Assembly (NCBI GenBank): GCA_032718475.1
Contig: JAUCBJ010006915.1
Location: forward strand, 1 to 64,000
DNA from: Nemertoderma westbladi
Taxonomy: Eukaryota > Animalia > Xenacoelomorpha
DNA length: 64,000 nucleotides
Direction of reading: 5' to 3'
Shown here: one piece after another, positions 1 through 64,000 of the stretch
Layout: each line of letters opens with the position of its first letter
How positions within the stretch are numbered: position 1 is the stretch's first letter
Program-made: the position numbers and the translations under genes
The notes under the pieces: model-generated
What the model was told of the DNA's origin: nothing
The model's input: only the letters and a program-made list of their open reading frames with translations
Database searches by the model: none

Positions 1-593
1 CTGTAGATTCCGAATCTGAAAACCGTTTTAAATTTAACCAAAAATTGGTAAAGATATTATCAAAATACTAATGTGTAAATTTAGAGACGTAAATCGCTAT
101 AATTCTGATGTTTTGTTGTCTTTATTCTGGAAGATTTATTATTATTTAGCTGAGCGTTTAAAACTCTCTATCTTGTTTTTCATTACCCATAATTAATATT
201 CTAGAATTGAGTAAAAAAAACATTAGAATTATAGCGGTTTACGTCACAAAAATTTACACCTTAGTATTTTAATAATATCTCCGGAAGTTCGTGGTGAAAT
301 TTACAACGGGTTTCAGATTCGGAATCTCCAGATGAAGGCGGTTCTAATGATATCTAGATCTCATTCCAAAGACGAAAAATAAAGCTGACGGAGGTAGCTA
401 AATATTGTGAAATATACGATTTTTAACGGCTTGCTTTATCGAAATAGCTCATAAATTAAAAAATCCGGCCAGGCCACCAGTAAGAAAAGGTGTCGATCTA
501 TCATCATACCAAATTTCGTAGCATTTTATTGAAATTTGAAAAAAATTAGGGGGGGGGGGGGGGGGCTCCGACCCCCTTGTTGTATTGAGGGTT
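1..593. mobile_element. Non-autonomous DNA transposon (MITE-like, piggyBac-type right end) with long internal inverted repeat; left end outside window
   Basis: 1-~115 is an imperfect inverted repeat of ~216-331 (ctgtagattccgaatctgaaaaccg / cgggtttcagattcggaatctccag). Poly-G at 549-565 and terminus ...GAGGG-TTA at 587-594; no ORF. Confidence 0.5.
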
Positions 594-974
594 ATGGTGT
601 ATATAATTATGTATAGTTTATATAATATTGATCAAGATAATATCTATGGAAACTAATAAACTATTTAAAATTAGTTTAGTTTTCTAAGTACGTTCGTTTT
701 TATATTAATGGTTGTGTAGAAATATTATAAATAACACATTCAAACATAAGGAATACATTAATTAAAGAACCATGTTTCACTAAGTACTTACTTCTCGTAA
801 TCAGTCAGCTGGCTGGAATTGTAAAATTAACAAAAAACTTGAAAGATGCGCTGCATGATTTCATGAAGCTGTCATAAGTCAGCCGTTCTACGCACAGTAG
901 CTTAACAGAAGCTTTATGGAAACAGAATCACATTAACTCACCAGTAGTGTGACGATCTACCAGACTTTGACATT

Positions 975-2648
975 ATGCCAAGAGATGTGCCTCAAATTCC
1001 CTATTGGCAACCAGCAGGGCTCCTAAACCCATATATGCAACCCAGAGAGCGAGAGCCACCAGCTCCCGCTATTCAACCACTAGAGACACCAGCTCCTTAT
1101 ATGCAACGAGGTGGTATTCTAACTCCCCTTTTGCAACAAGGAAGGCTGCCAACCACACATATGCAACCAAGAGCGCCAGAGCGAGAGCCATCAGCTCTCG
1201 TTATGCAACCGGAAGAGCTTCCAACTGCCTATCTGCATCTTATGCCACAAGGGGGACATGCAAATCCCCATATGCAGCCGAGAGATGAACAAACTCAACC
1301 CTTATTGTTTCCAATACATCCTCGCACTGTTCAACCGGGGCTGCTTCAACCCCTCACCCAAACACACCCAAACGCTCTTATTAGGCAAACAGAAGGTCCG
1401 CCAAGGCAGTGGTGTCCACCACAGCGGGACATGTTGGAAGAGAACAAAACATACCATGGTCGGTGTGATTCTTTTAATGTTGATGAACAACATGGGTACA
1501 TAGAACCGGATATCGGTAAGAAATCTGTATTTTTTTTACAGTCAAAAGTCCATATTGATGGATACAAGAAGATTCTGAAGGAGGGTGACGCTGTTATATT
1601 TCAATGCGAAATTAAAAAAGATAGAAATGATAAAATTGCATATAGAGCAACAAGGGTTAGTGTTCCAGGATGTAATGATTGCGGCCCTAATAGATATCAA
1701 CTTCCAAACATAGAGGAGACCATAACTTATACCGGCAAATGTATATACTATAATTATAATTATAAACATGGGTATATAGTTCCATTCGATAAAAAAAAAA
1801 ATATGGAACTTTGTGATTGCCATGGGATATGCTTTTGTGAAAATAACATCCATGTTAATAAGAGACGCCGGGTCCGGGTCCTTCCTATTGAATTCAGAAA
1901 GCTTCTATTCCAATATAGTTATAATAATCCACGAGGTGGTCGATATGCCACATGTGTTACAATACAGGGTGATGATTCATGCGAGGTAGCTAAAAAGATC
2001 AACCTTAACCAAGATGGAGAAAGCAAACGTGTGCAAACGGATAAGTATGATATGCTAGAGGATGGTAAAACACACACAGGACAAGTGCAATTAGTTTCGA
2101 ATAATAGTTATTGGTTTACTGTACCGATAATAAGCGGAGTGCCATTATGCAATTGTTATAGTTTGATTACTGTGCCTTCTAACATGCACATTAATGGACT
2201 CCAAAAGAAGCTGAAACATGATGACTTCGTTAGATTCCGCATCCACTCTTATTATTTACACACCAGACAAGAAGGAGCCTCAGTGGTTACCGTGGAGGGA
2301 GACTTTAAATGCAGGGCCGCACGGATGGTTAACAGGAACGCAACTTTTATGGAAGAAAACAAACCACACAATATCGAAGATGCCCATACCTTGTATGAGG
2401 AAAGAATATATACTGGCATATACAGTAGAACCTTATTCAATTATGAAGCAGAATATTATTATGGATCTATAATTCCGAAAATTGATGAGAAGGAACTGTG
2501 TGGATGTTACAGAATACTAGTTAGTCGTGAAATGGCTGCAAAAATTAAGAATGAAGTGAGAACGAATGGAAGGAAAACCGTTCAATTTCGGTTCCGATTT
2601 GACGAATTAAAAAAACAAAGGATAGCAACATCGGTGCGGTTCATTTAA
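975..2648 (+). CDS. Intronless multi-cold-shock-domain (OB-fold) protein with a P/Q-rich repetitive N-terminus
   Basis: 557-aa intact ORF. CSD signature YHGRCDSFNVDEQHGYIEPD..SVFF..LKEGDAVIF..ATRV is followed by three more divergent repeats (YTGKC..KHGYIVP; HTGQV..; YTGIY..YGSIIP). N-terminal (Y/H)MQPR repeats; AATAAA at ~2766. Confidence 0.75.
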   Translation: MPRDVPQIPYWQPAGLLNPYMQPREREPPAPAIQPLETPAPYMQRGGILTPLLQQGRLPTTHMQPRAPEREPSALVMQPEELPTAYLHLMPQGGHANPHMQPRDEQTQPLLFPIHPRTVQPGLLQPLTQTHPNALIRQTEGPPRQWCPPQRDMLEENKTYHGRCDSFNVDEQHGYIEPDIGKKSVFFLQSKVHIDGYKKILKEGDAVIFQCEIKKDRNDKIAYRATRVSVPGCNDCGPNRYQLPNIEETITYTGKCIYYNYNYKHGYIVPFDKKKNMELCDCHGICFCENNIHVNKRRRVRVLPIEFRKLLFQYSYNNPRGGRYATCVTIQGDDSCEVAKKINLNQDGESKRVQTDKYDMLEDGKTHTGQVQLVSNNSYWFTVPIISGVPLCNCYSLITVPSNMHINGLQKKLKHDDFVRFRIHSYYLHTRQEGASVVTVEGDFKCRAARMVNRNATFMEENKPHNIEDAHTLYEERIYTGIYSRTLFNYEAEYYYGSIIPKIDEKELCGCYRILVSREMAAKIKNEVRTNGRKTVQFRFRFDELKKQRIATSVRFI

Positions 2649-2970
2649 ATAGAAAAGGAGAGTCATATACGATACGTGCACATGAGTAATCTAAATTTTC
2701 TAATCGAAAATAATGTTAAATTGAGTTTGTTGGATGTTCATTTTAATACCTTGTTGTTATAGGTCAATAAATTGTTATCTCAAAACAGAACAACATACTT
2801 TTCGACGCTATTGCCTAGTTTCACTATTCCAATTGTCCTGTAGTGTACTATGCTCCATTAAGACAAGACTACTAAGATTAGTCTTTAACTTAGAGTAGTC
2901 TTCAACAAGATAATTAAGGGCAGCCCTAAACACCAGCTGGAGACAACACATGACAAACGCCGAGCTTTAA

Positions 2971-3139
2971 CCCTTTACTGCACTGCATGAATTATTAATG
3001 CTCCATAGAAAAAAATTATTTTGGTGTTTTTTGCAGTCATTTGTGTGTAAAAAAACTAAAAATTGGGAAAATTTTTTTTAAAAATATACTAGCACTTTTT
3101 GCACCACTGTTGCACTAGTGCAACATCATGCATAAAGGG
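2971..3139. mobile_element. Short piggyBac-like MITE remnant
   Basis: TTAA-CCCTTTACTGCAC at 2967 and inverted ATGCATAAAGGG at ~3128-3139; AT-rich interior. A further GAGGG-TTA end lies at ~3216-3223, where element A is truncated. Confidence 0.45.
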
Positions 3140-3224
3140 GATATAAATGTACATAATATTTGGCGAATTGTAAAGATGATTGTTTTCTTGATTCTCGTTT
3201 TTTATATGGTTTTATGAGGGTTAT

Positions 3225-4777
3225 GAATTCCAGCGGGAAGAAAGGGGTGGATTTTTGAAATTAGAGGATGTGTACCTATTAATATCCAGGGAAGCGGTGG
3301 TGGAGACTCGATCCAACTACACTGACCAACACATTGTAGCAGAAGGAATCACCTTACCATCATACAACCGACAAAAACCCCAGACAACATCCACCAAGAC
3401 GGCCACTTACGCCACACCGACAGAAACCCGACAATTTTCGGACGGTAGTAAAGTATCCGCACCTATTGGGATCAAACAGACCAGACAGCAACTGAGTGCA
3501 GACTTTAGCGGTTGCCAATACTGCGAGCAGTTAGGCAAGCGGCATACCAGTCACAAGTTAAGAGGTTGTCGGCTATTTCGTGAGTTAAACTCGGAAGAAC
3601 GACGGCTACAGATACGGCCATTGGATTCTTGTTGGCAGTGTACGCAACACGGACACGTTCGCAAAGATTGCCCAAATACGGACACCTGTCCATCCTGTGG
3701 ACGCAACCATGACGGTTTGCTCCATACCGATAGTCATACGCCGACAAAACGCTTCACTAGGGAACACCCAGAAGCAGCAGCAAAATGCAATACCGCATAT
3801 AAGAATCGAGAATCGAGAACAACCCCAACTTTCGTGACACACATACGGGATTGTTTCCCGGAGCAGTCCGGATCTTCTGATGAGGAATTCGAGGACGACA
3901 ACGACAAGATGGAGACGAACAACCATCAATTGCGCTTCTGACGCCTGACCAACTAAAGGGATTTAGCGTAATTCCTGTCAAGATTACTGGCACAAAAGGG
4001 AGCAAACGGATTTACGCTATTTTAGATTCAGCCTCATCTCACAGCTATGTGGACGAGAAGGTAGCTGATGTCGTGACGGATCTCCGACAAGGTAAGAACG
4101 TCAAATACACTGTAAGTAGTATGCATGGACAACGTGCAATACCAGTGACACGAGTTAAGTTAAACTTAGACACTCTTCTTCCGAAATCGCAACATAGCGA
4201 AAGGGAGAGGTCTTTGTTACCCTTCAAGGATTTAACTTTTGCGGCCACAAAAGACTTTAGTAATCTAATGGGTCCAGTGCCAGAACAATCCTTAGAGGAC
4301 CGTAAGTATTTTAGACACCTTGGTGTACCTGAATGTCCTGTTAACTATAGATCAGTAGCAATGCTGATCGGGACAGATCAATTCAACTTACATCAAGTGT
4401 GGGAAACCAGACCATCGGTAGTCGTAGCAGGAATTGCATACGCCTGTCGAACTCCGATAGGTTGGTATACTCGAGCGCCTGTGCGCACACTAGATATAAG
4501 TGATGAGGAAGACGATGTACAAAGTACATGTAGTTTATTAACTACAACTTCGACTCATTCTTTTTCACACGACAAGGACTATACTACACTACGTTCGACA
4601 AAACACGACAACGTTACAAGTACGACGTGTGTAGCGAGTACGATAAGTCACAAAGAGCAGCCAATCCACAAGGTTAGTGTAGAGATTAAGAAGGAGCGGA
4701 GTCAGGCAGAGGATCCATCAACGATAGATGATAACGCCGGAAGGCTTGCGAGTCTACCTCAACCAATAACCTTATAA
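3225..4777 (+). pseudogene. gag: BEL Gag C-terminus (3 Cys/His knuckles) and aspartic protease, frameshifted
   Basis: CQYC..H..C, CWQCTQHGHVRKDC, CPSCGRNHDGLLH; protease YAILDSASSHSYVD at ~4012-4053 in another frame; ACRTPIGWY BEL motif. Confidence 0.9.
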
Positions 4778-4979
4778 TATATTCTTACAAAGAGCAACAC
4801 AACATTGGCCACCACTATACGATAACAAGTCTAACACTATTCCTAAGGACGCCGAAATTAAAAAACCAAAGAAAGGTAAAGCAAAGAAAAAGACAACGGC
4901 GAAACTTAAGAAGAAACCAAAGGCGAAATGGAAAAATATAACTTACAAAGTTAAGGCAGGAAGACTTGCGAGACTTTCT

Positions 4980-5270
4980 CAACCAGACGTATCGCCAGAC
5001 GGTCAACCAGTCATGTTACCAGACGATAAACCAGACGTATAGCCAGACGGTCAACCAGACATGTTACCAGACGATAAACCAGACATATCACCAGACGGTC
5101 AACCAGACATGTTACCAGATGATAAACCAGACGTATCGCCAGACGATCAACCAGACATGTTACCAGACGGTCAACCAGACATTTTGCCAGACATGTCACT
5201 AGACGTTTCGCCGGATGTTCCACGAAACATTTTACCAGACATTTCACAAGATGTTCTACCAGACATTAGT
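4980..5270 (+). repeat. 24/48-bp tandem repeat in the RNase H-integrase spacer of A
   Basis: Units ccagacggtcaaccagacatgtta / ccagacgataaaccagacgtatcg, encoding PDGQPDML-PDDKPDVS. Confidence 0.9.
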
Positions 5271-5653
5271 AACATAGTGACACATAGTAAAGCCGCAGTT
5301 TCCCTATTGGAGCGGCCTTCTATTGACAAAATACCAAACTTGACACCCTTGAGTAACCATAAGTACAGTGAAACCTCATGTATTACAGATGTGGGTAGTA
5401 CCTACGCAAATGTAAATACAGGTGTTACTTTACGCTCAAGAGACATACCAACCTTACAACCTACGGTGAGATCTGGGATTAATATCGGCACAAAATAAGT
5501 TTACCGAAACCCAGTGATCCCATAGAATTTAAACCACCATTAGGAATCGACACACAAAGTACTGACAATCAAGGTAAGAAGACGAAGAAGGACAAATTAC
5601 TCGTAAACCCGGACGGATCAACAGTCAACAAGGGAATACTTACCGGCGGACTC

Positions 5654-7234
5654 GTGGGCCCATCTAGTAAAACAAAACCTTCAAAATTCATCATTGACTT
5701 ACCTGATGACGTCATAAATACTTACGTCGACCGAATTGTAAACTTGACAGATTCTTGGACAAACGCGTGCCGAAAATTAGCGTGGATTGTACGTTTTGTA
5801 CAATACGTTAAAGGCAAACGCGACTTTACACGTCGACTTACATTGACTGAGATTGACAGATGTGAAATTAAGTTAATTCGCCATTACCAATTGCGATATT
5901 TCGCACGCGAATTCACATCCATAAGTCAAGGTCAACCAATCAAGTCGTCACCAATATTGAGTTGGAGTCCGATAATTTATAATGGCTTAATTTGTCATAA
6001 ATCTCGGCTTCAAAACATCGACTTTAATACTGATTTTAGATACCCGATAATAATACCACAACATCACGAATTACAACGTGCAATGATACTGGACGCACAT
6101 TTACATCTGAAACACGCTGGAAGACACCACTGTCTTTCATACTTACGTACAAAATTTGTATTAATTAGACCCAGTAAAGCGCTAAGTTCAGTGACACGTA
6201 TGTGTATTATTTGTAAGAAGGTACATTCTAGAATAAGTACCCAAGAAATGAGTGAACTTCCACAAGCACGACTACAGGCATTCAGACCACCTTTCACAGA
6301 GACTGGAATTGACTGCTTTGGTCCCATACATACGAAACGTGGACGTATACTAGTAAAACGCTGGGGACTGATTTTCACATGCATGTCCAGTAGGGCAGTT
6401 CATATTGAACGTGTGATGGATCTTTCCACCAACGCTTTTATACTAGCATTGCGGCGATTTATCGCTAGACGCGGACTAGTAAAATGCTTGTACTCAGACC
6501 AAGGTACAAACTTTGTTGGTGCTCGAAATGAAATTGCTAGAGCCTTTAAGAAATTAGATCATGATCAAATCTCAAGCAAACTACGTCCTTACAAGATTTT
6601 TTGGAAGTTTAATCCTCCAGATAGTCCATGGAGAGGCGGAGTCTGGGAGAGATTGATTAGATCTATAAAAACAGCCATGGCGAAAGTAATTCCAGTAAAC
6701 CACATCTTGACAGACGACCAACTGACAACATTGTTTGTTGAAATCGAGGCAATACTAAATACTAGACCAATAGTATTAGTACCCGATGACAAACAATCCC
6801 AGTTTGCTTTAACACCGGCACACCTGCTGATGCAGGCATCAACTTCATTAATGCCTATTTCGATACCAACAGAAAGCGATAGCTACGGTAGAAAAGCGTG
6901 GAAAATCACGCAACTACTGGCTAACAAATTCTGGGAAATATGGCAAAACCATTATTTGCCCTCTATTTCTGCCAGAACAACCTGGTACAACAATACTCGC
7001 GCTTTAAAGCCGGGAGATCACGTGCTGTTAGCAGAAGTGAATTTAAAAAGACGCTTCTGGATAACAGGTGTAATTTTAGACACACATCCATCTATGGATG
7101 GAGTGACAAGAACCGTGACGGTACGGACAATTGACGGTCGTACAGTAGACAGACCGACTCAACGTCTCGTACTTCTTGAAGAGACTCGAAACAAGTCTGG
7201 AGATTACAAGTCTCCAACTAATGTTAGTAAATAG
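5654..7234 (+). CDS. pol: BEL integrase (HHCC, DDE, C-terminal BEL domain)
   Basis: HLKHAG..CIICKK; TGIDCFGP; YSDQGTNFVG; WKFNPPDSPWRGGVWERLI; LNTRP; FWEIW..YL; RPTQRLVLLE. Confidence 0.95.
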   Translation: MGPSSKTKPSKFIIDLPDDVINTYVDRIVNLTDSWTNACRKLAWIVRFVQYVKGKRDFTRRLTLTEIDRCEIKLIRHYQLRYFAREFTSISQGQPIKSSPILSWSPIIYNGLICHKSRLQNIDFNTDFRYPIIIPQHHELQRAMILDAHLHLKHAGRHHCLSYLRTKFVLIRPSKALSSVTRMCIICKKVHSRISTQEMSELPQARLQAFRPPFTETGIDCFGPIHTKRGRILVKRWGLIFTCMSSRAVHIERVMDLSTNAFILALRRFIARRGLVKCLYSDQGTNFVGARNEIARAFKKLDHDQISSKLRPYKIFWKFNPPDSPWRGGVWERLIRSIKTAMAKVIPVNHILTDDQLTTLFVEIEAILNTRPIVLVPDDKQSQFALTPAHLLMQASTSLMPISIPTESDSYGRKAWKITQLLANKFWEIWQNHYLPSISARTTWYNNTRALKPGDHVLLAEVNLKRRFWITGVILDTHPSMDGVTRTVTVRTIDGRTVDRPTQRLVLLEETRNKSGDYKSPTNVSK

Positions 7235-7660
7235 TAAGGAGTTTACAAATAGATTTCCACGTACCTGTACACTGTAGTAAAGACAGCGGTAGAATTCCAT
7301 TGTCTTTATATGTGAACATTGAGGGTAGTACCCTTATGTGTCACATAGGAGCGGGATTTGTAGGTATAAGAAATGGAATTCTACTTGGAACTCACAATAT
7401 TGAGACATTTTCTAAATTTTAGACAATCCATTTGGATTTGAAAAATTTTTAAAATTTTCTCCAGTGAATAGATTTCAGGGTACAGTCGGGTGGAACTTAA
7501 AATTAGAGAAACAAGAGAATGGAAGACTCGCGAGCCTTTCTTAAATTTAATTCAATTTTACACAGTCTTGTTTCAATAAGTTACGTCAAATAATAGACTT
7601 CCCTATATTTATTACTAACTCTTGATTGCTTATTTTCTGATAATAGTTTGGGATCAAAAA

Positions 7661-7863
7661 GTGAGTATTTTAGACTCACAGCCAGTTTAGCCCAAATTCG
7701 TTTTTATTTCGGCAAAAATTTTAGATAAGAAACAGTGTGTCATTAAAGAAACCCTAGATCTTAGGCTATGGGTAGGAGGTTGGAGCGTTGTCGAGCCAAA
7801 GGGCAGACGAAAACTCTCACATCTCCTCACAACTAACAATAAACTCTGTTGTATTCCCTCTAG
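7661..7863 (+). promoter_or_regulatory. Predicted intron in the ORF3 leader of A
   Basis: AAAA|GTGAGT donor at 7661, CTAAC branch point at 7833, pyrimidine tract plus TAG at 7861-7863. Same signals at equivalent places in B (19190-18989) and F (52504-52318). Confidence 0.55.
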
Positions 7864-7894
7864 TAGCAATGATTATGTAACCATACTTCAAATA

Positions 7895-10800
7895 ATGGCG
7901 AAGGGGATACATGGAGAGCCGAGATGGGGATATGATATCCAAGAGGAAGCAGCAGCGCCATTCGAACGGTTTGGAGCTAAAGACTACACCATATTTGGTA
8001 TAAAGGATTTATCAGAGAGTACAGCGAAACTCGCAAAGACTAAATATGACTAGAACGTATTAAAGAGAAGGCAAAACGCGTTAAATGAAAGAATCGAAAG
8101 TTTACGCAAAACCTTCAATGAACTTTACCCGTACGACGCTTTATGTGATACGGGAGATATTAGCGAAGACCCCGATACCGAAATTAGTCGTTTGTATCAT
8201 ACCATGCAATACCTGAAGGCGCATGAACCTATGCCTGCGGTACGCGATGAATTCGATGGAATGCATCTTTACAGACGAACTCGAGGGGACGATAGAGAAA
8301 CGAAGGAAGCATTTTCAGTTTATAAACTTTATTATCAATGTGGTGCTTGTATGCGCGAACAACGAAATGCGATTCCGATGCGTTTGAATAAGGAAAATCC
8401 CGAACCGATATTGGCGCGGTGTTCGAACCATCAACAACTACGCTACCAGGAAGGAGGGTATCCTTTATCGAATCCATATCATTCATTCGCTATGTGTGGA
8501 CCAAAGGCGGGAGAAATTGTCGTTTACCCACCTAAGGTTGTTGAACCCGATGCATTTGAACTTGCGCTGGACGAGGCGACTCAGTCAACCCGCGAAAAGA
8601 AAGAAGCTCTTAGCCTATACAGAGCCTATAAGGCTTTCGAGAAAGGTGAGATGAAAGAATGGGGCGGAAGACTCGCGAGCCTGCCTACCTTACCATTGGA
8701 CGTCACACGATCAAACTTCAGCTAAGGAGATGACACCGGAAGTTTTCGAAAGTATAAACTTTGCTCAAAACGTTATTCAGAGACTACAGATTGCATCCCC
8801 GGAAAGGACAAGAGAAATGCAACCGTATAGTACTTCGACTACGAAACCATTGAGTACGACACTCAATTTCCCTATTAGTATACCTACGACGTATGAAATA
8901 CCTATTGTGGATCATCCGGAAATCATTTCAAACTTAGAGTTTCTTCCTGCAGTCGTTCTAAGCGATATGGTTAAGATATATGATTTATGTAGACATATTA
9001 CGCAAAAGGTCGTGCATAATGTTCCACCTCATATTCAAGACTTTAGGGAACTGGATAGAGCTGGCGCTGATATAGCTCCGAGTAACCTGAAAGGATATTT
9101 AACCAGAACAATTCGCTTATGGATTGGAACAGGAACCTTTGAGTCAGATACAGATATTGCTGCGGACTGGCAAGGTAAAGTCATTTGTTTCGAGGACGAG
9201 AAAGACATCGAGAAGATTTGGCAACCTTCGGAAGAATTACTGGACGAATGGAATAGGACGTTTAGATCGTTTCAAGAAAATGGTTACATGTTTTATGACA
9301 ACGAGGGCGGCAGCCATCAGCAGAGTCTGACCTCCAAGACTATACAAATTAGAGCGGCAGACGGAGTTTTGCACGTTTTCAGTAGACAAAGGAGCGACAA
9401 GCGAATGCCGATACCTCCAGGAACTACCAAGCGGCACCATTTCATCACTAATATAGTAAAGAAGATGGACCAGGCTTGCAATATCGATGCTAGAATGTTA
9501 CCAAAGATGGTGAGAAATATGATTTTAGATAACACTGTTGTAAAGATTGGATCAGGAGTAAGAGAGGACTTAATTAGCGACTTCGCCGGCATGTCGGACA
9601 GTGACGACCGATTACCGACACCTTACGTCGACACTCGACCTCTTATACTGTGGTCTATAGAACAAGGATACTTCCGTGAGTATGATACTCAGAAAACCGG
9701 AACTGGATACATTTCCTATTTGATGTTTAATTGGGATTACAAGGAAAGTAAAAGAACAAAGTATATCGAAACGTATGGAGAAGGTGATACTCCGGATATA
9801 AATGAGTTTGAATCACAGCTTAAATGGAGAGGATGCGTATATTGGGCTATTACTTCACCTCCAAGAGCAGTATTACAATATTATTTAGCGATAGAGTCAT
9901 CAGTGAATGTTTGCTTAGTCACCGACATTGTGTCTCGGACTCTTAAAAGACATCCACTTTGTCTCGGAGAAGATCATACATTCTACGCGGAAGGGAGAAT
10001 TCATACCGATGTGTTTAGACGGTTTCTCGAACCCTTCTTCAATTCCGACGCTCAGTGTAATGCCTTCACTCGAGCAGGATTTAGTATATTTCGAGACGTG
10101 TATCTTCGCTGTGCGGGATCTCTTATCGAAAGACCATCTATGTTTACATTGTTACCCTATGAAGGAGAACGTATCATGGAGCTTACGGACAAATCACGGC
10201 AGACGCGCGCGCCTATCGGTCACTTAGGTGATGATTTCGAAGTAACAACGATCATTGACGATCCTTTAGAGGAACTTCTTGAGATTGAAAGGTACCTCCC
10301 AAAGAAATCTCAGACGGAGATTCGACAACTAGAAGCAACAGATGCTGTAGTTTGCATACAACCTTCTGAAACATACCAACCTATCGATCCAGACGATTAT
10401 GACTATAGTGTGGGAGGAAGCGCTCGACCCATTGGAGATCTTATATATGAGCGAGTGTGGTACCCTGCTAATACGATGTGTGGTAAATGTGGCGTCGCTG
10501 GACATCATTCGACAAAGTGCAGTGGAAAGCACATTACTACGACTCAACTAATCTGTGGATGGTGTGGAGATCAAGGGTCTCATACATTTTATACTTGCTG
10601 GAGATTTATGGCTCAATGCACATACTGCAATATAAAGGGACATCGAGCATCTGAATGCCAATTGCGAGACATACCTTACGAACACGAATCTGTAAAACTC
10701 GTGCGAAAACTATTTGATGATTGGGAATATTTGGCTGACGAACATGTATCGGCGCAAAGAAGATGATTCCCGATGAGAGCGCATCTTGGATTGTGGGCGG

Positions 10801-11609
10801 TAAATCCCCAAACTATGATGTCAGAAGGATATATCTCAGCTATGCCACAATATGACGAACTTATCGAGGTAGTTGATATTTTGCCTCACGATAGTGGATT
10901 TCGAGTTGTGCGCGAATACTTGTTACAGATTCACCCCGACAATAAGAATACATGGAACTTCCAGAAAGTAGTTAATCGTATCACATATGGTGAATTTGAT
11001 CATTTCCGAACGGAAAAGCGGAACAAGGGAGCTTGGTTAACCGTCGCATGGGCGTACCGAGCCACGTTCTACCATAAACGTATACGAGCGAGCGTATTCG
11101 AGGAAGAGGAGGTCCTAGAGGCGACCAACATACCAGCTACTCCGGTCGCGCCGTCTGCACGTCACCCTCGGGAGGACAGACAGCATAGGATCATAAGGGT
11201 TCAGAAAGTGGGCCAACAATTAAAGAAAACTATCAATGTTGAAGAACGAAGGGGATACGAACCGACTATTCGAATTACTCGAGATACGGTGTCGCTTCCC
11301 AGAGAACCGCAAGGAGGATCGGGACATATACCAGCTGATCAAAAGGGGGCGCAAGCTTCTCTTGGGTCTGCGTCGTCCGCTTCCCGCGCGTTCCCAGACG
11401 TTTTACCAGCGGTAGACACAACAGATCGGTCACGAGGAATCGGACGAGGATTTGGGATAACTAAGAGACGAATATGTGAGGAAATGGTCGTACCATCTCC
11501 CAACGTCCAAAGTAAACCGGTGACTCGCCCCACAAGTCCTATATCACGAGCTAAGTCACCGATACGCAGTTTTCGAGGACGCGGCAGGGCTCGATCCGCT
11601 AAGCGGTAA
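7895..11609 (+). pseudogene. ORF3 of A: DEDDy 3'-5' exonuclease plus CCHC zinc knuckles (~1200 aa, two stops, one frameshift)
   Basis: ATG 7895 (MAKGIHGEPRWGY, homologous to B and F starts); stop 8051; frameshift ~8690; stop 10764. Motifs FYDNEG, TIQI, LPKMVR..VKIGSGVREDL, YVDT, W..SPP..QYYLAIES; three CX2CX4-5HX4C knuckles; RGRGRARS tail. Confidence 0.85.
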
Positions 11610-11705
11610 ATAAAGTGTTATATATAAAAGGACTAATTATTCCGAACTCGTAAACTCATGTAAAGCGGGAAGGAAGGAGTGGACGGAAGACTCGTGAGCC
11701 TTTCT

Positions 11706-11990
11706 TTGTATTGTTTATGTAAATTGTATTGTTTATGTAAATTGAATTGTTTATGTAAATTGTATTGTTTATGTAGATTGTTTTGTTTATGTAAATTGTA
11801 TTGTTTATGTAAATTGAATTGTTTATGTAAATTGTATTGTTTATGTAGATTGAATTGTTTATGTAATTTGTATTGTTTAAAATTTATATTACTCTAAATT
11901 TATGCAATTTATATTGTTTTAAATTTATGCAATTTATATTATTCTAAATTTATGCAATTTATATTGTTCTAAACTTATGTATTTGTATTG
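11706..11990 (+). repeat. 18-bp tandem repeat in the 3'UTR of A, degenerating into ~22-bp units
   Basis: (ttgtattgtttatgtaaa)n followed by aatttatattgttctaaatttatgc-like units. Confidence 0.9.
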
Positions 11991-12595
11991 TTCCAATTTT
12001 GAAATTCAGAAAGTTTTATATTTAGAAGGAATTTATATTTGAAAGATTTATATTTTATATTTGAGATGCCAAAAGAGTTTATATTGTTCTAAACTTATGC
12101 AAAAGATTTATATTTAGAAAGTGCTATATTTGTAGTCATTCCAAACTTACGCAATTTATTGTTTCGAATATTATGCAATTTATATTTTATAAAGAAGCAG
12201 TATTTGTATTCGCAGTAAATAGAAGGCAAGAGCAGACGGAAGACTTGTGAGCCTTTCTTGTGACTTATTTGAAATTATTCCGAACTTATACAATTTGTTT
12301 TATATTTAAGTAGTATTAGTATTTGTGATTGTTTGAATTTATGCAATATTTGAGATGCAATAGATTTAATTTGGTGAATTTAATTTAGATTTATATTGTA
12401 CTTACTTAATAAAGCCTTAAATACGTAAAGTTTGAATCTGTAATTATTTTGTATCGAATCATTATGTAAAGGTATTATTGTTGAGATTTAATTTGTAAAT
12501 ATGTAAGTACGTCCCAAGTATTCCATAATTTGATTTAGTATTGGTGAAAACCGTATATTTTATGCACGATAATATCCTGTTTTCATGGAGCGGTA

Positions 12596-13242
12596 TAGAA
12601 TTATATTCTCATAAATGCCGTGGATTTTCAAAATTTTATTTTGTTCGAATTAACTTTGCTATAAAGATTACATTAAGTCCTCATTTGCATTTACCATATC
12701 TATTTGTATAACATTGTTCAAGTGGTTCAGTAGCTCAGTCGGTTAAGCGTTGGAAATTCGTGTAGTAGGTATCGAGTTCGAATCCTAGTAAGTGTGAATT
12801 ATTTTTTGTGTTAAGTTTCAACTCATTTAAATTAACTGCTACGAATTAAATTGCATTTGCTCAAGGTAGATTGACCAATAGGATTGCAGTTATTAGATAG
12901 TAACCAATGTCGTGCAAGATACCTGTTCGCTGGACCAATGGTTATCTTTAAAAACCTAGTAGAACCCATAGAACAATCTAGATTTATCTCGATTGATTGC
13001 AGCACAAATTTGCTATAAAAGGTGCGATTTTGTTCATTAGTTATTCATTATACCTTAGATTTCTATCTTATCTTAGCATTGTTTATTGTATATTAGTTTT
13101 GTAATAAAAGTTAGAAATACTTGTTACATCTGTTTTTTACTATGCTTCACCACGGTGAACCCAACTGAGGGACAGATGGCTGGCTAGACAGCGGACCGCG
13201 GCGATAGACGGGAACATCGGAGGAATGTAGAAGGAGACAACA
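12596..13242 (+). repeat. 3' LTR of element A (5' boundary approximate)
   Basis: Follows hairpin+GGAGCGGTA; CCAAT boxes ~12875-12940, TATAAAA ~13015, AATAAA 13103. Its end GACGGGA..GGAGGA..ACAACA resembles the end of the E/F LTR. Confidence 0.7.
12724..12807 (+). ncRNA. tRNA-derived Pol III promoter-like segment inside LTR A
   Basis: A box TAGCTCAGTCGG (12731-12742), B box GAGTTCGAATCC (12774-12785), T-run at ~12802; no intact cloverleaf. Confidence 0.5.
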
Positions 13243-13352
13243 GTTTTTTACTATGCTTCACCACGGTGAACCCAACTGAGGGACAGATGGCTGGCTAGAC
13301 AGCGGACCGCGGCGATAGACGGGAACATCGGAGGAATGTAGAAGGAGACAAC
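13132..13352 (+). repeat. Tandem duplication of the last 111 bp of LTR A
   Basis: 13132-13242 is repeated at 13243-13352 (final A missing). Confidence 0.95.
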
Positions 13353-15076
13353 CCACAATATTCATTCTTAAGTTATTCACCCATCGCCTGAAAGGTTAGA
13401 CAGCGTTCGATGCCTTGCTACCTAAGTGTAAGACCAAAGATCGAAGGTAGAGGTAGTGACACGCTGTGCGCTAAAAATTACATCTAGGGACTGTACTGTC
13501 TTGATTCAGGAAAACCCGCAGAAGACCTTCACATTCCTACGGGAGGAAGAGGAGATCAGGCAGAAAGATACTAGTACACAGATAGGACGCAGGCACACCA
13601 GTACAAAGCATACACATTGGTAGGGTACAGCAAACTGTACGCCTAACTCTTGCTAAGTATAGGTGCGTCGGTGGCTGTTTGTAGTACAACGGTGTCCATT
13701 TGCGTTAGAACTTGTAGGCTAGAGGGTTACTGTGTTTTACCTGAATTAGGATTGTACCGTTCAGGCGGTAGGGCAGTTTATTACTAGGCGCAAAATAAAT
13801 TGAGGCTATTAGGGATACTAACATCTAATGTGTCCCCGCCGACATTCTGTTAGGAAGTTGCCGTGCCCATCTAGGCAACCAAAATTCTAGATAGGACGCC
13901 AGGCTAGCTATTAGTAACAGTACGCCTACTGTAGTAAACTAACACATTTATTCTTAGTATTAGGGACCTGGTAAATTAAATTGCCGAATTCTGGGCATAG
14001 TATTAACCTTATGCCTGAATTTGAGTTCTGGAAATACACAAAAGGGGAAGGAGCCTTATCATTCGTGAGTATTGGACCTACAAGCTACAAATTTAGAATA
14101 TTTGTAAAATGCACACCGGACCCAGTAATTATATATGTGAAGGATCTAAAACCGATTTTGACCGTTAGAATCAAGACACACGCGCGTTAGAAATTATTTA
14201 CACCTCAAAATATATAAAATAATTTTTGTCCGTACTGCGCTTTGCCCGCTGGTTATACTTTTCTGCACCTAGCTAGCGACTCTCTATCCCAACCATATAA
14301 ATCACACCGCGGCAAAGTATACGAGCGCTTTAGTCCATCAGTGAGTCAGCCTGATTTTAGGATTCGCTGCGCGGGATTTTGTTTCATCGAAGTTTGTCCG
14401 TTTGTAGACTGTTTTCTGCCTCACCGGTTATAAGAGACCGATACTGCAATATATATTCGCTTACTTAGAGTTTACTGTTTTGGTGAGAAGGTCGGATTAT
14501 GTTTTGATTCACAAACTTTACAGTAGGATATTGCAGGGTATTTTGTTACTGTCTCTTCAAATACAGTAAGTAAGACTGTTTTCACCAATCGAAATACAAA
14601 CTATTTACAAATACTTCTAAATCTACTGGTGGGGCCTAAAATATAAAATAATCACTATCTAATTATTGCATACTTAATATTGCAGGTACGGCGTAAATAC
14701 AATCCATCATACATACAAATACAAATTTACCAATCAACTTTAGTGCATAAAATACAAAAAAAGCTTTCGGTTATCAAGATAAACAAATTAAACAAATCAG
14801 AATAAAATAAATCAAAACAAATCGAACAAATAATTTCAAATCTTTCAATAAGTTTTATATATTGTAAATATACATAATAAATTCACTAAATTAAATCAGT
14901 CCGAAATATAAAATAAACATAATGCGCTAATAATCTTTCAAATAAGTCTTAAAGTGTCCTCCTGACGATCTAAAAGTTCGTCCTGCTGGTCTGGATATCT
15001 TCTCCTGAGCACTAATTGCTAACGGTAGGCTCGCAAGCCTTCCTTCTTTATCTTGCTCCTCCAAAACCAACGTCCG

Positions 15077-15215
15077 ATATAAAACCCCAAATATAATATC
15101 CAAATATAAAATATCCAAATATAAAATATCCGAATATAAAATGTCCAATATAAAATGTCCAATATAATATCCAATATAACATCCAAATAAAATATCCGAA
15201 TATAAATATCCAAAT
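15077..15215 (-). repeat. ~15-bp tandem repeat in the 3'UTR of B
   Basis: (aatataaaatatcc[a/g])n on the + strand, flanked by two palindromic motifs. Confidence 0.85.
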
Positions 15216-15251
15216 CGGTAGGCTCGCAAGCCTTCCTTTCTTCTCGCTTTC

Positions 15252-18200
15252 CTATTCCTTGGCCGAACGGGCTCGTCCACGCCCTCTAGTACGACTGGGT
15301 GGTGGTCGAGGTCGAACTGGACTCGGACTTCGGTGTCGAGTTGTCGGTGGTTCCAAAACGCTAGGAAAGGGGATGACGGGAGTTTCGCACATCCGTCGTG
15401 CGCTCAGTCCTCTAAATCCTCGTCCGATTCCAATCGTCGGCTTAACATCGGATCGAGTTTCTACAACGCTGGGAGGAAGTCGAAAGGGTGGGACCGTTGG
15501 GTGGTTCCGGTAAAGCGTATCCTGTCCCTCTGCGTGGTTCTCTAGCAAGGGAAACCGTGCCCCGAGTCATCCGGATTTGCGACTTCGATGTCGTCCTCTT
15601 GGCGACATTTACTACTTTCTTTATCTCTTGTCCGGCCTTTTGGGCTCTAAGTATACAAAGTTGTGGATCATCCTGTGGGTGACGCGTCTTTTCAGCTAAC
15701 GGCGTGGCTTTGAAGCCAGTCTCACGCAAAACGTCCGTCTCGTCTAGAATACACGAGGTTACGCGTCTGTGATAAAATGCGCTCCTGTATGCCCAAGCTA
15801 TCGAATGCCAGGCTCCTCGATTCCGCTGTTCAACTCGCAATTTGTCGAATTTCCCGGCGGTAATCTTGTTCACCGTAGTTTGAAAGTTCCAAGTGTTCTT
15901 GTTGTCGGGGTGTACCTGTAGAAAGTAGTCCCGCACAACCTTAAATCCGCTATCCAGTGGCAATATATCCAGCACCTCCAAGAGTTCGTCGTATTGAGGC
16001 ATAGCCGACATCGTATCCTTCCTTCGACATTATGAGAGGGTTTACGGCCCTGAATCCCAAATGTGCTCTCATAGGGAAACGGCGTCGCTGCGTTGATACA
16101 TGCTCGTCTGCTAGATTCTCCCAATGGTCGAATAGCTGTCGAACGATTTTAACTGACATGTGCTCATAGGGGACGTCTCTAAGTTGACATTCGGATGCCC
16201 TATGGCCTTTAATATTACAATACGTGCACTGCGCCACGAAACGCCAGCAAGTGTAGAAAGTGTGCGAACGCTGATCCCCGCACCAGTTGCATACCAAGTC
16301 CAGTAGAGATATGTGTTTCACTCCGCATTTCTTTGCGTGGTGGCCAGTTGCCCCGCATCTGCCACAAATAGTGTTGGCAGGGTACCAAACTCGCTCATAG
16401 ATAAGATCTCCGATGGGGTGAGCGCTACCGTCCACGTGATAATTCTCATCATCCGGGTCAGTCGGTATGTTCGTCTCCGTGGGTTGTACACAAACCATGG
16501 CATCGCTTTTCTCCAACTCGCGTATCTCAGTTCGCGTCTTCCTCGGAAGGTTCTCCTCTATCTCTATGAGTTGCCGCAACGGTTCGTCTATTATCGCCAA
16601 CTCGGTCGGATCAACATCGTCGTGATGGGCGGTAGGCTCGCGAGCCTTCCAGGATCCTTCCGGGCCTTTGAATTCCGCGTGGCATTCCCCGTCATAGGGT
16701 ACTAACATTAACATCGACGGTCTGTCGACTAGGCTTCCCGCTTGAGTGAGATAGACATCCCTGAAAACGCTAAGTCCCGCTCGCATGAAAACTTCGCAGT
16801 GCGCATCGGTGTTGTAAAAGGGTTGGAGAAATCGTCTACATCAGTATGCGTCCTTCCTCCGTCGTAAAAGGCATGTCCTTCACCGAGAGAAAACGGAGGT
16901 CGCTTTAGGGTCCTAGACACTACATCGGCGATGAAGCAAACGTTGACGAAGATTCTATCGCCAAATAGTATTGTAAGATTATTCGTGGAGGTGAAGTAAT
17001 CGCCCAGTACACGCAACCTCGCCACTTTAGCTGTGACTCGAACTCGTTTACGCCGGGGATATCTCCCTCTCCGTATACGTCCGTGTATTTGCTCCTCTTA
17101 CTCTCCTTATAATCCCAACTGAACACTAGATATGAGATATAACCCGTCCCAGTTTTTAGCATGTTATACTCCCTAAAATATCCTTGCTCAATAGCCCAAA
17201 GCAACAATGGTCTAGTATCCACGTATGGCGTAGGCAATCGATCCTCTTCCGTGGGCATCCCTGCGAAATCGCTAATAAGGTCATCCCGTACACCGGATCC
17301 GATCTTGACGATGCTCTTGTCCAACACAACGTCTCGCACGGCCTTTGGCAACATCCTAGTTTCTATGCTACAAGCCAGGTCCATGGATTTAACTATCCGT
17401 TTTATCATCGAGGGTCTTTGCGTCATTCCTTCCGGCATAGGCATCTTTCTATCGCTCCTCTGTCGGCTGAAGACATGTAACAGGCCATCTGGTGCTCTAA
17501 TCTGTATAGTCTTCGAAGTGAGGCTTTGCCGGTGGCTTCCTCCTTCATTATCGTAAAACATGTAACCATTCTCCTTCAGAGATCGGCTAGTCATGTCCCA
17601 ATCGTTGAGTAAATCGTCGGTAGGGTTCCAAATTCTCCCAATTGACTTTTCATCATCGAAACTAATAGGTTTACCGGTCCAATTGGTCGCGATATCGGTG
17701 TCGGTCTCAAATGTTCGGAGTCCGATCCATAATCGAATCGTTTTCGTCAGATATCCTCGCAAGATATAAGGTGCGATATCCGTCCCCGCGCAATCCACTT
17801 CCTTAAAGTCCGTAATATGTGGAGGCACGTTGCGTACGATTTTCTGAACTATTGTTCTACGCAACTCGGCTGACTCTAATACATCACTATAGGTAACCGG
17901 TGGGAGGAAATCCAGGTTCGAAATGATCTCCGGGTGTTCAACTATAGGAATCTCATAAGTTGTCTCCTTCCGGGTCGGTATACTAATAGGAAAGCTAGTT
18001 GGTCTCGCAACCGGTACTATCGTTCCAGCAGAATGGGGTTGAGGTTCTCGCGTCATCTCGACATGAGGTATCTGTAGTCTCTGCGACAAACGCTGAGCAA
18101 AGGTGATACTATCGAAGAGCTCGGGTGTCATCTCCTTAGGTTCGGTTTGATCGTGGGATATCCAATAGAATGGTAGGCTCGCGAGCCTTCCGCCGAACTC

Positions 18201-18951
18201 CTCGATCTCGCCTTTCTCGTACGCCTTGTATGCCCTGTAGAGGCTCAAAGCTTCCCGTTTCTCTTGCATCGACTTATTAGACTCGTCCACTACCATGCTG
18301 TAGACGTCTGGTTTGACTAATTTGGGTTAGTAAAAAAAGATCTCACCCGCGTTCGGTCCACTCATCTTAAACGAATGATACGGATTCGTCAAAGGGTATC
18401 CGCCTTCCTGGTAACGTAGACTTTGGTGGTATGAGCATCGCGCTAATATCGGCTCGGGGTTCTCCGAGTTCAACCGCATAGGAATCGCGTTGTCTTGCTC
18501 GCGCATACATGCTCCACATTTGTAAAACAGTTTGTATATGGAGAACGCGTCCTTTGTCTCTGGATCCGCTCCTCGAGCGCGTCTATAAAGATGCATTCCT
18601 TCGAATTAGTCTCTGGCTGCAGGTAAGGGTTCGTTTACCGTCAAATATTGCAGCATATGATATAATCGGCGGATCCTCGCAAATGTCACTAGCGTCGCAT
18701 AATGCATCGTAAGGATATAACGCATTGAACTCCGCGCGTAATTCCTCCGTTCTTTTGTTATAAGCATCCAATCGCTGTTTAGTCACATTCGGGTCCGCCT
18801 TGGATTTAGCGAGCTTGGCTGTACTCCTAGCCATACTCTCCACTCCAAACACACTAAAGTTTTTAGCTCCATAACGATTAAACGGCGCCTGGTGCTCTTG
18901 TTCCTGCGTAAACCCCTGACGGAACTCCTTATAAATCTTCTCCTCCATCAT
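15252..18951 (-). pseudogene. ORF3 of B: DEDDy exonuclease plus CCHC knuckles, several frameshifts
   Basis: ORF pieces 18583-18951, 18327-18596, 16920-18296, 15950-16786, 15442-16011 and 15252-15548 align in order to A ORF3 (FYDNEG, VKIGSGVRDDL, QYYLAIES, CTYCNIKGHRASEC, RGRGRARS). Confidence 0.85.
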
Positions 18952-19689
18952 ATACGCGTATATATGGTTACATATTGTTACGTTTCTACTAGATGAAGCA
19001 CAAAATAGAGGTTAGATGTGAGGTGACTTAGAGTTTGTCGGCTTTTGGCTCAACTTTGCTCTAAAACCCCAACCCATTTGCCTAATGACTTCGGGTTCGT
19101 GTGATTTCGCACTGGCTCCTAATCCAAAAAAAAAATGTGCCGATAAAAAACGAATTCTGGGTAAACTAGCCGCGAGTCTAAAATACTCACCTTTTAATTT
19201 CCCAAACTACATTCCCAAAGAAATAATGCAGTCGAGAATTAATTCGGTCTAAATAATAGTAGACACGACTACGTAGAACAAGGCCGATTTTCTTTTCCAA
19301 AAAAAATTTATCGGTAGGCTCGCAAGCCTTCCATCCGCTCTTGTCCTCCCCAATTTTAATTTTTATCTAGCTGTATTCTAGAATTCGCATTCACTGGAGA
19401 ATCATTTTTCTTAAATTTAAATCCAACTGAATGGATTTGTCTAATAATTTTTGAAAAATTGTCTCACTTGTGGGTTCCAAGTAGAATTCCATTCCTACTG
19501 TACACACAATCCCGCTCCTATGTGATACATAAGGGTACTACCCTCCATGTTCACATATAAAGACAATGGAATTCCACCGCTGTCTCTATCTACAGTGAAG
19601 AGGATTACAAATGCACATACAGTAATACAAAATACTAAATTACTAAAATACGGTAGGTCTATGTGGCGGCCAACAAAGGTCCCACATCT

Positions 19690-20825
19690 CTATTTACTAA
19701 TATTGGGTGGAGATTTGTAGTCTCCTGTCTCGTTTCTAGTCTCCTCAAGGAGCACGAGATGTTGTACAGGTCTGTCTACGGTACGTCCGTCGATAGTCCT
19801 TACAGTAACTGTCCTTACTACACCAGATGTAGGGTGCGTGGTCAAAGTGACTCCAGTCAGCCAAAACCGTCTTTTCAGATTGGCTTCAGCCAATAAAACG
19901 TGGTCACCGCGTCTCATACATTGGGTATTAAGATACCAAGAGGTTCTGGTCGAAATAGAGGGCAAATAATATTTCTGCCATATTTCCCAGAATTTATTTG
20001 CAAGTAATTGAGTGATTTTCCAAGCTTTGTTACCGTATCCGTCGCTATTAACGGGTACCGAAATGATGGGCAACAATGTCGTCTGCGCCTGCATAAGCAG
20101 GTGCGCTGGTGTCAAGGCAAACTGTGCGTCGTTATTGTCTGGGATCAAAGCGATCGGTCTAGTGTTTAAAATCGCTTCGATTTCTATTAGTAACGTCGTC
20201 AGTTGGTCGTCTGTCAATATGTGTTGCGTCGGTATTACTTTAGCCATAGCTGTCTTTATTGAGCCAATCAGCCTTTCCCAAACGCCGCCTCTCCACGGAC
20301 TGTCTGGAGTATTAAAATACCAAACAATTCGGTGAGGACGTAGTTCCTCGGAAATCTGGTTTTGGTCCAACTTTCTTAAAGCTCTGGTTATTTCGTTCCG
20401 TGCACCCACAAAGTTTGTCCCTTGGTCACAATAAATGGATTTGACCAATCCACGTCTAGCGATAAATCGCCGTAAGGCTAGGATAAAGGCATTGGTGGTT
20501 AAATCTGTCACACGCTCTATATGGACAGCTCTGCTGGCCATGCAAGTGAAGATCAATCCCCAACGTTTTACCTGTACCCTTCCGCGTTTCGCGATTATGG
20601 GTCCAAAACAGTCTATCCCCGTCTCAGTGAAAGGGGGTCTAAATGCCTGTAATCTCGCTAGTGGTAGTTCACTCATATCTTGGTGTCCTATCCGTGCGTG
20701 CACCTTCATACAAATCATACAGTTCCGTGTTACCGAACTCAGTGCCTTACTAGGTCTAATCAGTACAAACCTCGATCGTAAGTGTGATAGACAGTGATGT
20801 CTACCCACGTGTTTGAGTTGTACAT
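19690..20825 (-). CDS. pol: BEL integrase of B (N-terminally truncated)
   Basis: CMICMK, TGIDCFGP, YCDQGTNFVG, WRGGVWERLI, DRPVQHLVLLEE. Confidence 0.93.
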
Positions 20826-21030
20826 TAGGGCGGTGCGTTTTTTACTTTTTTTTCGATTTCATTGTTCTACCGGTGCACAAAAGTTGCCAAATGGTAAAAA
20901 AATAAGGCAAAAAAAATTTCTTCCAATTTCGTCTATATCTTCACGGATCCCAAGAGGGTTGAAATTTTGTGCCATCGCGATGCACCATAATGAAATTTAT
21001 AACAATATAACACATTGATGAAAGATCAAT
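20826..21030. mobile_element. DNA transposon terminal fragment at the B/C junction
   Basis: Begins TTA-GGGCGGTGCG, AT-rich and non-coding; integrases of both B and C break off at its edges. Only one end is recognisable. Confidence 0.45.
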
Positions 21031-24000
21031 GAAAGTTTGTTCCTTTATCGGATCTCATCGTGTTACTAGTGCCAAAGCGAGCGATCTGTCGTCGTAAGCT
21101 TAATAGAAAGCTGTTGGTAGATAAATCGTTCACCATATCGAGATGGATGGCTCTACAAGTCATACAAACAAAGATTACACACCATCTCTTGACTATAGTC
21201 CTAGCACGATATACTTCAATAGGGCCAAATAAATCCACACCGGTATTAGTAAAGGGTGGTTCATAAAAGCTTACTCGTTCCCTAGGTAATTCTGCCTCTC
21301 TCTGTGTTAAAGGCCTACTGAATGCTTTCCTACAGGGTATACAGTTCCTAAGAACTTGGTTCAGAGCTCTACGGGGTTTATAAAAATAATAGCGAGTTCG
21401 AATTTCGCTAAGAACTCGTTCTCTACCAGCATGATAAAGTTTGCTGTGAACATCTACAATCATCTTGACTTGTATTTCAAGATTTCTAATGAGTATGGGG
21501 AACTTAGTATCAAAGGATAATGGGGCATTCGTTAACCTTCCTCCAACACGTATCAACCCATCTATCATTGTGCTAGAGAAACGATCCCTTAAGCGCATCT
21601 GTGGATTTCTCAACAACAGGAAATACTTATCGGAATCTTCATAGCATTGTAAGAGTCTCAGCATCTGTTTGTTGGTTTCTTCATGCTCCTGATAACTGAT
21701 CTTCTCCTTCAGAAACTTGTCGGGTACCTTATATTTGGGAATGTCTTTAATAACATGGACCTGCACTGATGTGATTGGAGCGGTATCACCCTTTGTTTTC
21801 ATCCCAGAGTAGTGATGGTGAAAACATCTCTTTAAATATGTAACGGCCTTACAAAGCCGATTCCAAGAACTGTAGTGATGTATCGCTCTCTGCAGAAGAG
21901 GTGAGAGTCCTTGCGAGATGTCAGGTATGCCAGATTTCCAATCCTTATCACGGATTTCCACAATGGGTTTATTTGTGGCTGTGGGTTTCTGATCCAAAGC
22001 GTCGTCTCCGGAAGTATGTAGTACAGACAGATCCACTGTGGGTTTGAATAACTTCGATTTACTCGCCTGAGTTTTAGGTTTGACTTTCTCCGCTCCCTTG
22101 GCCTGTCTAATTTCTGCTGTAGTAAGATGAGGAGGCCATTCTTCTTCTTCTTTGTAGAGGAAGTCGGGTCCACCTAACCAGTCTGGAGTATCTACCAGTT
22201 CTTGGGGAGTTGCTCCCCTGGAAGCGATGTCCGCTGGATTAATCGTTCCGGGGCAATGTCTCCATTGATCCATCATCGTGCGACTGAGTATAATAGCTAC
22301 TCTGTTGGTAACGAATACGCTGAACTGACAGACTTCATTGGTTATATACTCCAACACGAGTAAAGCGTCGGTCCAATAGACATTTTTCTCCAGGGGATAG
22401 TCGATCTGTTCTGTTACATTCCGGCCGATAGCTGTAGCGTATAGAGCCGCTTTTAACTCCGCTCGAGGAACTTTCAACTTGTTGTTTATCAATGCCTTAG
22501 AGGTAACCAAGGCAACTTTAATTCCGTCCGGAGTTTCCACCCTTAGGTAGGCTACTATACCTATTCCCATATCGCTGGCGTCTCCAAACACATGGAGTTG
22601 ATATGAATACGTAGGGAGAACATGACCAAAATATGAACGGGAAATTATGAAGTTTTCGATGGCTGGTAGAGAATCTTCCCATTTCATCCACTTCTTTAAT
22701 AATTCTCCCTTAAGTGGATCGTCCCATGAGTGGTTTTCAAGCCACATTTGTTGTACTAAACTCCGAGCAATCAATATAACTGGGCTAATAAATCCCAATG
22801 GATCGAAATAAGTGCTCAGGATACTTAAACAAATCCGTTTAGTCCGAACTGGATTATCTCGCTGTTTTAGTTGGAAAAACAGGATATCTCTTTCTGTGTC
22901 CCATTTCAAACCAAGGGTCTTAGTTTCTGGGAGATCATCCTTTATTAGATCTAGGTCTTTTGTTCCTCGATCTTCTACCGGGATCGACTCCAGAAACTCA
23001 CGGGAGTTGCTGGTGAATTTAGTTAATCGAAATCCACCTTTCTTTAAGCATTCTACCGTTCCTTTAGCGACCTCAATGGCTTCTTCGACTGATGGAAGGG
23101 ACTTCAGATTATCGTCCATGTAGATGTCTCGTTTGATATTGTCGATCACTTCTTTAGAGAAGGTGTCTCGGTTGTCATCCGCAGTGGTGCGTACCACGGA
23201 ACAGGCATTTGAAGGGCTCGAGATTATCCCAAAAGCTTGGATGGTCATCCAGTACTCCACCGGTTTCTTATTGAGGTCTCCTTCAGGCCACCACAAAAAT
23301 CATAGGCTATCTCGATCCCTATCCAACGCTTTGACTTGTAAGAACATGCCTTCTATATCTGAGGCGAAAGCAATGGAGTATTGTCTTAATCTTAGTAGTA
23401 TTCCCAACAAGGATTGGAGTAAGTTGGGTCCGGGTAACAATTCAGAATTAAGAGATTGGCCCATATAAAGGGCGGAACCGTCAAACACCACTCGTACTTC
23501 ATGGGTTTTACCGGGTTTGGGAACGTAATGGTGAGTTAAGTAATACGTTCTCTCAGTTATAGGGGTTTCTTCCGGTACTAGCTCCGCATATCCCTTGCTA
23601 ATAAACTTCTTCAACTGTGTTTTATACATTTCTTTAGCTGAAGAATTTGCCGTAAGGCGTTGATGTAGTTGAGCAATTCTTTTCTCTGCCAAAGGTCTGT
23701 TGTTAATGAACTTTGGTTCTCGCTTTCGGAAAGGAAGTCCGATCTCATACCTACCTTGATCTTTAAGAAAACGAGTAGTTGTCACTTGGATCTGCTTGGC
23801 TCTTTCTTCCTCCACCGATAGGGCCTTATCGTAGGAGTTGGGCTCTACGACCTCTTGAGTAAAGAATCTCACGGCGTGTTCATCCCGAGTCTTGGCATTA
23901 TAACGTTCAATGACGTCATTAAGCTCGTCGTTATAGTCGTCTCGCTCAGATGGGAGAGGGAGTTGACATAAGTTCACTTGATTTTGCCAAGTCTCGCTTT

Positions 24001-27000
24001 CCTTAAGGAGATCGATGGCATTCTCCTCATCAAAAAGTTGATGTATATCGTCGTTGTCTGAGGAGTATGGAGTTCCCTCAGTTGGATCGTCGAACTCACT
24101 GTTCTCAACTTCCCATTCTCGCGCTTGATATACCTGATCTTTAGGTAATCTTTCCATTAGAGTTCTACGGGAAGGGCCAGTAAAGTACCAACCTACTCTA
24201 GTTCTTCCCGCATAAGTCTGTAATGGCTGCGGTTGAGCAGGCCGTTTCTCCAATGTCTCGAGCGCCTCATGCGCGTTTTGGCCGATGAGTATTTGCACTC
24301 CAGGATAATCAGTCTGGAATCGAGGTATCTTAAGATATTGAATGCTCTCATCTTCGTCCCAATTATAAAGGTCTGCTTGAGTAGTAGCGAAATTCTTTAT
24401 AGCCACCATTTTCACTGACCTTATGCTATGTTCTCCTAGTTCGCCCTGGGGGGTGGACAACGCACCTACATAATAATCCGCTGTTACTGTGGATTTCCAA
24501 ACTTGCATAATTCCTGACATGTTTAGCTTAGTTCGGAACTTGGGTTGTCCATCGAATATGTCTTCGGCTAGCTCTTTGTCAATGAATGTTCCTGTACTAC
24601 CGGAGTCAAGGAGGGCGTTCACTACATAACTCCTTTTTGGTCCGTGGACCCTTACCTGTACCACAGGAAATTCTCTAATCCCTACATTGGAAGTTGGCGC
24701 TTTCCAAAATGGTTGTTGATCAGAAGTAGTTAGGGTAAGGTCGCTGTCCGTATCTCTTTCATACGTGAGTGCTCGATACACTGTGGTATTTATTGTGTAA
24801 CAGGATTCGTTTTCGTCGGAGAACTCATCTGTATAGAATCCTTCCATCTCAGATTGATCAGTGTCGTTCACATCACTGAATTGGACATGTAGTTCGGAAT
24901 CACTTACCTGACTCGGACTATTTCGCTCGAATTCCGTGTGCAACAAGATATGATGTTTCGCACCGCACTTGGCACATCTTGTGTCAGAGTAACAGGTTCG
25001 CCGTTGGTGTCCATGTCTGAGGCAATTATAACACAACCGCTTATCCCACATGACTTCACGTCTCTCAGTTAATGATTTCTTTAGAAATTCATCACACATA
25101 TTCAAGCGATGGGTCCCATCACATAGCGCACATTTCGGTTTGATGTTACTTACCTTACTCTGTGTAACATTATGTACACTTGCTTTTTCTTCGGGCTTTC
25201 TCACCTGAATTCTCTTGGGAGACGTAGGAGGAGTTTTTCTTACCTGTTCTCTCCTGTCATTTGTTCGAGACTTGAATTTACTTACCTGATCTTTAGGCAT
25301 TTTATTTACGTAATAAGATCTGTCAGTGTCTTTCCCGCTATCTTCTACTTGAGAAGTCTGGCTTTCGCCATCATCTGTATAACACACTGGTGTTACCTTT
25401 CTCCTAGCGACGGGTTTTTCACTTACCTTGTTTTCCAGTGTCTTCTCTCTGGACAGTTTCAGGAGCTGTAATTTCACTTCTCCATCTAGGAATGACATGA
25501 GATCAGCCATGGTAGGGTCTCGTCGTTGTTGTTCCATCATATATAACACTTTCTTATCCCAGCGTGTACCTACTCCACCCTTCGGTAAAGTAGAAGCCAC
25601 TGCTCTAATAACCATAGCACTCTGATACTCATGAGACTTACCTAGCCAATCTAATTGTCTGCAGATCTCCTGAATTTCATCGGAAAACTCTATAATTCCA
25701 CTGCTAATAAACTTTCGGGGCGCTACCAACTTTGCATACAAATACCCAGCTATGTTATTCCTATTACCATACCTGATGTTTAGTGTATCCCAAACTTGTC
25801 TTAATCCGTCTGGATGTCCAATAAACTTTAACGCCATTAACTTGGGAGATCCTTCCAAGCACTCGATGAGGAATCTAAGTTTCTCTCCATTAGATAGCAC
25901 AGAGTTCTGTATGTTATCTTTGTAATATTCATTAAAAGGTAACCATTTCATCTCATCTCCATTGAACTTGACGATCTCTCCCACCTTTACCGCTTGCCAG
26001 GCTTCGGTTCTAGCCATTTGACGCGTAAAACTTTCTTGGGCCATCGTGTTATTTAATATCGAGTTATCGGTATATAAATTTCTCGGATTATGATCCGGTC
26101 TATAGGGAATATCATTATCAACAGGTCTATAATTACTCTTAATAGGGTTCACTATAGGAGTTTCTACTTCGCTAGCAGTATAGATGCGTGTAGGCTCCAC
26201 ACCTTGCGCATGAGATACTTCAGACCTAACAGGTTGACACATTGCTACAGGGGGTGGTGGTATACCCCTTTGTGTATTTACTAATTTATCGCGTTCTAGC
26301 GCGATACTTTGCTGCACTTCTTGCAACTCTAGCCTACTTTCCCTTACTGTGCCTTTGAATTGCTGAACGGTCTCCTGCATCTGTCCGAGCAGGAGATCCA
26401 TCCCCCGTCGTCTCTCATCCACCCATTCAACCGCCGAAGCGGGATTCGCCAACGTTGTAGCGGGCGGACGAGGGACAACGGGCGACAAATCATGAATATT
26501 TCTCTCGGAGTCCAGGGCATGAACTGTCTCACGGACTGTTCTGCTGGGCACAGGTAGCTTAGTGCTGTGCAAAGGGAATTGAGAGGTAGGTTCAGGGAGT
26601 ACAGGTGTCTCTACGACCGAAAGGGTGGCTTCGGGAACAGGCCTAATTATTTCAGGCTCATCTACTATAGTAGGGAGTCTCTCTATTGTAATTATTTGGT
26701 CTGTGGATTCTGTACTACCTAAGTTGGTGTTATTTAGTTGCCTTCTAACAGCTGGAGGCAAATCAGGCAATTTCTGACGGTGGAATGTTCTTTTGCGTCT
26801 GCTTAGGTGAGATCTATTTCCTTTGCCTTCAGTATCGCTGGTATCGCCTTCCTCAGATGATGTATATCCCTGTCTTTTGGGAGTAGATCGATTCATCATC
26901 TGCATATTACTAGCTGTTAACTGTTTATTTATGCAGTCTTGATTCTCCTGAATAGTTTCCAATTCTAATTGGGCAATCTCTTCAGCCGCTATCCGCTCCG

Positions 27001-28333
27001 CTTTTCTTTCCATTTCGGCTGCTTTTCTTTTCGCTTCTGCCGCTGCCGCTGCCGCTTTTCTTTCCGCTTCTGCCTCTGCCGCTGCCGCTTTTCTTTCCGC
27101 GTCTGCCTCTGCCGCTGCTGCTTCTCTTTCGGCTTCTGCAGCTGCTACTGCTGCTTTCTTTCTGTCTTCTATGCGTTTTTTCTTCACCCTTTCTTCTTGG
27201 TCTCTAGCGATGCGGAGTTGTTCATCGAATTTAGCTTGGTTCGCCGCTAACCTATCCACGTCGATGGCGTCAAGCACACGCTGTGCTCCTTCACTATTAG
27301 GGCTAAGTCCATCTAGCCTTCTCCTCAACTCTTCATCTCCCAAAAAACGCTGATAGTCTGACAGATAGATGTCAATGGCATCCCTCTTATGCGGTTTCTC
27401 TGCCGTCGCTTCACTTTCCACTTGGGAAAAAGTAGCGTCTGTTGATTCTCCATGGGTTGAGCGCTCCTCCAGCTGAGCTTTCCACTGAGCTGTTCCTTGA
27501 ACCTGGCGACTCACCCGTTGAAACCAAGTCTTTACGGCAACTTGCAACGACGTGTCTTGTCTTCTTTTAGAAGCCTCCTCAAAGGCCGATAAGATTAGCC
27601 TAATTCGCAGAATTCTTTCTCTAACTTGATAAAGCAGTTGTCCCTGCTCTTAAGGTCCTTGAGGTTGTTGAAACAGTTGTTTTTCTACTCGCTCCATAGA
27701 GCTGAAGAATCCCTGTGCGTATCCGGCTGCGGACCTCTTCCACACAGCTGGATCGATGGTTTCCTTGGCTACTCCCATCCGGTGTATGTCTTCCCAGGCA
27801 GCTTCTGATAAATCAAACGGGAGTCCGGGTCCGGGGAAGTTCCATTGCGACTCGACCATAGACTTCAGTTCTTCCCTTGTATATCCCTCATAACTATCTT
27901 TAGTTGATCGCTTACTTCTTGCCCAATCGATCTGGTGTTCTTCCACCGCGATCAATAACCTAGTGAGTACGGCTGCAGGAAGGATGAGAAGGGGATCCGA
28001 ATAAACCGCATCCGTCATCCTTGCTCCGCGCTCGGGTGTCAGCTCTACAGTATCTTCACTACTGGAGCTGTTGGGCCGCTGAGAAATAAGTTCTTGGCTC
28101 GCGGGTTGTTGCTGTTCCGCTGCTTCTTGGTCCCGCTTGACCTGAGCTCGAGTGCCTATGATAGACCTACGATGTTGGACTAGCCTAGGTTCTGCTGTTA
28201 CTACTGGAGGGATGACCTTCCTCACAGTGGGAGGTGAACTGAACTTAGGACTAGACGGTTCTACACCTCTATCTGAGTCGCAGATAGTTACATCTAATAA
28301 ACTGTCTGACAGGTTCTGCTTAGTATCAGACAT
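21031..28333 (-). pseudogene. pol: Gag-Pol of C, one frame with two premature stops (27650, 23300)
   Basis: KFNGDEMKW (DUF1759-like Gag); CALCDGTH, CYNCLRHGH, CAKCGAKHH; ALLDSGS protease; RVVFDGSA, DIEGMFLQV, YMDD RT; LHVFGDAS, WTDA RNase H; GVDLFGP, SDKGTNF integrase. Confidence 0.93.
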
Positions 28334-29672
28334 GTTTGTTTACACAGTTGAATGCCTACTGCTATATTACAGTCTAAGCAAGTCTAGTAATTCAGCCTTA
28401 ACTGCTAGCCTAGTAATTAATTACCGATACTGCTACTCAGTGTAGCGTGATATATATAATATTAGAATACCGGTATGCTTATGGTATATATAAGTATTAT
28501 TACAGACTAGGTTTTTCACAGAAACCGGTATATAATTTTAGCACAAATATATATAAATATATAATAGGCCTATCGTGGATACCGGTATGCAGTTTACACT
28601 TATAGTATATATAAGTATAATTATTAACTAGAATTAATTACAGAATACCGGTATGATTTCAGCTTAAGTTTATGAAAATAAAGATAATAAGCCTATTGTA
28701 AATACCGGTATATCAATTATTTTAAATAATTGAATTTCTGAATTTTAAGGGTTACTTGGTTACTTTAACTTACTTTATTACCGTTATTTAAGCAGTAGTC
28801 CAACTGATATTGAGACCTAATTGTTGTATGGCAGGCCTACTATTTATAAATCGTTTGAGTTGATTTATAATATATATATACCCGTTTAATGGGTTTTGTT
28901 AATGTTTGAAATAAATGTTATTATTTCTGGGGGAGTCACTACACATAAGCTGTGCGCTCTCAGTGGAGTGCTACTTGTTAGACACTAAAACAAATAATTC
29001 TAATTTACCTAAGTTACTTAATACTACAAATTACGTACAATTCAGGTTGAGATTACAATCTCTAAATAAACACAAAAATTTAATTACAAATACACAAATA
29101 CGAATTTTTAGGGTAATTTTACAAGAAGTCTACTAACCAGCCTAACAAAGGGTTAGAATATCTGGTTATTACAACGGACAGGTTACTACGGTATTTGAAA
29201 ATAATAAGTAGTAGTAAATATACTGCGTTGTCCAGATAGGAAAATACCACCGCCTGACGACCTATAACCGTATCGCTATAGGTACTACGTTATGTATCAC
29301 GGAGTGTCCCTACCTAGAAGTTAATTACCGCGGTCTACCAGAACCAACGTGCCTATTAACCACTTTACAACACAAATACACTGCCTACACACTAATTGCT
29401 TTCGGAAAGCACTGTACACTAAACCCTAAATTAGGTACAAGTACTTGTATAACAAATAATTAGTAGTTAAAAATACTTGAACAGCTAAAAGAACCACGGC
29501 ATCTGCTGGAGTGACCGGTGCACAAAATCACCAGTCTTTACCTACGCCGAGCAGCCCTGATGTAGTACCGGGGTTAGTTTAACTATAACGGTATGTATAA
29601 CAAACACAATTACTGTAGGAATAAACTTGGGGATATGAATGTTGCGAATAATCGCATAAACTCTGAATAATA

Positions 29673-30170
29673 AATATTACGCTACGCGTACAAACTACTC
29701 AAACAAAATGCAGACCAAATACTGACAGACTACTATCAAGCCTAAAAAAAAACTACGGTATATGCAGACTCCGAAATGGTTAAGTAGTATGCGTTCTAAC
29801 CCAGTAGTACGACTTATTCTTTAGATGGGGGTTTACCTTACAGCTATGGCTGCCCCTACTTCCTAACCGTTCTTTATCGGACAGATGCTTTACACACACC
29901 GAAATTTCCTCAAACCCAACAGCAGCCAGACAACTATCCAGCCTACAAATTATCTAAATAAAATTATACGCTACCCGTACAGACTACACAAACAAAGTAC
30001 AGACTAAACGATGGCAGACTACTATCAAGCCTAAATAAACCACAGGACATGCAGACTCCGAAATGGTTAAGTAGTATGCGTTCTAACCCAGTAGTACGAC
30101 TTATTCTTTAGATGGGGGTTTACCTTACAGCTATGGATGCCCCTACTTCCTAACCGTTCTTTATCGGACA
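29673..30170. repeat. ~200-bp direct repeat pair in the leader of C
   Basis: 29673-29883 versus ~29962-30170; the core atgcagactccgaaatgg...ctttatcggaca is almost identical. Also ~58-bp ATACCGGTAT-containing repeats at 28460-28715. Confidence 0.9.
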
Positions 30171-31909
30171 TACACTCTACATGCACTGCAATCCGTTCAG
30201 ACCTAATCAACAGTTCGCCAACAGTCAAGCCTACAAATTATCTGTACAATCTGAGCAGGCTTACACGCCTTCTGCTCAATACTGGCCTACAAATAAATAA
30301 AACTGACAGAAATAGGCCTAAGTAAAATCCCAATAAAAACCAGGCGTCCCCGATTAATTATTAAGACCTACCGGCATATAATAATCAAATCGAATAATAC
30401 TGCTGTACCTGTACTAGTACTGTAAGTACCGGTTCGGATGATCAGGCAGTCAGGCCTACAGGTTTCCGGTCGACCGGTACTTTCGACTAGATTGCTTACA
30501 CCGCAATCCAGAAGCAATATCTGTTATTGTTTGCGCTTTTAAGACCTTTGACAGTTTAACCTGCCAAATTAGGATGTCTTTTGGATGATATATATTCTTT
30601 AGCTTATGACGAGTATTTGATACACTACATTAGCCGAAGCCAGTCTATGCGCAATCATTCACCCGCTGGATATACCCGGGAGACTGAGTTCGGAGCTTAA
30701 TGATTGATGGTGTAAGCCTACTGTATTATTCGACTGATCGTAATATATAATCTCTGACAAATATTATTCACTTTCGGGAAATATTAACAGTTCCTTTAGG
30801 ACGTGGCGCTCTAAATATGTAAACAGAGTTATGACTTAAACTAGACACAACGAAAAGGCTATAGATTTACGTATATGGCGCATTCTTTAGGAGATGCTTT
30901 GTTATCAGTTACAATCATACACAATGCTGCACAATACTGCACACTAATCTGCCGACCTTCACTTAATTTGGTCAAGTATAAAGAGAGCAACAGATAATTT
31001 ATGTTGGGCATATGAAATAGCATTAGATTCACTTCAAACCACTTAACATAGGTCGCAATCGTTTATCTGTAACCGGTCTCTCTAACCTTTAGTATATCAA
31101 GAAGGTGGGGTGTCTGACTATTGATCAGTATTCCAAATATAATCTTCCATCAACAAATATAATGAATAACCGACAGCAAAAGCAGTAATGTAAGATATGA
31201 ATTGCATAGATATGTATGATAAGATTGGTTTGATAAGATTGATAACAGATATACGTTCTATAATTAAGCCTACTAATGTAAAGCTAAAGAATGCTGATAT
31301 ACGGAGGTGCCAAAAGCCGATGTTCTTAGGCTCTGGGCAAAAACATAACACTGAACTACTGAGTTCTGTATACACCTCCAACACAGAGACAAAAAACGCT
31401 CTGATTGGTCAACCGAACCACGAGAGAACAAAGAAACAAAGAAATGTCGACGTGGCAATATCAGCTGTTAGCCGTCGTCATGGTAGCGACACTGTTTTCA
31501 AGAGTATCTAGCTTATCGCGTCACGAGATTGCGGATTATGTCCTCTAAAGTACAAATACAGAAGAAATGACTTTTATGTCCTCTAAAACACCAGTACAGC
31601 AAGGACACGGCCTTTTTATGCCTGGCAAACCAACTACAGAGTACTTTAAGGGAAAATAACCGGTTAATGACGCAAAAGCTTTTACAGCAACTAAGCGCCT
31701 CCTGTAATTGTATTGGCTGTTACTGCTTTCTACCTTACCCTCCTCAGCTTATGTCGAGTCTGTGGAGTGAATTTAGCATCACCCACAATCTGGTGTTTGA
31801 ATTTAACTTTACAACCCAGCCAAGTGAATGTCCTGGACCGTAATTGGTTGTATTCTAGCTTGTTGACCACAGGAACTATCCAACCAGGGATTATCTTTTC
31901 TAGCAGTTA

Positions 31910-32560
31910 GGCTAATAAAGATATTATAATAAAAAAATGTGACTATGATATGAAAAACACACCATAGCACAGAAAGTATAAATGATGAAAAAAATATTTT
32001 GTAACCAACAGAAAGCCAATTAAATTCTAGGAAAAGTCAATGAATTTCATAATAATACATAAAAATCATCATCATGAATTTCTAAAAATAAAAAGTGTTG
32101 GGCAGATTCTGCCCAACCCCAGGTGGAATAGGGTTAATGGGGGCATTCGGGGTCGCTAATTTCATTTCCGATGTCAGTTTAATTTGATGGAATGTCGTAT
32201 GTCCGTCTGTCAGTTGTCTGTGTGTCTTTCTTTCTTACATTCTGACAGACAGATTGGCAGACAGATATTCCATGATAACTCGAGAACTAAAGGAGATTTC
32301 TCTAAGCCGCTTTCAGATTTGAAATCCCCATTAAATTATTAAATTCTGCTCTAGATGCAATAAAAAACACAAATTTATGACATTTTTAGCAGGGGGGGGG
32401 GGGGGGTGGGGTTAACCCCCCCCCCCCCCCCCCCCCCCCCCTTGATAAATTCAAAACATTCTATAACATATTATTTATTATTATTATTATATTCTCATGA
32501 GTAGGAGGGAAACACAAAAGCGATATCCCTATGAAATGTCTCAAGACATATTGTGTAGCA
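31910..32560. mobile_element. Fragments of non-autonomous DNA elements
   Basis: piggyBac-type end GGAATAGGG-TTAA at ~32125-32137; GGGGTCGCT and GTCCGTCTGTC motifs typical of Helentron/DINE-like repeats; G-run/GTTAAC/C-run palindrome at ~32392-32440. Confidence 0.4.
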
Positions 32561-32567
32561 TATTTAA

Positions 32568-34107
32568 CCCTATTAAACCCGGGGGGGGGGGGGGGGGGTT
32601 TATTATAATTCTAAAAGAAACGCAGTTGGGAATCTAAAATTTTATGACTTTTCCTAAAAATCTATTGTCTTCCTAGTAGAGAAAACCGTTTTCAAAAATA
32701 TTGGGTACTTTTCGAGTTATAGCACCATTTTTTAACCCTACTTTTGGCACTTTTTATGAGACGTTTTTTGAAAATTACATTTCAATAAATATGAATTGTA
32801 ACATCTCTATTTTGGATTTACACCGGTTTTTTGGTGTTAGAAATTTGATGGAATTCATATAAATTGATTTAGAAATTTCAAACTTGTTTTTTTCGGTGGG
32901 TGCCAAATTTTGGTTCCAGCCCCAAATTTTGAAATAAGTCAATTTTGTAAATTGATTGTTTGAAACTTGTTTTTTACGCAATTGGGGTTTTTTGGGTTTC
33001 TGGATTCGTTGAAATATGTACGAGTTGCACTAAGCGTATCAAACTTGTATTTTTCGGTTCTGTGTGCAAATTTTGGTGCTAGCACAAAATTTTGAAAATC
33101 CATTCAATAGATAAAATTGCTTGTGACAATTTATTTCTTGCGTTTTAGAGGTTTATGGCTGTTCTGAATTCAATGGAAAATTTAATTATCGAACTAGACA
33201 TCTCAAACTTGTATTTTTCGGATGTGGGTGCAAAATGTGGTGCTAGCACCAAATTTTGAAAACCATCAAATATATCAATTGATTGTGTCAACTTGTTTCT
33301 TGCGTTATACGGGTTTGTGATGGTTCTGAATTCAATGGAATCAGTAAAAATTTCATAAGAGTTCTCAAACTTGTATTTTTCGCCAGTGGGTGAAAATTGT
33401 TGTGCAAGCACCAAATTTTGGAAAATATGCAAATTGATAAGTAGATAGTATCACCTTGTTTCTTGCGTTATACGGGTTTATGAGGGTCCTGAATCCGATG
33501 GAATCAATAAAAACAGCGCTGGACATCGCAAACTTGTACTTTTTGGTGATGGGTACGAAATTAGGTGCTAGCACCAAAATTTGCCAAATTACGCCGAAAA
33601 ATACATGTAGCAATGATCTGGCATATTAGAAATGTATTCCATTAGAATCAGCGCCCTCGAAAACCTGAAAATGTGAATTTATAGCATCGTATAAGTGAAT
33701 TAAAAATTTTGTGTTCTAACTGAAAAGTGCTGGTTACTTGTTTTTTTCATTTTTTTCCTACGCAGAGAGGACTAAACAGCCATTTATAGTAATCATATCA
33801 TTTTTTAATATTTTCCAATGTATTTTGCACCCCAGAAATCCTGTATTGAAAAATAATTAGCCGAAAATGTAACTTTCAAATTTGGTGAAAATTGTGCACT
33901 ACTTGTAATTTTGGTGCTGCAATATAACCACCCCAGTACATTTTTTCGAAATTTTTTCGGTCGGATCCAGACAAGTGATACCTACGTACAAATAAAAAAT
34001 CAGACGTTTTCGTAAATATTTGTAGATTTTAGAGGGAGGGGTCAATATGACCCCCCCCCCCCCCCCCCGGTATTTGTACAACATTTTATAGCCCGGTACT
34101 AATAGGG
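32568..34107. mobile_element. piggyBac-type non-autonomous element with internal ~180-bp tandem repeats
   Basis: TTAA|CCCTATTAAACCCGGG ... CCCGGTACTAATAGGG|TTAA; repeats containing ggtgctagcaccaaattttg at ~32790-33590; truncates the RT of D. Confidence 0.75.
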
Positions 34108-37100
34108 TTAAGGCGTACATGGTGCAGTTGGGGCTGTCCCTGGCTCCGAAAACTCTTACCTGCATTTGGTAAGTTTCTGGCGGAAGTTCTAAATTTCCGT
34201 CCGGATACCAAAGAAACTGTAAACTGTCCCTGTCCCGCTCCAATGCCTTAACCTGGTGAAACATGGCCTCTACGTCACAGGTGAAAGCCACTTTGCGTTG
34301 TCTAAAACGCATTAGGACTCCCATGAGGTAATTATTCATATTCGGCCCGTCCATCAATTCGCTGTTCATAGACATCCCTTGAGTCGCCTCAAAGCAAGTG
34401 GGTAATTGTTAACGAGCTTAGGTTGTCCATTGCGCCACAACATGCCAACCTCATAGTGGCCATTCGCGGTCCGGCGAATGGTATCTCTCATAATATTTAA
34501 TGACCGTTTTTCCTGTTCTGACATAGCGGTCTCGTAACTACCGGGTTCTGCTGAGTCCTGTTCCAACCATTGAATGGTCCGTTCAGTCAGCAGTCAGTCA
34601 AGCGCTGCTTGCACTGCGCCATGGTCCTCGTCCACGTCTTCGTCCGCTGCGGTGGCTAGTGTCAATGTGTCTGGTAGGCTCGCAAGCCTTCCGGTGTCAC
34701 TAGTCGGCGTCGAATCGTCTTGTGGCGGTTTGACAACCTTTTGATCTGTCGGTAGGCTCGCAAGCTTTCCAAGATCAATGACCGGTGTCGAAGCCTGGTG
34801 GGTGGGGTCAATGACCTTCGGATTTTTTGGTAGGCTCGCAAGCCTTCCAAAATCCTCGTTCATCGAGTCATCCACAGCAACAACCCTTTGGCCTTCGGTA
34901 GTCAATACAACCTGGTTTACTGCAAGTAGTTATAAGTCAGAGGCCCGTATGGTCATGTCCAGATCAGTTACGTCAGTATCGGTGGCGTCTGCGTTAGCGA
35001 TGCAAGTCTGTCGTAGTGCAGTCTGTACAATTGGACCACGGTAGTGTGAATGAGAATTATCTATAGTGTTAGTCAATAAACTACACGTACTCAAAACGTC
35101 GTCCTCCTGGTCACTTACCTCTAGTGAACATACTGGTGCTCTAGTATACCAACCTATGGGAGTTCTACATGCGTAGGGGTTGCCCGCTGTAATAACAGAT
35201 GGGCGTGTCTCCCATACCTGATGTAAGTTAAACTGGTCTGTCCCAATTAACATCGCAATAGAATGATAATTAACAGGACATTCCGGTATTCCAAGGTGTC
35301 GGAAATACTTAAAATCTTCCGGTGATTGCTCTGGCACAGGGCCAAGAAAGTTACTAAAGTCCTTCATAGCTGCAAAGGTTAAATTTCTTACCGGAAGTAA
35401 TGAGTGCTCCTCCTTGCTGTGTTCCGCTTTGGAAAGAAGAGTGTCTAAGGTTAGTTTTACTCTTGTCACTGGGATCGCTCTCTTACCATGCATGCTGCTT
35501 ACAGTATACTGAGCAGTCTTACCTTGACTCATGTCCGTAACCACGTCGGCTACTTGTTCGTCGACATAACTATGTGATGACGCAGAGTCTAAGATAGCGT
35601 ATATATGCTTGCTCCCTCGGGTTCTGGTAATCTTTATAGGAATCACTCTAAACCCTTTCAATTGGTGCTGTGTGAGGAGTGTTACCGATGGCTGTTCCTC
35701 ACCCGCATGCACGTAAAATGTGTCGTCTTCCTCCTCGTCCTCGTCCGATGATCCCGATTGATCCATACAATCCGCGTAGAAAGTACGAACCTCGCGCGCG
35801 GCGAACGCTCCTTATAAAGCGCGTCGCATCTAGCCGCTTTATCTGGATGCTCTCGTCGAAAGCGTCTGGTCGGAGTATGACTGGTTGTGCAAAGTAACGC
35901 GTCATGGTTACGTCCACACAGAGGACATGTATCGTCGCTCGGGCAATCCTTCCGGACGTGTCCTGGCTTCGTACATCTCCAGCAAGATTCCAAAGATCGA
36001 ATTTGAAGTCTTCTCTCTTCGATTCCTAACTCCTTAAAAGCGCGACATCCACGTAGTTTATGTCCGCTATGGTTTCTGCCGTTCCTCTCGCAGTATGAGC
36101 ATCCCACAAAGTCTGCCGGCAACTGTTGTCGTGGCTGCGTGGTGCCGATAGGCGTCAGAACTTTAGAAGTCTCAGTAGGGGTGGCGTAGGTAACGGCTTT
36201 CGCATTCGTTGGAAACGGTTTAGTCCGAGTCGGCGCAGAAATAGCTATCCCTTCTGCCGCAATATGGTGATCAGTATAGTTCGATCGAGTCTCGATCACG
36301 GCCTCCCATGAAATCAGTTGGTAGACGTCGGTGAGTTTCAGTAGCCCGCCGGCTTCTTCACGCTGGTACTCGATGCGTCGCCATTCTCGTCGAAGTCGAT
36401 GATGAAGTCTACCGATTATTCGAATGAGAACTGTCGGTGCGTTAGCGTATTCGAGTTGTCCAATGGACCATAAAGTCCCTATAGCGTTTTTAATTTCGTC
36501 CGTGAGTCGTAAAAGGTCGATCAGTTTCAAAATGCTGTCTCCTCTGCAGAGGTCTTCAATAATGGATTTAGCCATGGCGACGTTACCTCCGTAAATCGAA
36601 TATAAACGGTCGTATGCCAACTCAAATGCATCTGGAACACCGATAAAGGTTTCCGCTAATCGTTTCGGCTCACCAGACAGGACTTGGAGTAAGTGTTAAA
36701 CTTCTCCGTTGAGGTGAAAGTGCACTTAGCGATCTGGGACTCTACGTAGTCTACCAGTGTTCGCCAGTGTTTCGCGTTGCCAGAGAACTTCGGCGGTTGC
36801 TGTGCCGGTAATCCATGTCTAGCCGCGAATTTCACAATCTCGCTAACCAAATCCAACTGTCCGCGTCCCTGTTCGGTGGTGTCGTCCAGTTGTTCGTGAT
36901 CGATCCGACGGTTGCGCTTCGAGTCGCTCTTCGAGTTGAGCTAGTCGGTCTGTCATCTCGGTGAACTGTTTGGCGCTGATCGTTTCCACTGGTTGCAACG
37001 TGGGTTTCCGAAAAGGTGTTTCTCGTGGAGGATTGTCGATGTAGGGGTTCGTCGATCTCTCCTCCCGTTTGTAATCAGCCTCTGCTGCCGCTCCAGTACG

Positions 37101-39981
37101 GAATACTTCCCGTTCCGTCGACTCCGAGTCGCTAGATGAGTCGCTGTCATCCGGATAAGGTGGTTGACGGGTTCGCGTCTGGCGTATTACCTTTTGTCTC
37201 ATTTGTTGGGGTCTAGAATCTGTGGTTCTCCGTCGTTCGGTAGGCTCGCAAGCCTTCCACGAAGTCATAGGTCTTGTTAAACATTGTTCGATCCTGCGGG
37301 TACTACCCACATCTGTCCTCCTCCGTTGTTCGGTAGGCTCGCAAGCCTTCCACGAAGTCGTAGGTTGCGTCGAACATTGTGTCAAAAGTCGAGTAAAGTA
37401 GTCGGGTTTCGTAGTCGGTCTATAAATAACTGGGTTCGCACAGCACGTCACAGGTTTAACTGCTAACGGCTTACTTACCTGTTTAATTGTCATAAACTCA
37501 GGTTCCTCTCTTCCTACAAGTAGACTACGAATTACTGTAGGTGGACTAGATACATTACCTGCTAAAATTGGCGATGAAGTTGCCCTAGGTTGCGGTATTT
37601 CCGTCACAACAAACCTGTTACCTTGCGTCGAGCGCACAGGTGTTAATTCCTTAGGTTTCGTAACAAAGACCGGTTTTATCGGAGTCGTGGGTTTGAGCAT
37701 AGGAATCACTTGTGGAAAACGTTCACAGTAATCCTCGACGAACTCATCTCTTCGATCCATCGCTCCAATACTTCCTTCCTCGATTCGCTTCTGTATCCCG
37801 CGATATCGAGCTTCCAGGTGATCCAGGGCAGACAAATCGTGCGCTGCCTCGCGCGATATTCGATTCAATTCGAACTGTAGTTGCATCTCCCTTTCGCGTC
37901 GATCTGCTACTTGTTGTTGTGCCGCTAACTCCGCTTCTTGTATCGCTAGTCGAGCGTTAATCTGTCTCACTTCCATCTCGGCGCGAGCGTCAGATGCCGC
38001 TTTCTTCCGAGCCAACTCCGCTGCGTTTGCTGTCGCAACTCGTGCTAATTCATTGGCTGCAGCTTCTCGTGCCAAATCTTCCTCCAATCTTCTTAACTCC
38101 AAGGCATCGACTTCTGCTTGCGCTTTGAGTTGCGCAATCTTCGCCTCGTCTTCTCTCTGCTGTTTCTCTCTCTCGATGGCGATCTGTGCCATCTGTCGTT
38201 GCGCTTCTTCCTCGAAGACTTGTTGTCGGCGTGCAACTTCCTGTTGTTGTCGAGTATTGTCAGACGCTGTTCTACTATCGTCGCCAACGTCGCTTCGCAT
38301 GCTAACGAATGATCTATCCATCGGTGGATTTTGGTAGGCTCGCGAGCCTTCCGTAGTGATAACTTCCGTCGTCCCTCGCGGTTCGACTTCCGGTTCTTCG
38401 ATCAGTACGCCGTTTCTACGAAGAAAATTGGTGAGCATCTCCAACCTCCCGTCCAAGCAATAAAGTTCTTCTTCCTCTTCGGGTTGTAACAACGCGTCCG
38501 AAACTGACTCACCTAGCAGTTGGTCGAACTGCTCCTGTTGAGCCAATATTATTACTGACTTAAACTGGATAATGCTTTCTCTCGCACTTACCAACTTATC
38601 TATTATCTTTACCTGAGTAAAGTTGTCGCCACGCAACTCTGCGAGTTCGTGTAAACCTTTCAGTTTATCTACGGAGGCATGTACCCTTCTTTCTATCCTT
38701 ACCTGTAAGGTGTAGAACTCGTATCTCGACATCGGGGCGGTTAACTCGCGTAAAACGCGAAAACCTTCTCCGAGGTTTCGAGTAATCTGGGCCATGTGTC
38801 CTCCTATACTTCTAATGACATTTTCTTGGCTTCCCGCCAAGCTTACCATGTCTGGTTCCCGTGACCTGGTCTGCGGGATTGTAAGGAAATCCTCGATCCT
38901 GCCGTCGCCATGCATTGCGGCTTCCGGTATTTCCGTTTGGGGTACCGGCGACGCACGCGGTGTGACATCGGTGGAATCTCGGGTTCTCCTTCTCGGTTCG
39001 TCTACTGTCGATATGTCCGGGTCGCACGAGTCATAGTCGGTAGGGGGGTATTGAGTCGAATGCGGTGTGTCACTCATGTCTTATTATATACGTCAAGTAC
39101 GGGTAATAAAATGTCAAAGTATCTGAATGTTGAAATGTCAAAATTACCTTGGTATATATATAGTATATATATACCCTAACCGGTACAAATAAATCAACAA
39201 AGTCAGAATGTCGAAATGTCGAAATGTCCAAATGTCAAACTTACCTTGATATATATATATATCATATAAATACCCTAACCGGTACAAATAAAACTAACAA
39301 AGTATATAATAAATATGTAATAATCTAGCCTACCGGCTAAATTTGTACGAATAAGTGAGATAACGGTATACGTTACCAAAATGTAGATCAACAATTACAA
39401 ATAATAGGCAAAACAGCAACGTCTAACGGCAAAATAAGTACCAACAACACTACTAATTAGACAGTGAAACCCACAAAACTACTGTGCTTTCTTAAGTTTG
39501 AACGACATGAGTCGTAAAACTTACGCTCCTTTGATCTTCCAGTCGTGCAAATTCCCAAATACAAACCGGACGTGGGTCGTTCCGTTTTTCGGCGGCGCGG
39601 ACGAATTTTTTGTCTCCCAAACTTTGCGAAAAGCGGTCTAATCCTCGAAGCGGTCCAGAAATGAGTCCTTGAGTCCTGAAAAGTCGAAGGTGAGAGTTTT
39701 ACTTCTACTCTACGAAAAATCTTCCTAGGTACCGATACAACTTGGTCTTTAAACCCTATGTACCTTTTCAAGTACCGAAAAGTAACACCGCACACACACG
39801 GCGTAAAACAAAATGCTACAAACTAACTATTAGCTAGTCAAATATTAAATACGAAACTACTAGCTACCCTAAAAGCCTACTGAAGCAGGGGACGTTTTAC
39901 AAATTACTAATTTTTACTAACCTTAAATTTTTAAATATCTCCTACTTACAATAGCTAACAGTATGACTGTGTTACGGTATA
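34108..39981 (-). mobile_element. BEL/Pao element D (5' half: leader, Gag, protease, RT start), A/B lineage
   Basis: Gag/protease closely homologous to A; shares the A/B palindrome; leader cut by LTR E at 39982. Confidence 0.9.
34112..39077 (-). pseudogene. gag: Gag-protease-RT(N-term) of D, frameshifted, with internal RT deletion
   Basis: PPKFSGNAKHW; CSYC, CWRCTKPGH, CPLCGRNH; YAILDSASSHSY; YEVGMLW, GPNMNNYL, DVEAMFHQV, VFGARDSP. Deletion at ~34378 relative to F. Confidence 0.9.
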
Positions 39982-42283
39982 TGGCGCTGTACCTACATTA
40001 TGTAATATATTAGTCCGTTATACTGTACATACAGTCCCTATCTCATTCTGAATATTATTTCTCAAACTGGGTATCATTTCTCAAACCGTTTACTAATGAT
40101 AGTCAACGGAGAATTTCAGTAGGTAAGACTAGGGTAAGAGTTGAGAAATCAGAAAGATGCAGCCAGCTCAATCTAACTCAAACTAAAGTCTGGCGCCATG
40201 GTTGGAGTTAGGTTGACCTCCAACTGTGCCATACTCAGCATTACTCTTCCTGTACGGGATGGATAATTACTCTGGTTGAGTGAGGTACCACATGGGGAAG
40301 GGGCCTCTGTCTGTTAGTGTTGCTTGGGCTCTTGAGTTACATAAGCTGGGCAGGCCGGCTTGCGTGTGTCTCATAAAAGACATGTCAATCACACAGTTCC
40401 TTTGTGGGCTTTACTAAATGTATGTTGTTAACTAAACTACACTGGCTCTGTCTGTTTGTAGAGAAAGTTTTAATTCTGGGAATATTGTTGTGGGAAATTG
40501 GTGCTCTGTTGTCTGTCTGTTTGATGTCAATTGGTGCCTTACAAGACATATCAGTTCAACAATCGAATGGTTAATTAAGAATTATTAGTGCATATGGGAC
40601 CTCGCAACACACCCCCCCCCCCCCCCCCCCCACCCCCCTCCCATAAATATGGCCCTGTCTATAATTACAGAGGTTTCCTCTGGCCCCTTTGCCCGGTATG
40701 CCCACACCCGGATATATTGCGAATAATTGTGTTGACGATGTAATAGAGAATTAAACATTAGTAAAACATTAGTAAAACATTAAAGTTAAACATTAGAAAC
40801 ATTAGCGAAATATACGCGACATTAAAATAAATTTATAAAATTGGTTGGTTATATTATATGGTTATATTTTAATGTAAAATAACGTTAATATGTTATGAGT
40901 CATATATACTTAATAAATGTAATAAAAAATTAATTTAGTTTAATTAGTAGATCGAGTAGTTTATTCGAGATTTAGATTAATTAATAATTTAGCATATAAT
41001 TTTTTTATTCTGAAATTTAAAAATAAATTGAGTCACTGAGTCTGCAACTTAATTCTCACTGTCTACTGGAGTTAATTACACACAAACAAATCAAGTTTAG
41101 GGAATGTTATAACAGCAGGAGACCATCAAACCCGTAGGCAGAGTATAACAGAAGCGAGTGGGCCATTAAACACAGACAGCTTGTTGTATGAATGCTACAC
41201 AGTGCACAGTGGGTGGTTACGCGAGTTTGAGTTGGGTTTGAGTAAACCAGACAGGTTTGAGTTAGTAAGAGTGAGGTAAGAGAAAAGGTACCCAGTTTGA
41301 GAAACGGTATCTAGAATGAGATAGGGACTGTACATTAGTCCATTATACAGTATAATATATTAGTCCAATATATAGTATCATATATTAGTCCGTGATGCAG
41401 TATAATTATTTAGATAAGGCATAACGCGCAATGATATTTAGATAAGGAAGTTGAAACGCCCATATATTTTGAACTCATCCATTTTGTATAGTATGTAGCC
41501 CTACCTATGTAATTTTGTAATAGGATATAAGTAGATAGTTCCAGGGTAGCAAGTCATTGTTGGACCCTGGATATGGGCTTGCCGTTATTAGCATTGATGA
41601 GGCTAGCTACTGGTTTTAATTTCTCTATAATTGCGCTAAATTTATATTTGTGCATGATATTATTAGTACCGCCAAATTAAGCATCGGGAAAATTACCTTT
41701 TATGGTGGCAATTTGCGATTCCAGGGAGCAATATGTTCACAATCCGGCTCTCTTATTGGCCTAACTGCTTCCAGGTTGGTCTAATGGTAGCTCGGATTGG
41801 GGAGCCAATGAGAGATCGATTGCATCACCCTTCTCAAATCACCTATAAATTGGCCTGCTTCCATTGCCGGTATGCACATCCCATTACTCATCCTCAACTC
41901 ACAACCAACAACCCCATACAGCTCACCTTCAACTATTATTCGATGCTTAGTTTTTCTGTGTAAATTACTGCCCCTTTGATTTCTTGCAATGATTTGCTAA
42001 TTTACGATTTCTGTTTGATTCTTGTCTGTGTTTCTCAATCAATCTCAACGATCACTGTTAATTACAAATTGGAACTATGATTTCTACCCCTTAGTAAATG
42101 GTTCTATGTGATTCCTTTCGACAATAATCCTACGGGATTTCTTAGACTGTCAGACTTTGTGATTTGCATGTGCCGCTACATTAGCTACTCATTCTGATGG
42201 AGGGCTAGGGTACCGGTAAGTGCGGCGGGCGCATTGGGGGGTTAGCGACGACGGGAGTGTGGAGGATTCAAAGACAAGCAACA
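39982..42283 (+). repeat. 5' LTR of E (~1 kb) interrupted by a TIR element
   Basis: TGGCGCTGTACC...AGACAAGCAACA; CCAAT boxes and CTATAAA at ~41844. Confidence 0.85.
40032..41330. mobile_element. Tc1/mariner-type non-autonomous element inserted in LTR E
   Basis: TA|CAGTCCCTATCTCATTCT ... AGAATGAGATAGGGACTG|TA (18-bp perfect TIR, TA TSD); absent from the second LTR copy. Confidence 0.92.
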
Positions 42284-42284
42284 T

Positions 42285-42302
42285 TGGGGGGATTACTATT
42301 GC
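42285..42302 (+). promoter_or_regulatory. Putative primer-binding site of E (primer not identified)
   Basis: TGGGGGGATTACTATTGC one base after the LTR end; identical in the inverted copy at 47018-47035. Confidence 0.55.
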
Positions 42303-44799
42303 GCGCGCAAGTTTGCAACGTAGAGTGGGTTAGGTACGCCGGTTCAGTAATTAGGGGCTGATGATCCAGGTTTTGTCTCTATTTTGTAGTATTAGGGGGA
42401 CATGAATTGGGTTAGTTAGGAAGCCTAGACGTAGCCGGGAGAGATCTGCGTGCTTTACGTTGCGAGTTGCGAGTTGCGAGTTGCGAATTGCTAGCTAAAC
42501 TGTAGACTATGTCGCAAGTTACATGCGAACTGTAGGTTGCGAGTTGTGAATTGCTAGCTAAACTGTAGATTGCGATTGTTGTTTGACTGCTGATTGTGAA
42601 TTGTGCGTTAAGAACTAAATTGGTAAGTATAAACTATAGATTGTTATGCTGATTGGTGTGTTACTAAAGTGTGCCTAATAAATCACGAATGCTTGGATAG
42701 GCGCTCTTTTCCCTTTGATTGATTTCTATTTCTTAGTTTACTGTAATTAATTTCTGATTAGGTCGAAAATAATACGGTATTTTAGGCTGTTGCTAGTGTG
42801 ACCCGTTGCGTAATAATTTAGAATTACGCACTCTGGAATACTTAGTAATTAGTACGCCGTTACATATTTGTGACTGTAATTAATTAGCAAAACTAAGAAT
42901 TTGTACGCTGCATAGCGGAGGGTAGTTAAGGTAATAATTTTAGAGTACCGTACACTATTCACGCTGGGCGGTTATTTGAATTAGCGGACAAAATTCACAT
43001 CGTAGTATACAGTATACAGCGCGCATCAGTAAATTGCTGGTCTAAAGCCAGCCGCAGATAAGCCTGAGTCCCGAAATAAACACTGCATCGATTTTTGATT
43101 ATTTAAATATTCTCACATTCACACATTCCGTTAGGGAACCCCAGTATTGCGATTAGATGCGATTAGATGCGATTAGAAAGGACGTAGTTGTAAGCGCAAT
43201 TTTACAGTAAGATTAGGCTATAGAATACACTCTGAGTGCCAAATCTCTCACACTCGTCTTAAGTCAGCTTAGGGAGCCGATTCGGGTTTATTGTTTTGGT
43301 TATTCCCGCGTGGCTCATATATTCGAACAGTTAGCTCTCTATCGAGTAATTGGTAGAGAAAGGAACGAGAATTTAGCAGGAGCCGTAGAAATTTAGGAAA
43401 TATATTAGCGGACGGCAGATTAGCGCCATCCATAACGGTAAGTAGTGGTTTTGCACGCAACCCTACATTAGTAATTATACGCTCCTGATTGCCCTGTCTA
43501 GTAAATAGAGCAGTTTTGTGTCTTTATTGGTTAGGCCGGGTAGTTTGTTCGTTACAGTAAAGCACGTTTTGTTTTGCTGTACTGCGTACAGTAAGTACGA
43601 TTCAGATTACTGTATTAGGTACTGTACTGCGTACAGTAAGACAGAGAGTGTATTCTTTTAGGCTGTTAAATTAGATTACTGTATTATTTGCCGTTACCTT
43701 ATAACAGTAAGGCACGTATATTGTCTGCTGTAGGCCTACTGCTTACAGTGACGAGTATATTCATTAGGCTGTTGGTTTAGATTACTGTATTCACTGGTCG
43801 CGTACAATAGTACAGTAGTACATTAGGCTGATTGCTGTTACTGCGTACAGTAGAAAAGACATTTGTTTTGCTGTACCGCACACAGTATTTATTAGGCTGT
43901 TAGGTTGGTGTACTGTTTTACTTACTGTATTGCGTACAGTGGATATACGGTAGTGCGTTTACTAATCGCAAATACAGCGGTTCCTTAGGCCGTTAGGGCA
44001 GGCCGTAATTAGTAAGTTTTTTGAAAAATTTTTAGCTAGGTTTGTGAGAATTCAGTTTTGGTCAAAATTATTTTGTAATAAAATCTAGAGCTTTGTACCG
44101 GTATGTTGGATAACCGCTTAGTTATTTTATACCATCTGGAGATACATGGCAAGACGGAGCTTCTGAGTTTGGGGTTCGTGTGGGTCTGCGGGTTCGGTTT
44201 GCAATCAGCGAAAAGACTGAAACTTTGGACGCGGACGTGGAATCTCACAGCAAACAAGGTTGGTTGTTCTGTTGGCACCATTGTGTTTGTGGAAGCAGTA
44301 AAAAATTACCGGTTGTTTAACTGCGAAGCTGAACTCAATTTATTAGTTAGGATAGTTAGGTTTAGCCGACCATGGGTTTTTGAATCGCTCGAGTTAGAGA
44401 GAGAGAGAGTCGCAACCCGAAGATATAGCCACGCGCTAGTGGATACATATAATATTTGAAATTAAAATTGCGTTGATTAGAGTTATATATGTAAAATTAG
44501 AAATATTCGGGTGGCAAGTTTATTTTGAATATTTTGTATTAGATTCAAAAAATTATTTGTGTCATACCGGTTTTTAAATACTATATAATAACTATAGAAT
44601 AATATTTTGTTTAAATGTTGTACTGGTATTTGCTAAAATTAGATCCTATTAAATTCACAATATTGCATTGCGAATTTATTTTGACATTTTGGACAACTGG
44701 ATATTTGACAAATAATTTAATCGTATTTTCGATTAAATTATATATATATCTCGAACTTTTGCGAGATATTTTTGCCGGAAGGCAAATATTATTTAGACT

Positions 44800-45410
44800 A
44801 TGAGTGCCTCAGAGAAGGAGGCACTAGAGGACAGCTATGAGACGGCGGCAGGACCGCCGACTGACGATAGTGTTAATATTACTGTTGACGACAATGCCGA
44901 CTATGACGACGCAGCGAGTGACGCTGACGTAAGTGAACAAGAGGACGAGACAGTAACTAGTGAGGAAGAAGAACCACCTCAGGTAATAGTATTAGGATCC
45001 CCTACCGCTACTGTAAGGAAGGATTGTACAGCAACCCAACCAGAGGTGAGTGATAGGGAGGGTAGTGTAGCAGAAGCGAGAGCCCGGAGCCCGGTTTCCA
45101 GACCTGTGGGTATGGTAAGTGCCGTGGTCCCAGCGGCTAAAAGGAGTACCCGTAGTTCCCGAAATAATCCTTCAAGTCCACCAAGTGTGAGTCAGGTAAG
45201 CGAAAGAGAACTAGACATCGCCATAAAGAAGAAACTTCGCGCGCATGCCGGACATATAACTCGACGGCGGACAAGGTAAGGAAGATGTTAGCCGACTCAG
45301 CGAACATCGGAAGGGAAGGGTTAGTAGAGATTAGAAAAGGATACAACTCAGCGTTATTCAAACAGACGGAGGAGCTTGCAGTCCTAGCGAGGAAGGCAGT
45401 AGAGTCTATG
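44800..45410 (+). pseudogene. gag: Gag N-terminus of E, truncated
   Basis: Acidic disordered start then KLRAHAGHITRR (cf. D IGGHMAQITRNL); reading frame disrupted at ~45275. Confidence 0.7.
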
Positions 45411-45433
45411 GTATAGATGGTATATATGGTCAT

Positions 45434-47036
45434 ATGGTATAAAATAACTAAGCGGTTATCCAACATACCGGTACAAAACTCTAGATTTTATTACAAATAA
45501 TTTTGACCAAAACTAAATTCTCACAAACCTAGCTAAAATATTTTCAAAAAACTTACTAATTACGGCCCGCCCTAACGGCCTAAGGAACCGCTGTATTTGC
45601 GATTAGTAAACGCACTACCGTATATCCACTGTACGCAATACAGTAAGTAAAACAGTACACCAACCTAACAGCCTAATGAATACTGTGTGCGGTACAGCAA
45701 AACAAATGTCTTTTCTACTTGTACGCAGTAACAGCAATCAGCCTAATGTACTACAGTACTATTGTACGCGACCAGTGAATACAGTAATCTAAACTAACAG
45801 CCTAAAAGAATACACTCGATGTTCTACCGTACGCAGTACAGTGCCTAATACAGTAATCTAATTCGTATTTACTGTACGCAGTACAGCAAACAAAGCGTCC
45901 TTTACTGTTAAACGAACTACCCCAGCCTAACCAATAAAGACACAAAACTGCTCTATTTACTAGACGGGGCAATCAGGAGCGTATAATTACTAATGTAGGG
46001 TTTCAGGTACGGAAAACCACTACTTCCCATTGGATGGCGCTAGTCTACCGTCCGCTAATATATTTTACTAAATTTCTACGACTCCTTCTAAATTCTCGTT
46101 CCTTTCTCTACCAATTGCTCGATAGAGAGCTAACTGTTCGAATATATGAGCCACACGGGAATAACCAAAACAATAAACCCGAATCGGCTCCCTAAGCTGA
46201 CTTAAAACGAGTGTGAGAGATTTTACACTCAGAGTGTATTCTATAGCCTAATATTTCTGTAAATTTGCCCTTACAACTATGTCCCTTCTAATCGCATCTA
46301 ATCGCAATACTGGGGTTCCCTAACGGAATGTGTGAATGTGAGAATATTTAAAATAATCGAAAATCGGTACGGCAATTATTTCGGGCCTCAAACTTATCTG
46401 CGGCTGGCTTTAGGCCATTTACTGATGCACGCTGCGTACTGTATACTACGATGTGAATTTTGTCCGCTAATTCAAATAACCGCCCAGCGTGAATAGTGTA
46501 CGGTACTCTAAATTTATTACCTAACTACCCTCCGCTATGCAGCGTACGAATTCCTAATTTTACTAATTAATTTCAGTCACAAATATGTAATGGCGTACTA
46601 ATTACTAAGTATTCCAGAATGCGCAATTCTAAATTATCACGCAACGGGTCACACTAGCAACAGCCTAAAATACCGTAATATTTTCGACCTAATCAGAAAT
46701 TAATTACAGTAAGCTAAGAAATAGAAATCAATCAAAGGGGAAAAGAGCGCCTATCCAAGCATTCGTGATTCATTAGGCACACTTTAGTAACATACCAATC
46801 AGCATAACAACAATCGCAATCTACAGTTTAGCTAGCAATTCACAACTCGCAACTCGCAACGTAAAGGACGCAGATCTCTCCCGGCTACGTCTAGGCTTCC
46901 TAACTAACCCAATTCCTGTCCCCCTAATACTACCAAAATAGAGACAAAACCTGGATCATCAGCCCCCAATTGCCGAGCCGGCGTACCTGACCCACTCTAC
47001 GCTGCAAACTTGCGCGCGCAATAGTAATCCCCCCAA
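45434..47036 (-). mobile_element. PBS plus leader of a second F-family unit directly after F's 3' LTR
   Basis: Reverse-complement match to 42284-44135 with small indels in internal repeats. Confidence 0.9.
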
Positions 47037-48033
47037 TGTTGCTTGTCTTTGAATCCTCCGCACTCCCGTCGTCGCTAACCCCCCGATGCGCCCGCCGCGC
47101 TTACCGGTACCCTAGCCCTCCATCATAATGAGTAGCTACCGTAGCGGCACATGCAAATCACAAAAGTCTGACAGTCTGAGAAATCCCGTAGGATTATTGT
47201 CGAAAGGAATCACATAGAACCATTTACTAAAGGGTAGAAATCATAGTTCCAACTTGTAATTAACAGCTATCATTGAGATTGATTGAGAAAACACAAACAA
47301 GAATCAAACAGAAATTGCAAATTTACGAATCATTGCAAGAAATCAAAAGGGGCAGTAATTTACACAGAAAAACTAAGCATCGAATAATAGTTGAAGGTGA
47401 GCTGTTGAGATAACAAGGATTGGTATGACTAATGGGTAAGGTGAAGTAACAATGGAAGTAGGCCAATTTATAGGTGATTTGAGAAGGGTGATGCAATCGA
47501 TCTCTCATTGGCTCCCCAATCCGAGCTAACACTAGACCAACCTGGAAGCAGTTAGGCCAATAAGAGAGCCGGATTGTGAACCTTTGCTCCCTGAAATCGT
47601 AAATTGCCACCATATAAGGTAATTTTCCCGATGCTTAATTTGGCGGTACTAATAATATCATGCACAAATATAAATTTTGCGCAATTATAGAGAAATTAAA
47701 ACCAGTAGCTAGCCTCATCAAGGCTAATAACGGCAAGCCCAGATCCAGGGTCCAACAAGGACTTGCTACCCTGGAACTATCTACTTATATCCTATTACAA
47801 AACTACATAGGTAGGGCTACATACTATACAAAATGGATGAGTTAAAATATATGGGCGTTTCAATTTCCTTATCTAAATATCATTGCGCATTATGTCTTAT
47901 CTAAATAATTATACTGCATCACGGACTAATATATGATACTATATAATGAACTAATATATTATACTGTATAATGGACTAACATTATTATACTGTATAACGT
48001 ACTAATATATTACATAATGTAGGTACAGCGCCA
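47037..48033 (-). repeat. 3' LTR of F (997 bp)
   Basis: Inverted copy of LTR E without the MITE; preceded on the - strand by hairpin+GGAGCATA and by F's AT-rich 3'UTR. Confidence 0.88.
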
Positions 48034-48829
48034 TATGCTCCAAGGGAAATCATGCAATGTTTCCCTCCAATTGTAGAAGAGTGTTAGGCGATGTATACAA
48101 AATAAAATAAATCTCTTTCAAATAATCTAAATATCTTGATACTATACTATTTACAAATATTGCTATAGATATTGCATAATGAATTGCATACAAATTAAAT
48201 TTACAAAATATTATCTCTCTCTCAATGTTAACGATTATTACATACAAATTAAATTTACAAAAATACTGTTTCTCATTCGTTCTACATAATGATTACTACA
48301 TACAAATTAAATTTACAAAATACTTTCAAATTATAAAAATTTTGCTAGGGTAGGTGAAGGGAGTAAGCCAAACCCGCAGGTTTGTCTCCCCAATCACCTC
48401 CTTCGCCTCTCTCATAATATAAATCCAAATCAGTGCGACTAGTGTATATGAGTCAAGTCGGATATTTACAAATGCTACAATATACATCAGAGCGACGATG
48501 ATGTATATATCTAGAGTCTGTCGCCCCGTGATACAATGCATTACTGACCCGCTCCTGGGTTATTCGGGCTCGCTCCTCTCTTTCGCCCCCTACCCAGATA
48601 CACCAATCGTCCTCCAGTTGACTCCGTTGATGTGGTTCGTGAGGCGTCACTCCCCGGAACCGGCGACGATGTTCCCCGAGCTCCGACAGATTCCCAGCTC
48701 GTGCTTCTCCCTCGGCCTCGTCCTGATTGTCGTGCTCCTGTGGTCGCTTCCGCCAACTCTTCCTTCTGCAATTGCACCCGCGCCTTCTCCGACGCCCCCT
48801 GCGCCTTGCGTTGCAATCGCTGAGCCTCT

Positions 48830-51800
48830 ATAATCGAATGAAAGTGGTCGTCCTTGACTTGACGCTTGTCTTGGACCTCTCCTCCTTGTTCCTTCCGTGA
48901 GCCTTGAGCTCAAACGGTCGTCGTTGTGGGCGCTGCGGTTCGCTGTTCCTCGATCCTTTTAGCGGTCAATGACCCCACTGGTACGTGAGTCAACAGGAAT
49001 TCGTTGCGGTATTGAATAGCCGCCATCCTCCAATCTCCTCGCGCGCGCACCACTTTCCTAGTTTCCGAAAACAAACCCTTCGTAATACGGTCGCAAATAG
49101 TAACAAAGTTCCAAGTGTACTTGTTATCCATATTTAGTTGTCTAAAGTATTCCCGAACGACTATGACTCCAGTGTTCTGTGGAAGGTCTTGAGCAGTTAG
49201 GATGAGCTCCTGATATTGGGGTAGCGACTGTAGATATGGCTCGTACGCAACATGTGACGGGTCTACCGCCCAAAATCCATATCCCGCCTTAAATGGTAAC
49301 CAACGCATCTGCGCTTGAATGTGGTAGTCAGCCACACTCTCCCACTTATCTAGCATCTCCCGAAGTAGGTTAGTAGGAACCATACCAGAAGTATGGTTCT
49401 GGAAGGAATCGTCTCGCAGTTGGCATCTCGCGCTACGATGTCCCTTTACTCCACAATATCCACATTGAGAGATGAAAACGGTGCACGTATGAAATGAATG
49501 GTCAGTCTCGTTACACCAACGGCAGACCTTATGTGCCGCCTCCACTACCGCGTCGCACGATTTTTGATTGTGCCTTGTGCTGCCGCACAACTTGCACCTA
49601 CGCGCTTGTGGAAACCAGGCCCTCTCGTATATGAGGTCTCCAATCGGTTTCGCACTTCCTTCTTTCCCAATGTCCAATACGATGTCGTCCTCTCCGGTCA
49701 GCGGTTGTCGATCCGGAACGAAGTAAACATCCTCGCCCTTGTCCTCTATCTCCAATATTTCCTCCCGCGTTCGTTTCGGATATGTCTTCTCCACCGGAAG
49801 ATCTACTCCAAACACCTCTACTAACGTCTACGGCCAACCCTCTAACAGGTCTATCAGCCTCCGAGTGGAAGGGAGTACCAAACCCGCGGGTTTGATTCCC
49901 GAACCACTTCTCCAAAGCTTCTGGCGTCGGATACTCCATCGACGGTCGGTCTCCCAAATCTCCGATATTCTGTCGATATATCCCTTCGAATATTGCTAAT
50001 CCTCTCCTAATCATCGACGTATTCTCTAGCGATTGGTTGAAGAACGGGGTTAAGAAAGGCTTCATCACGTCGGATTGGATTCCCCCTTTCGAGCGAACGT
50101 ATTGATCTCCTCCGAACACCAATGGATGACGCTTCAAAACTCGCGCAACGATATCCGCTAATAAACAAGTTACCGTGTTCGACTCAAGCACCAAATAATA
50201 TTGTAGTGACGCACGGGGTGGCGCGCATATGTTCCAATACACTAACGCTTGCCGCTTGAAGTGGGATTTGAACTCCGCTCCCGGTGGCGTGTTATATTCA
50301 CCATACGCCTCCTCATATTTCTTCTGCGTCTTCATCTTGAAGTCCCAATTATACAATAAATATGCTATGAAGCCCATACCAGTCTTGGCAGAGTTGGGAT
50401 ACTCCCTATAAATTCCCATGTCTTGTGCCCATAGCAACAATAGCTTGGTGTCGACAAACAGTCTCGGCAATCTATCTTCTAAATCAGTCATGGCGTTGAA
50501 GTCACTCTCCAAATCGCTCTGGACTCCCGATCCCACCTTGACGTAATCTTGGCTAAGAATCGCCTCTCTAACCTTCTTTGGTAGCATCCTGGCGTCGATA
50601 CGCTCCGCTCCATGCATACCTCCTCGCCTGCATACCTCCTAAATCTGTTCCCTAGGATCCTTCCCCTTCCGATATTGCGTCGTGATTATGGGCTCCGGTC
50701 TCTCTCTATCAGCTCTTACGCGCATAAACACATGAGTCACACCATCGACCACGCGAATTTGAATGCACCTACTAGTCAAGCATTCCTGATGAGACCCTCC
50801 TTCATTGTCGTAAAACATCACTCTCCAATCTTGCAGTGATTCCTCCGTTTTCCTCCACTGACGCTGAATCTCGTCGGATGGGGTTCACATGCGCTCGATA
50901 GCCTTGTGGTCGTCATATCGGGTGTAAGATCCCTTTCTCCTCAGCCACGTCTGGTCTATCTCCTCGTCATCTGGGAATGTAGCCACCGCGACCCATACCT
51001 TGATGTACTTGTCTAACCATCCAAATAACTTACTCTCTTTTCCCGGAGCTCCAATCTTATCCAATGTGTCGTAGTCTGTGATCTGCATCGGGACATCACG
51101 CAAGAACTTCGCGCATAAAACTTCCCGTAGACAGTCGACGTTCCAATGATCCGACATCCTCACCATCGGCAAGAATCTAATCGCTTCTCGCGACTCCGGG
51201 TGATCTACCAATATCGCAGGTTCGCTACCGTCGTAATAATACACCGGTCTTGGTTGAGATACGGCCAGTGGAACAAATCCGGTCACTCTCTTCGTCTCCT
51301 TTTGATGTCTATCCGCGGTCTTATTATATTCCGCTATCCGCGCTTCGAATAATTGCTTCGCTTTCGCCGCTCGCTCCTCCTGCCGCAACGCGTCCATGTC
51401 GTCCTGATGCTCAGGTGTGAGGGTTCTCGCTCGATGAGGCGAAGTAAACGTAGTCCAGGGACTCGAGAGCTCCAAACCCGCAGGTTTGGTACCCGAGTCC
51501 CGTGCCGCTTCGCGCCGCGCCTCTAGGTCCTTGTAGGCTCGGTACAGCGAAATGGCCGCTGCTGTCTCTATCAAACTAGGTGTCGAACAGGGTTTAATCT
51601 CCGTATATGGATCTAAAGTCGTAACGGTCAGCGTAATGGGTCTTGGAGGTCGCTTTCCGCTGAAGTCGATACTGATCATCGGGTTGCTCATTGGGTAACC
51701 TCCCTCATTATATCTAAGGAACTGGTGAGCTTGACATCGCGTTAATATCGGTTCAGAATGTTGGTCGTCCAATCGGTCGGGAATCGCCACGTCTTGTTTG

Positions 51801-52279
51801 TTCATGCATTCACCACATTTGTAGAACAGCTTGAGTATACTGAAGACCTTCGACGTCTCTTGATCCTCGCCTCGAGTCCTCCGATACAAATGCATTCCGT
51901 CGAACTGATCTCGGACTGCAGGTAGCGGCTCTTCGTGTCGTAAATACATGTTCATGTGGTACAACCGCGCAATCTCCTCATCCGGGTCTGCGCTAATGTC
52001 GCACACGTCTAACGCGAAATCGTAGGGATACCGAGTGCGATACTCTTTCCGCAAAACTTCCATACGGTCCCCCAACGCTCTCATTCTTTCCCTCCTTAAT
52101 TCTTTATCATAAGCGGGTTTATATTTCCCATTTAGCTCCATCACCGACCTCCCGTGGTAGTAAACATTCGAATCCTTACATCCCGGTCGGGCAAATGGCA
52201 GCTCCGCCTCCTCTCTGGCAGTAAATCCTCTCCGCGGTTGCGCTCTAATTTCCTTCTCCATTATGCCGCGTATATACAT
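48830..52279 (-). pseudogene. ORF3 of F: DEDDy exonuclease plus CCHC knuckles, frameshifted
   Basis: DGMHLYRRTRG, CGECM..RCQAH, MFYDNEGGSH, VKVGSGVQSDL, FVDTK, QYYLVLES, PIGDLIYERAW, CKLC/CRWC/CGYCGVKGHRSARC; RGRGRS tail in an alternative frame at ~48700. Confidence 0.85.
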
Positions 52280-53026
52280 ATATATCCCAATAAGGTTCCG
52301 TTACGTGACTAATTACACTGTGGGTAAATCAGTTAGATGTCGCCGAAGGACAGACCTCTTGAGCCCCCCCCCCCCCCCCCCCCCCCCGCCTTACAGCAGT
52401 TCAGGTTCGACTCTCTAGATCCCGTCTCATTCCTAACTATCCTCTAACCTATTCCCATGCATAGCGCAAAAACTTTGGAGGTAAACTGGCCGTGACCAAC
52501 TCACTTTTTGATGCCCAAACAACTCCCTTTACTTGTACTAAACTACAGTAGTTAGAAAGGACCATAGTCTCAATGCTCGACTATACCAAACCCATAGGTT
52601 TGATAATCGAACATCACACTTCACTGCAAACTACTGAGTGGGGTCCGTGTACTCCCTGGTGCTACTAACCTTTAGCACCTTAGTTGTACTGCTGGCACCA
52701 ATCTGTGGAAGTTGCTAAACTCAATTTACACTCCTACATAATATAGCCGTCACCATGGTTTCTAAATGCTATTTCCAGGCTTCACAACTTTTCAAATTAC
52801 TGTTTATCTATAGACGAATTCAAAACGCGTCTATACACAGCGTCTGGAATTGTCTTGGGTTCATTTCTAATTTTTAAAATTTTTTAATTTTCCAAAATTT
52901 TTGAAAATAAAATTTTGTTTTGATACCCACCAGACAAAACTCAACGCAAATCACCACAAACCTGCTCCTATGCATTTCCTTGTATTTGCATACGAGGAAT
53001 GCATACGAAGTGAGTTGCGTCCAACA

Positions 53027-54488
53027 CTAATTTTTGTTTGAGGCAGGAGACAAATTATAATCTCCTGTCTCGATGCGTGTCTCCTCTAATAACACGATAT
53101 CTTGGACCGGTCGGTCCAAGGTGTGTAAACCATTAGTTTTACACTTCTTTGGGTGCGGACACTTGCACCTAATTTTCACAGTGACTGTGCGCACTATGTT
53201 TTGCACGTCTGGGTGTATATGCAAGATGACTCCAGTCTCCCAATATTTTCTCTTGACAATAGGTTCGGTTATCAATACGTAATCTCCCCTTTGGAGACTC
53301 CGAACCGTTTTGTACCACTTTGTTCTGGTAGGTATGGTGGGAAGATAGTATTCCCGCCAATATTCCCAGAATGTGTACGCAACTAATTGTGTCACTTTCC
53401 AGCTCTTACGACTGTATAGGTCGGCACTAATGGGTTCTGATGCCGGCACAAGAAATGCTGGACTCTGCATTAGCAAATGATTCGGCGTTAATGCAACACC
53501 GTCTGGCAATATAGCTACCGGCCTCGAGTTTAGTGTATGCTCGATTTCGATGAAAGCTGTGACCAGTTCGTCATCGGTAAGTTGTTTGTTCACAGGCAAT
53601 GTTTTGGCAATGGCCTGCTTTACAGAGCGAACTAAACGCTCCCAACTTCCTCCTCTCCAAGGACTTTCTGGAGTATTGAATCTCCACTCTACTCTTTGCG
53701 GCAAAAGTGCTGCAGAAATTTCTTTATTCTGTGCCGCTTTATGAGCCGCGTTCAACTCGCTGTTCCCCCCGACAAAGTTTGTACCCTTATCGGAGTAGAA
53801 CGCCTTTACTAGTCCTCTCCTGGCCATAAATCTCTTTAAGGCCAGGAGCAGAGATTTGGTCGACATGTCTGCCACACGCTCAATGTGTATGGCTCTACTA
53901 GCCATACATGTCAGTAGCAGATGTCAGTCTTTGCTTCAATCGGACCAAAACAATCCACCCCTGTGTTCGTAAAGGGTGGGTCATATGCCTGCACTCTCGC
54001 TTCCGGGAGTTCAGCCATCTCCTGTTCCAATACTCTGGCGTTCACCATCTTGCAAACCAGACAGGCGTCGTACATAGTGCCGACTGCCCTGCTTGGCTAC
54101 AATAGAATGAATCACTGTCTCGCTGCCGACAAACAGTGTAACTTTCCCGTGTGATGCAACCTCTTGTGTATATCCCATAGAATCGCTCTTTGCAATTCTA
54201 TTGGGTGACTAGGGATTATCACTGGGAACCTAAACTGTGAATTTATGTCGACAGTCTGGATTCTCGATCTATGACAAATCAAACCCTTATGGATTAATGG
54301 ACTCCATTTTCTAAGGGGTTTATAGAGAACTGGTCGTTGAGCCGATAATAGATGGAATTCTTTCGGGAAGGCACACATTTGATAATGCTTCAAATGCTTT
54401 AATTCCGCTTGATCAATCTCATCCTCTGTCAGAGGTTGTTTCAATTTCTGAATTCGCTCACTATTAGTGCTTGTTCGTTCTCCTAAAT
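53027..54488 (-). pseudogene. pol: BEL integrase of F, disrupted
   Basis: HKRLHHTG, GVDCFGP, YSDKGTNFVG, WRGGSWERLV, DRPVQDIVLLEE; lesions at ~53910 and ~54110. Confidence 0.9.
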
Positions 54489-54493
54489 GTTCC

Positions 54494-54754
54494 TCTTCTA
54501 TTTCTATTTGTTTGTTGATCAAAATATAACATTAGGCTAGGCTTATAATAATATCTTTCATATCTAAAAGCATAATGTATATAAGCAAAATAATAATATC
54601 TGAAGCCCGTAGGCCTACTGTATTACAGTACTAAAGTTATATCATTAAGTAGGCTAATACATACATAATAAAAGTATATTGGTTACCGGTAGGTAATTCA
54701 ATAATCACCACTTCTATATATTTAATATGTAGAGGGAAATTCAAATACAGTACA
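54494..54754 (-). repeat. 3' LTR of G
   Basis: Appears identical to 59627-59887 by eye. Confidence 0.97.
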
Positions 54755-54777
54755 TCTCCATTCCCCGCTAAAGAGTT

Positions 54778-54896
54778 TTATATAAAATTTTCAAACTGAA
54801 ACTTTCTAAATTAAACAGATATAAAACTTTCAAACTGAAACTTTCTAAATTAAACAGATATAAAACTTTCAAACTGAAACTTTTTAAATTAAACAG
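54778..54896 (-). repeat. 42-bp tandem repeat (x3) at the 3' end of G
   Basis: atataaaactttcaaactgaaactttctaaattaaacag units. Confidence 0.85.
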
Positions 54897-57465
54897 AACC
54901 ATATCTGTCAGGAGCAGAACGTTCACGCGTACTTCGGCGCAATGGTGGTGTCTCAGTAAAGTTACTATTGTTCTCACCCGAGTTATTTTTATCATCGTAT
55001 TCGGTAAAATGATAGAAAGGTTTCAGAAATTTCCTATTGCGAAGGTATTCGTGTCCCTCGCTGAGAACTATATAAGAACGATCAGTGTTACGTTTCTTCT
55101 TAATTACTCCAAGTCGATCCCAACGTCCAGAAACTTGAATACGTACTGTTTCTCCGATAGCTAAAGGTTTCAAATCATGACCACCAAGAAGATCTCGGCG
55201 ATAGTTAGCAACAGTTTTTCGTTTTTCTTCAGCTTTCTTCAATTCATTTGGTTTAATGGTAGAATATGTTGAAGAGTGGGCCGGTGCCCGGGTTCGTTGG
55301 CTACGCCCAAAAAGCCATTGTGCTGGTGAAAGCCCATCATCGGAACGTGGCGTGTTTCTCCATTCTAACAGTGCCACTCCAAACGCTCTCTGGTTTAATC
55401 GCCCAGTACTGTTGTCCCAGTGTTTTTTTATAAGGTGTTTCATACTTTTAACGGCAGACTCTGCATGCCCATTAGACTCCGGGTAATAGGCTGACGATGT
55501 CTGATGGTCTATTCCATTGTCTATACAATACTTTCGAAATTCAGAACGGAATTGTGGTCCGCCATCCGTTCGCATTTTTTCGGGAATTCCATAGTCTCGG
55601 AACCACTGATCTATAACTTTAATAATATCTCCAGTATCTGGTGCCTTGGAGAGAGATGGTAAACCAACTACAGGCCAACCAGAATACCGATCAGCCAAAA
55701 CGATTAAGTGTCTGGATCCATATTCAAAGAGATCCATGGAGACATCTTCAAATGGTCGATTTACAAATGTCTGTTTACGAGTCTCAGATTTCTGACTTGC
55801 CTGTAACTGTTGACACTGTTCACACTGCAAAGTCACCTGTGCTATATCATTGGATAACCCAGGCCAATAATATAGCTGCCTAGCTCGGGAATAAGTTTTT
55901 AATTGGCCTTGATGAGCATAATGTAATGCATTCAATATTTCCTTCCTACAACCAGTAGGAATAATAATCCGGGATGCGTCTAGAAGAATTAAACCGGAGT
56001 TCACATCAACACTTAATTTAGCCCACTGGTTAGAATATGGCCGAGCAGGATGACTTATCGGCAAATTCTTAACAATCTTATTTGACAAAAGGGCTTCTTT
56101 TATAGCTAAATATGTAGCATCACTATTAGCTACTGATATAATCTTCTCCAGAGCTATATCATTTTTATTATCTTTGTCTTGTATGTCATTTGTTTCCTCA
56201 GAACTCATTACTTTATTAATGAAACATATTTCACTAACAGCCACATCTTCCTGATCTTCTGGAGAAGGGTCCTCTATTGGAGTTCGACTCAAAGCATCAG
56301 CAATCAAATGCTTTTTACCTTGTGTCCACTCGAGTTTGAAAACATAACCAGCCAATTTCTGTAAAATCCGCTGAAGACGAGGGTTATCTATGGCATCTAA
56401 TAATTTACCATTTACAATACCAAGTAAAGGTTTATGGTCTGTCACCACATTAAATTCAGTTCCAGCAAGGTACAATCGACATCTTTGTACTGCCCACTGG
56501 ATAGCTAACAATTCCAGTTCGCAGACTGCGTAGCGTGTTTCAGCATCACTTAAGAATCTGCTACCGCACTGAATGAGGTGAATAGCACCATCATGGTCAT
56601 GCTGAACCAAAGCAAATCCCAAACCTCCCACTCGCGATGCATCAGCTAGAAGCACTGTAGGAAGTGTATGATCAAAGTGGCGCAAAATCGGCGCTGATGT
56701 TAATGCTTGTTTGAGCTCCTCAAAGGCCAACTGATGTTCCTCCAACCACGCAAAATGATTTTTTTGCGAGAGTAATGGTCGTAGAGGTGTCATTAGTTGA
56801 GATACATGAGGTGTATACTGCGCCAACTGATTAACTAAGCCAAAAAGGCTTCTCAAATCAGTAATATTAACAGGAATGGGAAACTCTCGAATAGCTTCAA
56901 CCTTCCTAGGGTCTGGTTTAACTCCATTGCCACTTACTACTTGACCTACAAAATTAACTTCTAAGGCAATCTGAAACTTCTCTAACGATATCGTTATTCC
57001 ATGAGATCTACATCTTGTCAGTATATTTCTAACTCTGGTCTTAATGGTGTCCCAATCAGCAGCATGAACAAGAATATCATCAACAATCTTCTTATATCCA
57101 TGAAGTCCTTCTAGAGCTTTGTCTCCGCGCTCACAATACTCGTCGCCACTTGAAGCTAAACCCATTGGAGCACGAAGATAGCGAAATCGACCCCACGGGG
57201 TTAGGAACGTTGTTAATGCCCTACTCTCTTTTTCAAGAGCAACCTGCCAATATCCCTTGACAGCATCAAGGGATGCGAACCATTTTGATCCAGGTGGGAT
57301 TGTTGTCATGATCTCTGACGGTGTGGGAAAAGGGTGGATAGGTCGCTTTACATAGCGATTCAGCCCAGTATAATCCACAACTAAACGAACTTTGCCATTA
57401 GGTTTCCCCACTATGTGAAAAGGTGATACCCATTCGGATGACCATCGACTGGCTCGATAATACAC
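54889..57465 (-). CDS. pol: Gypsy Pol: RT-RNase H-integrase
   Basis: RLVVDYTGLN, LDAVKGYWQ, TPWGRFRY, IVDDIL, ADAS, TDHKPL, HYAHQG..CEQC, TDGGPQF, YPESNGHAE, RNRKFL. Confidence 0.95.
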   Translation of the reverse strand: MYYRASRWSSEWVSPFHIVGKPNGKVRLVVDYTGLNRYVKRPIHPFPTPSEIMTTIPPGSKWFASLDAVKGYWQVALEKESRALTTFLTPWGRFRYLRAPMGLASSGDEYCERGDKALEGLHGYKKIVDDILVHAADWDTIKTRVRNILTRCRSHGITISLEKFQIALEVNFVGQVVSGNGVKPDPRKVEAIREFPIPVNITDLRSLFGLVNQLAQYTPHVSQLMTPLRPLLSQKNHFAWLEEHQLAFEELKQALTSAPILRHFDHTLPTVLLADASRVGGLGFALVQHDHDGAIHLIQCGSRFLSDAETRYAVCELELLAIQWAVQRCRLYLAGTEFNVVTDHKPLLGIVNGKLLDAIDNPRLQRILQKLAGYVFKLEWTQGKKHLIADALSRTPIEDPSPEDQEDVAVSEICFINKVMSSEETNDIQDKDNKNDIALEKIISVANSDATYLAIKEALLSNKIVKNLPISHPARPYSNQWAKLSVDVNSGLILLDASRIIIPTGCRKEILNALHYAHQGQLKTYSRARQLYYWPGLSNDIAQVTLQCEQCQQLQASQKSETRKQTFVNRPFEDVSMDLFEYGSRHLIVLADRYSGWPVVGLPSLSKAPDTGDIIKVIDQWFRDYGIPEKMRTDGGPQFRSEFRKYCIDNGIDHQTSSAYYPESNGHAESAVKSMKHLIKKHWDNSTGRLNQRAFGVALLEWRNTPRSDDGLSPAQWLFGRSQRTRAPAHSSTYSTIKPNELKKAEEKRKTVANYRRDLLGGHDLKPLAIGETVRIQVSGRWDRLGVIKKKRNTDRSYIVLSEGHEYLRNRKFLKPFYHFTEYDDKNNSGENNSNFTETPPLRRSTRERSAPDRYGSV

Positions 57466-59399
57466 TTCCTCACCATGTCGTCAACCTCAAGTCTAGCTTT
57501 TTCTCTGTAGGCAAATGGAATTGCCCTTGCTGTAGTGACATGAGTTGGATTGATTTCAACATCATCCTTCAGATGAATTCGCATAGGGGCCCCTGTCATG
57601 GGCTTTAATTCAGTTTCACTATCGAAAACATCTTGAAATTCTATATTTAATTTCTTAATGAACTCATTTATTTCAGTTGAGGTTGGTTGATGATTGACAT
57701 CTGTGAAATGTACATGTTTTTCTGAAATAGTATTATTAATCACTATTTGTTTAACACCAAGATCATATTTCTTTATGATTCGTTCACTCAATGGGAATGA
57801 CTTATTAATAATATCAAGGTCAATTAAGGTATGCCAAGAAATTATCAACTCATCCTGTAAATCAGGAGTTATATATGCTGTAACAGTTGTTACACGATCA
57901 TACCAGGTAACAACTAGTTGCGTAGATCCGCTACATTGAAGCTCATGGCCACCTGCAGCAACTATTCGCCGTATATCATCAGTCTCACACTCAAATTTGA
58001 ATTTCTCAACTAGATCGGCAGATATCAGACAGTGAGATGCCCCAGAATCAGGTAAAATATCAACATTAAATGCCTGGCCTGGAGACCCATCTTCAGGATC
58101 CACACGTACTCGTGCAGTAGGTGTAGATCGACCATGGTGTGACATGGTTACACAAATGCGTATTATATTATTTTGAATCGGTTCTGCATTGCTGTTCCCA
58201 GATATAGATTTCTGAGATTTTCTATAATAGCAAACCTTACTGAAATGATTCTTACGTTTGCATTTATTACAAAATTTCCCATATGCTGGGCAATATTTAC
58301 CAACACCATGTTTTTCATTACCGCAATAACTACATTTGTCGGTTGATTCATTATTGCGAGCTCTGGACTGAGAACGCCCCCAATTTGAGCTTTGTTGTCT
58401 AGCATTTTTATTGCGTTTATAACTAGATGTAGAGGCTTTATTCACTGTAGCTTCGCTACTTCTTCCTCTATTCAAAGCCTTTTTGGCCGCAGCAGCAATT
58501 TCCCATGCTAAGCCTATTTCCATTATCTTATCATACGTAGGCTCTTTTATCTTTAAAAGTTCTTTTTGTAACCTGGGATGCTTAATAGCTCCACAAACAA
58601 TCTTTGTAGCCAGTAAATCTTCATATGGAAGCCTATCAAGCTCCGAATCTTGGCCAATTTGCTTCAAACGCACGATATAGTCACTGAAGAGTTCACCATC
58701 TGCCCATTCACAACTCCAAAAGTTGTGTCGGCGATTCAATACTGGCACCTGTCGAATAAAATGTTGCTCATAAAATTCGAGAACTTCCATTATTGGTGTA
58801 TCTACAAGAACTTTAAGAAGTTGTTCACCCTTAAGATCCATGGCTGGGTCAACACATGACCGAAGGTGTTAACGCTGAGTTGAGGCTGGCAATGCAGACA
58901 TCTGGTTGGAATTATAAAAGGACTCAAATCCTTTTCTCCAAACGCGGTATTCAGCCAAACTAGCTGATACAGATAAATTTATATGCGGCTTCAATGAAGT
59001 ATCTATCCTTGACGATCTAGGAGCTACAGCTAGAACTCCCGGTGGAGGCTTTGCATCAAACTGCCCTCGAATCTTCCTTATGAAGCTACAGAATCCATCC
59101 AGGATTTCATCTAGGTCGCAGTACTCGACCCACCCTTTATCTGTGTGTAGGTTGTCTTCATCGACACCTTCAACGTCCAGACATCTATCAACGGCTGCCT
59201 GATATGTATTCATTAAATCTCTAGCCTCTTTAACTGCTAACTCTGCAGTAAGCAAGTCACACAACCGGTAATCCGGCTGTTGGATTTCAGCCATTAATAT
59301 TTCTACTCGCGTTATGGCTTTTTGAGCACCAAAACGATATTGGCCACGGCTACGTCTTGCAGAAGTAATTTCAGCACCTGTACCTGTAGGCATAATCAA
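57411..59399 (-). pseudogene. gag: Gypsy Gag-protease with an in-frame stop (58869) and a frameshift into RT (~57440)
   Basis: Mag-type double knuckle CSYCG..H..CPA..CNKC..HF..C; protease LPDSGA; IIEPVD|SEWVSP split between frames. Confidence 0.9.
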
Positions 59400-59626
59400 G
59401 CTGTTTAGCCTATCTACTTCGATACTTTAGCTCCGCTGGTCATATATATTGGCCTACTTTCAACGACACAGTACTCTGTACTGGACAGTCGGTACCGGTA
59501 CAGCGGTAGGCCTGTTTATTTATTTTTTTGATCACCGGTACCACGATTTAGGTTTAACTACCGGTCACCGGTCTGCCGGTGTTCATTGCAGCATTGTCGG
59601 TAAATACTGAAATACTCGCAGCGCCA

Positions 59627-59887
59627 TCTTCTATTTCTATTTGTTTGTTGATCAAAATATAACATTAGGCTAGGCTTATAATAATATCTTTCATATCTAA
59701 AAGCATAATGTATATAAGCAAAATAATAATATCTGAAGCCCGTAGGCCTACTGTATTACAGTACTAAAGTTATATCATTAAGTAGGCTAATACATACATA
59801 ATAAAAGTATATTGGTTACCGGTAGGTAATTCAATAATCACCACTTCTATATATTTAATATGTAGAGGGAAATTCAAATACAGTACA
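59627..59887 (-). repeat. 5' LTR of G
   Basis: TGTACTG...AGAAGA, immediately followed by the PBS. Confidence 0.97.
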
Positions 59888-59892
59888 GTTCC

Positions 59893-62800
59893 AAATGTTT
59901 TATACAAAGGTACGAAATGTATCGGCTTAACCACGCAGTTCTTTTACAAATTGTCAGCCAAGAGGCAGACGAATTTAGTAATTTGTCATAAATACTACAT
60001 GGCTCTAATGCCAGCGACGGTTGTCCGCTAATTAATGGAAGTTTCGAATCCAAACCCACAGGTTTGGAAACCAAAGGCTCCATTTTGTCGGTCATTTTCT
60101 GTCCATCACTTACCAACTGTGACCCTGGTGTAGTCTGTAAGGGTGGTTTTATGTCGTAACTTACCCTTCTGGACCTAGTAGTCACGTAAGTCTGTTGGTC
60201 TGACAGGTCTCCGGGCCGCTCCAATGACTCTTCAGGCTGCTCCAATGACTCTTCAGGCCGCTCCAATGACTTAAGTTTGGCTTTAGACTTAGACTTAGAG
60301 ACTTTCTCCACCTTGACTTCTGCATCTTCAGGCATCGGATTGGTCACTATTTTTAGTCGCTCTGGCCAATGTTCCTGTGTCCTCGTTAGAAAATCAGGTC
60401 CATGCAACCAAAACTCCTGCGACTCTTCCTGACAGAATTCCGCCGGCATTGCACCTCTCGAAGTTATGTCGGCCGGGTTTAACACTCCCGGACAATGTCT
60501 CCATTGTTCCTTCGTCGAAAGTCGACGATCTGAGCGCGTCTGTTGGCCACAAATGTCTTTAGTGCAATATTGTCGGCCGCAATGTATACTAACACTAAGG
60601 ATGCGTCCGTCCAATAGAATAAGGTCAATGTCGTGTCTAACTCCTCAATTATCTGCTTACTTACCTCAACTGAAACTACTACCGCCTGTAACTCTGCACG
60701 AGGGACAGTCATATATTTGACCGGCATTGTCTTTGATCTAGAAGTCACAAAGGCCGTCTCAAACTTATCCTGACTCACCTCTCGGCGAAGGTAGGCTACC
60801 ATACCAAAGCCGGTGTCACTTGCGTCACTGAACATATGGAGTTCTAAATCAGCTGGGAATACCAGCTGATTCGGAAAGTAGGAACGGGGCACATCTATGT
60901 TTTTCAATAGATGCAACTCGGCTTCCCACTCTCTCCACTGCTTTGCATGTATAGGAGATATTGGTTCGTCCCACTCTAAGTCAGACAACCAAATTTTCCT
61001 CATGCATGCTCGTGCCTGTAATATTACCAGACTGATAAAGTTCATCGGGTCAAATAGTCTACTTAAAGTCGATAAGCAAATTCTCTTTGTCAAAACTTTG
61101 TCTGGGCTACTGGGCTCAAACCTAACTCTTGCCTGGAATTTATCCGTGTTCGGATTCCAAGCGAGTCCCAGTACTCGCGCCATGGGGATGGGTTCTACCC
61201 CCAATACAATGTCTCCGCTCCCGCGATCCTTTACCGGGAACGACTCTAATAGGGCCTCCGAGTTCGTAGTGAACTTGGTCAGAGGAAATCCCCCTGTAGC
61301 CAAGCACTCCTGCAGGCCGTGAGCCACTTCTATGGCTTGTTCTGCTGTGTCCTTGGACACCAATCCGTCGTCCATATAGAAGTTTCTCAAGATGGACTCG
61401 ATCACTTCTACTGGATACTTACCAATCTGGGCTGTTGCCGTTTTCTTTAGAACAAACAGCGTGCCATTCGGACTATCGCGGGCACCAAATATCCTAACGT
61501 ACATTTGGTATGTAACCACTGGGCCGGATAAGTCTTCATTCTCAAACCAGAGAAATCGATGGCTATCCTGGTCTGCCTTACAGGCTCTTACCTGGTGGAA
61601 CATCGCCTCGATGTCACAAGTAAATGCGAATCGCCGCTGTCTAAAACGCAACAGTATTCCTATCAAATAGTTATTCAGGTTGGGACCATCCATCAACTCT
61701 GAATTCAGGGACATACCTCTATAGACTGCTGCGCAGTCGTTGACTACTCGGACTTTATCAGGCTTGTCAGGGTGAGTCACATAGTGGTGTGGGAGGTAAT
61801 AAGTCTGTTCTGTCACTAAGTCAGGGTCCTCTACCTTCCCAGCAAATCCCTTGGCGAAATAGTTGTTGATCTGGGCGCAATACTTCTCCCTAATGTCTGG
61901 GTTCTTCAACAACCGAGCCCTTACTCCGTTCAATCTTTTCAAGGCTAAGTTGTAGTTGTTCTCCAATTTAGGAGGTTGTCGACGCCACAACATTCCAACT
62001 TCAAAATGTCCAGTCGGTAGCAGACGTATGGTATCTTCCATCATCTCCAGTGACCGTTTCTCATCAGTGGACATGGCTAGGTCATATCCACCGGGTTCCA
62101 TTGCGTCCCTATCCAGCCATTCGACGGTTCTGGCTCCTGTCTCGAGGTCCTGGCGTATCAATTCCTTCTGCAATTCCTCCTCACTGTATTGGAAAATGTC
62201 TAGGTCTCGATATTTAGCCACTTGACCCTCCACTATGTTGGTATAAGTCAAAACGTTACTCAAATAGGTAGTGTGGGCCGCTGAACCAGACCCACAGGTC
62301 TGATAACAGTAGTCCTCGGGTTCACTATCTGTCCGGTCGTTATGAAGTGGTTCCGACAACCTAACATTATCGGGAATCAACTCCTCGTCCGACTCGCTAA
62401 AGTCACTATAGTGGTCAATACAGGTTCTCCTAAACTCGTCTATGTCTGGTGGTTCTACTAACGGTGGTTGAGTTATAGGCTGTAATTCGTCGTATCTATC
62501 CATTGGCTTGTCGTCACCTGTAAACTCATAAGACATGGGTACTCGTGTATACCAACCTAATATAGTCCTATGGGCATGTGGTCCATTGACATGCGGCTCA
62601 GCTGGTCTCGTTTCCCATATTTGGTGTGTGATCAGCTGTTCTGCACCAATTAACATAGAAACATTCCTATAACCTACCTGATGTCTGGGTATTCTGAGCT
62701 TGTCAAAATACTCCTGTGCTATGGGACTCATGTCTGTCTACTGAGTTAAATGTCACAGTGGTCCTGTCATCGTCAAAACTTACCATAGACTTACCGGTAA

Positions 62801-63720
62801 CAGGTTTAGACTCTCTCATATTCTCCTCTGAGAAGTTTGATTTCATCTCTGCTACTGCGTCTGTGGCTATCATGTCATGAATATGCTGAAGTGTCAATAC
62901 TTTACCTTGGCCCTCCAACTTATTCTTTAATTTGCGCCATTTCTGTCTGTAACGCATGTTTAGACGTCTTATTACGCCTTTCAAGACTTCGGCGTGATCA
63001 CCATGATAAGGTAGATTCACCGTCCTCAAGATGTCCAATGCGTTCGAAATAGCGTTCGCTAAGTTCAACAGCTCTAACGGAGTTGTAATCCTTCCGCCCT
63101 TACCCAAGTCTTCCACTATCGACTGTGCCATCTTGGTTTTATTCCCGTAGAGGTCGCTAAGCGTCTTCATTGCCAACTCAAATGCCCTTTCATTGCCGAC
63201 GAAGTTGTCAGCAATGGCTCTAGGTTCTCGATGGAGCATCTGAAGCAAATAGTTGAACTTCTCGTTGGGAGTAAAGGTGCTGTTGGTCAGCTGCTCGTCG
63301 ACATAGGTTTTGAATGTCCTCCAGTGCTTGTGGTTACCCATAAACTTCTGGGGTTGTTGCGTCGGCAGTCCTTGCCTAGCAGCAAACTTACCTATGTCCC
63401 TAAGGGTTGCGTCGTTCCGGGTTAACAAATGGTTTAGTTCTGCAGGGTTGTTAAGTCTGGTCCTTTCCCGGGGATTGAGACTTACCTGCTCCGCGTCCGT
63501 CCTTCTTTCCTTATAGTTTCGGGACTTCTGACGTCTCATGTCTTCCTCTTCATCACTCGATTCTGTGTCAGTCCTTAGCGCTCGCGATGGTTTGCGTGCC
63601 GAGGCCCTGACCCAGGCTTCTTGAATAAACTTTTCGGCTGAGTTTTCGAAATCGGGATTATGGATATTCGGGACAGGCGTCCTTACCTGAGGTCTATGTG
63701 GTATGGGCTGCTTCCTTTAA
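59893..63720 (-). pseudogene. pol: Gag/RT/RNase H of F, frameshifted, with Gag knuckles and protease active site deleted
   Basis: PQKFMGNHKHW; HRTILGWY; YLPHHYV, RVVNDCAA, DIEAMFHQV, FYMDDGL, LHMFSDAS, FYWTDA, NPADITSRG. No CCHC or LDS motif between Gag and the protease C-terminus (~62790). Confidence 0.9.
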
Positions 63721-64000
63721 CCGTAGGTTGCTAAGCATGTCTGCTATAGGTTGGATGTGCGGCGATATAGCTTGCGCTAAACTAGCACTTAACTCATCCC
63801 TCGTAATAAATTCCTGGCTAGGGTTCTGTTGTATAGTCGGCTCTATCTGAGTAATCCGCTGTCTCTCATATGATCCCTCTTCCGGTTTAACCCGGAAGTT
63901 CTCCGTCGAACTGGGTCAGCGCTCCGTCCGCGTATTCCAAACCCGCGGGTTCGGTTCGCCAAATACTCGGCCCGTCGGAGTTTCTCCTCTAAACTCTTCG

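Follow-up and report, generated by a model that had tools for sequence, protein, structure and literature searches.

A family-specific palindrome at matching sites along BEL/Pao-type retrotransposons as a candidate RNA tag

Introduction

Little is known about how LTR retrotransposons beyond yeast Ty1 distinguish their own RNA from that of the host or of a sister family. In the window analyzed here, a 64,000-nt stretch of Nemertoderma westbladi DNA, a short palindrome recurs along several retrotransposon fragments, in coding and non-coding sequence alike. The initial annotation had interpreted the repeats as a multi-copy cis signal recognized by an element-encoded protein. What, then, are these palindromes, how far do they extend beyond the elements in which they were first seen, and what might read them? 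The answers given below concern one genome, and the frequency of the motif outside the lineage of elements A, B and D was counted within the 64,000-nt window only.

Retrotransposon elements in the window

The first part of element A (3192..7234, + strand) contains the end of gag, the protease and the integrase; reverse transcriptase (RT) and nearly all of RNase H are absent, with a weak match to the RNase H end at 4782-4859 (E 0.007). The broken ORF3 of element A (7691..11609, +) comprises a conserved N-terminal part, a DEDDy-like domain, three CCHC knuckles and a basic tail. Element B (15442..20841, -) is a broken copy with integrase and ORF3, and element D (34109..39080, -), also broken, has gag, protease and the start of RT. 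Element F (48423..64000, -) has a gag truncated by the end of the window, pol and a broken ORF3, and is interrupted by the Gypsy element G (54494-59893). A further gag-like fragment, E, lies at 44797-45276, its identity as gag having been judged by eye only. Peptidase_A17 (E 2.7e-38) and DUF1759 were identified in element F, both domains were also found in element C, and DUF5641 was identified in element A (E 1.5e-21); PF05380 accompanied these domains in nearly all of the 73 listed relatives of pol. The order gag-protease-RT-RNase H-integrase was seen in F and C, with which the incomplete elements A, B and D are collinear. Based on the Pao-type domains and this domain order, elements A, B, D and F were assigned as probable BEL/Pao LTR retrotransposons. 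In a tree among 44 relatives, A, B, F and C formed a branch of their own (98/96). A search of the window for LTR pairs identified a 267-nt pair in G only and none for A, B, D and F, which are fragmentary copies. Deletion from one motif copy to another was considered as the origin of the missing RT of element A, and was rejected because the end of RNase H picks up again some 25 nt past the motif copy at 4739.

The palindrome of elements A, B and D

All 18 motif coordinates given by the initial annotation were correct. Seventeen of these places were found within three mismatches (32 strand-matches in the window), compared with a mean of 0.00 and a largest value of 0 matches in 100 dinucleotide shuffles, and the degenerate copy at 10198 was reached at five mismatches only. 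In element A (+), motif matches are located after the protease (4739..4758), in the linker after the RNase H end (4959..4978), between pol and ORF3 (7521..7540), at ORF3 site a (8666..8685), where the ORF3 of A shifts frame, and twice in 3' non-coding sequence (11685..11704 and 12238..12257); the degenerate copy occupies ORF3 site b (10198..10217) and has G-C instead of T-A as its loop-closing pair. Those of element B (-) are located twice in 3' non-coding sequence (15024..15043 and 15217..15236), at ORF3 site b (16631..16650), at ORF3 site a (18172..18191) and between pol and ORF3 (19313..19332). In element D (-), three copies (34673, 34751 and 34829, spanning 34673..34848) lie after the protease in a 78-nt tandem unit, two (37239 and 37332, spanning 37239..37351) in a 93-nt duplication in gag, and one in the N-terminal part of gag (38333..38352). 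Since five of the D copies are the product of two local tandem duplications, the 18 copies do not represent 18 independent origins, and the sites as a whole are linked by tandem copying and shared ancestry.

The better-matching strand was + for 7/7 copies in A (10198 counted) and - for 11/11 in B and D, in each case the element sense, which bears out the constant orientation that had been claimed. It also holds that the motif is read in all three frames, as the peptides GRLASLP, WKA[CR]EP and EGSRAY. A single 20-nt consensus applies to B and D, where 10 of the 11 copies are exact and all end in CCTACC, but not to A, which has a variant of its own with A at position 6 in six of its seven copies. 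Similarly, the description as a palindromic hairpin stands overall, with the qualification that the symmetry is not perfect: an A-A mismatch lies between positions 3 and 18 in all 11 B/D copies, and five of the seven A copies have an A-C mismatch, for which a G-U pair would exist on the antisense strand only.

A different palindrome at the corresponding sites of element F

A scan of the window confirmed that the A/B/D motif sequence is absent from C, F and G. Element F, however, has a different palindrome, CCAAACC-YRYG-GGTTTGG, in seven copies spaced 1.1-2.3 kb apart, and the seven site classes are those of A/B/D. On the - strand these are in gag (63937..63954), after the protease (62286..62303, with one compensatory A-T to G-C pair), in the linker after RNase H (60050..60067), between pol and ORF3 (52586..52603, extended stem within 52571-52618), at ORF3 site a (51472..51489, extended stem within 51457-51504), at ORF3 site b (49878..49895) and in 3' non-coding sequence (48368..48385, extended stem within 48353-48400). 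One additional F-type copy is located in fragment E (45098..45115, +). At both ORF3 sites the loops of F and of A/B are in identical codon phase, site a of F corresponding to 8666 in A and 18172 in B, and site b to 10198 and 16631. We therefore no longer regard the motif as confined to the A/B/D lineage; only its sequence is family-specific. Among all 26 sites, 17 are within gag, pol linkers, ORF3 or the gag-like fragment and nine are intergenic or 3'. No hairpin family was found in G or in the sister element C, of which part is present and the ORF3 region is missing, and a covariance model of the eight F-type sites identified nothing convincing beyond them in C, G or A/B/D, the best other locus having E 0.08.

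We also considered independent micro-insertion, as by a tiny transposon, and rejected it: direct repeats flanking the 26 sites were 0-3 nt at the longest, giving no target site duplication, and the codon register is gap-free with the F site, which holds the other palindrome in identical phase.

Comparison of the arms indicated that they are alike within a family and unlike between B/D and F. Across different site classes, arm identity was 0.99 for B/D with B/D (51 pairs), 0.82 for A with A and 0.82 for F with F; between B/D and F it was 0.28 even at matching sites (9 pairs). This pattern implies that all of the sites of a family changed together. Between A and B/D the arms are 80-84% alike, compared with 0.29-0.42 at fourfold-degenerate sites, in agreement with the constraint at the nucleotide level that had been suggested. 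Among copies from the contigs of three runs, which carry no information on strand or copy number, none of 11 polymorphic places within 34630-34890 fell within the 60 motif bases (p about 0.06); run X4 gave no contig matching the D stretch.

It is conceivable that the repeats are functionless and were spread or homogenized by template switching of the reverse transcriptase or by quasi-palindrome repair. Some copies did arise by tandem duplication, inverted template switches can make local stems, and the A copies are partly alike in their 5' flanks (0.37 vs 0.26, p 0.002). We judge this explanation very improbable given that matching positions were kept across families despite saturated synonymous sites, that imperfect pairs were retained and not repaired, that nothing similar occurs in C and G, and that the uniformity of the B/D copies stops abruptly at the motif boundaries (5' flank 0.255 vs 0.253). 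The F sites have a short 5' flank pattern in common (identity 0.44 vs 0.25, 0/2000 in a post hoc comparison). The best reading of the sequence data is that these are selected, family-specific palindromes at seven conserved site classes, an architecture older than the A/B/D lineage.

Predicted folding of the sites

A hairpin with a YRYG loop on a stem of 7-8 bp was predicted for 7/7 of the F sites and 7/7 of the B/D sites submitted, and F adds a further stem that is offset by 2 nt on the 3' side. Counting against an RNA hairpin, only one of the five A copies submitted gave this fold, and a hairpin-family test found none in A. The flanks of the F sites paired better with their own partner (-12.3 kcal/mol) than with the flanks of other sites (-6.9 kcal/mol; permutation p 0.00035), and none of 400 random-site sets and none of 400 letter shuffles was as good. 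These lower stems differ in sequence yet pair site by site: both sides changed in 10 of 11 pairs, and covariation was 0.33 vs 0.18 (0/500 shuffles), in a register that was picked from those eight sequences themselves. Lower-stem pairing in B/D is weak: 15 and 31 of the 400 controls equalled it, and the test at the F offset gave p 0.07. No lower-stem signal was detected in A, where 322 of 400 controls were as good. Thus, dispersed stem-loops with a common motif along the element RNA are predicted for F and B/D and not for the A copies. The interpretation as a multi-copy cis signal remains the best one, and it gains from the existence in F of a counterpart whose lower stems covary.

It is important to note that the F flank test was equally significant for the antisense strand (p 0.0003) and that the non-Watson-Crick stem positions comprise 10 sense G-U and 7 antisense G-U, so folding energy does not discriminate between the strands. 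The loops of the 26 sites are TGCG (12), CGCG (8), TGTG (4), CGTG (1) and TATG (1). Position 4 is G in all 26, whereas T occupies the mirrored position 1 in 17; a symmetric double-stranded site would not predict this asymmetry. The YNMG tetraloop consensus fits 20 of the 26 loops only. Resemblances to splice sites, REP/RAYT, p53 sites and recombinase sites were dropped, each being limited to a single lineage or to a portion of the motif.

The loop asymmetry bears directly on the idea that the palindromes serve as operators in double-stranded DNA, bound by a dimeric element protein that keeps the family transcribed, in the manner of VANC or of the proposal made for Sireviruses. Their dyad symmetry, family-specific sequence and 78- and 93-nt tandem amplification do resemble VANC targets as described in the accessible part of that report (PMC5735166), and there is a likeness to the Sirevirus motifs in the portion available of theirs (PMC2829016). 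Moreover, the A copies hold their sequence while RNA stability is lost, and the 5' flank pattern of the F sites could be an extra half-site. A DNA operator would have no need, however, for site-specific lower stems in F or for compensatory pairs at 10198 and 62286, and the sites occur in one orientation only with one-sided loop variation. In addition, CpG is not depleted in the elements (observed/expected 0.8-1.2), hence there is no sign of a DNA-methylation arms race of the VANC type, and domain searches recognized no DNA-binding domain in ORF3. We regard an operator function as unlikely; if it were correct, the tag would be an animal parallel to VANC.

The hairpins could alternatively pair with each other, as kissing or extended duplexes between two RNAs or two sites, serving to dimerize or compact the RNA with no protein reading the sequence. 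With G-U allowed, each of the five loop sequences is self-complementary as sense RNA, and a family would become homogeneous if every site had to be able to pair with every other. In the available text on Ty1, dimerization proceeds via the PAL1/PAL2 palindromes, which are located at the 5' end (PMC6844567), unlike the dispersed sites here. The conserved A-A (11/11 B/D) and A-C (A) mismatches would weaken mutual pairing, and like-with-like pairing requires no homogeneity across different sites, making this reading quite unlikely in our estimation.

Recruitment of a host RNA-binding factor for localization or export was also weighed, by analogy with the I-factor signal bound by Egalitarian (Egl). 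According to that work, the signals recognized by Egl are bent stem-loops with bulges in the 3' strand, two of which are required in each transcript, and they show no overt sequence conservation (PMC13186709). The 2-nt offset on the 3' side of the F lower stems fits the first of these features. A single factor, on the other hand, would not impose two different, internally uniform arm sequences in one genome, and the near-uniformity of the arms within a family contrasts with the Egl signals. A host reader therefore seems improbable.

Our favored explanation, held with modest confidence, is that the palindromes tag the RNA of each family for recognition by a protein of the element. The palindromes likely act as stem-loops in the element RNA, which we take to be the working form of the sites, and would be bound by an element-encoded zinc-knuckle protein that selects the RNA of its own family. 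Several copies of the protein may load along the transcript, sorting it into the particle or transport complex of the element. Tag and reader presumably changed together, which would account for the simultaneous switch at all sites of a family.

ORF3 as a candidate reader

As to which protein reads the tag, we slightly prefer ORF3, with Gag close behind. ORF3 has approximately 1200 residues, with a DEDDy-like domain (about 9243-9938 in A) followed by the three CCHC knuckles; its amino-acid identity is 67-70%, with synonymous sites saturated. Its tie to the hairpins is co-occurrence in three elements. Counting against it as the reader, the N-terminal part of ORF3 is 51% identical between A and F although their tags differ. 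No peptide traces of either motif were found in 75 proteins.

By eye, D-x-E and a second D are present in ORF3, in what we take to be the motif spacing of a DEDDy exonuclease. Pfam gave no match in the middle domain, and nothing significant was found in PDB, PHROGs or NCBIfam. Word-index protein searches for relatives of ORF3 retrieved none but P0002, the one database homolog (phmmer E 1.6e-4, 32% identity); of the two ORF3 matches in a representative library, P0001 aligned with the knuckles only. Residues 45-275 of P0002 match RNase D (Atlas, PF01612) with a TM of 0.59-0.62. The fold predictions for ORF3 itself were poor (pLDDT 31 and 36), and the DEDDy-exonuclease-like fold that we suggest for its middle domain is carried over from P0002. 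The last acidic motif is Y-x3-E in the ORF3 of A, B and F and Y-x3-D in P0002.

A more specific version of the tag reading, which we put forward tentatively and consider rather doubtful, is a self-recognition code in which ORF3 reads the repeated hairpin on its own RNA, and reader and tag co-evolve with all sites rewritten jointly. If true, it would parallel the VANC system of plants at the level of RNA, with even the sites in coding sequence being rewritten. The two natural versions of the tag at matching sites in one genome offer a ready-made specificity swap, F versus B/D hairpin and protein.

Comparison with known systems

One of the closest known systems is that of the Sireviruses, plant Ty1/copia elements with an extra ORF, in which palindromes specific to each element, 10-20 nt long and built on a common core, occur in 8-32 copies (PMC2829016). 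Whereas those are clustered in the LTR and before the extra gene around a CGG-CCG core, here single sites with the core YRYG are dispersed at matching positions across the coding sequence of gag, pol and ORF3; their loop is conserved, their arms are exchanged, and in F the lower stems covary. VANC of Arabidopsis VANDAL DNA transposons likewise involves a short family-specific motif in many, partly tandem copies adjoining an accessory gene; as far as the accessible text of PMC5735166 goes, its motifs are 8-9 nt long, non-coding and tied to DNA demethylation, and their binding to DNA has been shown. The motif described here, in contrast, is a palindrome, with 17 of 26 sites in coding or gag-like sequence.

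Dispersed packaging signals of RNA viruses also consist of several stem-loops with a common recognition motif along the genomic RNA, but share only aspects of that motif, in comparison with 18-20 nt that are nearly identical within a family here; the available part of that review names no LTR retrotransposon with such signals (PMC6281560). The self-complementary, hairpin-forming PAL1/PAL2 sites of Ty1, also in the RNA of an LTR retrotransposon, are few and near the 5' end in the text at hand (PMC6844567), in contrast to one sequence repeated along the element. Juno and Vesta, LTR retrotransposons of bdelloid rotifers that by the published account are not BEL/Pao elements, also have an ORF3 downstream of pol that is no envelope gene and includes a DEDDy-type exonuclease domain; the word 'hairpin' is absent from that paper (PMC5408684). 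The ORF3 described here differs from theirs in its length, its three CCHC knuckles and its Y-x3-E motif. Reading of the tag would give a testable job to an ORF3 with an exonuclease fold, a role that the rotifer paper left open (PMC5408684).

In the mainly open-access main texts covered, no dispersed hairpin of this kind was reported in BEL/Pao elements. The 14 matches to Rfam covariance models (E up to 1) were confined to the poly-G/C run at 32276-32517, with none at the motif. A scan for the A/B/D pattern outside the window retrieved one stretch from viral and 28 from metagenome contigs, from collections that are mostly prokaryotic and so say little about other animals. None of these 29 loci was similar to the window by tblastx, and all were rejected as unrelated hairpins, 28 of them having a single site and one a second, loose match.

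Hairpin-bearing retrotransposons in the window

The window contains a heap of broken LTR retrotransposons. Pfam matches identified fragments A, C and F as BEL/Pao and element G as a member of a Gypsy-type group, while B and D were placed with BEL/Pao by their 63-79% protein identity to A. In an integrase tree of 48 rows (four from the window, plus 44 of the 45 best among 65 matches), (C,(F,(A,B))) formed a separate branch, with support of 98/96 and 98/92. Both A and B encode an integrase and a long ORF3, and D encodes gag, protease and the beginning of RT. Fragment A is without RT and almost all of RNase H, passing at 4760-4790 from the post-protease linker straight to the last RNase H residues, with gag, protease, integrase, ORF3 and hairpins kept; it could be a non-autonomous subfamily or the result of a single deletion. 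B and D have one motif variant in common and do not overlap, and may be one subfamily. The A-B stretch is covered by contigs from four sequencing runs in many variants, consistent with multi-copy families.

Two families of dispersed palindromes

The 20-nt palindrome of A, B and D was found at 17 places with three or fewer mismatches in a scan of the window, versus none in 100 shuffles, and the degenerate copy at 10198 was recovered at five mismatches. These counts bear out the repeated hairpin of the initial annotation, and its single orientation holds too: every window copy of this type lies inside A (+), B (-) or D (-), and the better-matching strand is the element sense strand. The B/D copies hardly vary, 10 of 11 being exact, and the A copies have their own common variant. 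Short tandem arrays start right behind several copies, with 24-nt units in the A pol linker (4979-5266), 18- and 25-nt units in the A 3' region (11706-12000) and 15-nt units between the two B 3' copies (15087-15213). One copy of the 20-mer, probably there by chance, lies in phage contig L001 between the accessory gene and the reverse transcriptase of an apparent diversity-generating retroelement (3834-5547).

No motif had at first been seen in F, which in fact carries a different palindrome, CCAAACC-YRYG-GGTTTGG, at seven places, located by k-mer and hairpin scans and then followed up. Six were within three mismatches (shuffle mean 0.02, maximum 1) and seven within four (mean 0.1, maximum 3). 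As a control for choosing a pattern after the fact, the largest family of similar hairpins of any sequence was counted in each element: there were seven in F, five each in B and D, and one each in A, C and G, where 30 shuffles per element gave at most 1-2. The F sites, spaced 1.1-2.3 kb apart with G taken out, fall into the same classes as those of A/B/D: gag, after protease, after RNase H, intergenic, two in ORF3 and 3' non-coding. When the ORF3 proteins were aligned, GRLASLP stood opposite KPAGLEL and WKAREP/QTRAP opposite QTRGFG, with identical codon phase at the loop; the gag and non-coding sites correspond at the level of class only. An extra F-type copy was present at 45098, in the gag-like fragment E.

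Concerted change and selection

Arm identity across different site classes was 0.99 in B/D and 0.82 in both A and F; between types it was 0.80-0.84 for A versus B/D and 0.28 for B/D versus F, and in the latter comparison it was not raised at matching sites. These values indicate that each family altered all its sites together. On inspection by eye, compensatory transitions separate the B/D and F types at the inner five pairs, and their outer pairs show no relation to each other. Fourfold-degenerate positions of A and B/D are only 29-42% identical, which is near saturation, and given the high arm identity the motif sites are conserved as nucleotides, in agreement with the constraint originally proposed. 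Independent micro-insertion, raised as an alternative, found no support, since no motif site had flanking direct repeats longer than 3 nt. Neutral spread of the repeats we regard as most improbable. We conclude that the motif is real and under selection, and that it has more to it than the initial annotation showed. At 34630-34890, 15 places differ in other copies, and just one of these falls in a motif, as a change found in the window copy alone; none of 11 polymorphic places fell within the 60 motif bases, a weak result (p about 0.06) that could be biased by contigs misassigned from other copies of the motif.

Predicted RNA structure and evidence on the strand

Folding of 20 sites gave the hairpin at 7/7 F, 7/7 B/D and 1/5 A sites, and at the E site it was absent from a 40-nt fold and present in a 48-nt fold. 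The flanks in F make a second stem whose sequence varies site by site: cognate flank duplexes had -12.3 kcal/mol versus -6.9 for non-cognate ones (p 0.00035), and none of 400 sets of random sites or 400 shuffles of the letters paired as well. In a gap-free alignment of eight F-type sites, 75% of cells were paired in the named structure and 11 of 18 pairs were changed on both sides; among six offsets tested, only the 2-nt 3' offset was significant (p 0.003). Set against such controls, B/D have a weak version of this stem and the A flanks have none.

Palindromes could also act as a DNA operator. The antisense strand scored about equally in the flank-pairing tests, and five of seven A copies have an A-C mismatch, which counts against RNA reading. 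The sense strand is argued for from the way the motifs are oriented and from their loops (TGCG 12, CGCG 8, TGTG 4, CGTG 1, TATG 1), in which the last base is always G and T replaces C at 23 positions versus one A for G, counts that are not independent. We consider an operator unlikely. Hairpins serving RNA-RNA pairing, for which the part of the Ty1 study consulted (PMC6844567) offers a palindrome precedent, seem quite unlikely.

A candidate reader

Uniformity within families, difference between them, fixed mismatches and the stem-loop setting together form the pattern expected of a co-evolving, sequence-reading RNA binder. We lean, by a little, towards hairpins that would serve each family as its own RNA tag, recognised by an element protein co-evolving with the tag sequence, with ORF3 as a candidate slightly preferred over Gag; recruitment of a host factor appears decidedly improbable. 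This prediction of function from sequence, like our other conclusions, draws on a single window of a single genome and on the two types of motif present there.

The BEL/Pao ORF3 (7691-11609 (+), 15442-19011 (-) and 48423-52300 (-)) is about 1200 residues long, combines a DEDDy-like domain with three CCHC knuckles, and is under purifying selection. A search of 1.84 billion representatives yielded one real homolog, P0002 (E 1.6e-4), which has the same order of nuclease-like domain, three CCHC knuckles and similar C-terminal part; in the Atlas, its residues 45-275 align with the exonuclease domains of RNase D and Pol I at a TM of about 0.6. According to the sections consulted, rotifer LTR elements have DEDDy ORF3s, of function left open there (PMC5408684), and in Egalitarian a domain of exonuclease homology can contribute to the binding of bent stem-loops (PMC13186709), which is an analogy. 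Our literature search, which took in few subscription papers, returned no report of an ORF3 with DEDDy-like domain and CCHC knuckles as BEL/Pao cargo and no description of dispersed family-specific hairpins in this arrangement; "palindrom" and "exonuclease" are absent from the accessible text of a BEL/Pao survey (PMC3118150). As far as the excerpts seen allow, the proposed tags would work like dispersed packaging signals (PMC6281560), and VANC motifs (PMC5735166) and Sirevirus repeated motifs (PMC2829016) evolve in a similar mode, though the hairpins do not fit the features by which either group is defined. Within that search, the hairpin set belongs with known multi-copy cis signals but differs as a variant not described before.

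Other features of the window

G (54494-59893 (-)), with 267-nt LTRs 99% alike, interrupts F at a point between its RNase H linker and integrase. An inverted duplication of ~2.8 kb (41335-47979; arms 41335-44147 and 45422-47979, 91-96% alike) surrounds the gag-like fragment at 44797-45276. In element C, a frame of 229 residues that belongs to no known family (27650-28339 (-)) lies upstream of, and in frame with, the 1449-residue gag-pol frame, with one stop between. At 948-2648 (+), an open 566-residue ORF is rich in proline and glutamine at its start and contains a cold-shock domain (Pfam E 1e-8), and more similar-looking repeats with cysteine pairs follow downstream.

Follow-up and report, generated by a model that had tools for sequence, protein, structure and literature searches.

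DEDDy-type third ORFs (ORF3) are carried by the bdelloid LTR retrotransposons Juno and Vesta and by the Terminons (PMC5408684; PMC6431247). The rotifer ORF3s were reported without demonstrated activity and a function was proposed for them (PMC5408684). An earlier note on this DNA had mentioned such extra ORFs in both bdelloid and nematode elements; the bdelloid precedent stands (PMC5408684), and no nematode precedent was found in the literature searched. Third genes at the same position in the Belpaoviridae are F-like in Roo, gB-like in mosquito elements and phlebovirus-like in nematode Atlas, all of them membrane fusion glycoproteins (PMC8742986, PMC13524379, PMC9094657). The case described here bears on how LTR retrotransposons of animals persist against small-RNA silencing and on the roles of non-envelope third genes.

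The ORF3 of the BEL/Pao elements described here, found in one 64-kb stretch of DNA (the window), resembles that of Juno, Vesta and the Terminons in being a non-envelope DEDDy-type gene that follows pol and, in the frames scanned, lacks a membrane segment (PMC5408684; PMC6431247). Going by the published descriptions, it is set apart from them by its BEL/Pao host, by a tetrad of D-E-D-E versus the rotifer DEED, and by its size (~1,240 aa), putative N-terminal zinc finger, three knuckles, basic tail and hairpin array. Unlike the Belpaoviridae glycoproteins, it is predicted to be a soluble nucleic-acid protein. No report of a DEDDy ORF3 in BEL/Pao was found in the mostly open-access literature covered.

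ORF3 lies downstream of pol in three BEL/Pao elements

ORF3 is a sense-strand frame of ~1,240 codons that is colinear in three diverged elements, A, B and F:

7895..11609, plus strand: ORF3 of element A, 3715 nt
15252..18951, minus strand: ORF3 of element B, 3700 nt
48541..52261, minus strand: ORF3 of element F, 3721 nt, with a further in-frame ATG at 52279

The earlier note had placed these frames in the env position, and motif order is indeed identical in 3/3 copies, each after pol. Its limits for A and B hold; the F frame ends at a stop at 48541, not at 48830. Pao-type Gag and Pol domains found by Pfam also bear out its choice of BEL/Pao as the host element. The pol regions are as follows:

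5483..7234, plus strand: integrase and DUF5641 pol end of A; RT and RNase H are absent from this copy
19690..20841, minus strand: integrase and DUF5641 pol end of B, which starts within integrase
53027..63716, minus strand: gag-pol of F (DUF1759, Peptidase_A17, integrase, DUF5641), with a Gypsy element nested at 54494-59893

The ORF3 ATG lies 660-770 nt past the DUF5641-bearing pol end in each element (DUF5641 E values of 1.5e-21, 3.5e-17 and 9.5e-18 in A, B and F). A and B carry DUF5641 and H2C2, and their integrases are 53-79% identical to that of F or to each other. The F domains (DUF1759, E 6e-10; Peptidase_A17, E 3e-38; DUF5641, E 1e-17) are colinear across the Gypsy insertion. All BEL copies are truncated or nested, and no BEL LTR pair was found within the window.

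All three ORF3 copies are interrupted by stops and frameshifts. A has a stop near 8051, a frameshift near 8655-8725 and another stop at 10764. B has several breaks, and F has two stops within the exonuclease domain or immediately ahead of it, with frameshifts further downstream. DNA copies without the exonuclease region exist, with joints from 8040-8050 to 10030-10171; they count against the model favoured below.

The N-termini of all three copies are hydrophilic. Over A, B and the leading two thirds of F, Kyte-Doolittle means of 19 residues peak at 1.39, in line with the proposed lack of a TM segment, and the signal peptide and TM anchor typical of a viral envelope glycoprotein were not found in the same regions. 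A Pfam search and the hydropathy scan likewise gave no likeness to a fusion glycoprotein. Envelope and chance readings of ORF3 were rejected on the hydropathy scan, pN/pS and the hhalign match.

A remote DEDDy-type exonuclease domain

By profile and motif comparison, the middle domain of ORF3 is a remote WRN/EXD-type DEDDy exonuclease. Its positions are:

9240..9950, plus strand: DEDDy-type exonuclease domain of A (hhalign, HMM ranking, pN/pS)
9291-9308, 9543-9569 and within 9843-9896, plus strand: ExoI, ExoII and ExoIII YxxxE of A
16947..17603, minus strand: exonuclease domain of B, unbroken as far as ExoIII
50132..50872, minus strand: exonuclease domain of F, interrupted by one stop
A 9291, B 17558, F 50815: FYDNEG (ExoI)
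A 9543, B 17306, F 50539: K[IV]GSGV..D (ExoII)
A 9627, B 17222, F 50455: VDT
A 9843, B 17006, F 50236: W-x12-Y-x3-E (ExoIII)

A phmmer search of 1.84 billion representatives returned two matches to ORF3. One, P0003, is the single homolog found with ORF3's architecture. The other, the coffee protein P0002, matches the knuckles only and was set aside. Word-based protein searches gave no match beyond the query itself. Scans of viral, metagenome and prokaryote loci and tblastn of plasmids and phages, collections in which animal transposons are under-represented, yielded no ORF3 homolog.

A four-sequence alignment was compared by hhalign with 78 WRN-like proteins, a PF01612 reference set with a WRN match at E 1e-19 (scans of 2 + 1 members). 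The match had a probability of 93.7 (P 1.9e-7) over 121 columns that cover ExoI, the IQI strand, ExoII and the subsequent helices; ExoIII was left unaligned. The probability did not exceed 1.3 in sixty column shuffles and was 0.24 for the reversed alignment. With the three window copies alone the probability was 65 (P 5.9e-5; shuffle maximum 9.2). In a blind ranking of 853 targets with the WRN-like HMM, the six best places went to ORF3 chunks from B, A, F and P0003, with weak E values of 0.04-0.5. For the P0003 model in Atlas, 10/10 structure rows came from PF01612 clusters. Its TM by target was 0.73 and 0.70 to small 3'-5' exonucleases, below the bar at which Atlas names a family, and its best feature match was a euglenozoan exonuclease plus CCHC cluster. 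These results uphold the DEDDy-type assignment of the earlier note.

Direct searches gave little. Pfam did not find the exonuclease in any ORF3 copy, PDB sequence searches returned no exonuclease match, NCBIfam gave a weak DnaQ match only (E 0.08), and PHROGs gave nothing useful. AlphaFold2 models of the domain built from one and four sequences had pLDDT 32 and 36 and uninformative folds. Foldseek with these low-pLDDT models found no match at E <= 0.001, and the best VIA hit with a low-pLDDT model had Z 3.0 (EXD2 third, Z 2.8, rmsd 7.0, 79 aligned; none at Z >= 5). A middle domain without the DEDDy fold, in an unrelated structural or envelope-like protein, would fit the lack of a Pfam or PDB sequence match and the uninformative folds. 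The controlled profile-profile match, the blind ranking, the P0003 structure rows and the lack of a hydrophobic segment in the regions scanned for hydropathy all argue against this possibility, which we regard as very improbable.

ExoI reads DNE in A, B and F and DTE in P0003, in register with the DTE of the WRN-like profile. The ExoII Asp is also kept, with KIGSGVRED aligned to KvGvai.DD. ExoIII reads Y-x3-E in 3/3 window copies versus Y-x3-D in P0003 and 75/78 references, and its spacing is W-x12-Y versus W-x11-Y-x3-D in 75/78 references. Because Glu replaces this Asp, catalytic activity of ORF3 stays putative. The domain is best filed as DEDDy-derived, its ExoIII carboxylate being kept, yet non-canonical.

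A probable zinc finger, knuckles and basic tail

The exonuclease is flanked by the following features:

8183..8686, plus strand: N-terminal domain of A, with CxxC-x23-CxxH at 8339-8431 (alignment)
A 8339, B 18518, F 51817: start of CxxC-x23-CxxH
A 10479-10658 (plus strand), B 16366-16187 (minus strand), F 49596-49423 (minus strand): three CCHC knuckles
11370..11609, plus strand: basic RG/SP-containing tail of A

CxxC-x23-CxxH is likely a zinc finger, and the N-terminal domain had no significant Pfam or PDB match. The knuckles begin about 190 aa past the exonuclease and are followed by a conserved domain common to ORF3 and P0003. Both the three knuckles and the RG tail reported earlier were located in A, B and F. 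R+K makes up 18-23% of the tail in the three copies, and the RG tail of F lies in ORF 48541-48909.

Purifying selection on the exonuclease domain

Strong purifying selection was found between families, the comparison for which the earlier note had named dN/dS. Between A and B, pN/pS is 0.17 for the exonuclease and 0.18 for the integrase; between A and F it is 0.41 for both. Among the rows listed for other copies, 32/40 variants are synonymous, versus 26% expected. Purifying selection on the exonuclease domain equals that on the integrase. With these elements, capture of a DEDDy ORF3 extends to BEL/Pao and is old and as constrained as integrase.

As an alternative, ORF3 could be an active counter-silencing exoribonuclease. 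It would degrade or mis-trim small RNAs of the host or the precursors of these, leaving the hairpins described below to serve, for example, Gag packaging. The ORF3 carboxylates are conserved over a saturated synonymous distance, and the domain is nearest the WRN/EXD/mut-7 branch among the small reference sets tried (hhalign probability 93.7; RNase D 2.0, PolA 0.75). Overexpressed TbRND, an exonuclease with CCHC knuckles, depletes small guide RNAs (PMC7797062). The Glu at ExoIII weighs against such an activity. So does the chemistry of the target, since 2'-O-methylation usually makes the 3' ends of animal piRNAs exonuclease-resistant. Egalitarian retains all DEDDy residues without needing them (10.1101/2025.08.03.668247). 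We consider a counter-silencing nuclease unlikely.

The parallel divergence of ORF3 and integrase would also suit a protein packaged in the particle that proofreads or trims cDNA 3' ends before integration, as has been proposed for Dada exonucleases (PMC3706591). WRN-type homology, nucleocapsid-like knuckles and the basic tail agree with action on DNA. This reading leaves the hairpin array unexplained, and ORF3 is not a pol domain but a gene of its own, probably expressed by splicing. Most BEL elements replicate without such a gene (PMC8742986). Action on cDNA is improbable in our judgement.

Splice motifs and a family-specific hairpin array

Splice motifs precede the ORF3 ATG in all three elements:

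7646..7666, plus strand: splice-donor motif GTTTGGG..AAA[AG]/GTGAGT of A, 234 nt upstream of the ATG
19190 (B, at -239) and 52504 (F, at -243), minus strand: the same donor motif
7833..7866, plus strand: CTAAC branch-point and YAG acceptor motifs upstream of the ATG of A, predicted from sequence
19015/18989 (B) and 52336/52318 (F), minus strand: branch/acceptor motifs, predicted from sequence

The A and F spacers align locally with a score of 50, whereas 300 shuffles peaked at 32. Element C has AAG/GTAAGT at 39244, upstream of gag. ORF3 protein is likely produced from a spliced mRNA, judging by these motifs.

A total of 21 sense-strand hairpins with YGYG loops, mostly YGCG, recur in A, B, C and F:

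4739..12258, plus strand: six YGYG-loop hairpins of A, loops at 4747, 4967, 7529, 8674, 11693 and 12246
15024..19332, minus strand: five hairpins GGAAGGCT-YGCG-AGCCTACC of B, loops at 19324, 18183, 16642, 15228 and 15035
34673..38352, minus strand: six further hairpins of this type in element C
48369..63951, minus strand: four hairpins of F, stem [C]AAACC-YGCG-GGTTTG, loops at 63947, 51482, 49888 and 48378
52587-52600 and 60051-60064, minus strand: two degenerate hairpin sites of F

Watson-Crick stems of at least 5 bp capped by YGCG number 14, versus 0-1 in each of 30 shuffles. The stem is swapped between families at homologous positions, with pairs 1, 3 and 4 differing on both sides. Element C, the 5' part of A's sister, has hairpins but ends before its ORF3 position; element G has no hairpins, and its 3' end is not visible in the window. 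Since ORF3 and the 3' UTR contain hairpins too, these would not on their own mark unspliced RNA. Rfam and ARAGORN searches found nothing. Both the predicted splice motifs before the ORF3 ATG and the family-specific hairpin array are new here. Neither was part of the earlier note, and both point to recognition of the element's own RNA.

A palindromic DNA site accounts for the repeat data equally well. ORF3 would then use its N-terminal zinc finger as a sequence-specific transactivator or anti-silencer for its own family, like VANC, whose targets differ among related transposons (PMC5735166). The repeats are near-palindromes built on a CpG core, their flanks are family-specific, and the basic tail might act as a nuclear signal. 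RNA pairing is imperfect in family A, where pair 3 is an A-C mismatch in 4/6 copies; across pairs 1-5 there are two sense G-U pairs versus five sense A-C pairs. Folding of eight 46-nt hairpin windows gave z of -1.7 to +0.8. The loops speak for RNA: the sense strand has TGCG 12 times, CGCG seven times and CGCA never, so that the asymmetric loop is sense-oriented in 12/12 cases, among copies that are not independent. Zinc knuckles and DEDDy domains, moreover, usually act on single-stranded substrates. A DNA-site role is decidedly unlikely.

We tentatively favour a model, somewhat likelier to be wrong than right, in which a spliced mRNA yields ORF3, which attaches to RNA of its own family through the repeated YGCG hairpins and there trims or shields RNA 3' ends. 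Its task would be to stabilise the element's RNA, secure its correct ends and direct it to export or packaging. Splicing would have to occur and the hairpins to work as RNA; their reader would be ORF3, not Gag or a host protein, and the active site with its ExoIII Glu may still bind metal. A more elaborate version, which we hold doubtful, is a 'complex' BEL/Pao retroelement whose multiply spliced, knuckle-guided DEDDy nuclease would read the family-specific YGCG hairpin array, spread over coding and non-coding RNA of the element, as a self/non-self code that co-evolves between families and would let the element shelter or route its RNA in the face of host silencing.

Comparison with known systems

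In the favoured model of own-RNA binding, the hairpin array is a candidate cis target for ORF3, and two hairpin types in two families permit a swap test of knuckle-stem preference. If cognate preference were true, ORF3 and its array would form a nuclease-based counterpart of Rev/RRE or VANC in an animal retroelement, and would make a compact RNA-protein pair that is orthogonal. VANC/VANDAL likewise combines a transposon accessory protein with short motifs that are repeated and specific to the family. VANDAL belongs to the plant DNA transposons, its targets are DNA and binding has been demonstrated (PMC5735166), whereas binding by ORF3 is putative.

The role would be that of CERV for Cer1 of C. 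elegans, performed by a TbRND-like module of knuckles and exonuclease. CERV is made from a spliced mRNA, derives from an ORF in the env position, has a Cys cluster and acts on the genomic RNA of its own element (PMC10309623). ORF3 shares the env position and Cys clusters, and its splicing is predicted from motifs. Unlike ORF3, CERV shares gag exons, and the word 'exonuclease' is absent from that paper (PMC10309623).

Egalitarian of Drosophila also has a DEDDy domain, which recognises RNA stem-loops with bulges, the one in the I factor retrotransposon among them. It is a host protein for which no knuckles are described, and its signals are 40-65 nt long versus the 20-nt hairpin here (10.1101/2025.08.03.668247). 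TbRND, like ORF3, has a DEDDy exonuclease followed by tandem CCHC knuckles, which bind its RNA substrate. TbRND is a cellular, mitochondrial protein with the canonical ExoIII Asp, and with four knuckles about 30 aa past the exonuclease versus about 190 aa in ORF3 (PMC7797062). Their likeness is one of shared architecture, and common descent of the fusion is only a possibility.

Pol-linked ORF3 in nested BEL/Pao elements

The window holds nested LTR retrotransposon fragments. Pfam identifies Pao-type domains in four elements (A, B, F and G) of BEL/Pao, a metazoan group (PMC8742986) whose presence points to an animal host, and places a full Gypsy pol at 54892-58868. In each of A, B and F the pol stop is followed, 660-770 nt on, by the start of a 3.70-3.72 kb sense ORF, ORF3.

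948-2648 (+): 566-aa open frame, cold-shock domain (Pfam CSD, E 1e-8) and further similar-looking repeats
4777-5483 (+): about 700 nt in place of RT/RNase H in A, with two hairpins and a 24-nt tandem array
7895-11609 (+): ORF3 of A
12723-12790 (+): 3' region of A, resembling tRNA A/B boxes by eye; no ARAGORN or Rfam call
13128-13352: apparent tail-to-tail joint of A and B, with a 111-nt tandem duplication
18951-15252 (-): ORF3 of B
20851-30400 (-): G, a fourth BEL element, integrase 48% identical to that of A; truncated against B
34673-38352 (-): hairpins of C, the 5' part of a sister of A
41335-47979: foldback-like long inverted repeat, arms of about 2.8 kb (91-96% alike), centre of about 1.3 kb; no Pfam match of note
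52261-48541 (-): ORF3 of F
54494-59893 (-): young Gypsy nested within F pol, 267-nt LTRs (99% identity), 39-nt tandem array near its 3' end

Judged by alignment, F is a single element cut in two by the Gypsy, the F sequences flanking the insertion both being matched by the pol end of A. A is without RT and RNase H and B begins inside integrase; no BEL LTR pair was found in the window. Contig depth over 4777-5483 is the same as over the remainder of A; a multi-copy, RT-less family retaining integrase and ORF3 is therefore possible. The 948-2648 frame is probably low-copy, since its contig depth is low relative to A.

A tblastn search of the window with the unbroken 703-aa stretch of A matched only B (62-69%) and F (38-45%), and the N- and C-terminal pieces of ORF3 are likewise colinear across the three elements. 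All motifs listed in the earlier note were found in the same order in 3/3 copies, and its spans do contain the motif-bearing ORFs, except that the end it gave for F was wrong and lies at 48541. Stops and frameshifts break ORF3 in all three window copies. No hydrophobic segment was found, as 19-residue hydropathy is at most 1.39 in A, B and the first two thirds of F.

Probable exonuclease-type domain of ORF3

Scans of Pfam and of PDB sequences detected no exonuclease in ORF3, and the sole NCBIfam match of ORF3 is DnaQ (E 0.08), over ExoI. A phmmer search of 1.84 billion proteins gave two matches, including P0003, which has the entire exonuclease-knuckle-downstream module in common with ORF3 (24% identity, BLASTP E 1e-13). 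P0003 is an unnamed 558-aa protein from an ENA contig of 7460 nt; it has a canonical DEDDy tetrad and the same three-knuckle module and downstream domain, without the N-terminal domain.

Bacterial WRN-like exonucleases gathered by motif (120 loci, 78 usable) served as an independent reference. Two scanned members are PF01612, and one matches WRN, mut-7 and EXD2 structures. When the reference HMM was run on 853 six-frame targets, the top six were ORF3 chunks and P0003, with individually weak E-values. Alignment of A, B, F and P0003 against the 78 references by hhalign gave a probability of 93.7 (P 1.9e-7, single comparison), pairing DNE with DTE, IQI with LQL, the ExoII Asp, and then VD plus a helix. 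Sixty shuffles gave at most 1.3, RNase D 2.0 and PolA 0.75 (both small sets), and six-member WRN subsets 31-82. For the P0003 model, 10/10 rows in the Atlas, a protein cluster and structure resource, came from PF01612 clusters, under its naming bar; for the A domain the best named feature match was PF01612 at 0.81, a lead only. Our own AlphaFold models of the domain were too poor for use, and fold searches with them gave no match at E 0.001 or below in Foldseek or at Z 5 or above in VIA. The hhalign score, its shuffled control, the HMM ranking and the Atlas rows of P0003 support the DEDDy-type domain proposed in the earlier note, and the middle domain very probably has this fold. A middle domain of some other kind, with the empty Pfam and PDB searches on its side and the hhalign result against it, is highly improbable.

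Both ExoI and ExoII have the canonical form. In 3/3 ORF3 copies ExoIII reads W-x12-Y-x3-E, versus W-x11-Y-x3-D in P0003 and 75/78 references, and it sits after an insertion left unbridged by hhalign. Retention of its carboxylate over such distance suggests that ORF3 may bind metal. Egalitarian, however, is reported to keep the full DEDDy set while needing it neither to bind RNA nor to function (10.1101/2025.08.03.668247). A domain of this type could also belong to a small-RNA counter-silencing factor, counter-silencing being one of the roles named in the earlier note, which we consider unlikely, or to a cDNA processing factor, which is improbable.

Selection and copy number

A-B synonymous sites are saturated or nearly so. 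A-B pN/pS is 0.17 in the exonuclease domain, 0.14 in the knuckles, 0.22 in the N-terminal domain and 0.45 in the tail, with 0.18 in integrase; for A-F it is 0.41 in both exonuclease and integrase. The exonuclease values track those of integrase, so that ORF3 and pol have diverged together. The dN/dS check proposed earlier gives exonuclease ratios that are not near 1. Among the exonuclease-domain variants listed from other copies (40 of 105), 32/40 are synonymous, where 26% would be expected (P 2e-12), and none is an indel. By these substitution patterns, ORF3 is a genuine gene under selection.

Summed contig depth of A and B was 10^4-10^5 in three DNA runs and a few hundred to a few thousand in a fourth (three studies); single contigs near the window start had depths of about 20-250. 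This suggests that A and B are present in many copies, summed depth itself not being a copy number. Joints in DNA contigs (8040-8050 to 10030-10171; 8773 to 10972) mark deletion derivatives without the exonuclease part of ORF3, the former retaining the knuckles.

Predicted splice motifs and probable hairpins

The pol-ORF3 spacers of A and F are unalignable except for a block of about 60 nt centred on AAAAA/GTGAGT, scoring 50, where the best of 300 shuffles scored 32. The B-F spacer score of 31 was reached by 4/300 shuffles. This donor motif lies 234 (A), 239 (B) and 243 (F) nt upstream of the ORF3 ATG; downstream of it, just 5' of the ATG, stand CTAAC and then YAG. C, 64-65% like A in gag and protease, has AAG/GTAAGT upstream of gag. 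ORF3 mRNA is predicted to be spliced. A second CTAAC plus AG occurs just 5' of the conserved donor (7615-7660 (+); 52555-52505 (-)), which suggests two introns ahead of ORF3 with a short non-coding exon separating them.

GGAAG[GA]CT-YGYG-AG occurs six times in A, five in B and six in C, always in sense orientation (26 two-strand matches versus 0.17 expected), and is not found in F. F instead carries four [C]AAACC-YGCG-GGTTTG hairpins, plus two that are degenerate (11 two-strand matches versus 0.57 expected). G has no YGCG hairpin and the Gypsy one chance-like stem. Places match between families in the spacer, about 20 codons past LYRAYK in ORF3, and in the 3' UTR; the hairpin past the exonuclease domain is at a matching place in B and F. 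Of the five inner pairs, the first, second and fifth form at all 21 sites, the third at 16 and the fourth at 20; in three of the five, both bases differ between families. The asymmetric sense-strand loop is TGCG 12 times and CGCA never. UGCG and CGCG loops are similar to the UNCG/YNMG tetraloop class.

Two observations speak against the repeats working as RNA: family A hairpins contain A-C mismatches, and none of the folding z-scores obtained is significant. The repeats are probably RNA hairpins, with DNA sites a lesser but appreciable possibility. If they were DNA sites, ORF3 might be a DNA binder like VANC (PMC5735166), a distinctly unlikely reading. A protein-hairpin code is itself doubtful.

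Comparison with known systems

DEDDy ORF3s as such are already known: they are described in Juno and Vesta, LTR elements of bdelloids, and in Terminons (PMC5408684, PMC6431247, PMC5718144, PMC6338049), and a DEDDy domain is described in Dada DNA transposons (PMC3706591). The ICTV profile of Belpaoviridae gives only env-like third genes (PMC8742986), and PMC3118150, PMC13524379, PMC6086898 and PMC7998251 nowhere mention an exonuclease in their main texts. We found no DEDDy ORF3 in BEL/Pao in the literature searched; Repbase, subscription papers or supplements may already record one. New here are the way the domains are arranged, the Glu in ExoIII, the splice motifs and an array of hairpins specific to each family.

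Read jointly, these features would be explained most simply if ORF3 were a regulatory protein for its own element's RNA, a view that we hold tentatively, at somewhat below an even chance. Parts of this own-RNA reading have precedents: in TbRND, CCHC knuckles C-terminal to the DEDDy domain bind RNA and help cleavage (PMC7797062); in Egalitarian, stem-loops are read by the DEDDy domain (10.1101/2025.08.03.668247); and in CERV, a spliced LTR-element gene in the env position acts on its own genomic RNA (PMC10309623).

Follow-up and report, generated by a model that had tools for sequence, protein, structure and literature searches.

BEL/Pao elements and their ORF3

The window analysed here is a 64,000-nt stretch of the Nemertoderma westbladi assembly GCA_032718475.1 (contig JAUCBJ010006915.1, positions 1 to 64,000). 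It holds BEL/Pao LTR retrotransposons, assigned as such by a DUF1759 Gag, a Peptidase_A17 domain and an integrase followed by DUF5641. Element F matched DUF1759 (6e-10), Peptidase_A17 (3e-38) and DUF5641 (1e-17), and elements A and B matched DUF5641.

3215..12600, plus strand: element A, with ORF3; its 5' end is truncated and its RT-RNase H deleted
~7895-11609, plus strand: ORF3 of element A, by sequence comparison
9255..9980, plus strand: DEDDy exonuclease domain of this ORF3, as modelled
14600..20850, minus strand: element B, truncated, with integrase, ORF3 and 3' UTR
34100..40000, minus strand: element E, truncated, with leader, Gag, protease and the start of RT
48541..52261, minus strand: ORF3 of element F, broken by in-frame stops and frameshifts
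~49410-49600, minus strand: three CCHC knuckles of F ORF3, by sequence comparison
~50114-50830, minus strand: DEDDy exonuclease of F ORF3, by sequence comparison
~51560-52100, minus strand: uncharacterised N-terminal domain of F ORF3, by sequence comparison
52499..52504, minus strand: GTGAGT, a predicted splice donor of putative function, common to A (7661) and B (19190)
53027..54494, minus strand: F integrase with DUF5641, interrupted, by domain match
54494..59893, minus strand: Gypsy element inside F, with 267-bp LTRs 99% alike and without the dispersed motif
59894..64000, minus strand: Gag (DUF1759), RT and RNase H (Peptidase_A17) of F, with internal deletions, extending past the window edge

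ORF3 is about 1,200 aa long and not env-like. From sequence comparison and a structure model, it is a predicted DEDDy 3'-5' exonuclease fold joined to three zinc knuckles and an N-terminal domain without assignment. The exonuclease model (pLDDT 73) had a DnaQ-like fold, matched EXD2 in Foldseek (E 1.6e-4) and gave a best VIA match of Z 11.5 (rmsd 3.8, 155 aligned). Of its 30 matches in the Atlas, 24 belonged to a PF01612 set, and Pfam alone gave no match for this domain. The D-E-D-E acidic residues of the DEDDy fold were retained, with D15, E17 and D105 invariant in 7/7 rows, and the ExoIII motif read YLAIE/YLVLE, keeping the tyrosine with E replacing D. The N-terminal domain was the best-conserved part of ORF3; it was not visible in the sequences of distant relatives and had no usable match in Pfam, PDB or the Atlas.

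PDB sequence searches returned chance matches only. No relatives of ORF3 were found in a 5.8-billion sequence set or in metagenome and viral contigs, and a scan of viral contigs for BEL integrases found none. The representative set yielded nine distant proteins (E 4e-8 to 6e-4) in which the exonuclease, the knuckles or both are laid out as in ORF3. A CTAAC branch-like box and an AG precede F ORF3.

Copies and placement of the palindrome

The original prediction listed six copies of a palindrome peculiar to element F, and all six were recovered, far above shuffled sequence. On the element sense (minus) strand, those at 51472 and 60050 had no mismatch, those at 48368, 49878 and 63937 had one, and that at 52586 had two. 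Allowing up to three mismatches, the F palindrome gave 14 strand matches, compared with a shuffle mean of 0.12 and a largest value of 2 (100 shuffles). A seventh copy, missing from the earlier list, lies at 62286 with three mismatches, including one compensatory change from an A-T to a G-C pair. Coding linkers hold five of the seven F sites, each as a single copy. Nearly all other copies of the 51472 site have a CGCG loop, the T at 51472 being private to the window's copy. An eighth look-alike, at 45098, falls inside a separate Gag 5' fragment.

48368..48385, minus strand: F copy in the 3' UTR, topping a predicted hairpin of ~60 nt (48342-48414; z -3.0 sense, -3.9 antisense)
49878..49895, minus strand: F copy in the ORF3 linker after DRPSM, predicted extended stem (p 0.035)
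51472..51489, minus strand: F copy in the ORF3 linker after LYRAYK, predicted extended stem
52586..52603, minus strand: F copy in the integrase-ORF3 intergenic region, predicted long G·U-rich stem on the sense strand only (p 0.015)
60050..60067, minus strand: F copy in the RNase H-integrase spacer (p 0.035 for flank stem extension)
62286..62303, minus strand: F copy in the protease-RT spacer, with the compensatory pair change
63937..63954, minus strand: F copy in the Gag linker before the capsid domain, by pattern match
4739, 4959, 7521, 8666, 10198 (degenerate), 11685 and 12238, plus strand: copies in element A, by pattern match
19313, 18172, 16631, 15217 and 15024, minus strand: copies in element B, by pattern match
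38333, 37332, 37239, 34829, 34751 and 34673, minus strand: B-type copies in element E, by pattern match

For the A/B motif there were 26 strand matches, compared with 0.00 by shuffle. A looser pattern placed 18 sites in elements A, B and E, a count that drops a three-mismatch match at 5645 as chance and retains the degenerate 10198. The motif recurs about every 1–2 kb along an element, short tandem runs occur only in E and in the B/A 3' UTR, and the leader of E (39080-40000) has no copy.

The inner 14 bases of the F and A/B/E types follow one purine/pyrimidine core, ARRCY-YGYG-RGYYT, exact in 21 of 25 sites compared with 0.17 per shuffle, the pattern having been derived from those same sites. 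Differences between the two types are transitions, and the form in element A is intermediate. The stem had been described as switched in all copies together; a family's copies do all share one form, but the common core and the intermediate A form speak for gradual divergence rather than outright replacement.

Each F site occupies a linker or other compartment that also contains an A, B or E site. The idea of a family-specific motif that recurs in the same compartments, uniform in form within a family, therefore held for all seven. That the positions are homologous in the strict sense held at the two ORF3 linkers only. There the distance from LYRAYK to the motif centre is 65/59/59 nt in F/A/B (phase 2 in all three) and that from [DE]RPSM is 63/78/84 nt (phase 0 in every case). 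Elsewhere the compartment is shared without exact register: the intergenic motif lies 92/132/134 nt upstream of the common GTGAGT, the Gag linker motif differs in distance (558 nt in F vs 418/511 nt) and phase, as does that of the protease-RT spacer (261 nt in F vs 287-470 nt), and the 3' UTR motifs share their compartment alone. In the RNase H-integrase spacer, the F motif is near the 3' end and the A motif near the 5' end. A peptide-level motif was ruled out by the three reading phases and the non-coding copies.

In six other BEL families no ORF3 was matched and no dispersed motif exceeded shuffles, but most of these loci are too short downstream to exclude ORF3, and element C is truncated.

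Probable RNA pairing and candidate readers

Variation at the motif speaks for pairing in the sense-strand RNA: G·U departures outnumber A·C departures. CpG is not depleted, and the F flanks extend the stems. Across the 25 sites, departures from perfect pairing comprised 30 G·U (sense strand), 7 A·C and 15 others, 11 of the last being the fixed A·A of B and E; the sites are not independent of one another. Within the central four bases there were 20 G·U and 0 A·C on the sense strand, and collapsing departures by hand to independent events left about 10 vs 1 (p 0.012, post hoc). Background TGCG/CGCA counts lacked such a bias (20/24, 27/24, 24/24 and 31/32). In the 5' arm of F, base composition makes every transition wobble-compatible, which builds in some of the G·U bias. 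CpG observed/expected ratios of 0.97-1.22 in A, B, E and F gave no sign of depletion or decay; these ratios and read-variant checks led us to reject CpG decay as the general origin of the YGYG loop.

The F flanks, mutually dissimilar in sequence, lengthen the stem (7 sites, Fisher p 0.003), with equal significance on the antisense strand (p 0.002), and the flanks of A, B and E gave no extension (18 sites, p 0.70). At 52586 the predicted folding energy was -24.1 kcal/mol sense vs -11.4 antisense. The predicted hairpin core reached -6 to -9 kcal/mol in F, B and E, with just -1.4 at 34751. The element A form is a poor predicted hairpin (about -2 kcal/mol), with a fixed A·C pair that becomes G·U on the antisense strand only. 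Rfam gave 0 matches at gathering score over the whole window. Sequencing reads over 48338-48425 (three DNA runs, two samples) listed a single difference at or above 1%, in the loop's first base at 8–26% of depth, where about 7 were expected from the element average (p 0.007-0.045); this check lists differences away from contig ends only and may undercount.

Three other accounts were weighed against these data. Same-family RNA copies might form duplexes with one another, zipping two packaged genomes at many points and sorting families apart without any sequence-specific protein reader. At 25/25 sites, TATG at 52586 included, the central tetramers can pair across the centre using Watson-Crick or G·U pairs, and predicted self-duplexes reach -11 to -36 kcal/mol at 25/25 sites; the A form, poor as a hairpin, is predicted to do fairly well as a duplex (-11 to -25 kcal/mol). 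Mean duplex energies of -27 within F, -31 to -32 for B with B/E and -11 for F with A/B/E fit such sorting, mutual pairing alone would force concerted change, and the PAL1/PAL2 palindromes of Ty1 drive dimerisation (PMC6844567, in part). We nevertheless consider this unlikely: a fixed A·A mismatch is kept in 11/11 B and E copies, the extended F stems would bury the palindrome within a hairpin, A and B still cross-pair (-24), and the dimer signals known from other systems are few in number and lie towards the 5' end.

A low probability also attaches to the motif being recognised as double-stranded DNA by a protein dimer, formed by the N-terminal domain of ORF3 or by a host factor, whose binding would keep the element active in the manner of VANC/VANDAL. 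The near-perfect 18-20 bp dyad with its CGCG centre would suit it, the A form would have no need to fold, VANC motifs likewise lie in one orientation (excerpt of PMC5735166), and the N-terminal domain, invisible in distant relatives, is conserved best within ORF3. Yet a symmetric site should accept C-to-T and G-to-A equally, contrary to the central bias of 20 to 0; CpG is undepleted in all four elements, self-complementary F flanks would be useless in duplex DNA, and those ORF3 domains that can be recognised have RNA or single strands as their substrates. Least credible, and in our judgement improbable, is a neutral hairpin that template switching or gene conversion has spread, with linkers alone tolerating it. 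Tandem duplication does yield local copies (E 37239/37332 and 34673-34829), 48368 and 49878 have flank letters in common, and there are no tolerant places except linkers. But most dispersed copies lack common flanks, two ORF3 sites have stayed in exact register between families whose proteins are 42-50% identical, the 3' UTR site varies less than the element does on average, and six control families are without such repeats.

We favour, at roughly even odds (probability about 0.5), a family-specific hairpin in the element's own RNA, bound by an element-encoded zinc-knuckle protein, most likely ORF3. A 7-pair stem with a YGYG loop would fold in the sense transcript, and, by binding the repeated tags, the element's protein would coat the element's long RNA and distinguish it from that of other families, serving export, stabilisation or packaging. 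Copies would drift together because one reader selects all of them, with G·U intermediates en route, and local tandem duplication would add copies. Its exonuclease and zinc knuckles make ORF3 a plausible candidate reader, one we hold tentatively and well below an even chance; with one clade, ORF3 is not separable from Gag, the second candidate and a somewhat less probable one. As precedents, a knuckle of the RSV nucleocapsid binds a UGCG tetraloop, though that loop is dispensable for Gag selectivity, which counts against the precedent (both from parts of PMC5035970), and an exonuclease-like domain of Egalitarian contacts RNA stem-loops (PMC13186709, in part).

More speculatively, the clade may practise RNA-level self-recognition, in which ORF3 protects or gathers cognate RNA carrying hairpin tags, or trims fragments before small-RNA silencing amplification, and tag and reader co-drift through G·U into mutually blind families. 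Outside yeast, little is known of how an LTR retrotransposon distinguishes its RNA from the transcripts of sister families sharing the cell. If the hairpin reading is true, this is a signal visible by eye, with natural variants (A, B/E and F) beside an uncharacterised accessory nuclease, so short oligonucleotides would suffice to compare cognate with non-cognate binding. Animals would then have an RNA-level counterpart to the arms race between VANC motifs and their readers in plants, and the variants would form a naturally orthogonal set of tags.

Relation to known systems

We found no description in the literature of such a motif in BEL elements; Repbase-type descriptions fell outside this coverage, and an earlier mention of the motif or of this ORF3 is possible. 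In their DUF1759 Gag, Peptidase_A17, integrase with DUF5641 and usual order, the elements resemble other BEL/Pao (Belpaoviridae) members, to which they add long acidic/basic Pol spacers, an ORF3 of ~1,200 aa and the dispersed palindrome. A 3'-5' exonuclease in the ORF3 position, with acidic residues kept and a D-to-E change, also occurs in bdelloid Juno/Vesta and Athena/Terminon elements. Those are not BEL, whereas the exonuclease here is part of a fusion with three knuckles and other domains, and the portion of PMC5408684 consulted describes no repeated cis motif in them.

The dispersed packaging signals of ssRNA viruses, as outlined in extracts of PMC6281560 and PMC5699041, place many stem-loops in each genome with a proposed self-encoded reader, which resembles the arrangement predicted here; the viral ones are degenerate, whereas the motifs here are near-identical 18-20-mers, family-specific and in an LTR retrotransposon. 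A palindrome or UGCG-capped hairpin in retroelement RNA is shared with Ty1 PAL1/PAL2 (PMC6844567, in part) and RSV psi (PMC5035970, in part), which form one cluster near the 5' end, whereas the motif here runs through Gag, Pol, ORF3 and 3' UTR. The likeness to CERV of C. elegans Cer1 is one of description only: CERV is an accessory protein that a spliced mRNA of the retrotransposon encodes and that works on the genomic RNA (part of PMC10309623), much as proposed here for ORF3. Egalitarian shares an exonuclease-fold domain contacting stem-loops (PMC13186709, in part), but it is a host protein and a mid-ranked fold match to the ORF3 exonuclease model (Z 9.2, rank 44).

The likeness first proposed, to VANC proteins and their VANDAL motifs (VANC21 and the VANDAL21 motif YAGTATTAY; PMC5735166, in part), was weakened. 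The family-specific motif, the joint change of its copies and the extra element-encoded protein remain in common. VANDAL21 is instead a DNA transposon whose non-palindromic 9-mer forms tandem arrays in non-coding DNA and is tied to methylation loss, whereas here single copies lie in coding linkers too and vary as an RNA helix would, and the elements show no loss of CpG.

Nested BEL/Pao elements

The window is made up of eukaryotic repeat DNA, namely nested and decayed LTR retrotransposons. Using Pfam and self-comparison, we delimited five BEL/Pao pieces (ICTV name Belpaoviridae), one of them carrying a Gypsy insertion.

~3215-12600, plus strand: element A, BEL/Pao
~14600-20850, minus strand: element B, BEL/Pao
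21026-28339, minus strand: element C, BEL/Pao
~34100-40000, minus strand: element E, BEL/Pao
~48000-64000, minus strand: element F, BEL/Pao
54494-59893: Gypsy element, inserted inside F

The type of element points to a probable animal host. A, B and F have a long third open reading frame (ORF3) downstream of the integrase, and the F family is high-copy in DNA runs from one organism. Upstream of A and distinct from it, the plus strand holds a 566-aa frame without introns that contains a cold-shock domain (948-2648). An inverted repeat of ~2.7 kb (41335-44138 and 45431-47979, 91-96% identity) is likely a foldback DNA transposon; its loop contains the leader and Gag start of a further BEL-like element (44140-45430, plus strand), with an F-like site at 45098.

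A dispersed motif with one shared core

The palindrome originally noted at six places in F (48368, 49878, 51472, 52586, 60050 and 63937) was confirmed at all of them, with 14 strand matches versus 0.12 expected, and a seventh copy was found at 62286. Once the Gypsy insert is discounted, F copies are spaced 1.1-2.2 kb apart. The A/B motif gave 26 strand matches and none in shuffles, and A/B-type sites total 18. A blind scan for dispersed 14-mers returned the motif as top match in A (6 copies), B (5), E (5, one loose) and F (7); three shuffles per element reached 2-4 copies, and neither the Gypsy element nor any of six different BEL families taken from metagenomic contigs (those of 27 loci picked as non-redundant and >5 kb) exceeded 3. 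Scanning 20 BEL loci of at least 2 kb for palindromes yielded only loose four-copy matches, in the metagenome loci L001 and tandemly duplicated L004. The ORF3 profile matched none of the 27 loci, but a full unit without ORF3 is clear only in L002, L004 and L005. Motif and ORF3 were found together in one clade only. L002 and L004 consist of BEL units in tandem, head to tail.

Centred on the tetramer, the motif reads AGGCT-YGCG-AGCCT in B, AGACT-YGYG-AGCCT in A and AAACC-YGYG-GGTTT in F. The pattern ARRCY-YGYG-RGYYT is exact at 21 of 25 sites versus 0.17 places per shuffle; built from the sites themselves, it measures compatibility, not discovery. The original view that F had switched to a different palindrome is not supported in that form, both types fitting this one core; by sequence, the A/B/E and F motifs are one motif, not two. 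Their inner pairs differ through paired transitions, a helix's route via G·U. Most A copies differ from B at three positions, but 4739 resembles B and 8666 is a mixture, a picture that suggests concerted drift still under way. The A copies at 4739 and 4959 have a common 3' flank, TCAACCA, and the deletion of A's RT and RNase H starts at most ~25 bases past a motif copy (4760-4790).

All seven F sites have an A, B or E counterpart within the same compartment, but strict homology of position is shown at two ORF3 sites only. At one, the motif centre lies 65, 59 and 59 nt beyond LYRAYK (F, A and B) in identical codon phase, with TKPAGL aligned over GRLASL in the linker that follows; at the other, it lies 63, 78 and 84 nt beyond [DE]RPSM in a single phase, A's copy being degenerate. 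Intergenic copies in A, B and F are all upstream of a common GTGAGT box. In Gag and two Pol spacers, distance or phase is unequal between families, and in the RNase H-integrase spacer the F and A copies sit near opposite ends. These last spacers also contain the 12-mer ATTGGAGCGGCC, once in A (5306, plus) and in three tandem copies in F (60225-60267, minus).

Element C has a weak dispersed repeat, CCTAAAGATCAGGTA (21700-27700, minus), exact at ~25297 and 24145 and looser at 27656, 22079 and 21740, with four copies versus 2-3 in shuffles. It occupies Gag and Pol linkers, seemingly in a single reading frame (PKDQV-like), and may represent either another tag, the third, or a motif at the peptide level.

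The ORF3 protein

The N-terminal ~230 residues of ORF3, its best-conserved part with conserved Cys and His, had no match in Pfam, PDB, Atlas or a 5.8-billion sequence set. The middle was placed near 3'-5' exonucleases (Atlas). Searching 1.84 billion representatives with the ORF3 profile returned nine distant proteins which, by sequence, have all or part of one layout, an exonuclease with three knuckles and then a short domain. With the relatives' sequences included, the exonuclease model (pLDDT 73) matches the DEDDy enzymes EXD2, NrnC, RNase D, Nibbler, WRN, EXD1 and Egalitarian, and the acidic residues are retained. We infer that ORF3 is a new exonuclease-knuckle accessory gene of BEL elements. 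Proteins with a DEDDy exonuclease and triple zinc knuckle layout (P0001-P0012) occur in several metagenome and sequencing-run assemblies, the knuckle module being repeated twice in P0001. Ahead of ORF3, all three elements A, B and F conserve a GTGAGT donor, a CTAAC branch-like box and an AG acceptor (7234-7900, 18950-19690 and 52260-53027), which suggests that the ORF3 message is spliced. A and B have a common block right after the integrase, which may be an internal promoter.

Possible RNA hairpin or DNA site, and known systems

Most likely, with a probability of roughly one half, the motif is an RNA hairpin tag that an element-encoded protein would bind. ORF3 is a tentative candidate for that reader, and Gag a rather less likely one. 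Of the departures from perfect pairing, 30 are G·U when read on the sense strand, while A·C accounts for 7 and other combinations for 15; at the central four bases G·U versus A·C is 20 versus 0, or ~10 versus 1 as hand-collapsed independent events (p = 0.012, post hoc). Neither CpG loss nor a TGCG versus CGCA strand bias was seen in the elements. Across 48338-48425, DNA reads from three runs and two samples gave the loop's first base as the sole difference listed at ≥1% in other F copies (8-26% of depth), where ~7 variable places were expected from 509 in 6281 bases (p = 0.007; p = 0.045 when restricted to the central 60 bases), though a contig-end filter may undercount differences. The flanks lengthen the stem in F (Fisher p = 0.003 on the sense and 0.002 on the antisense strand) but not in A/B/E (p = 0.70), and at 52586 the long stem strongly favours the sense over the antisense strand.

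Against an RNA hairpin count the A form, which hardly folds and carries a fixed A·C pair, and the arm composition of F, which builds in part of the G·U bias. A DNA site, as read by the plant element protein VANC, is an unlikely account. Pairing of the copies with one another as RNA, also unlikely, would fit predicted duplexes of -27 to -32 kcal/mol within a family versus -11 for F with others, and spread by neutral copying is improbable. The original interpretation is partly supported; a dispersed cis motif that drifts in concert by family is real and apparently undescribed so far.

A literature search that reached neither subscription papers nor bioRxiv supplements nor repeat databases turned up no account of palindromes dispersed through BEL elements or of an exonuclease ORF carried by them. 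Rotifer LTR elements carry a DEDDy ORF3 (PMC5408684) and RSV has a UGCG loop (PMC5035970). Further systems compared were VANC (PMC5735166), Egalitarian (PMC13186709), the Ty1 PAL palindromes (PMC6844567), Cer1 CERV (PMC10309623) and the dispersed packaging signals of ssRNA viruses (PMC6281560, PMC5699041).
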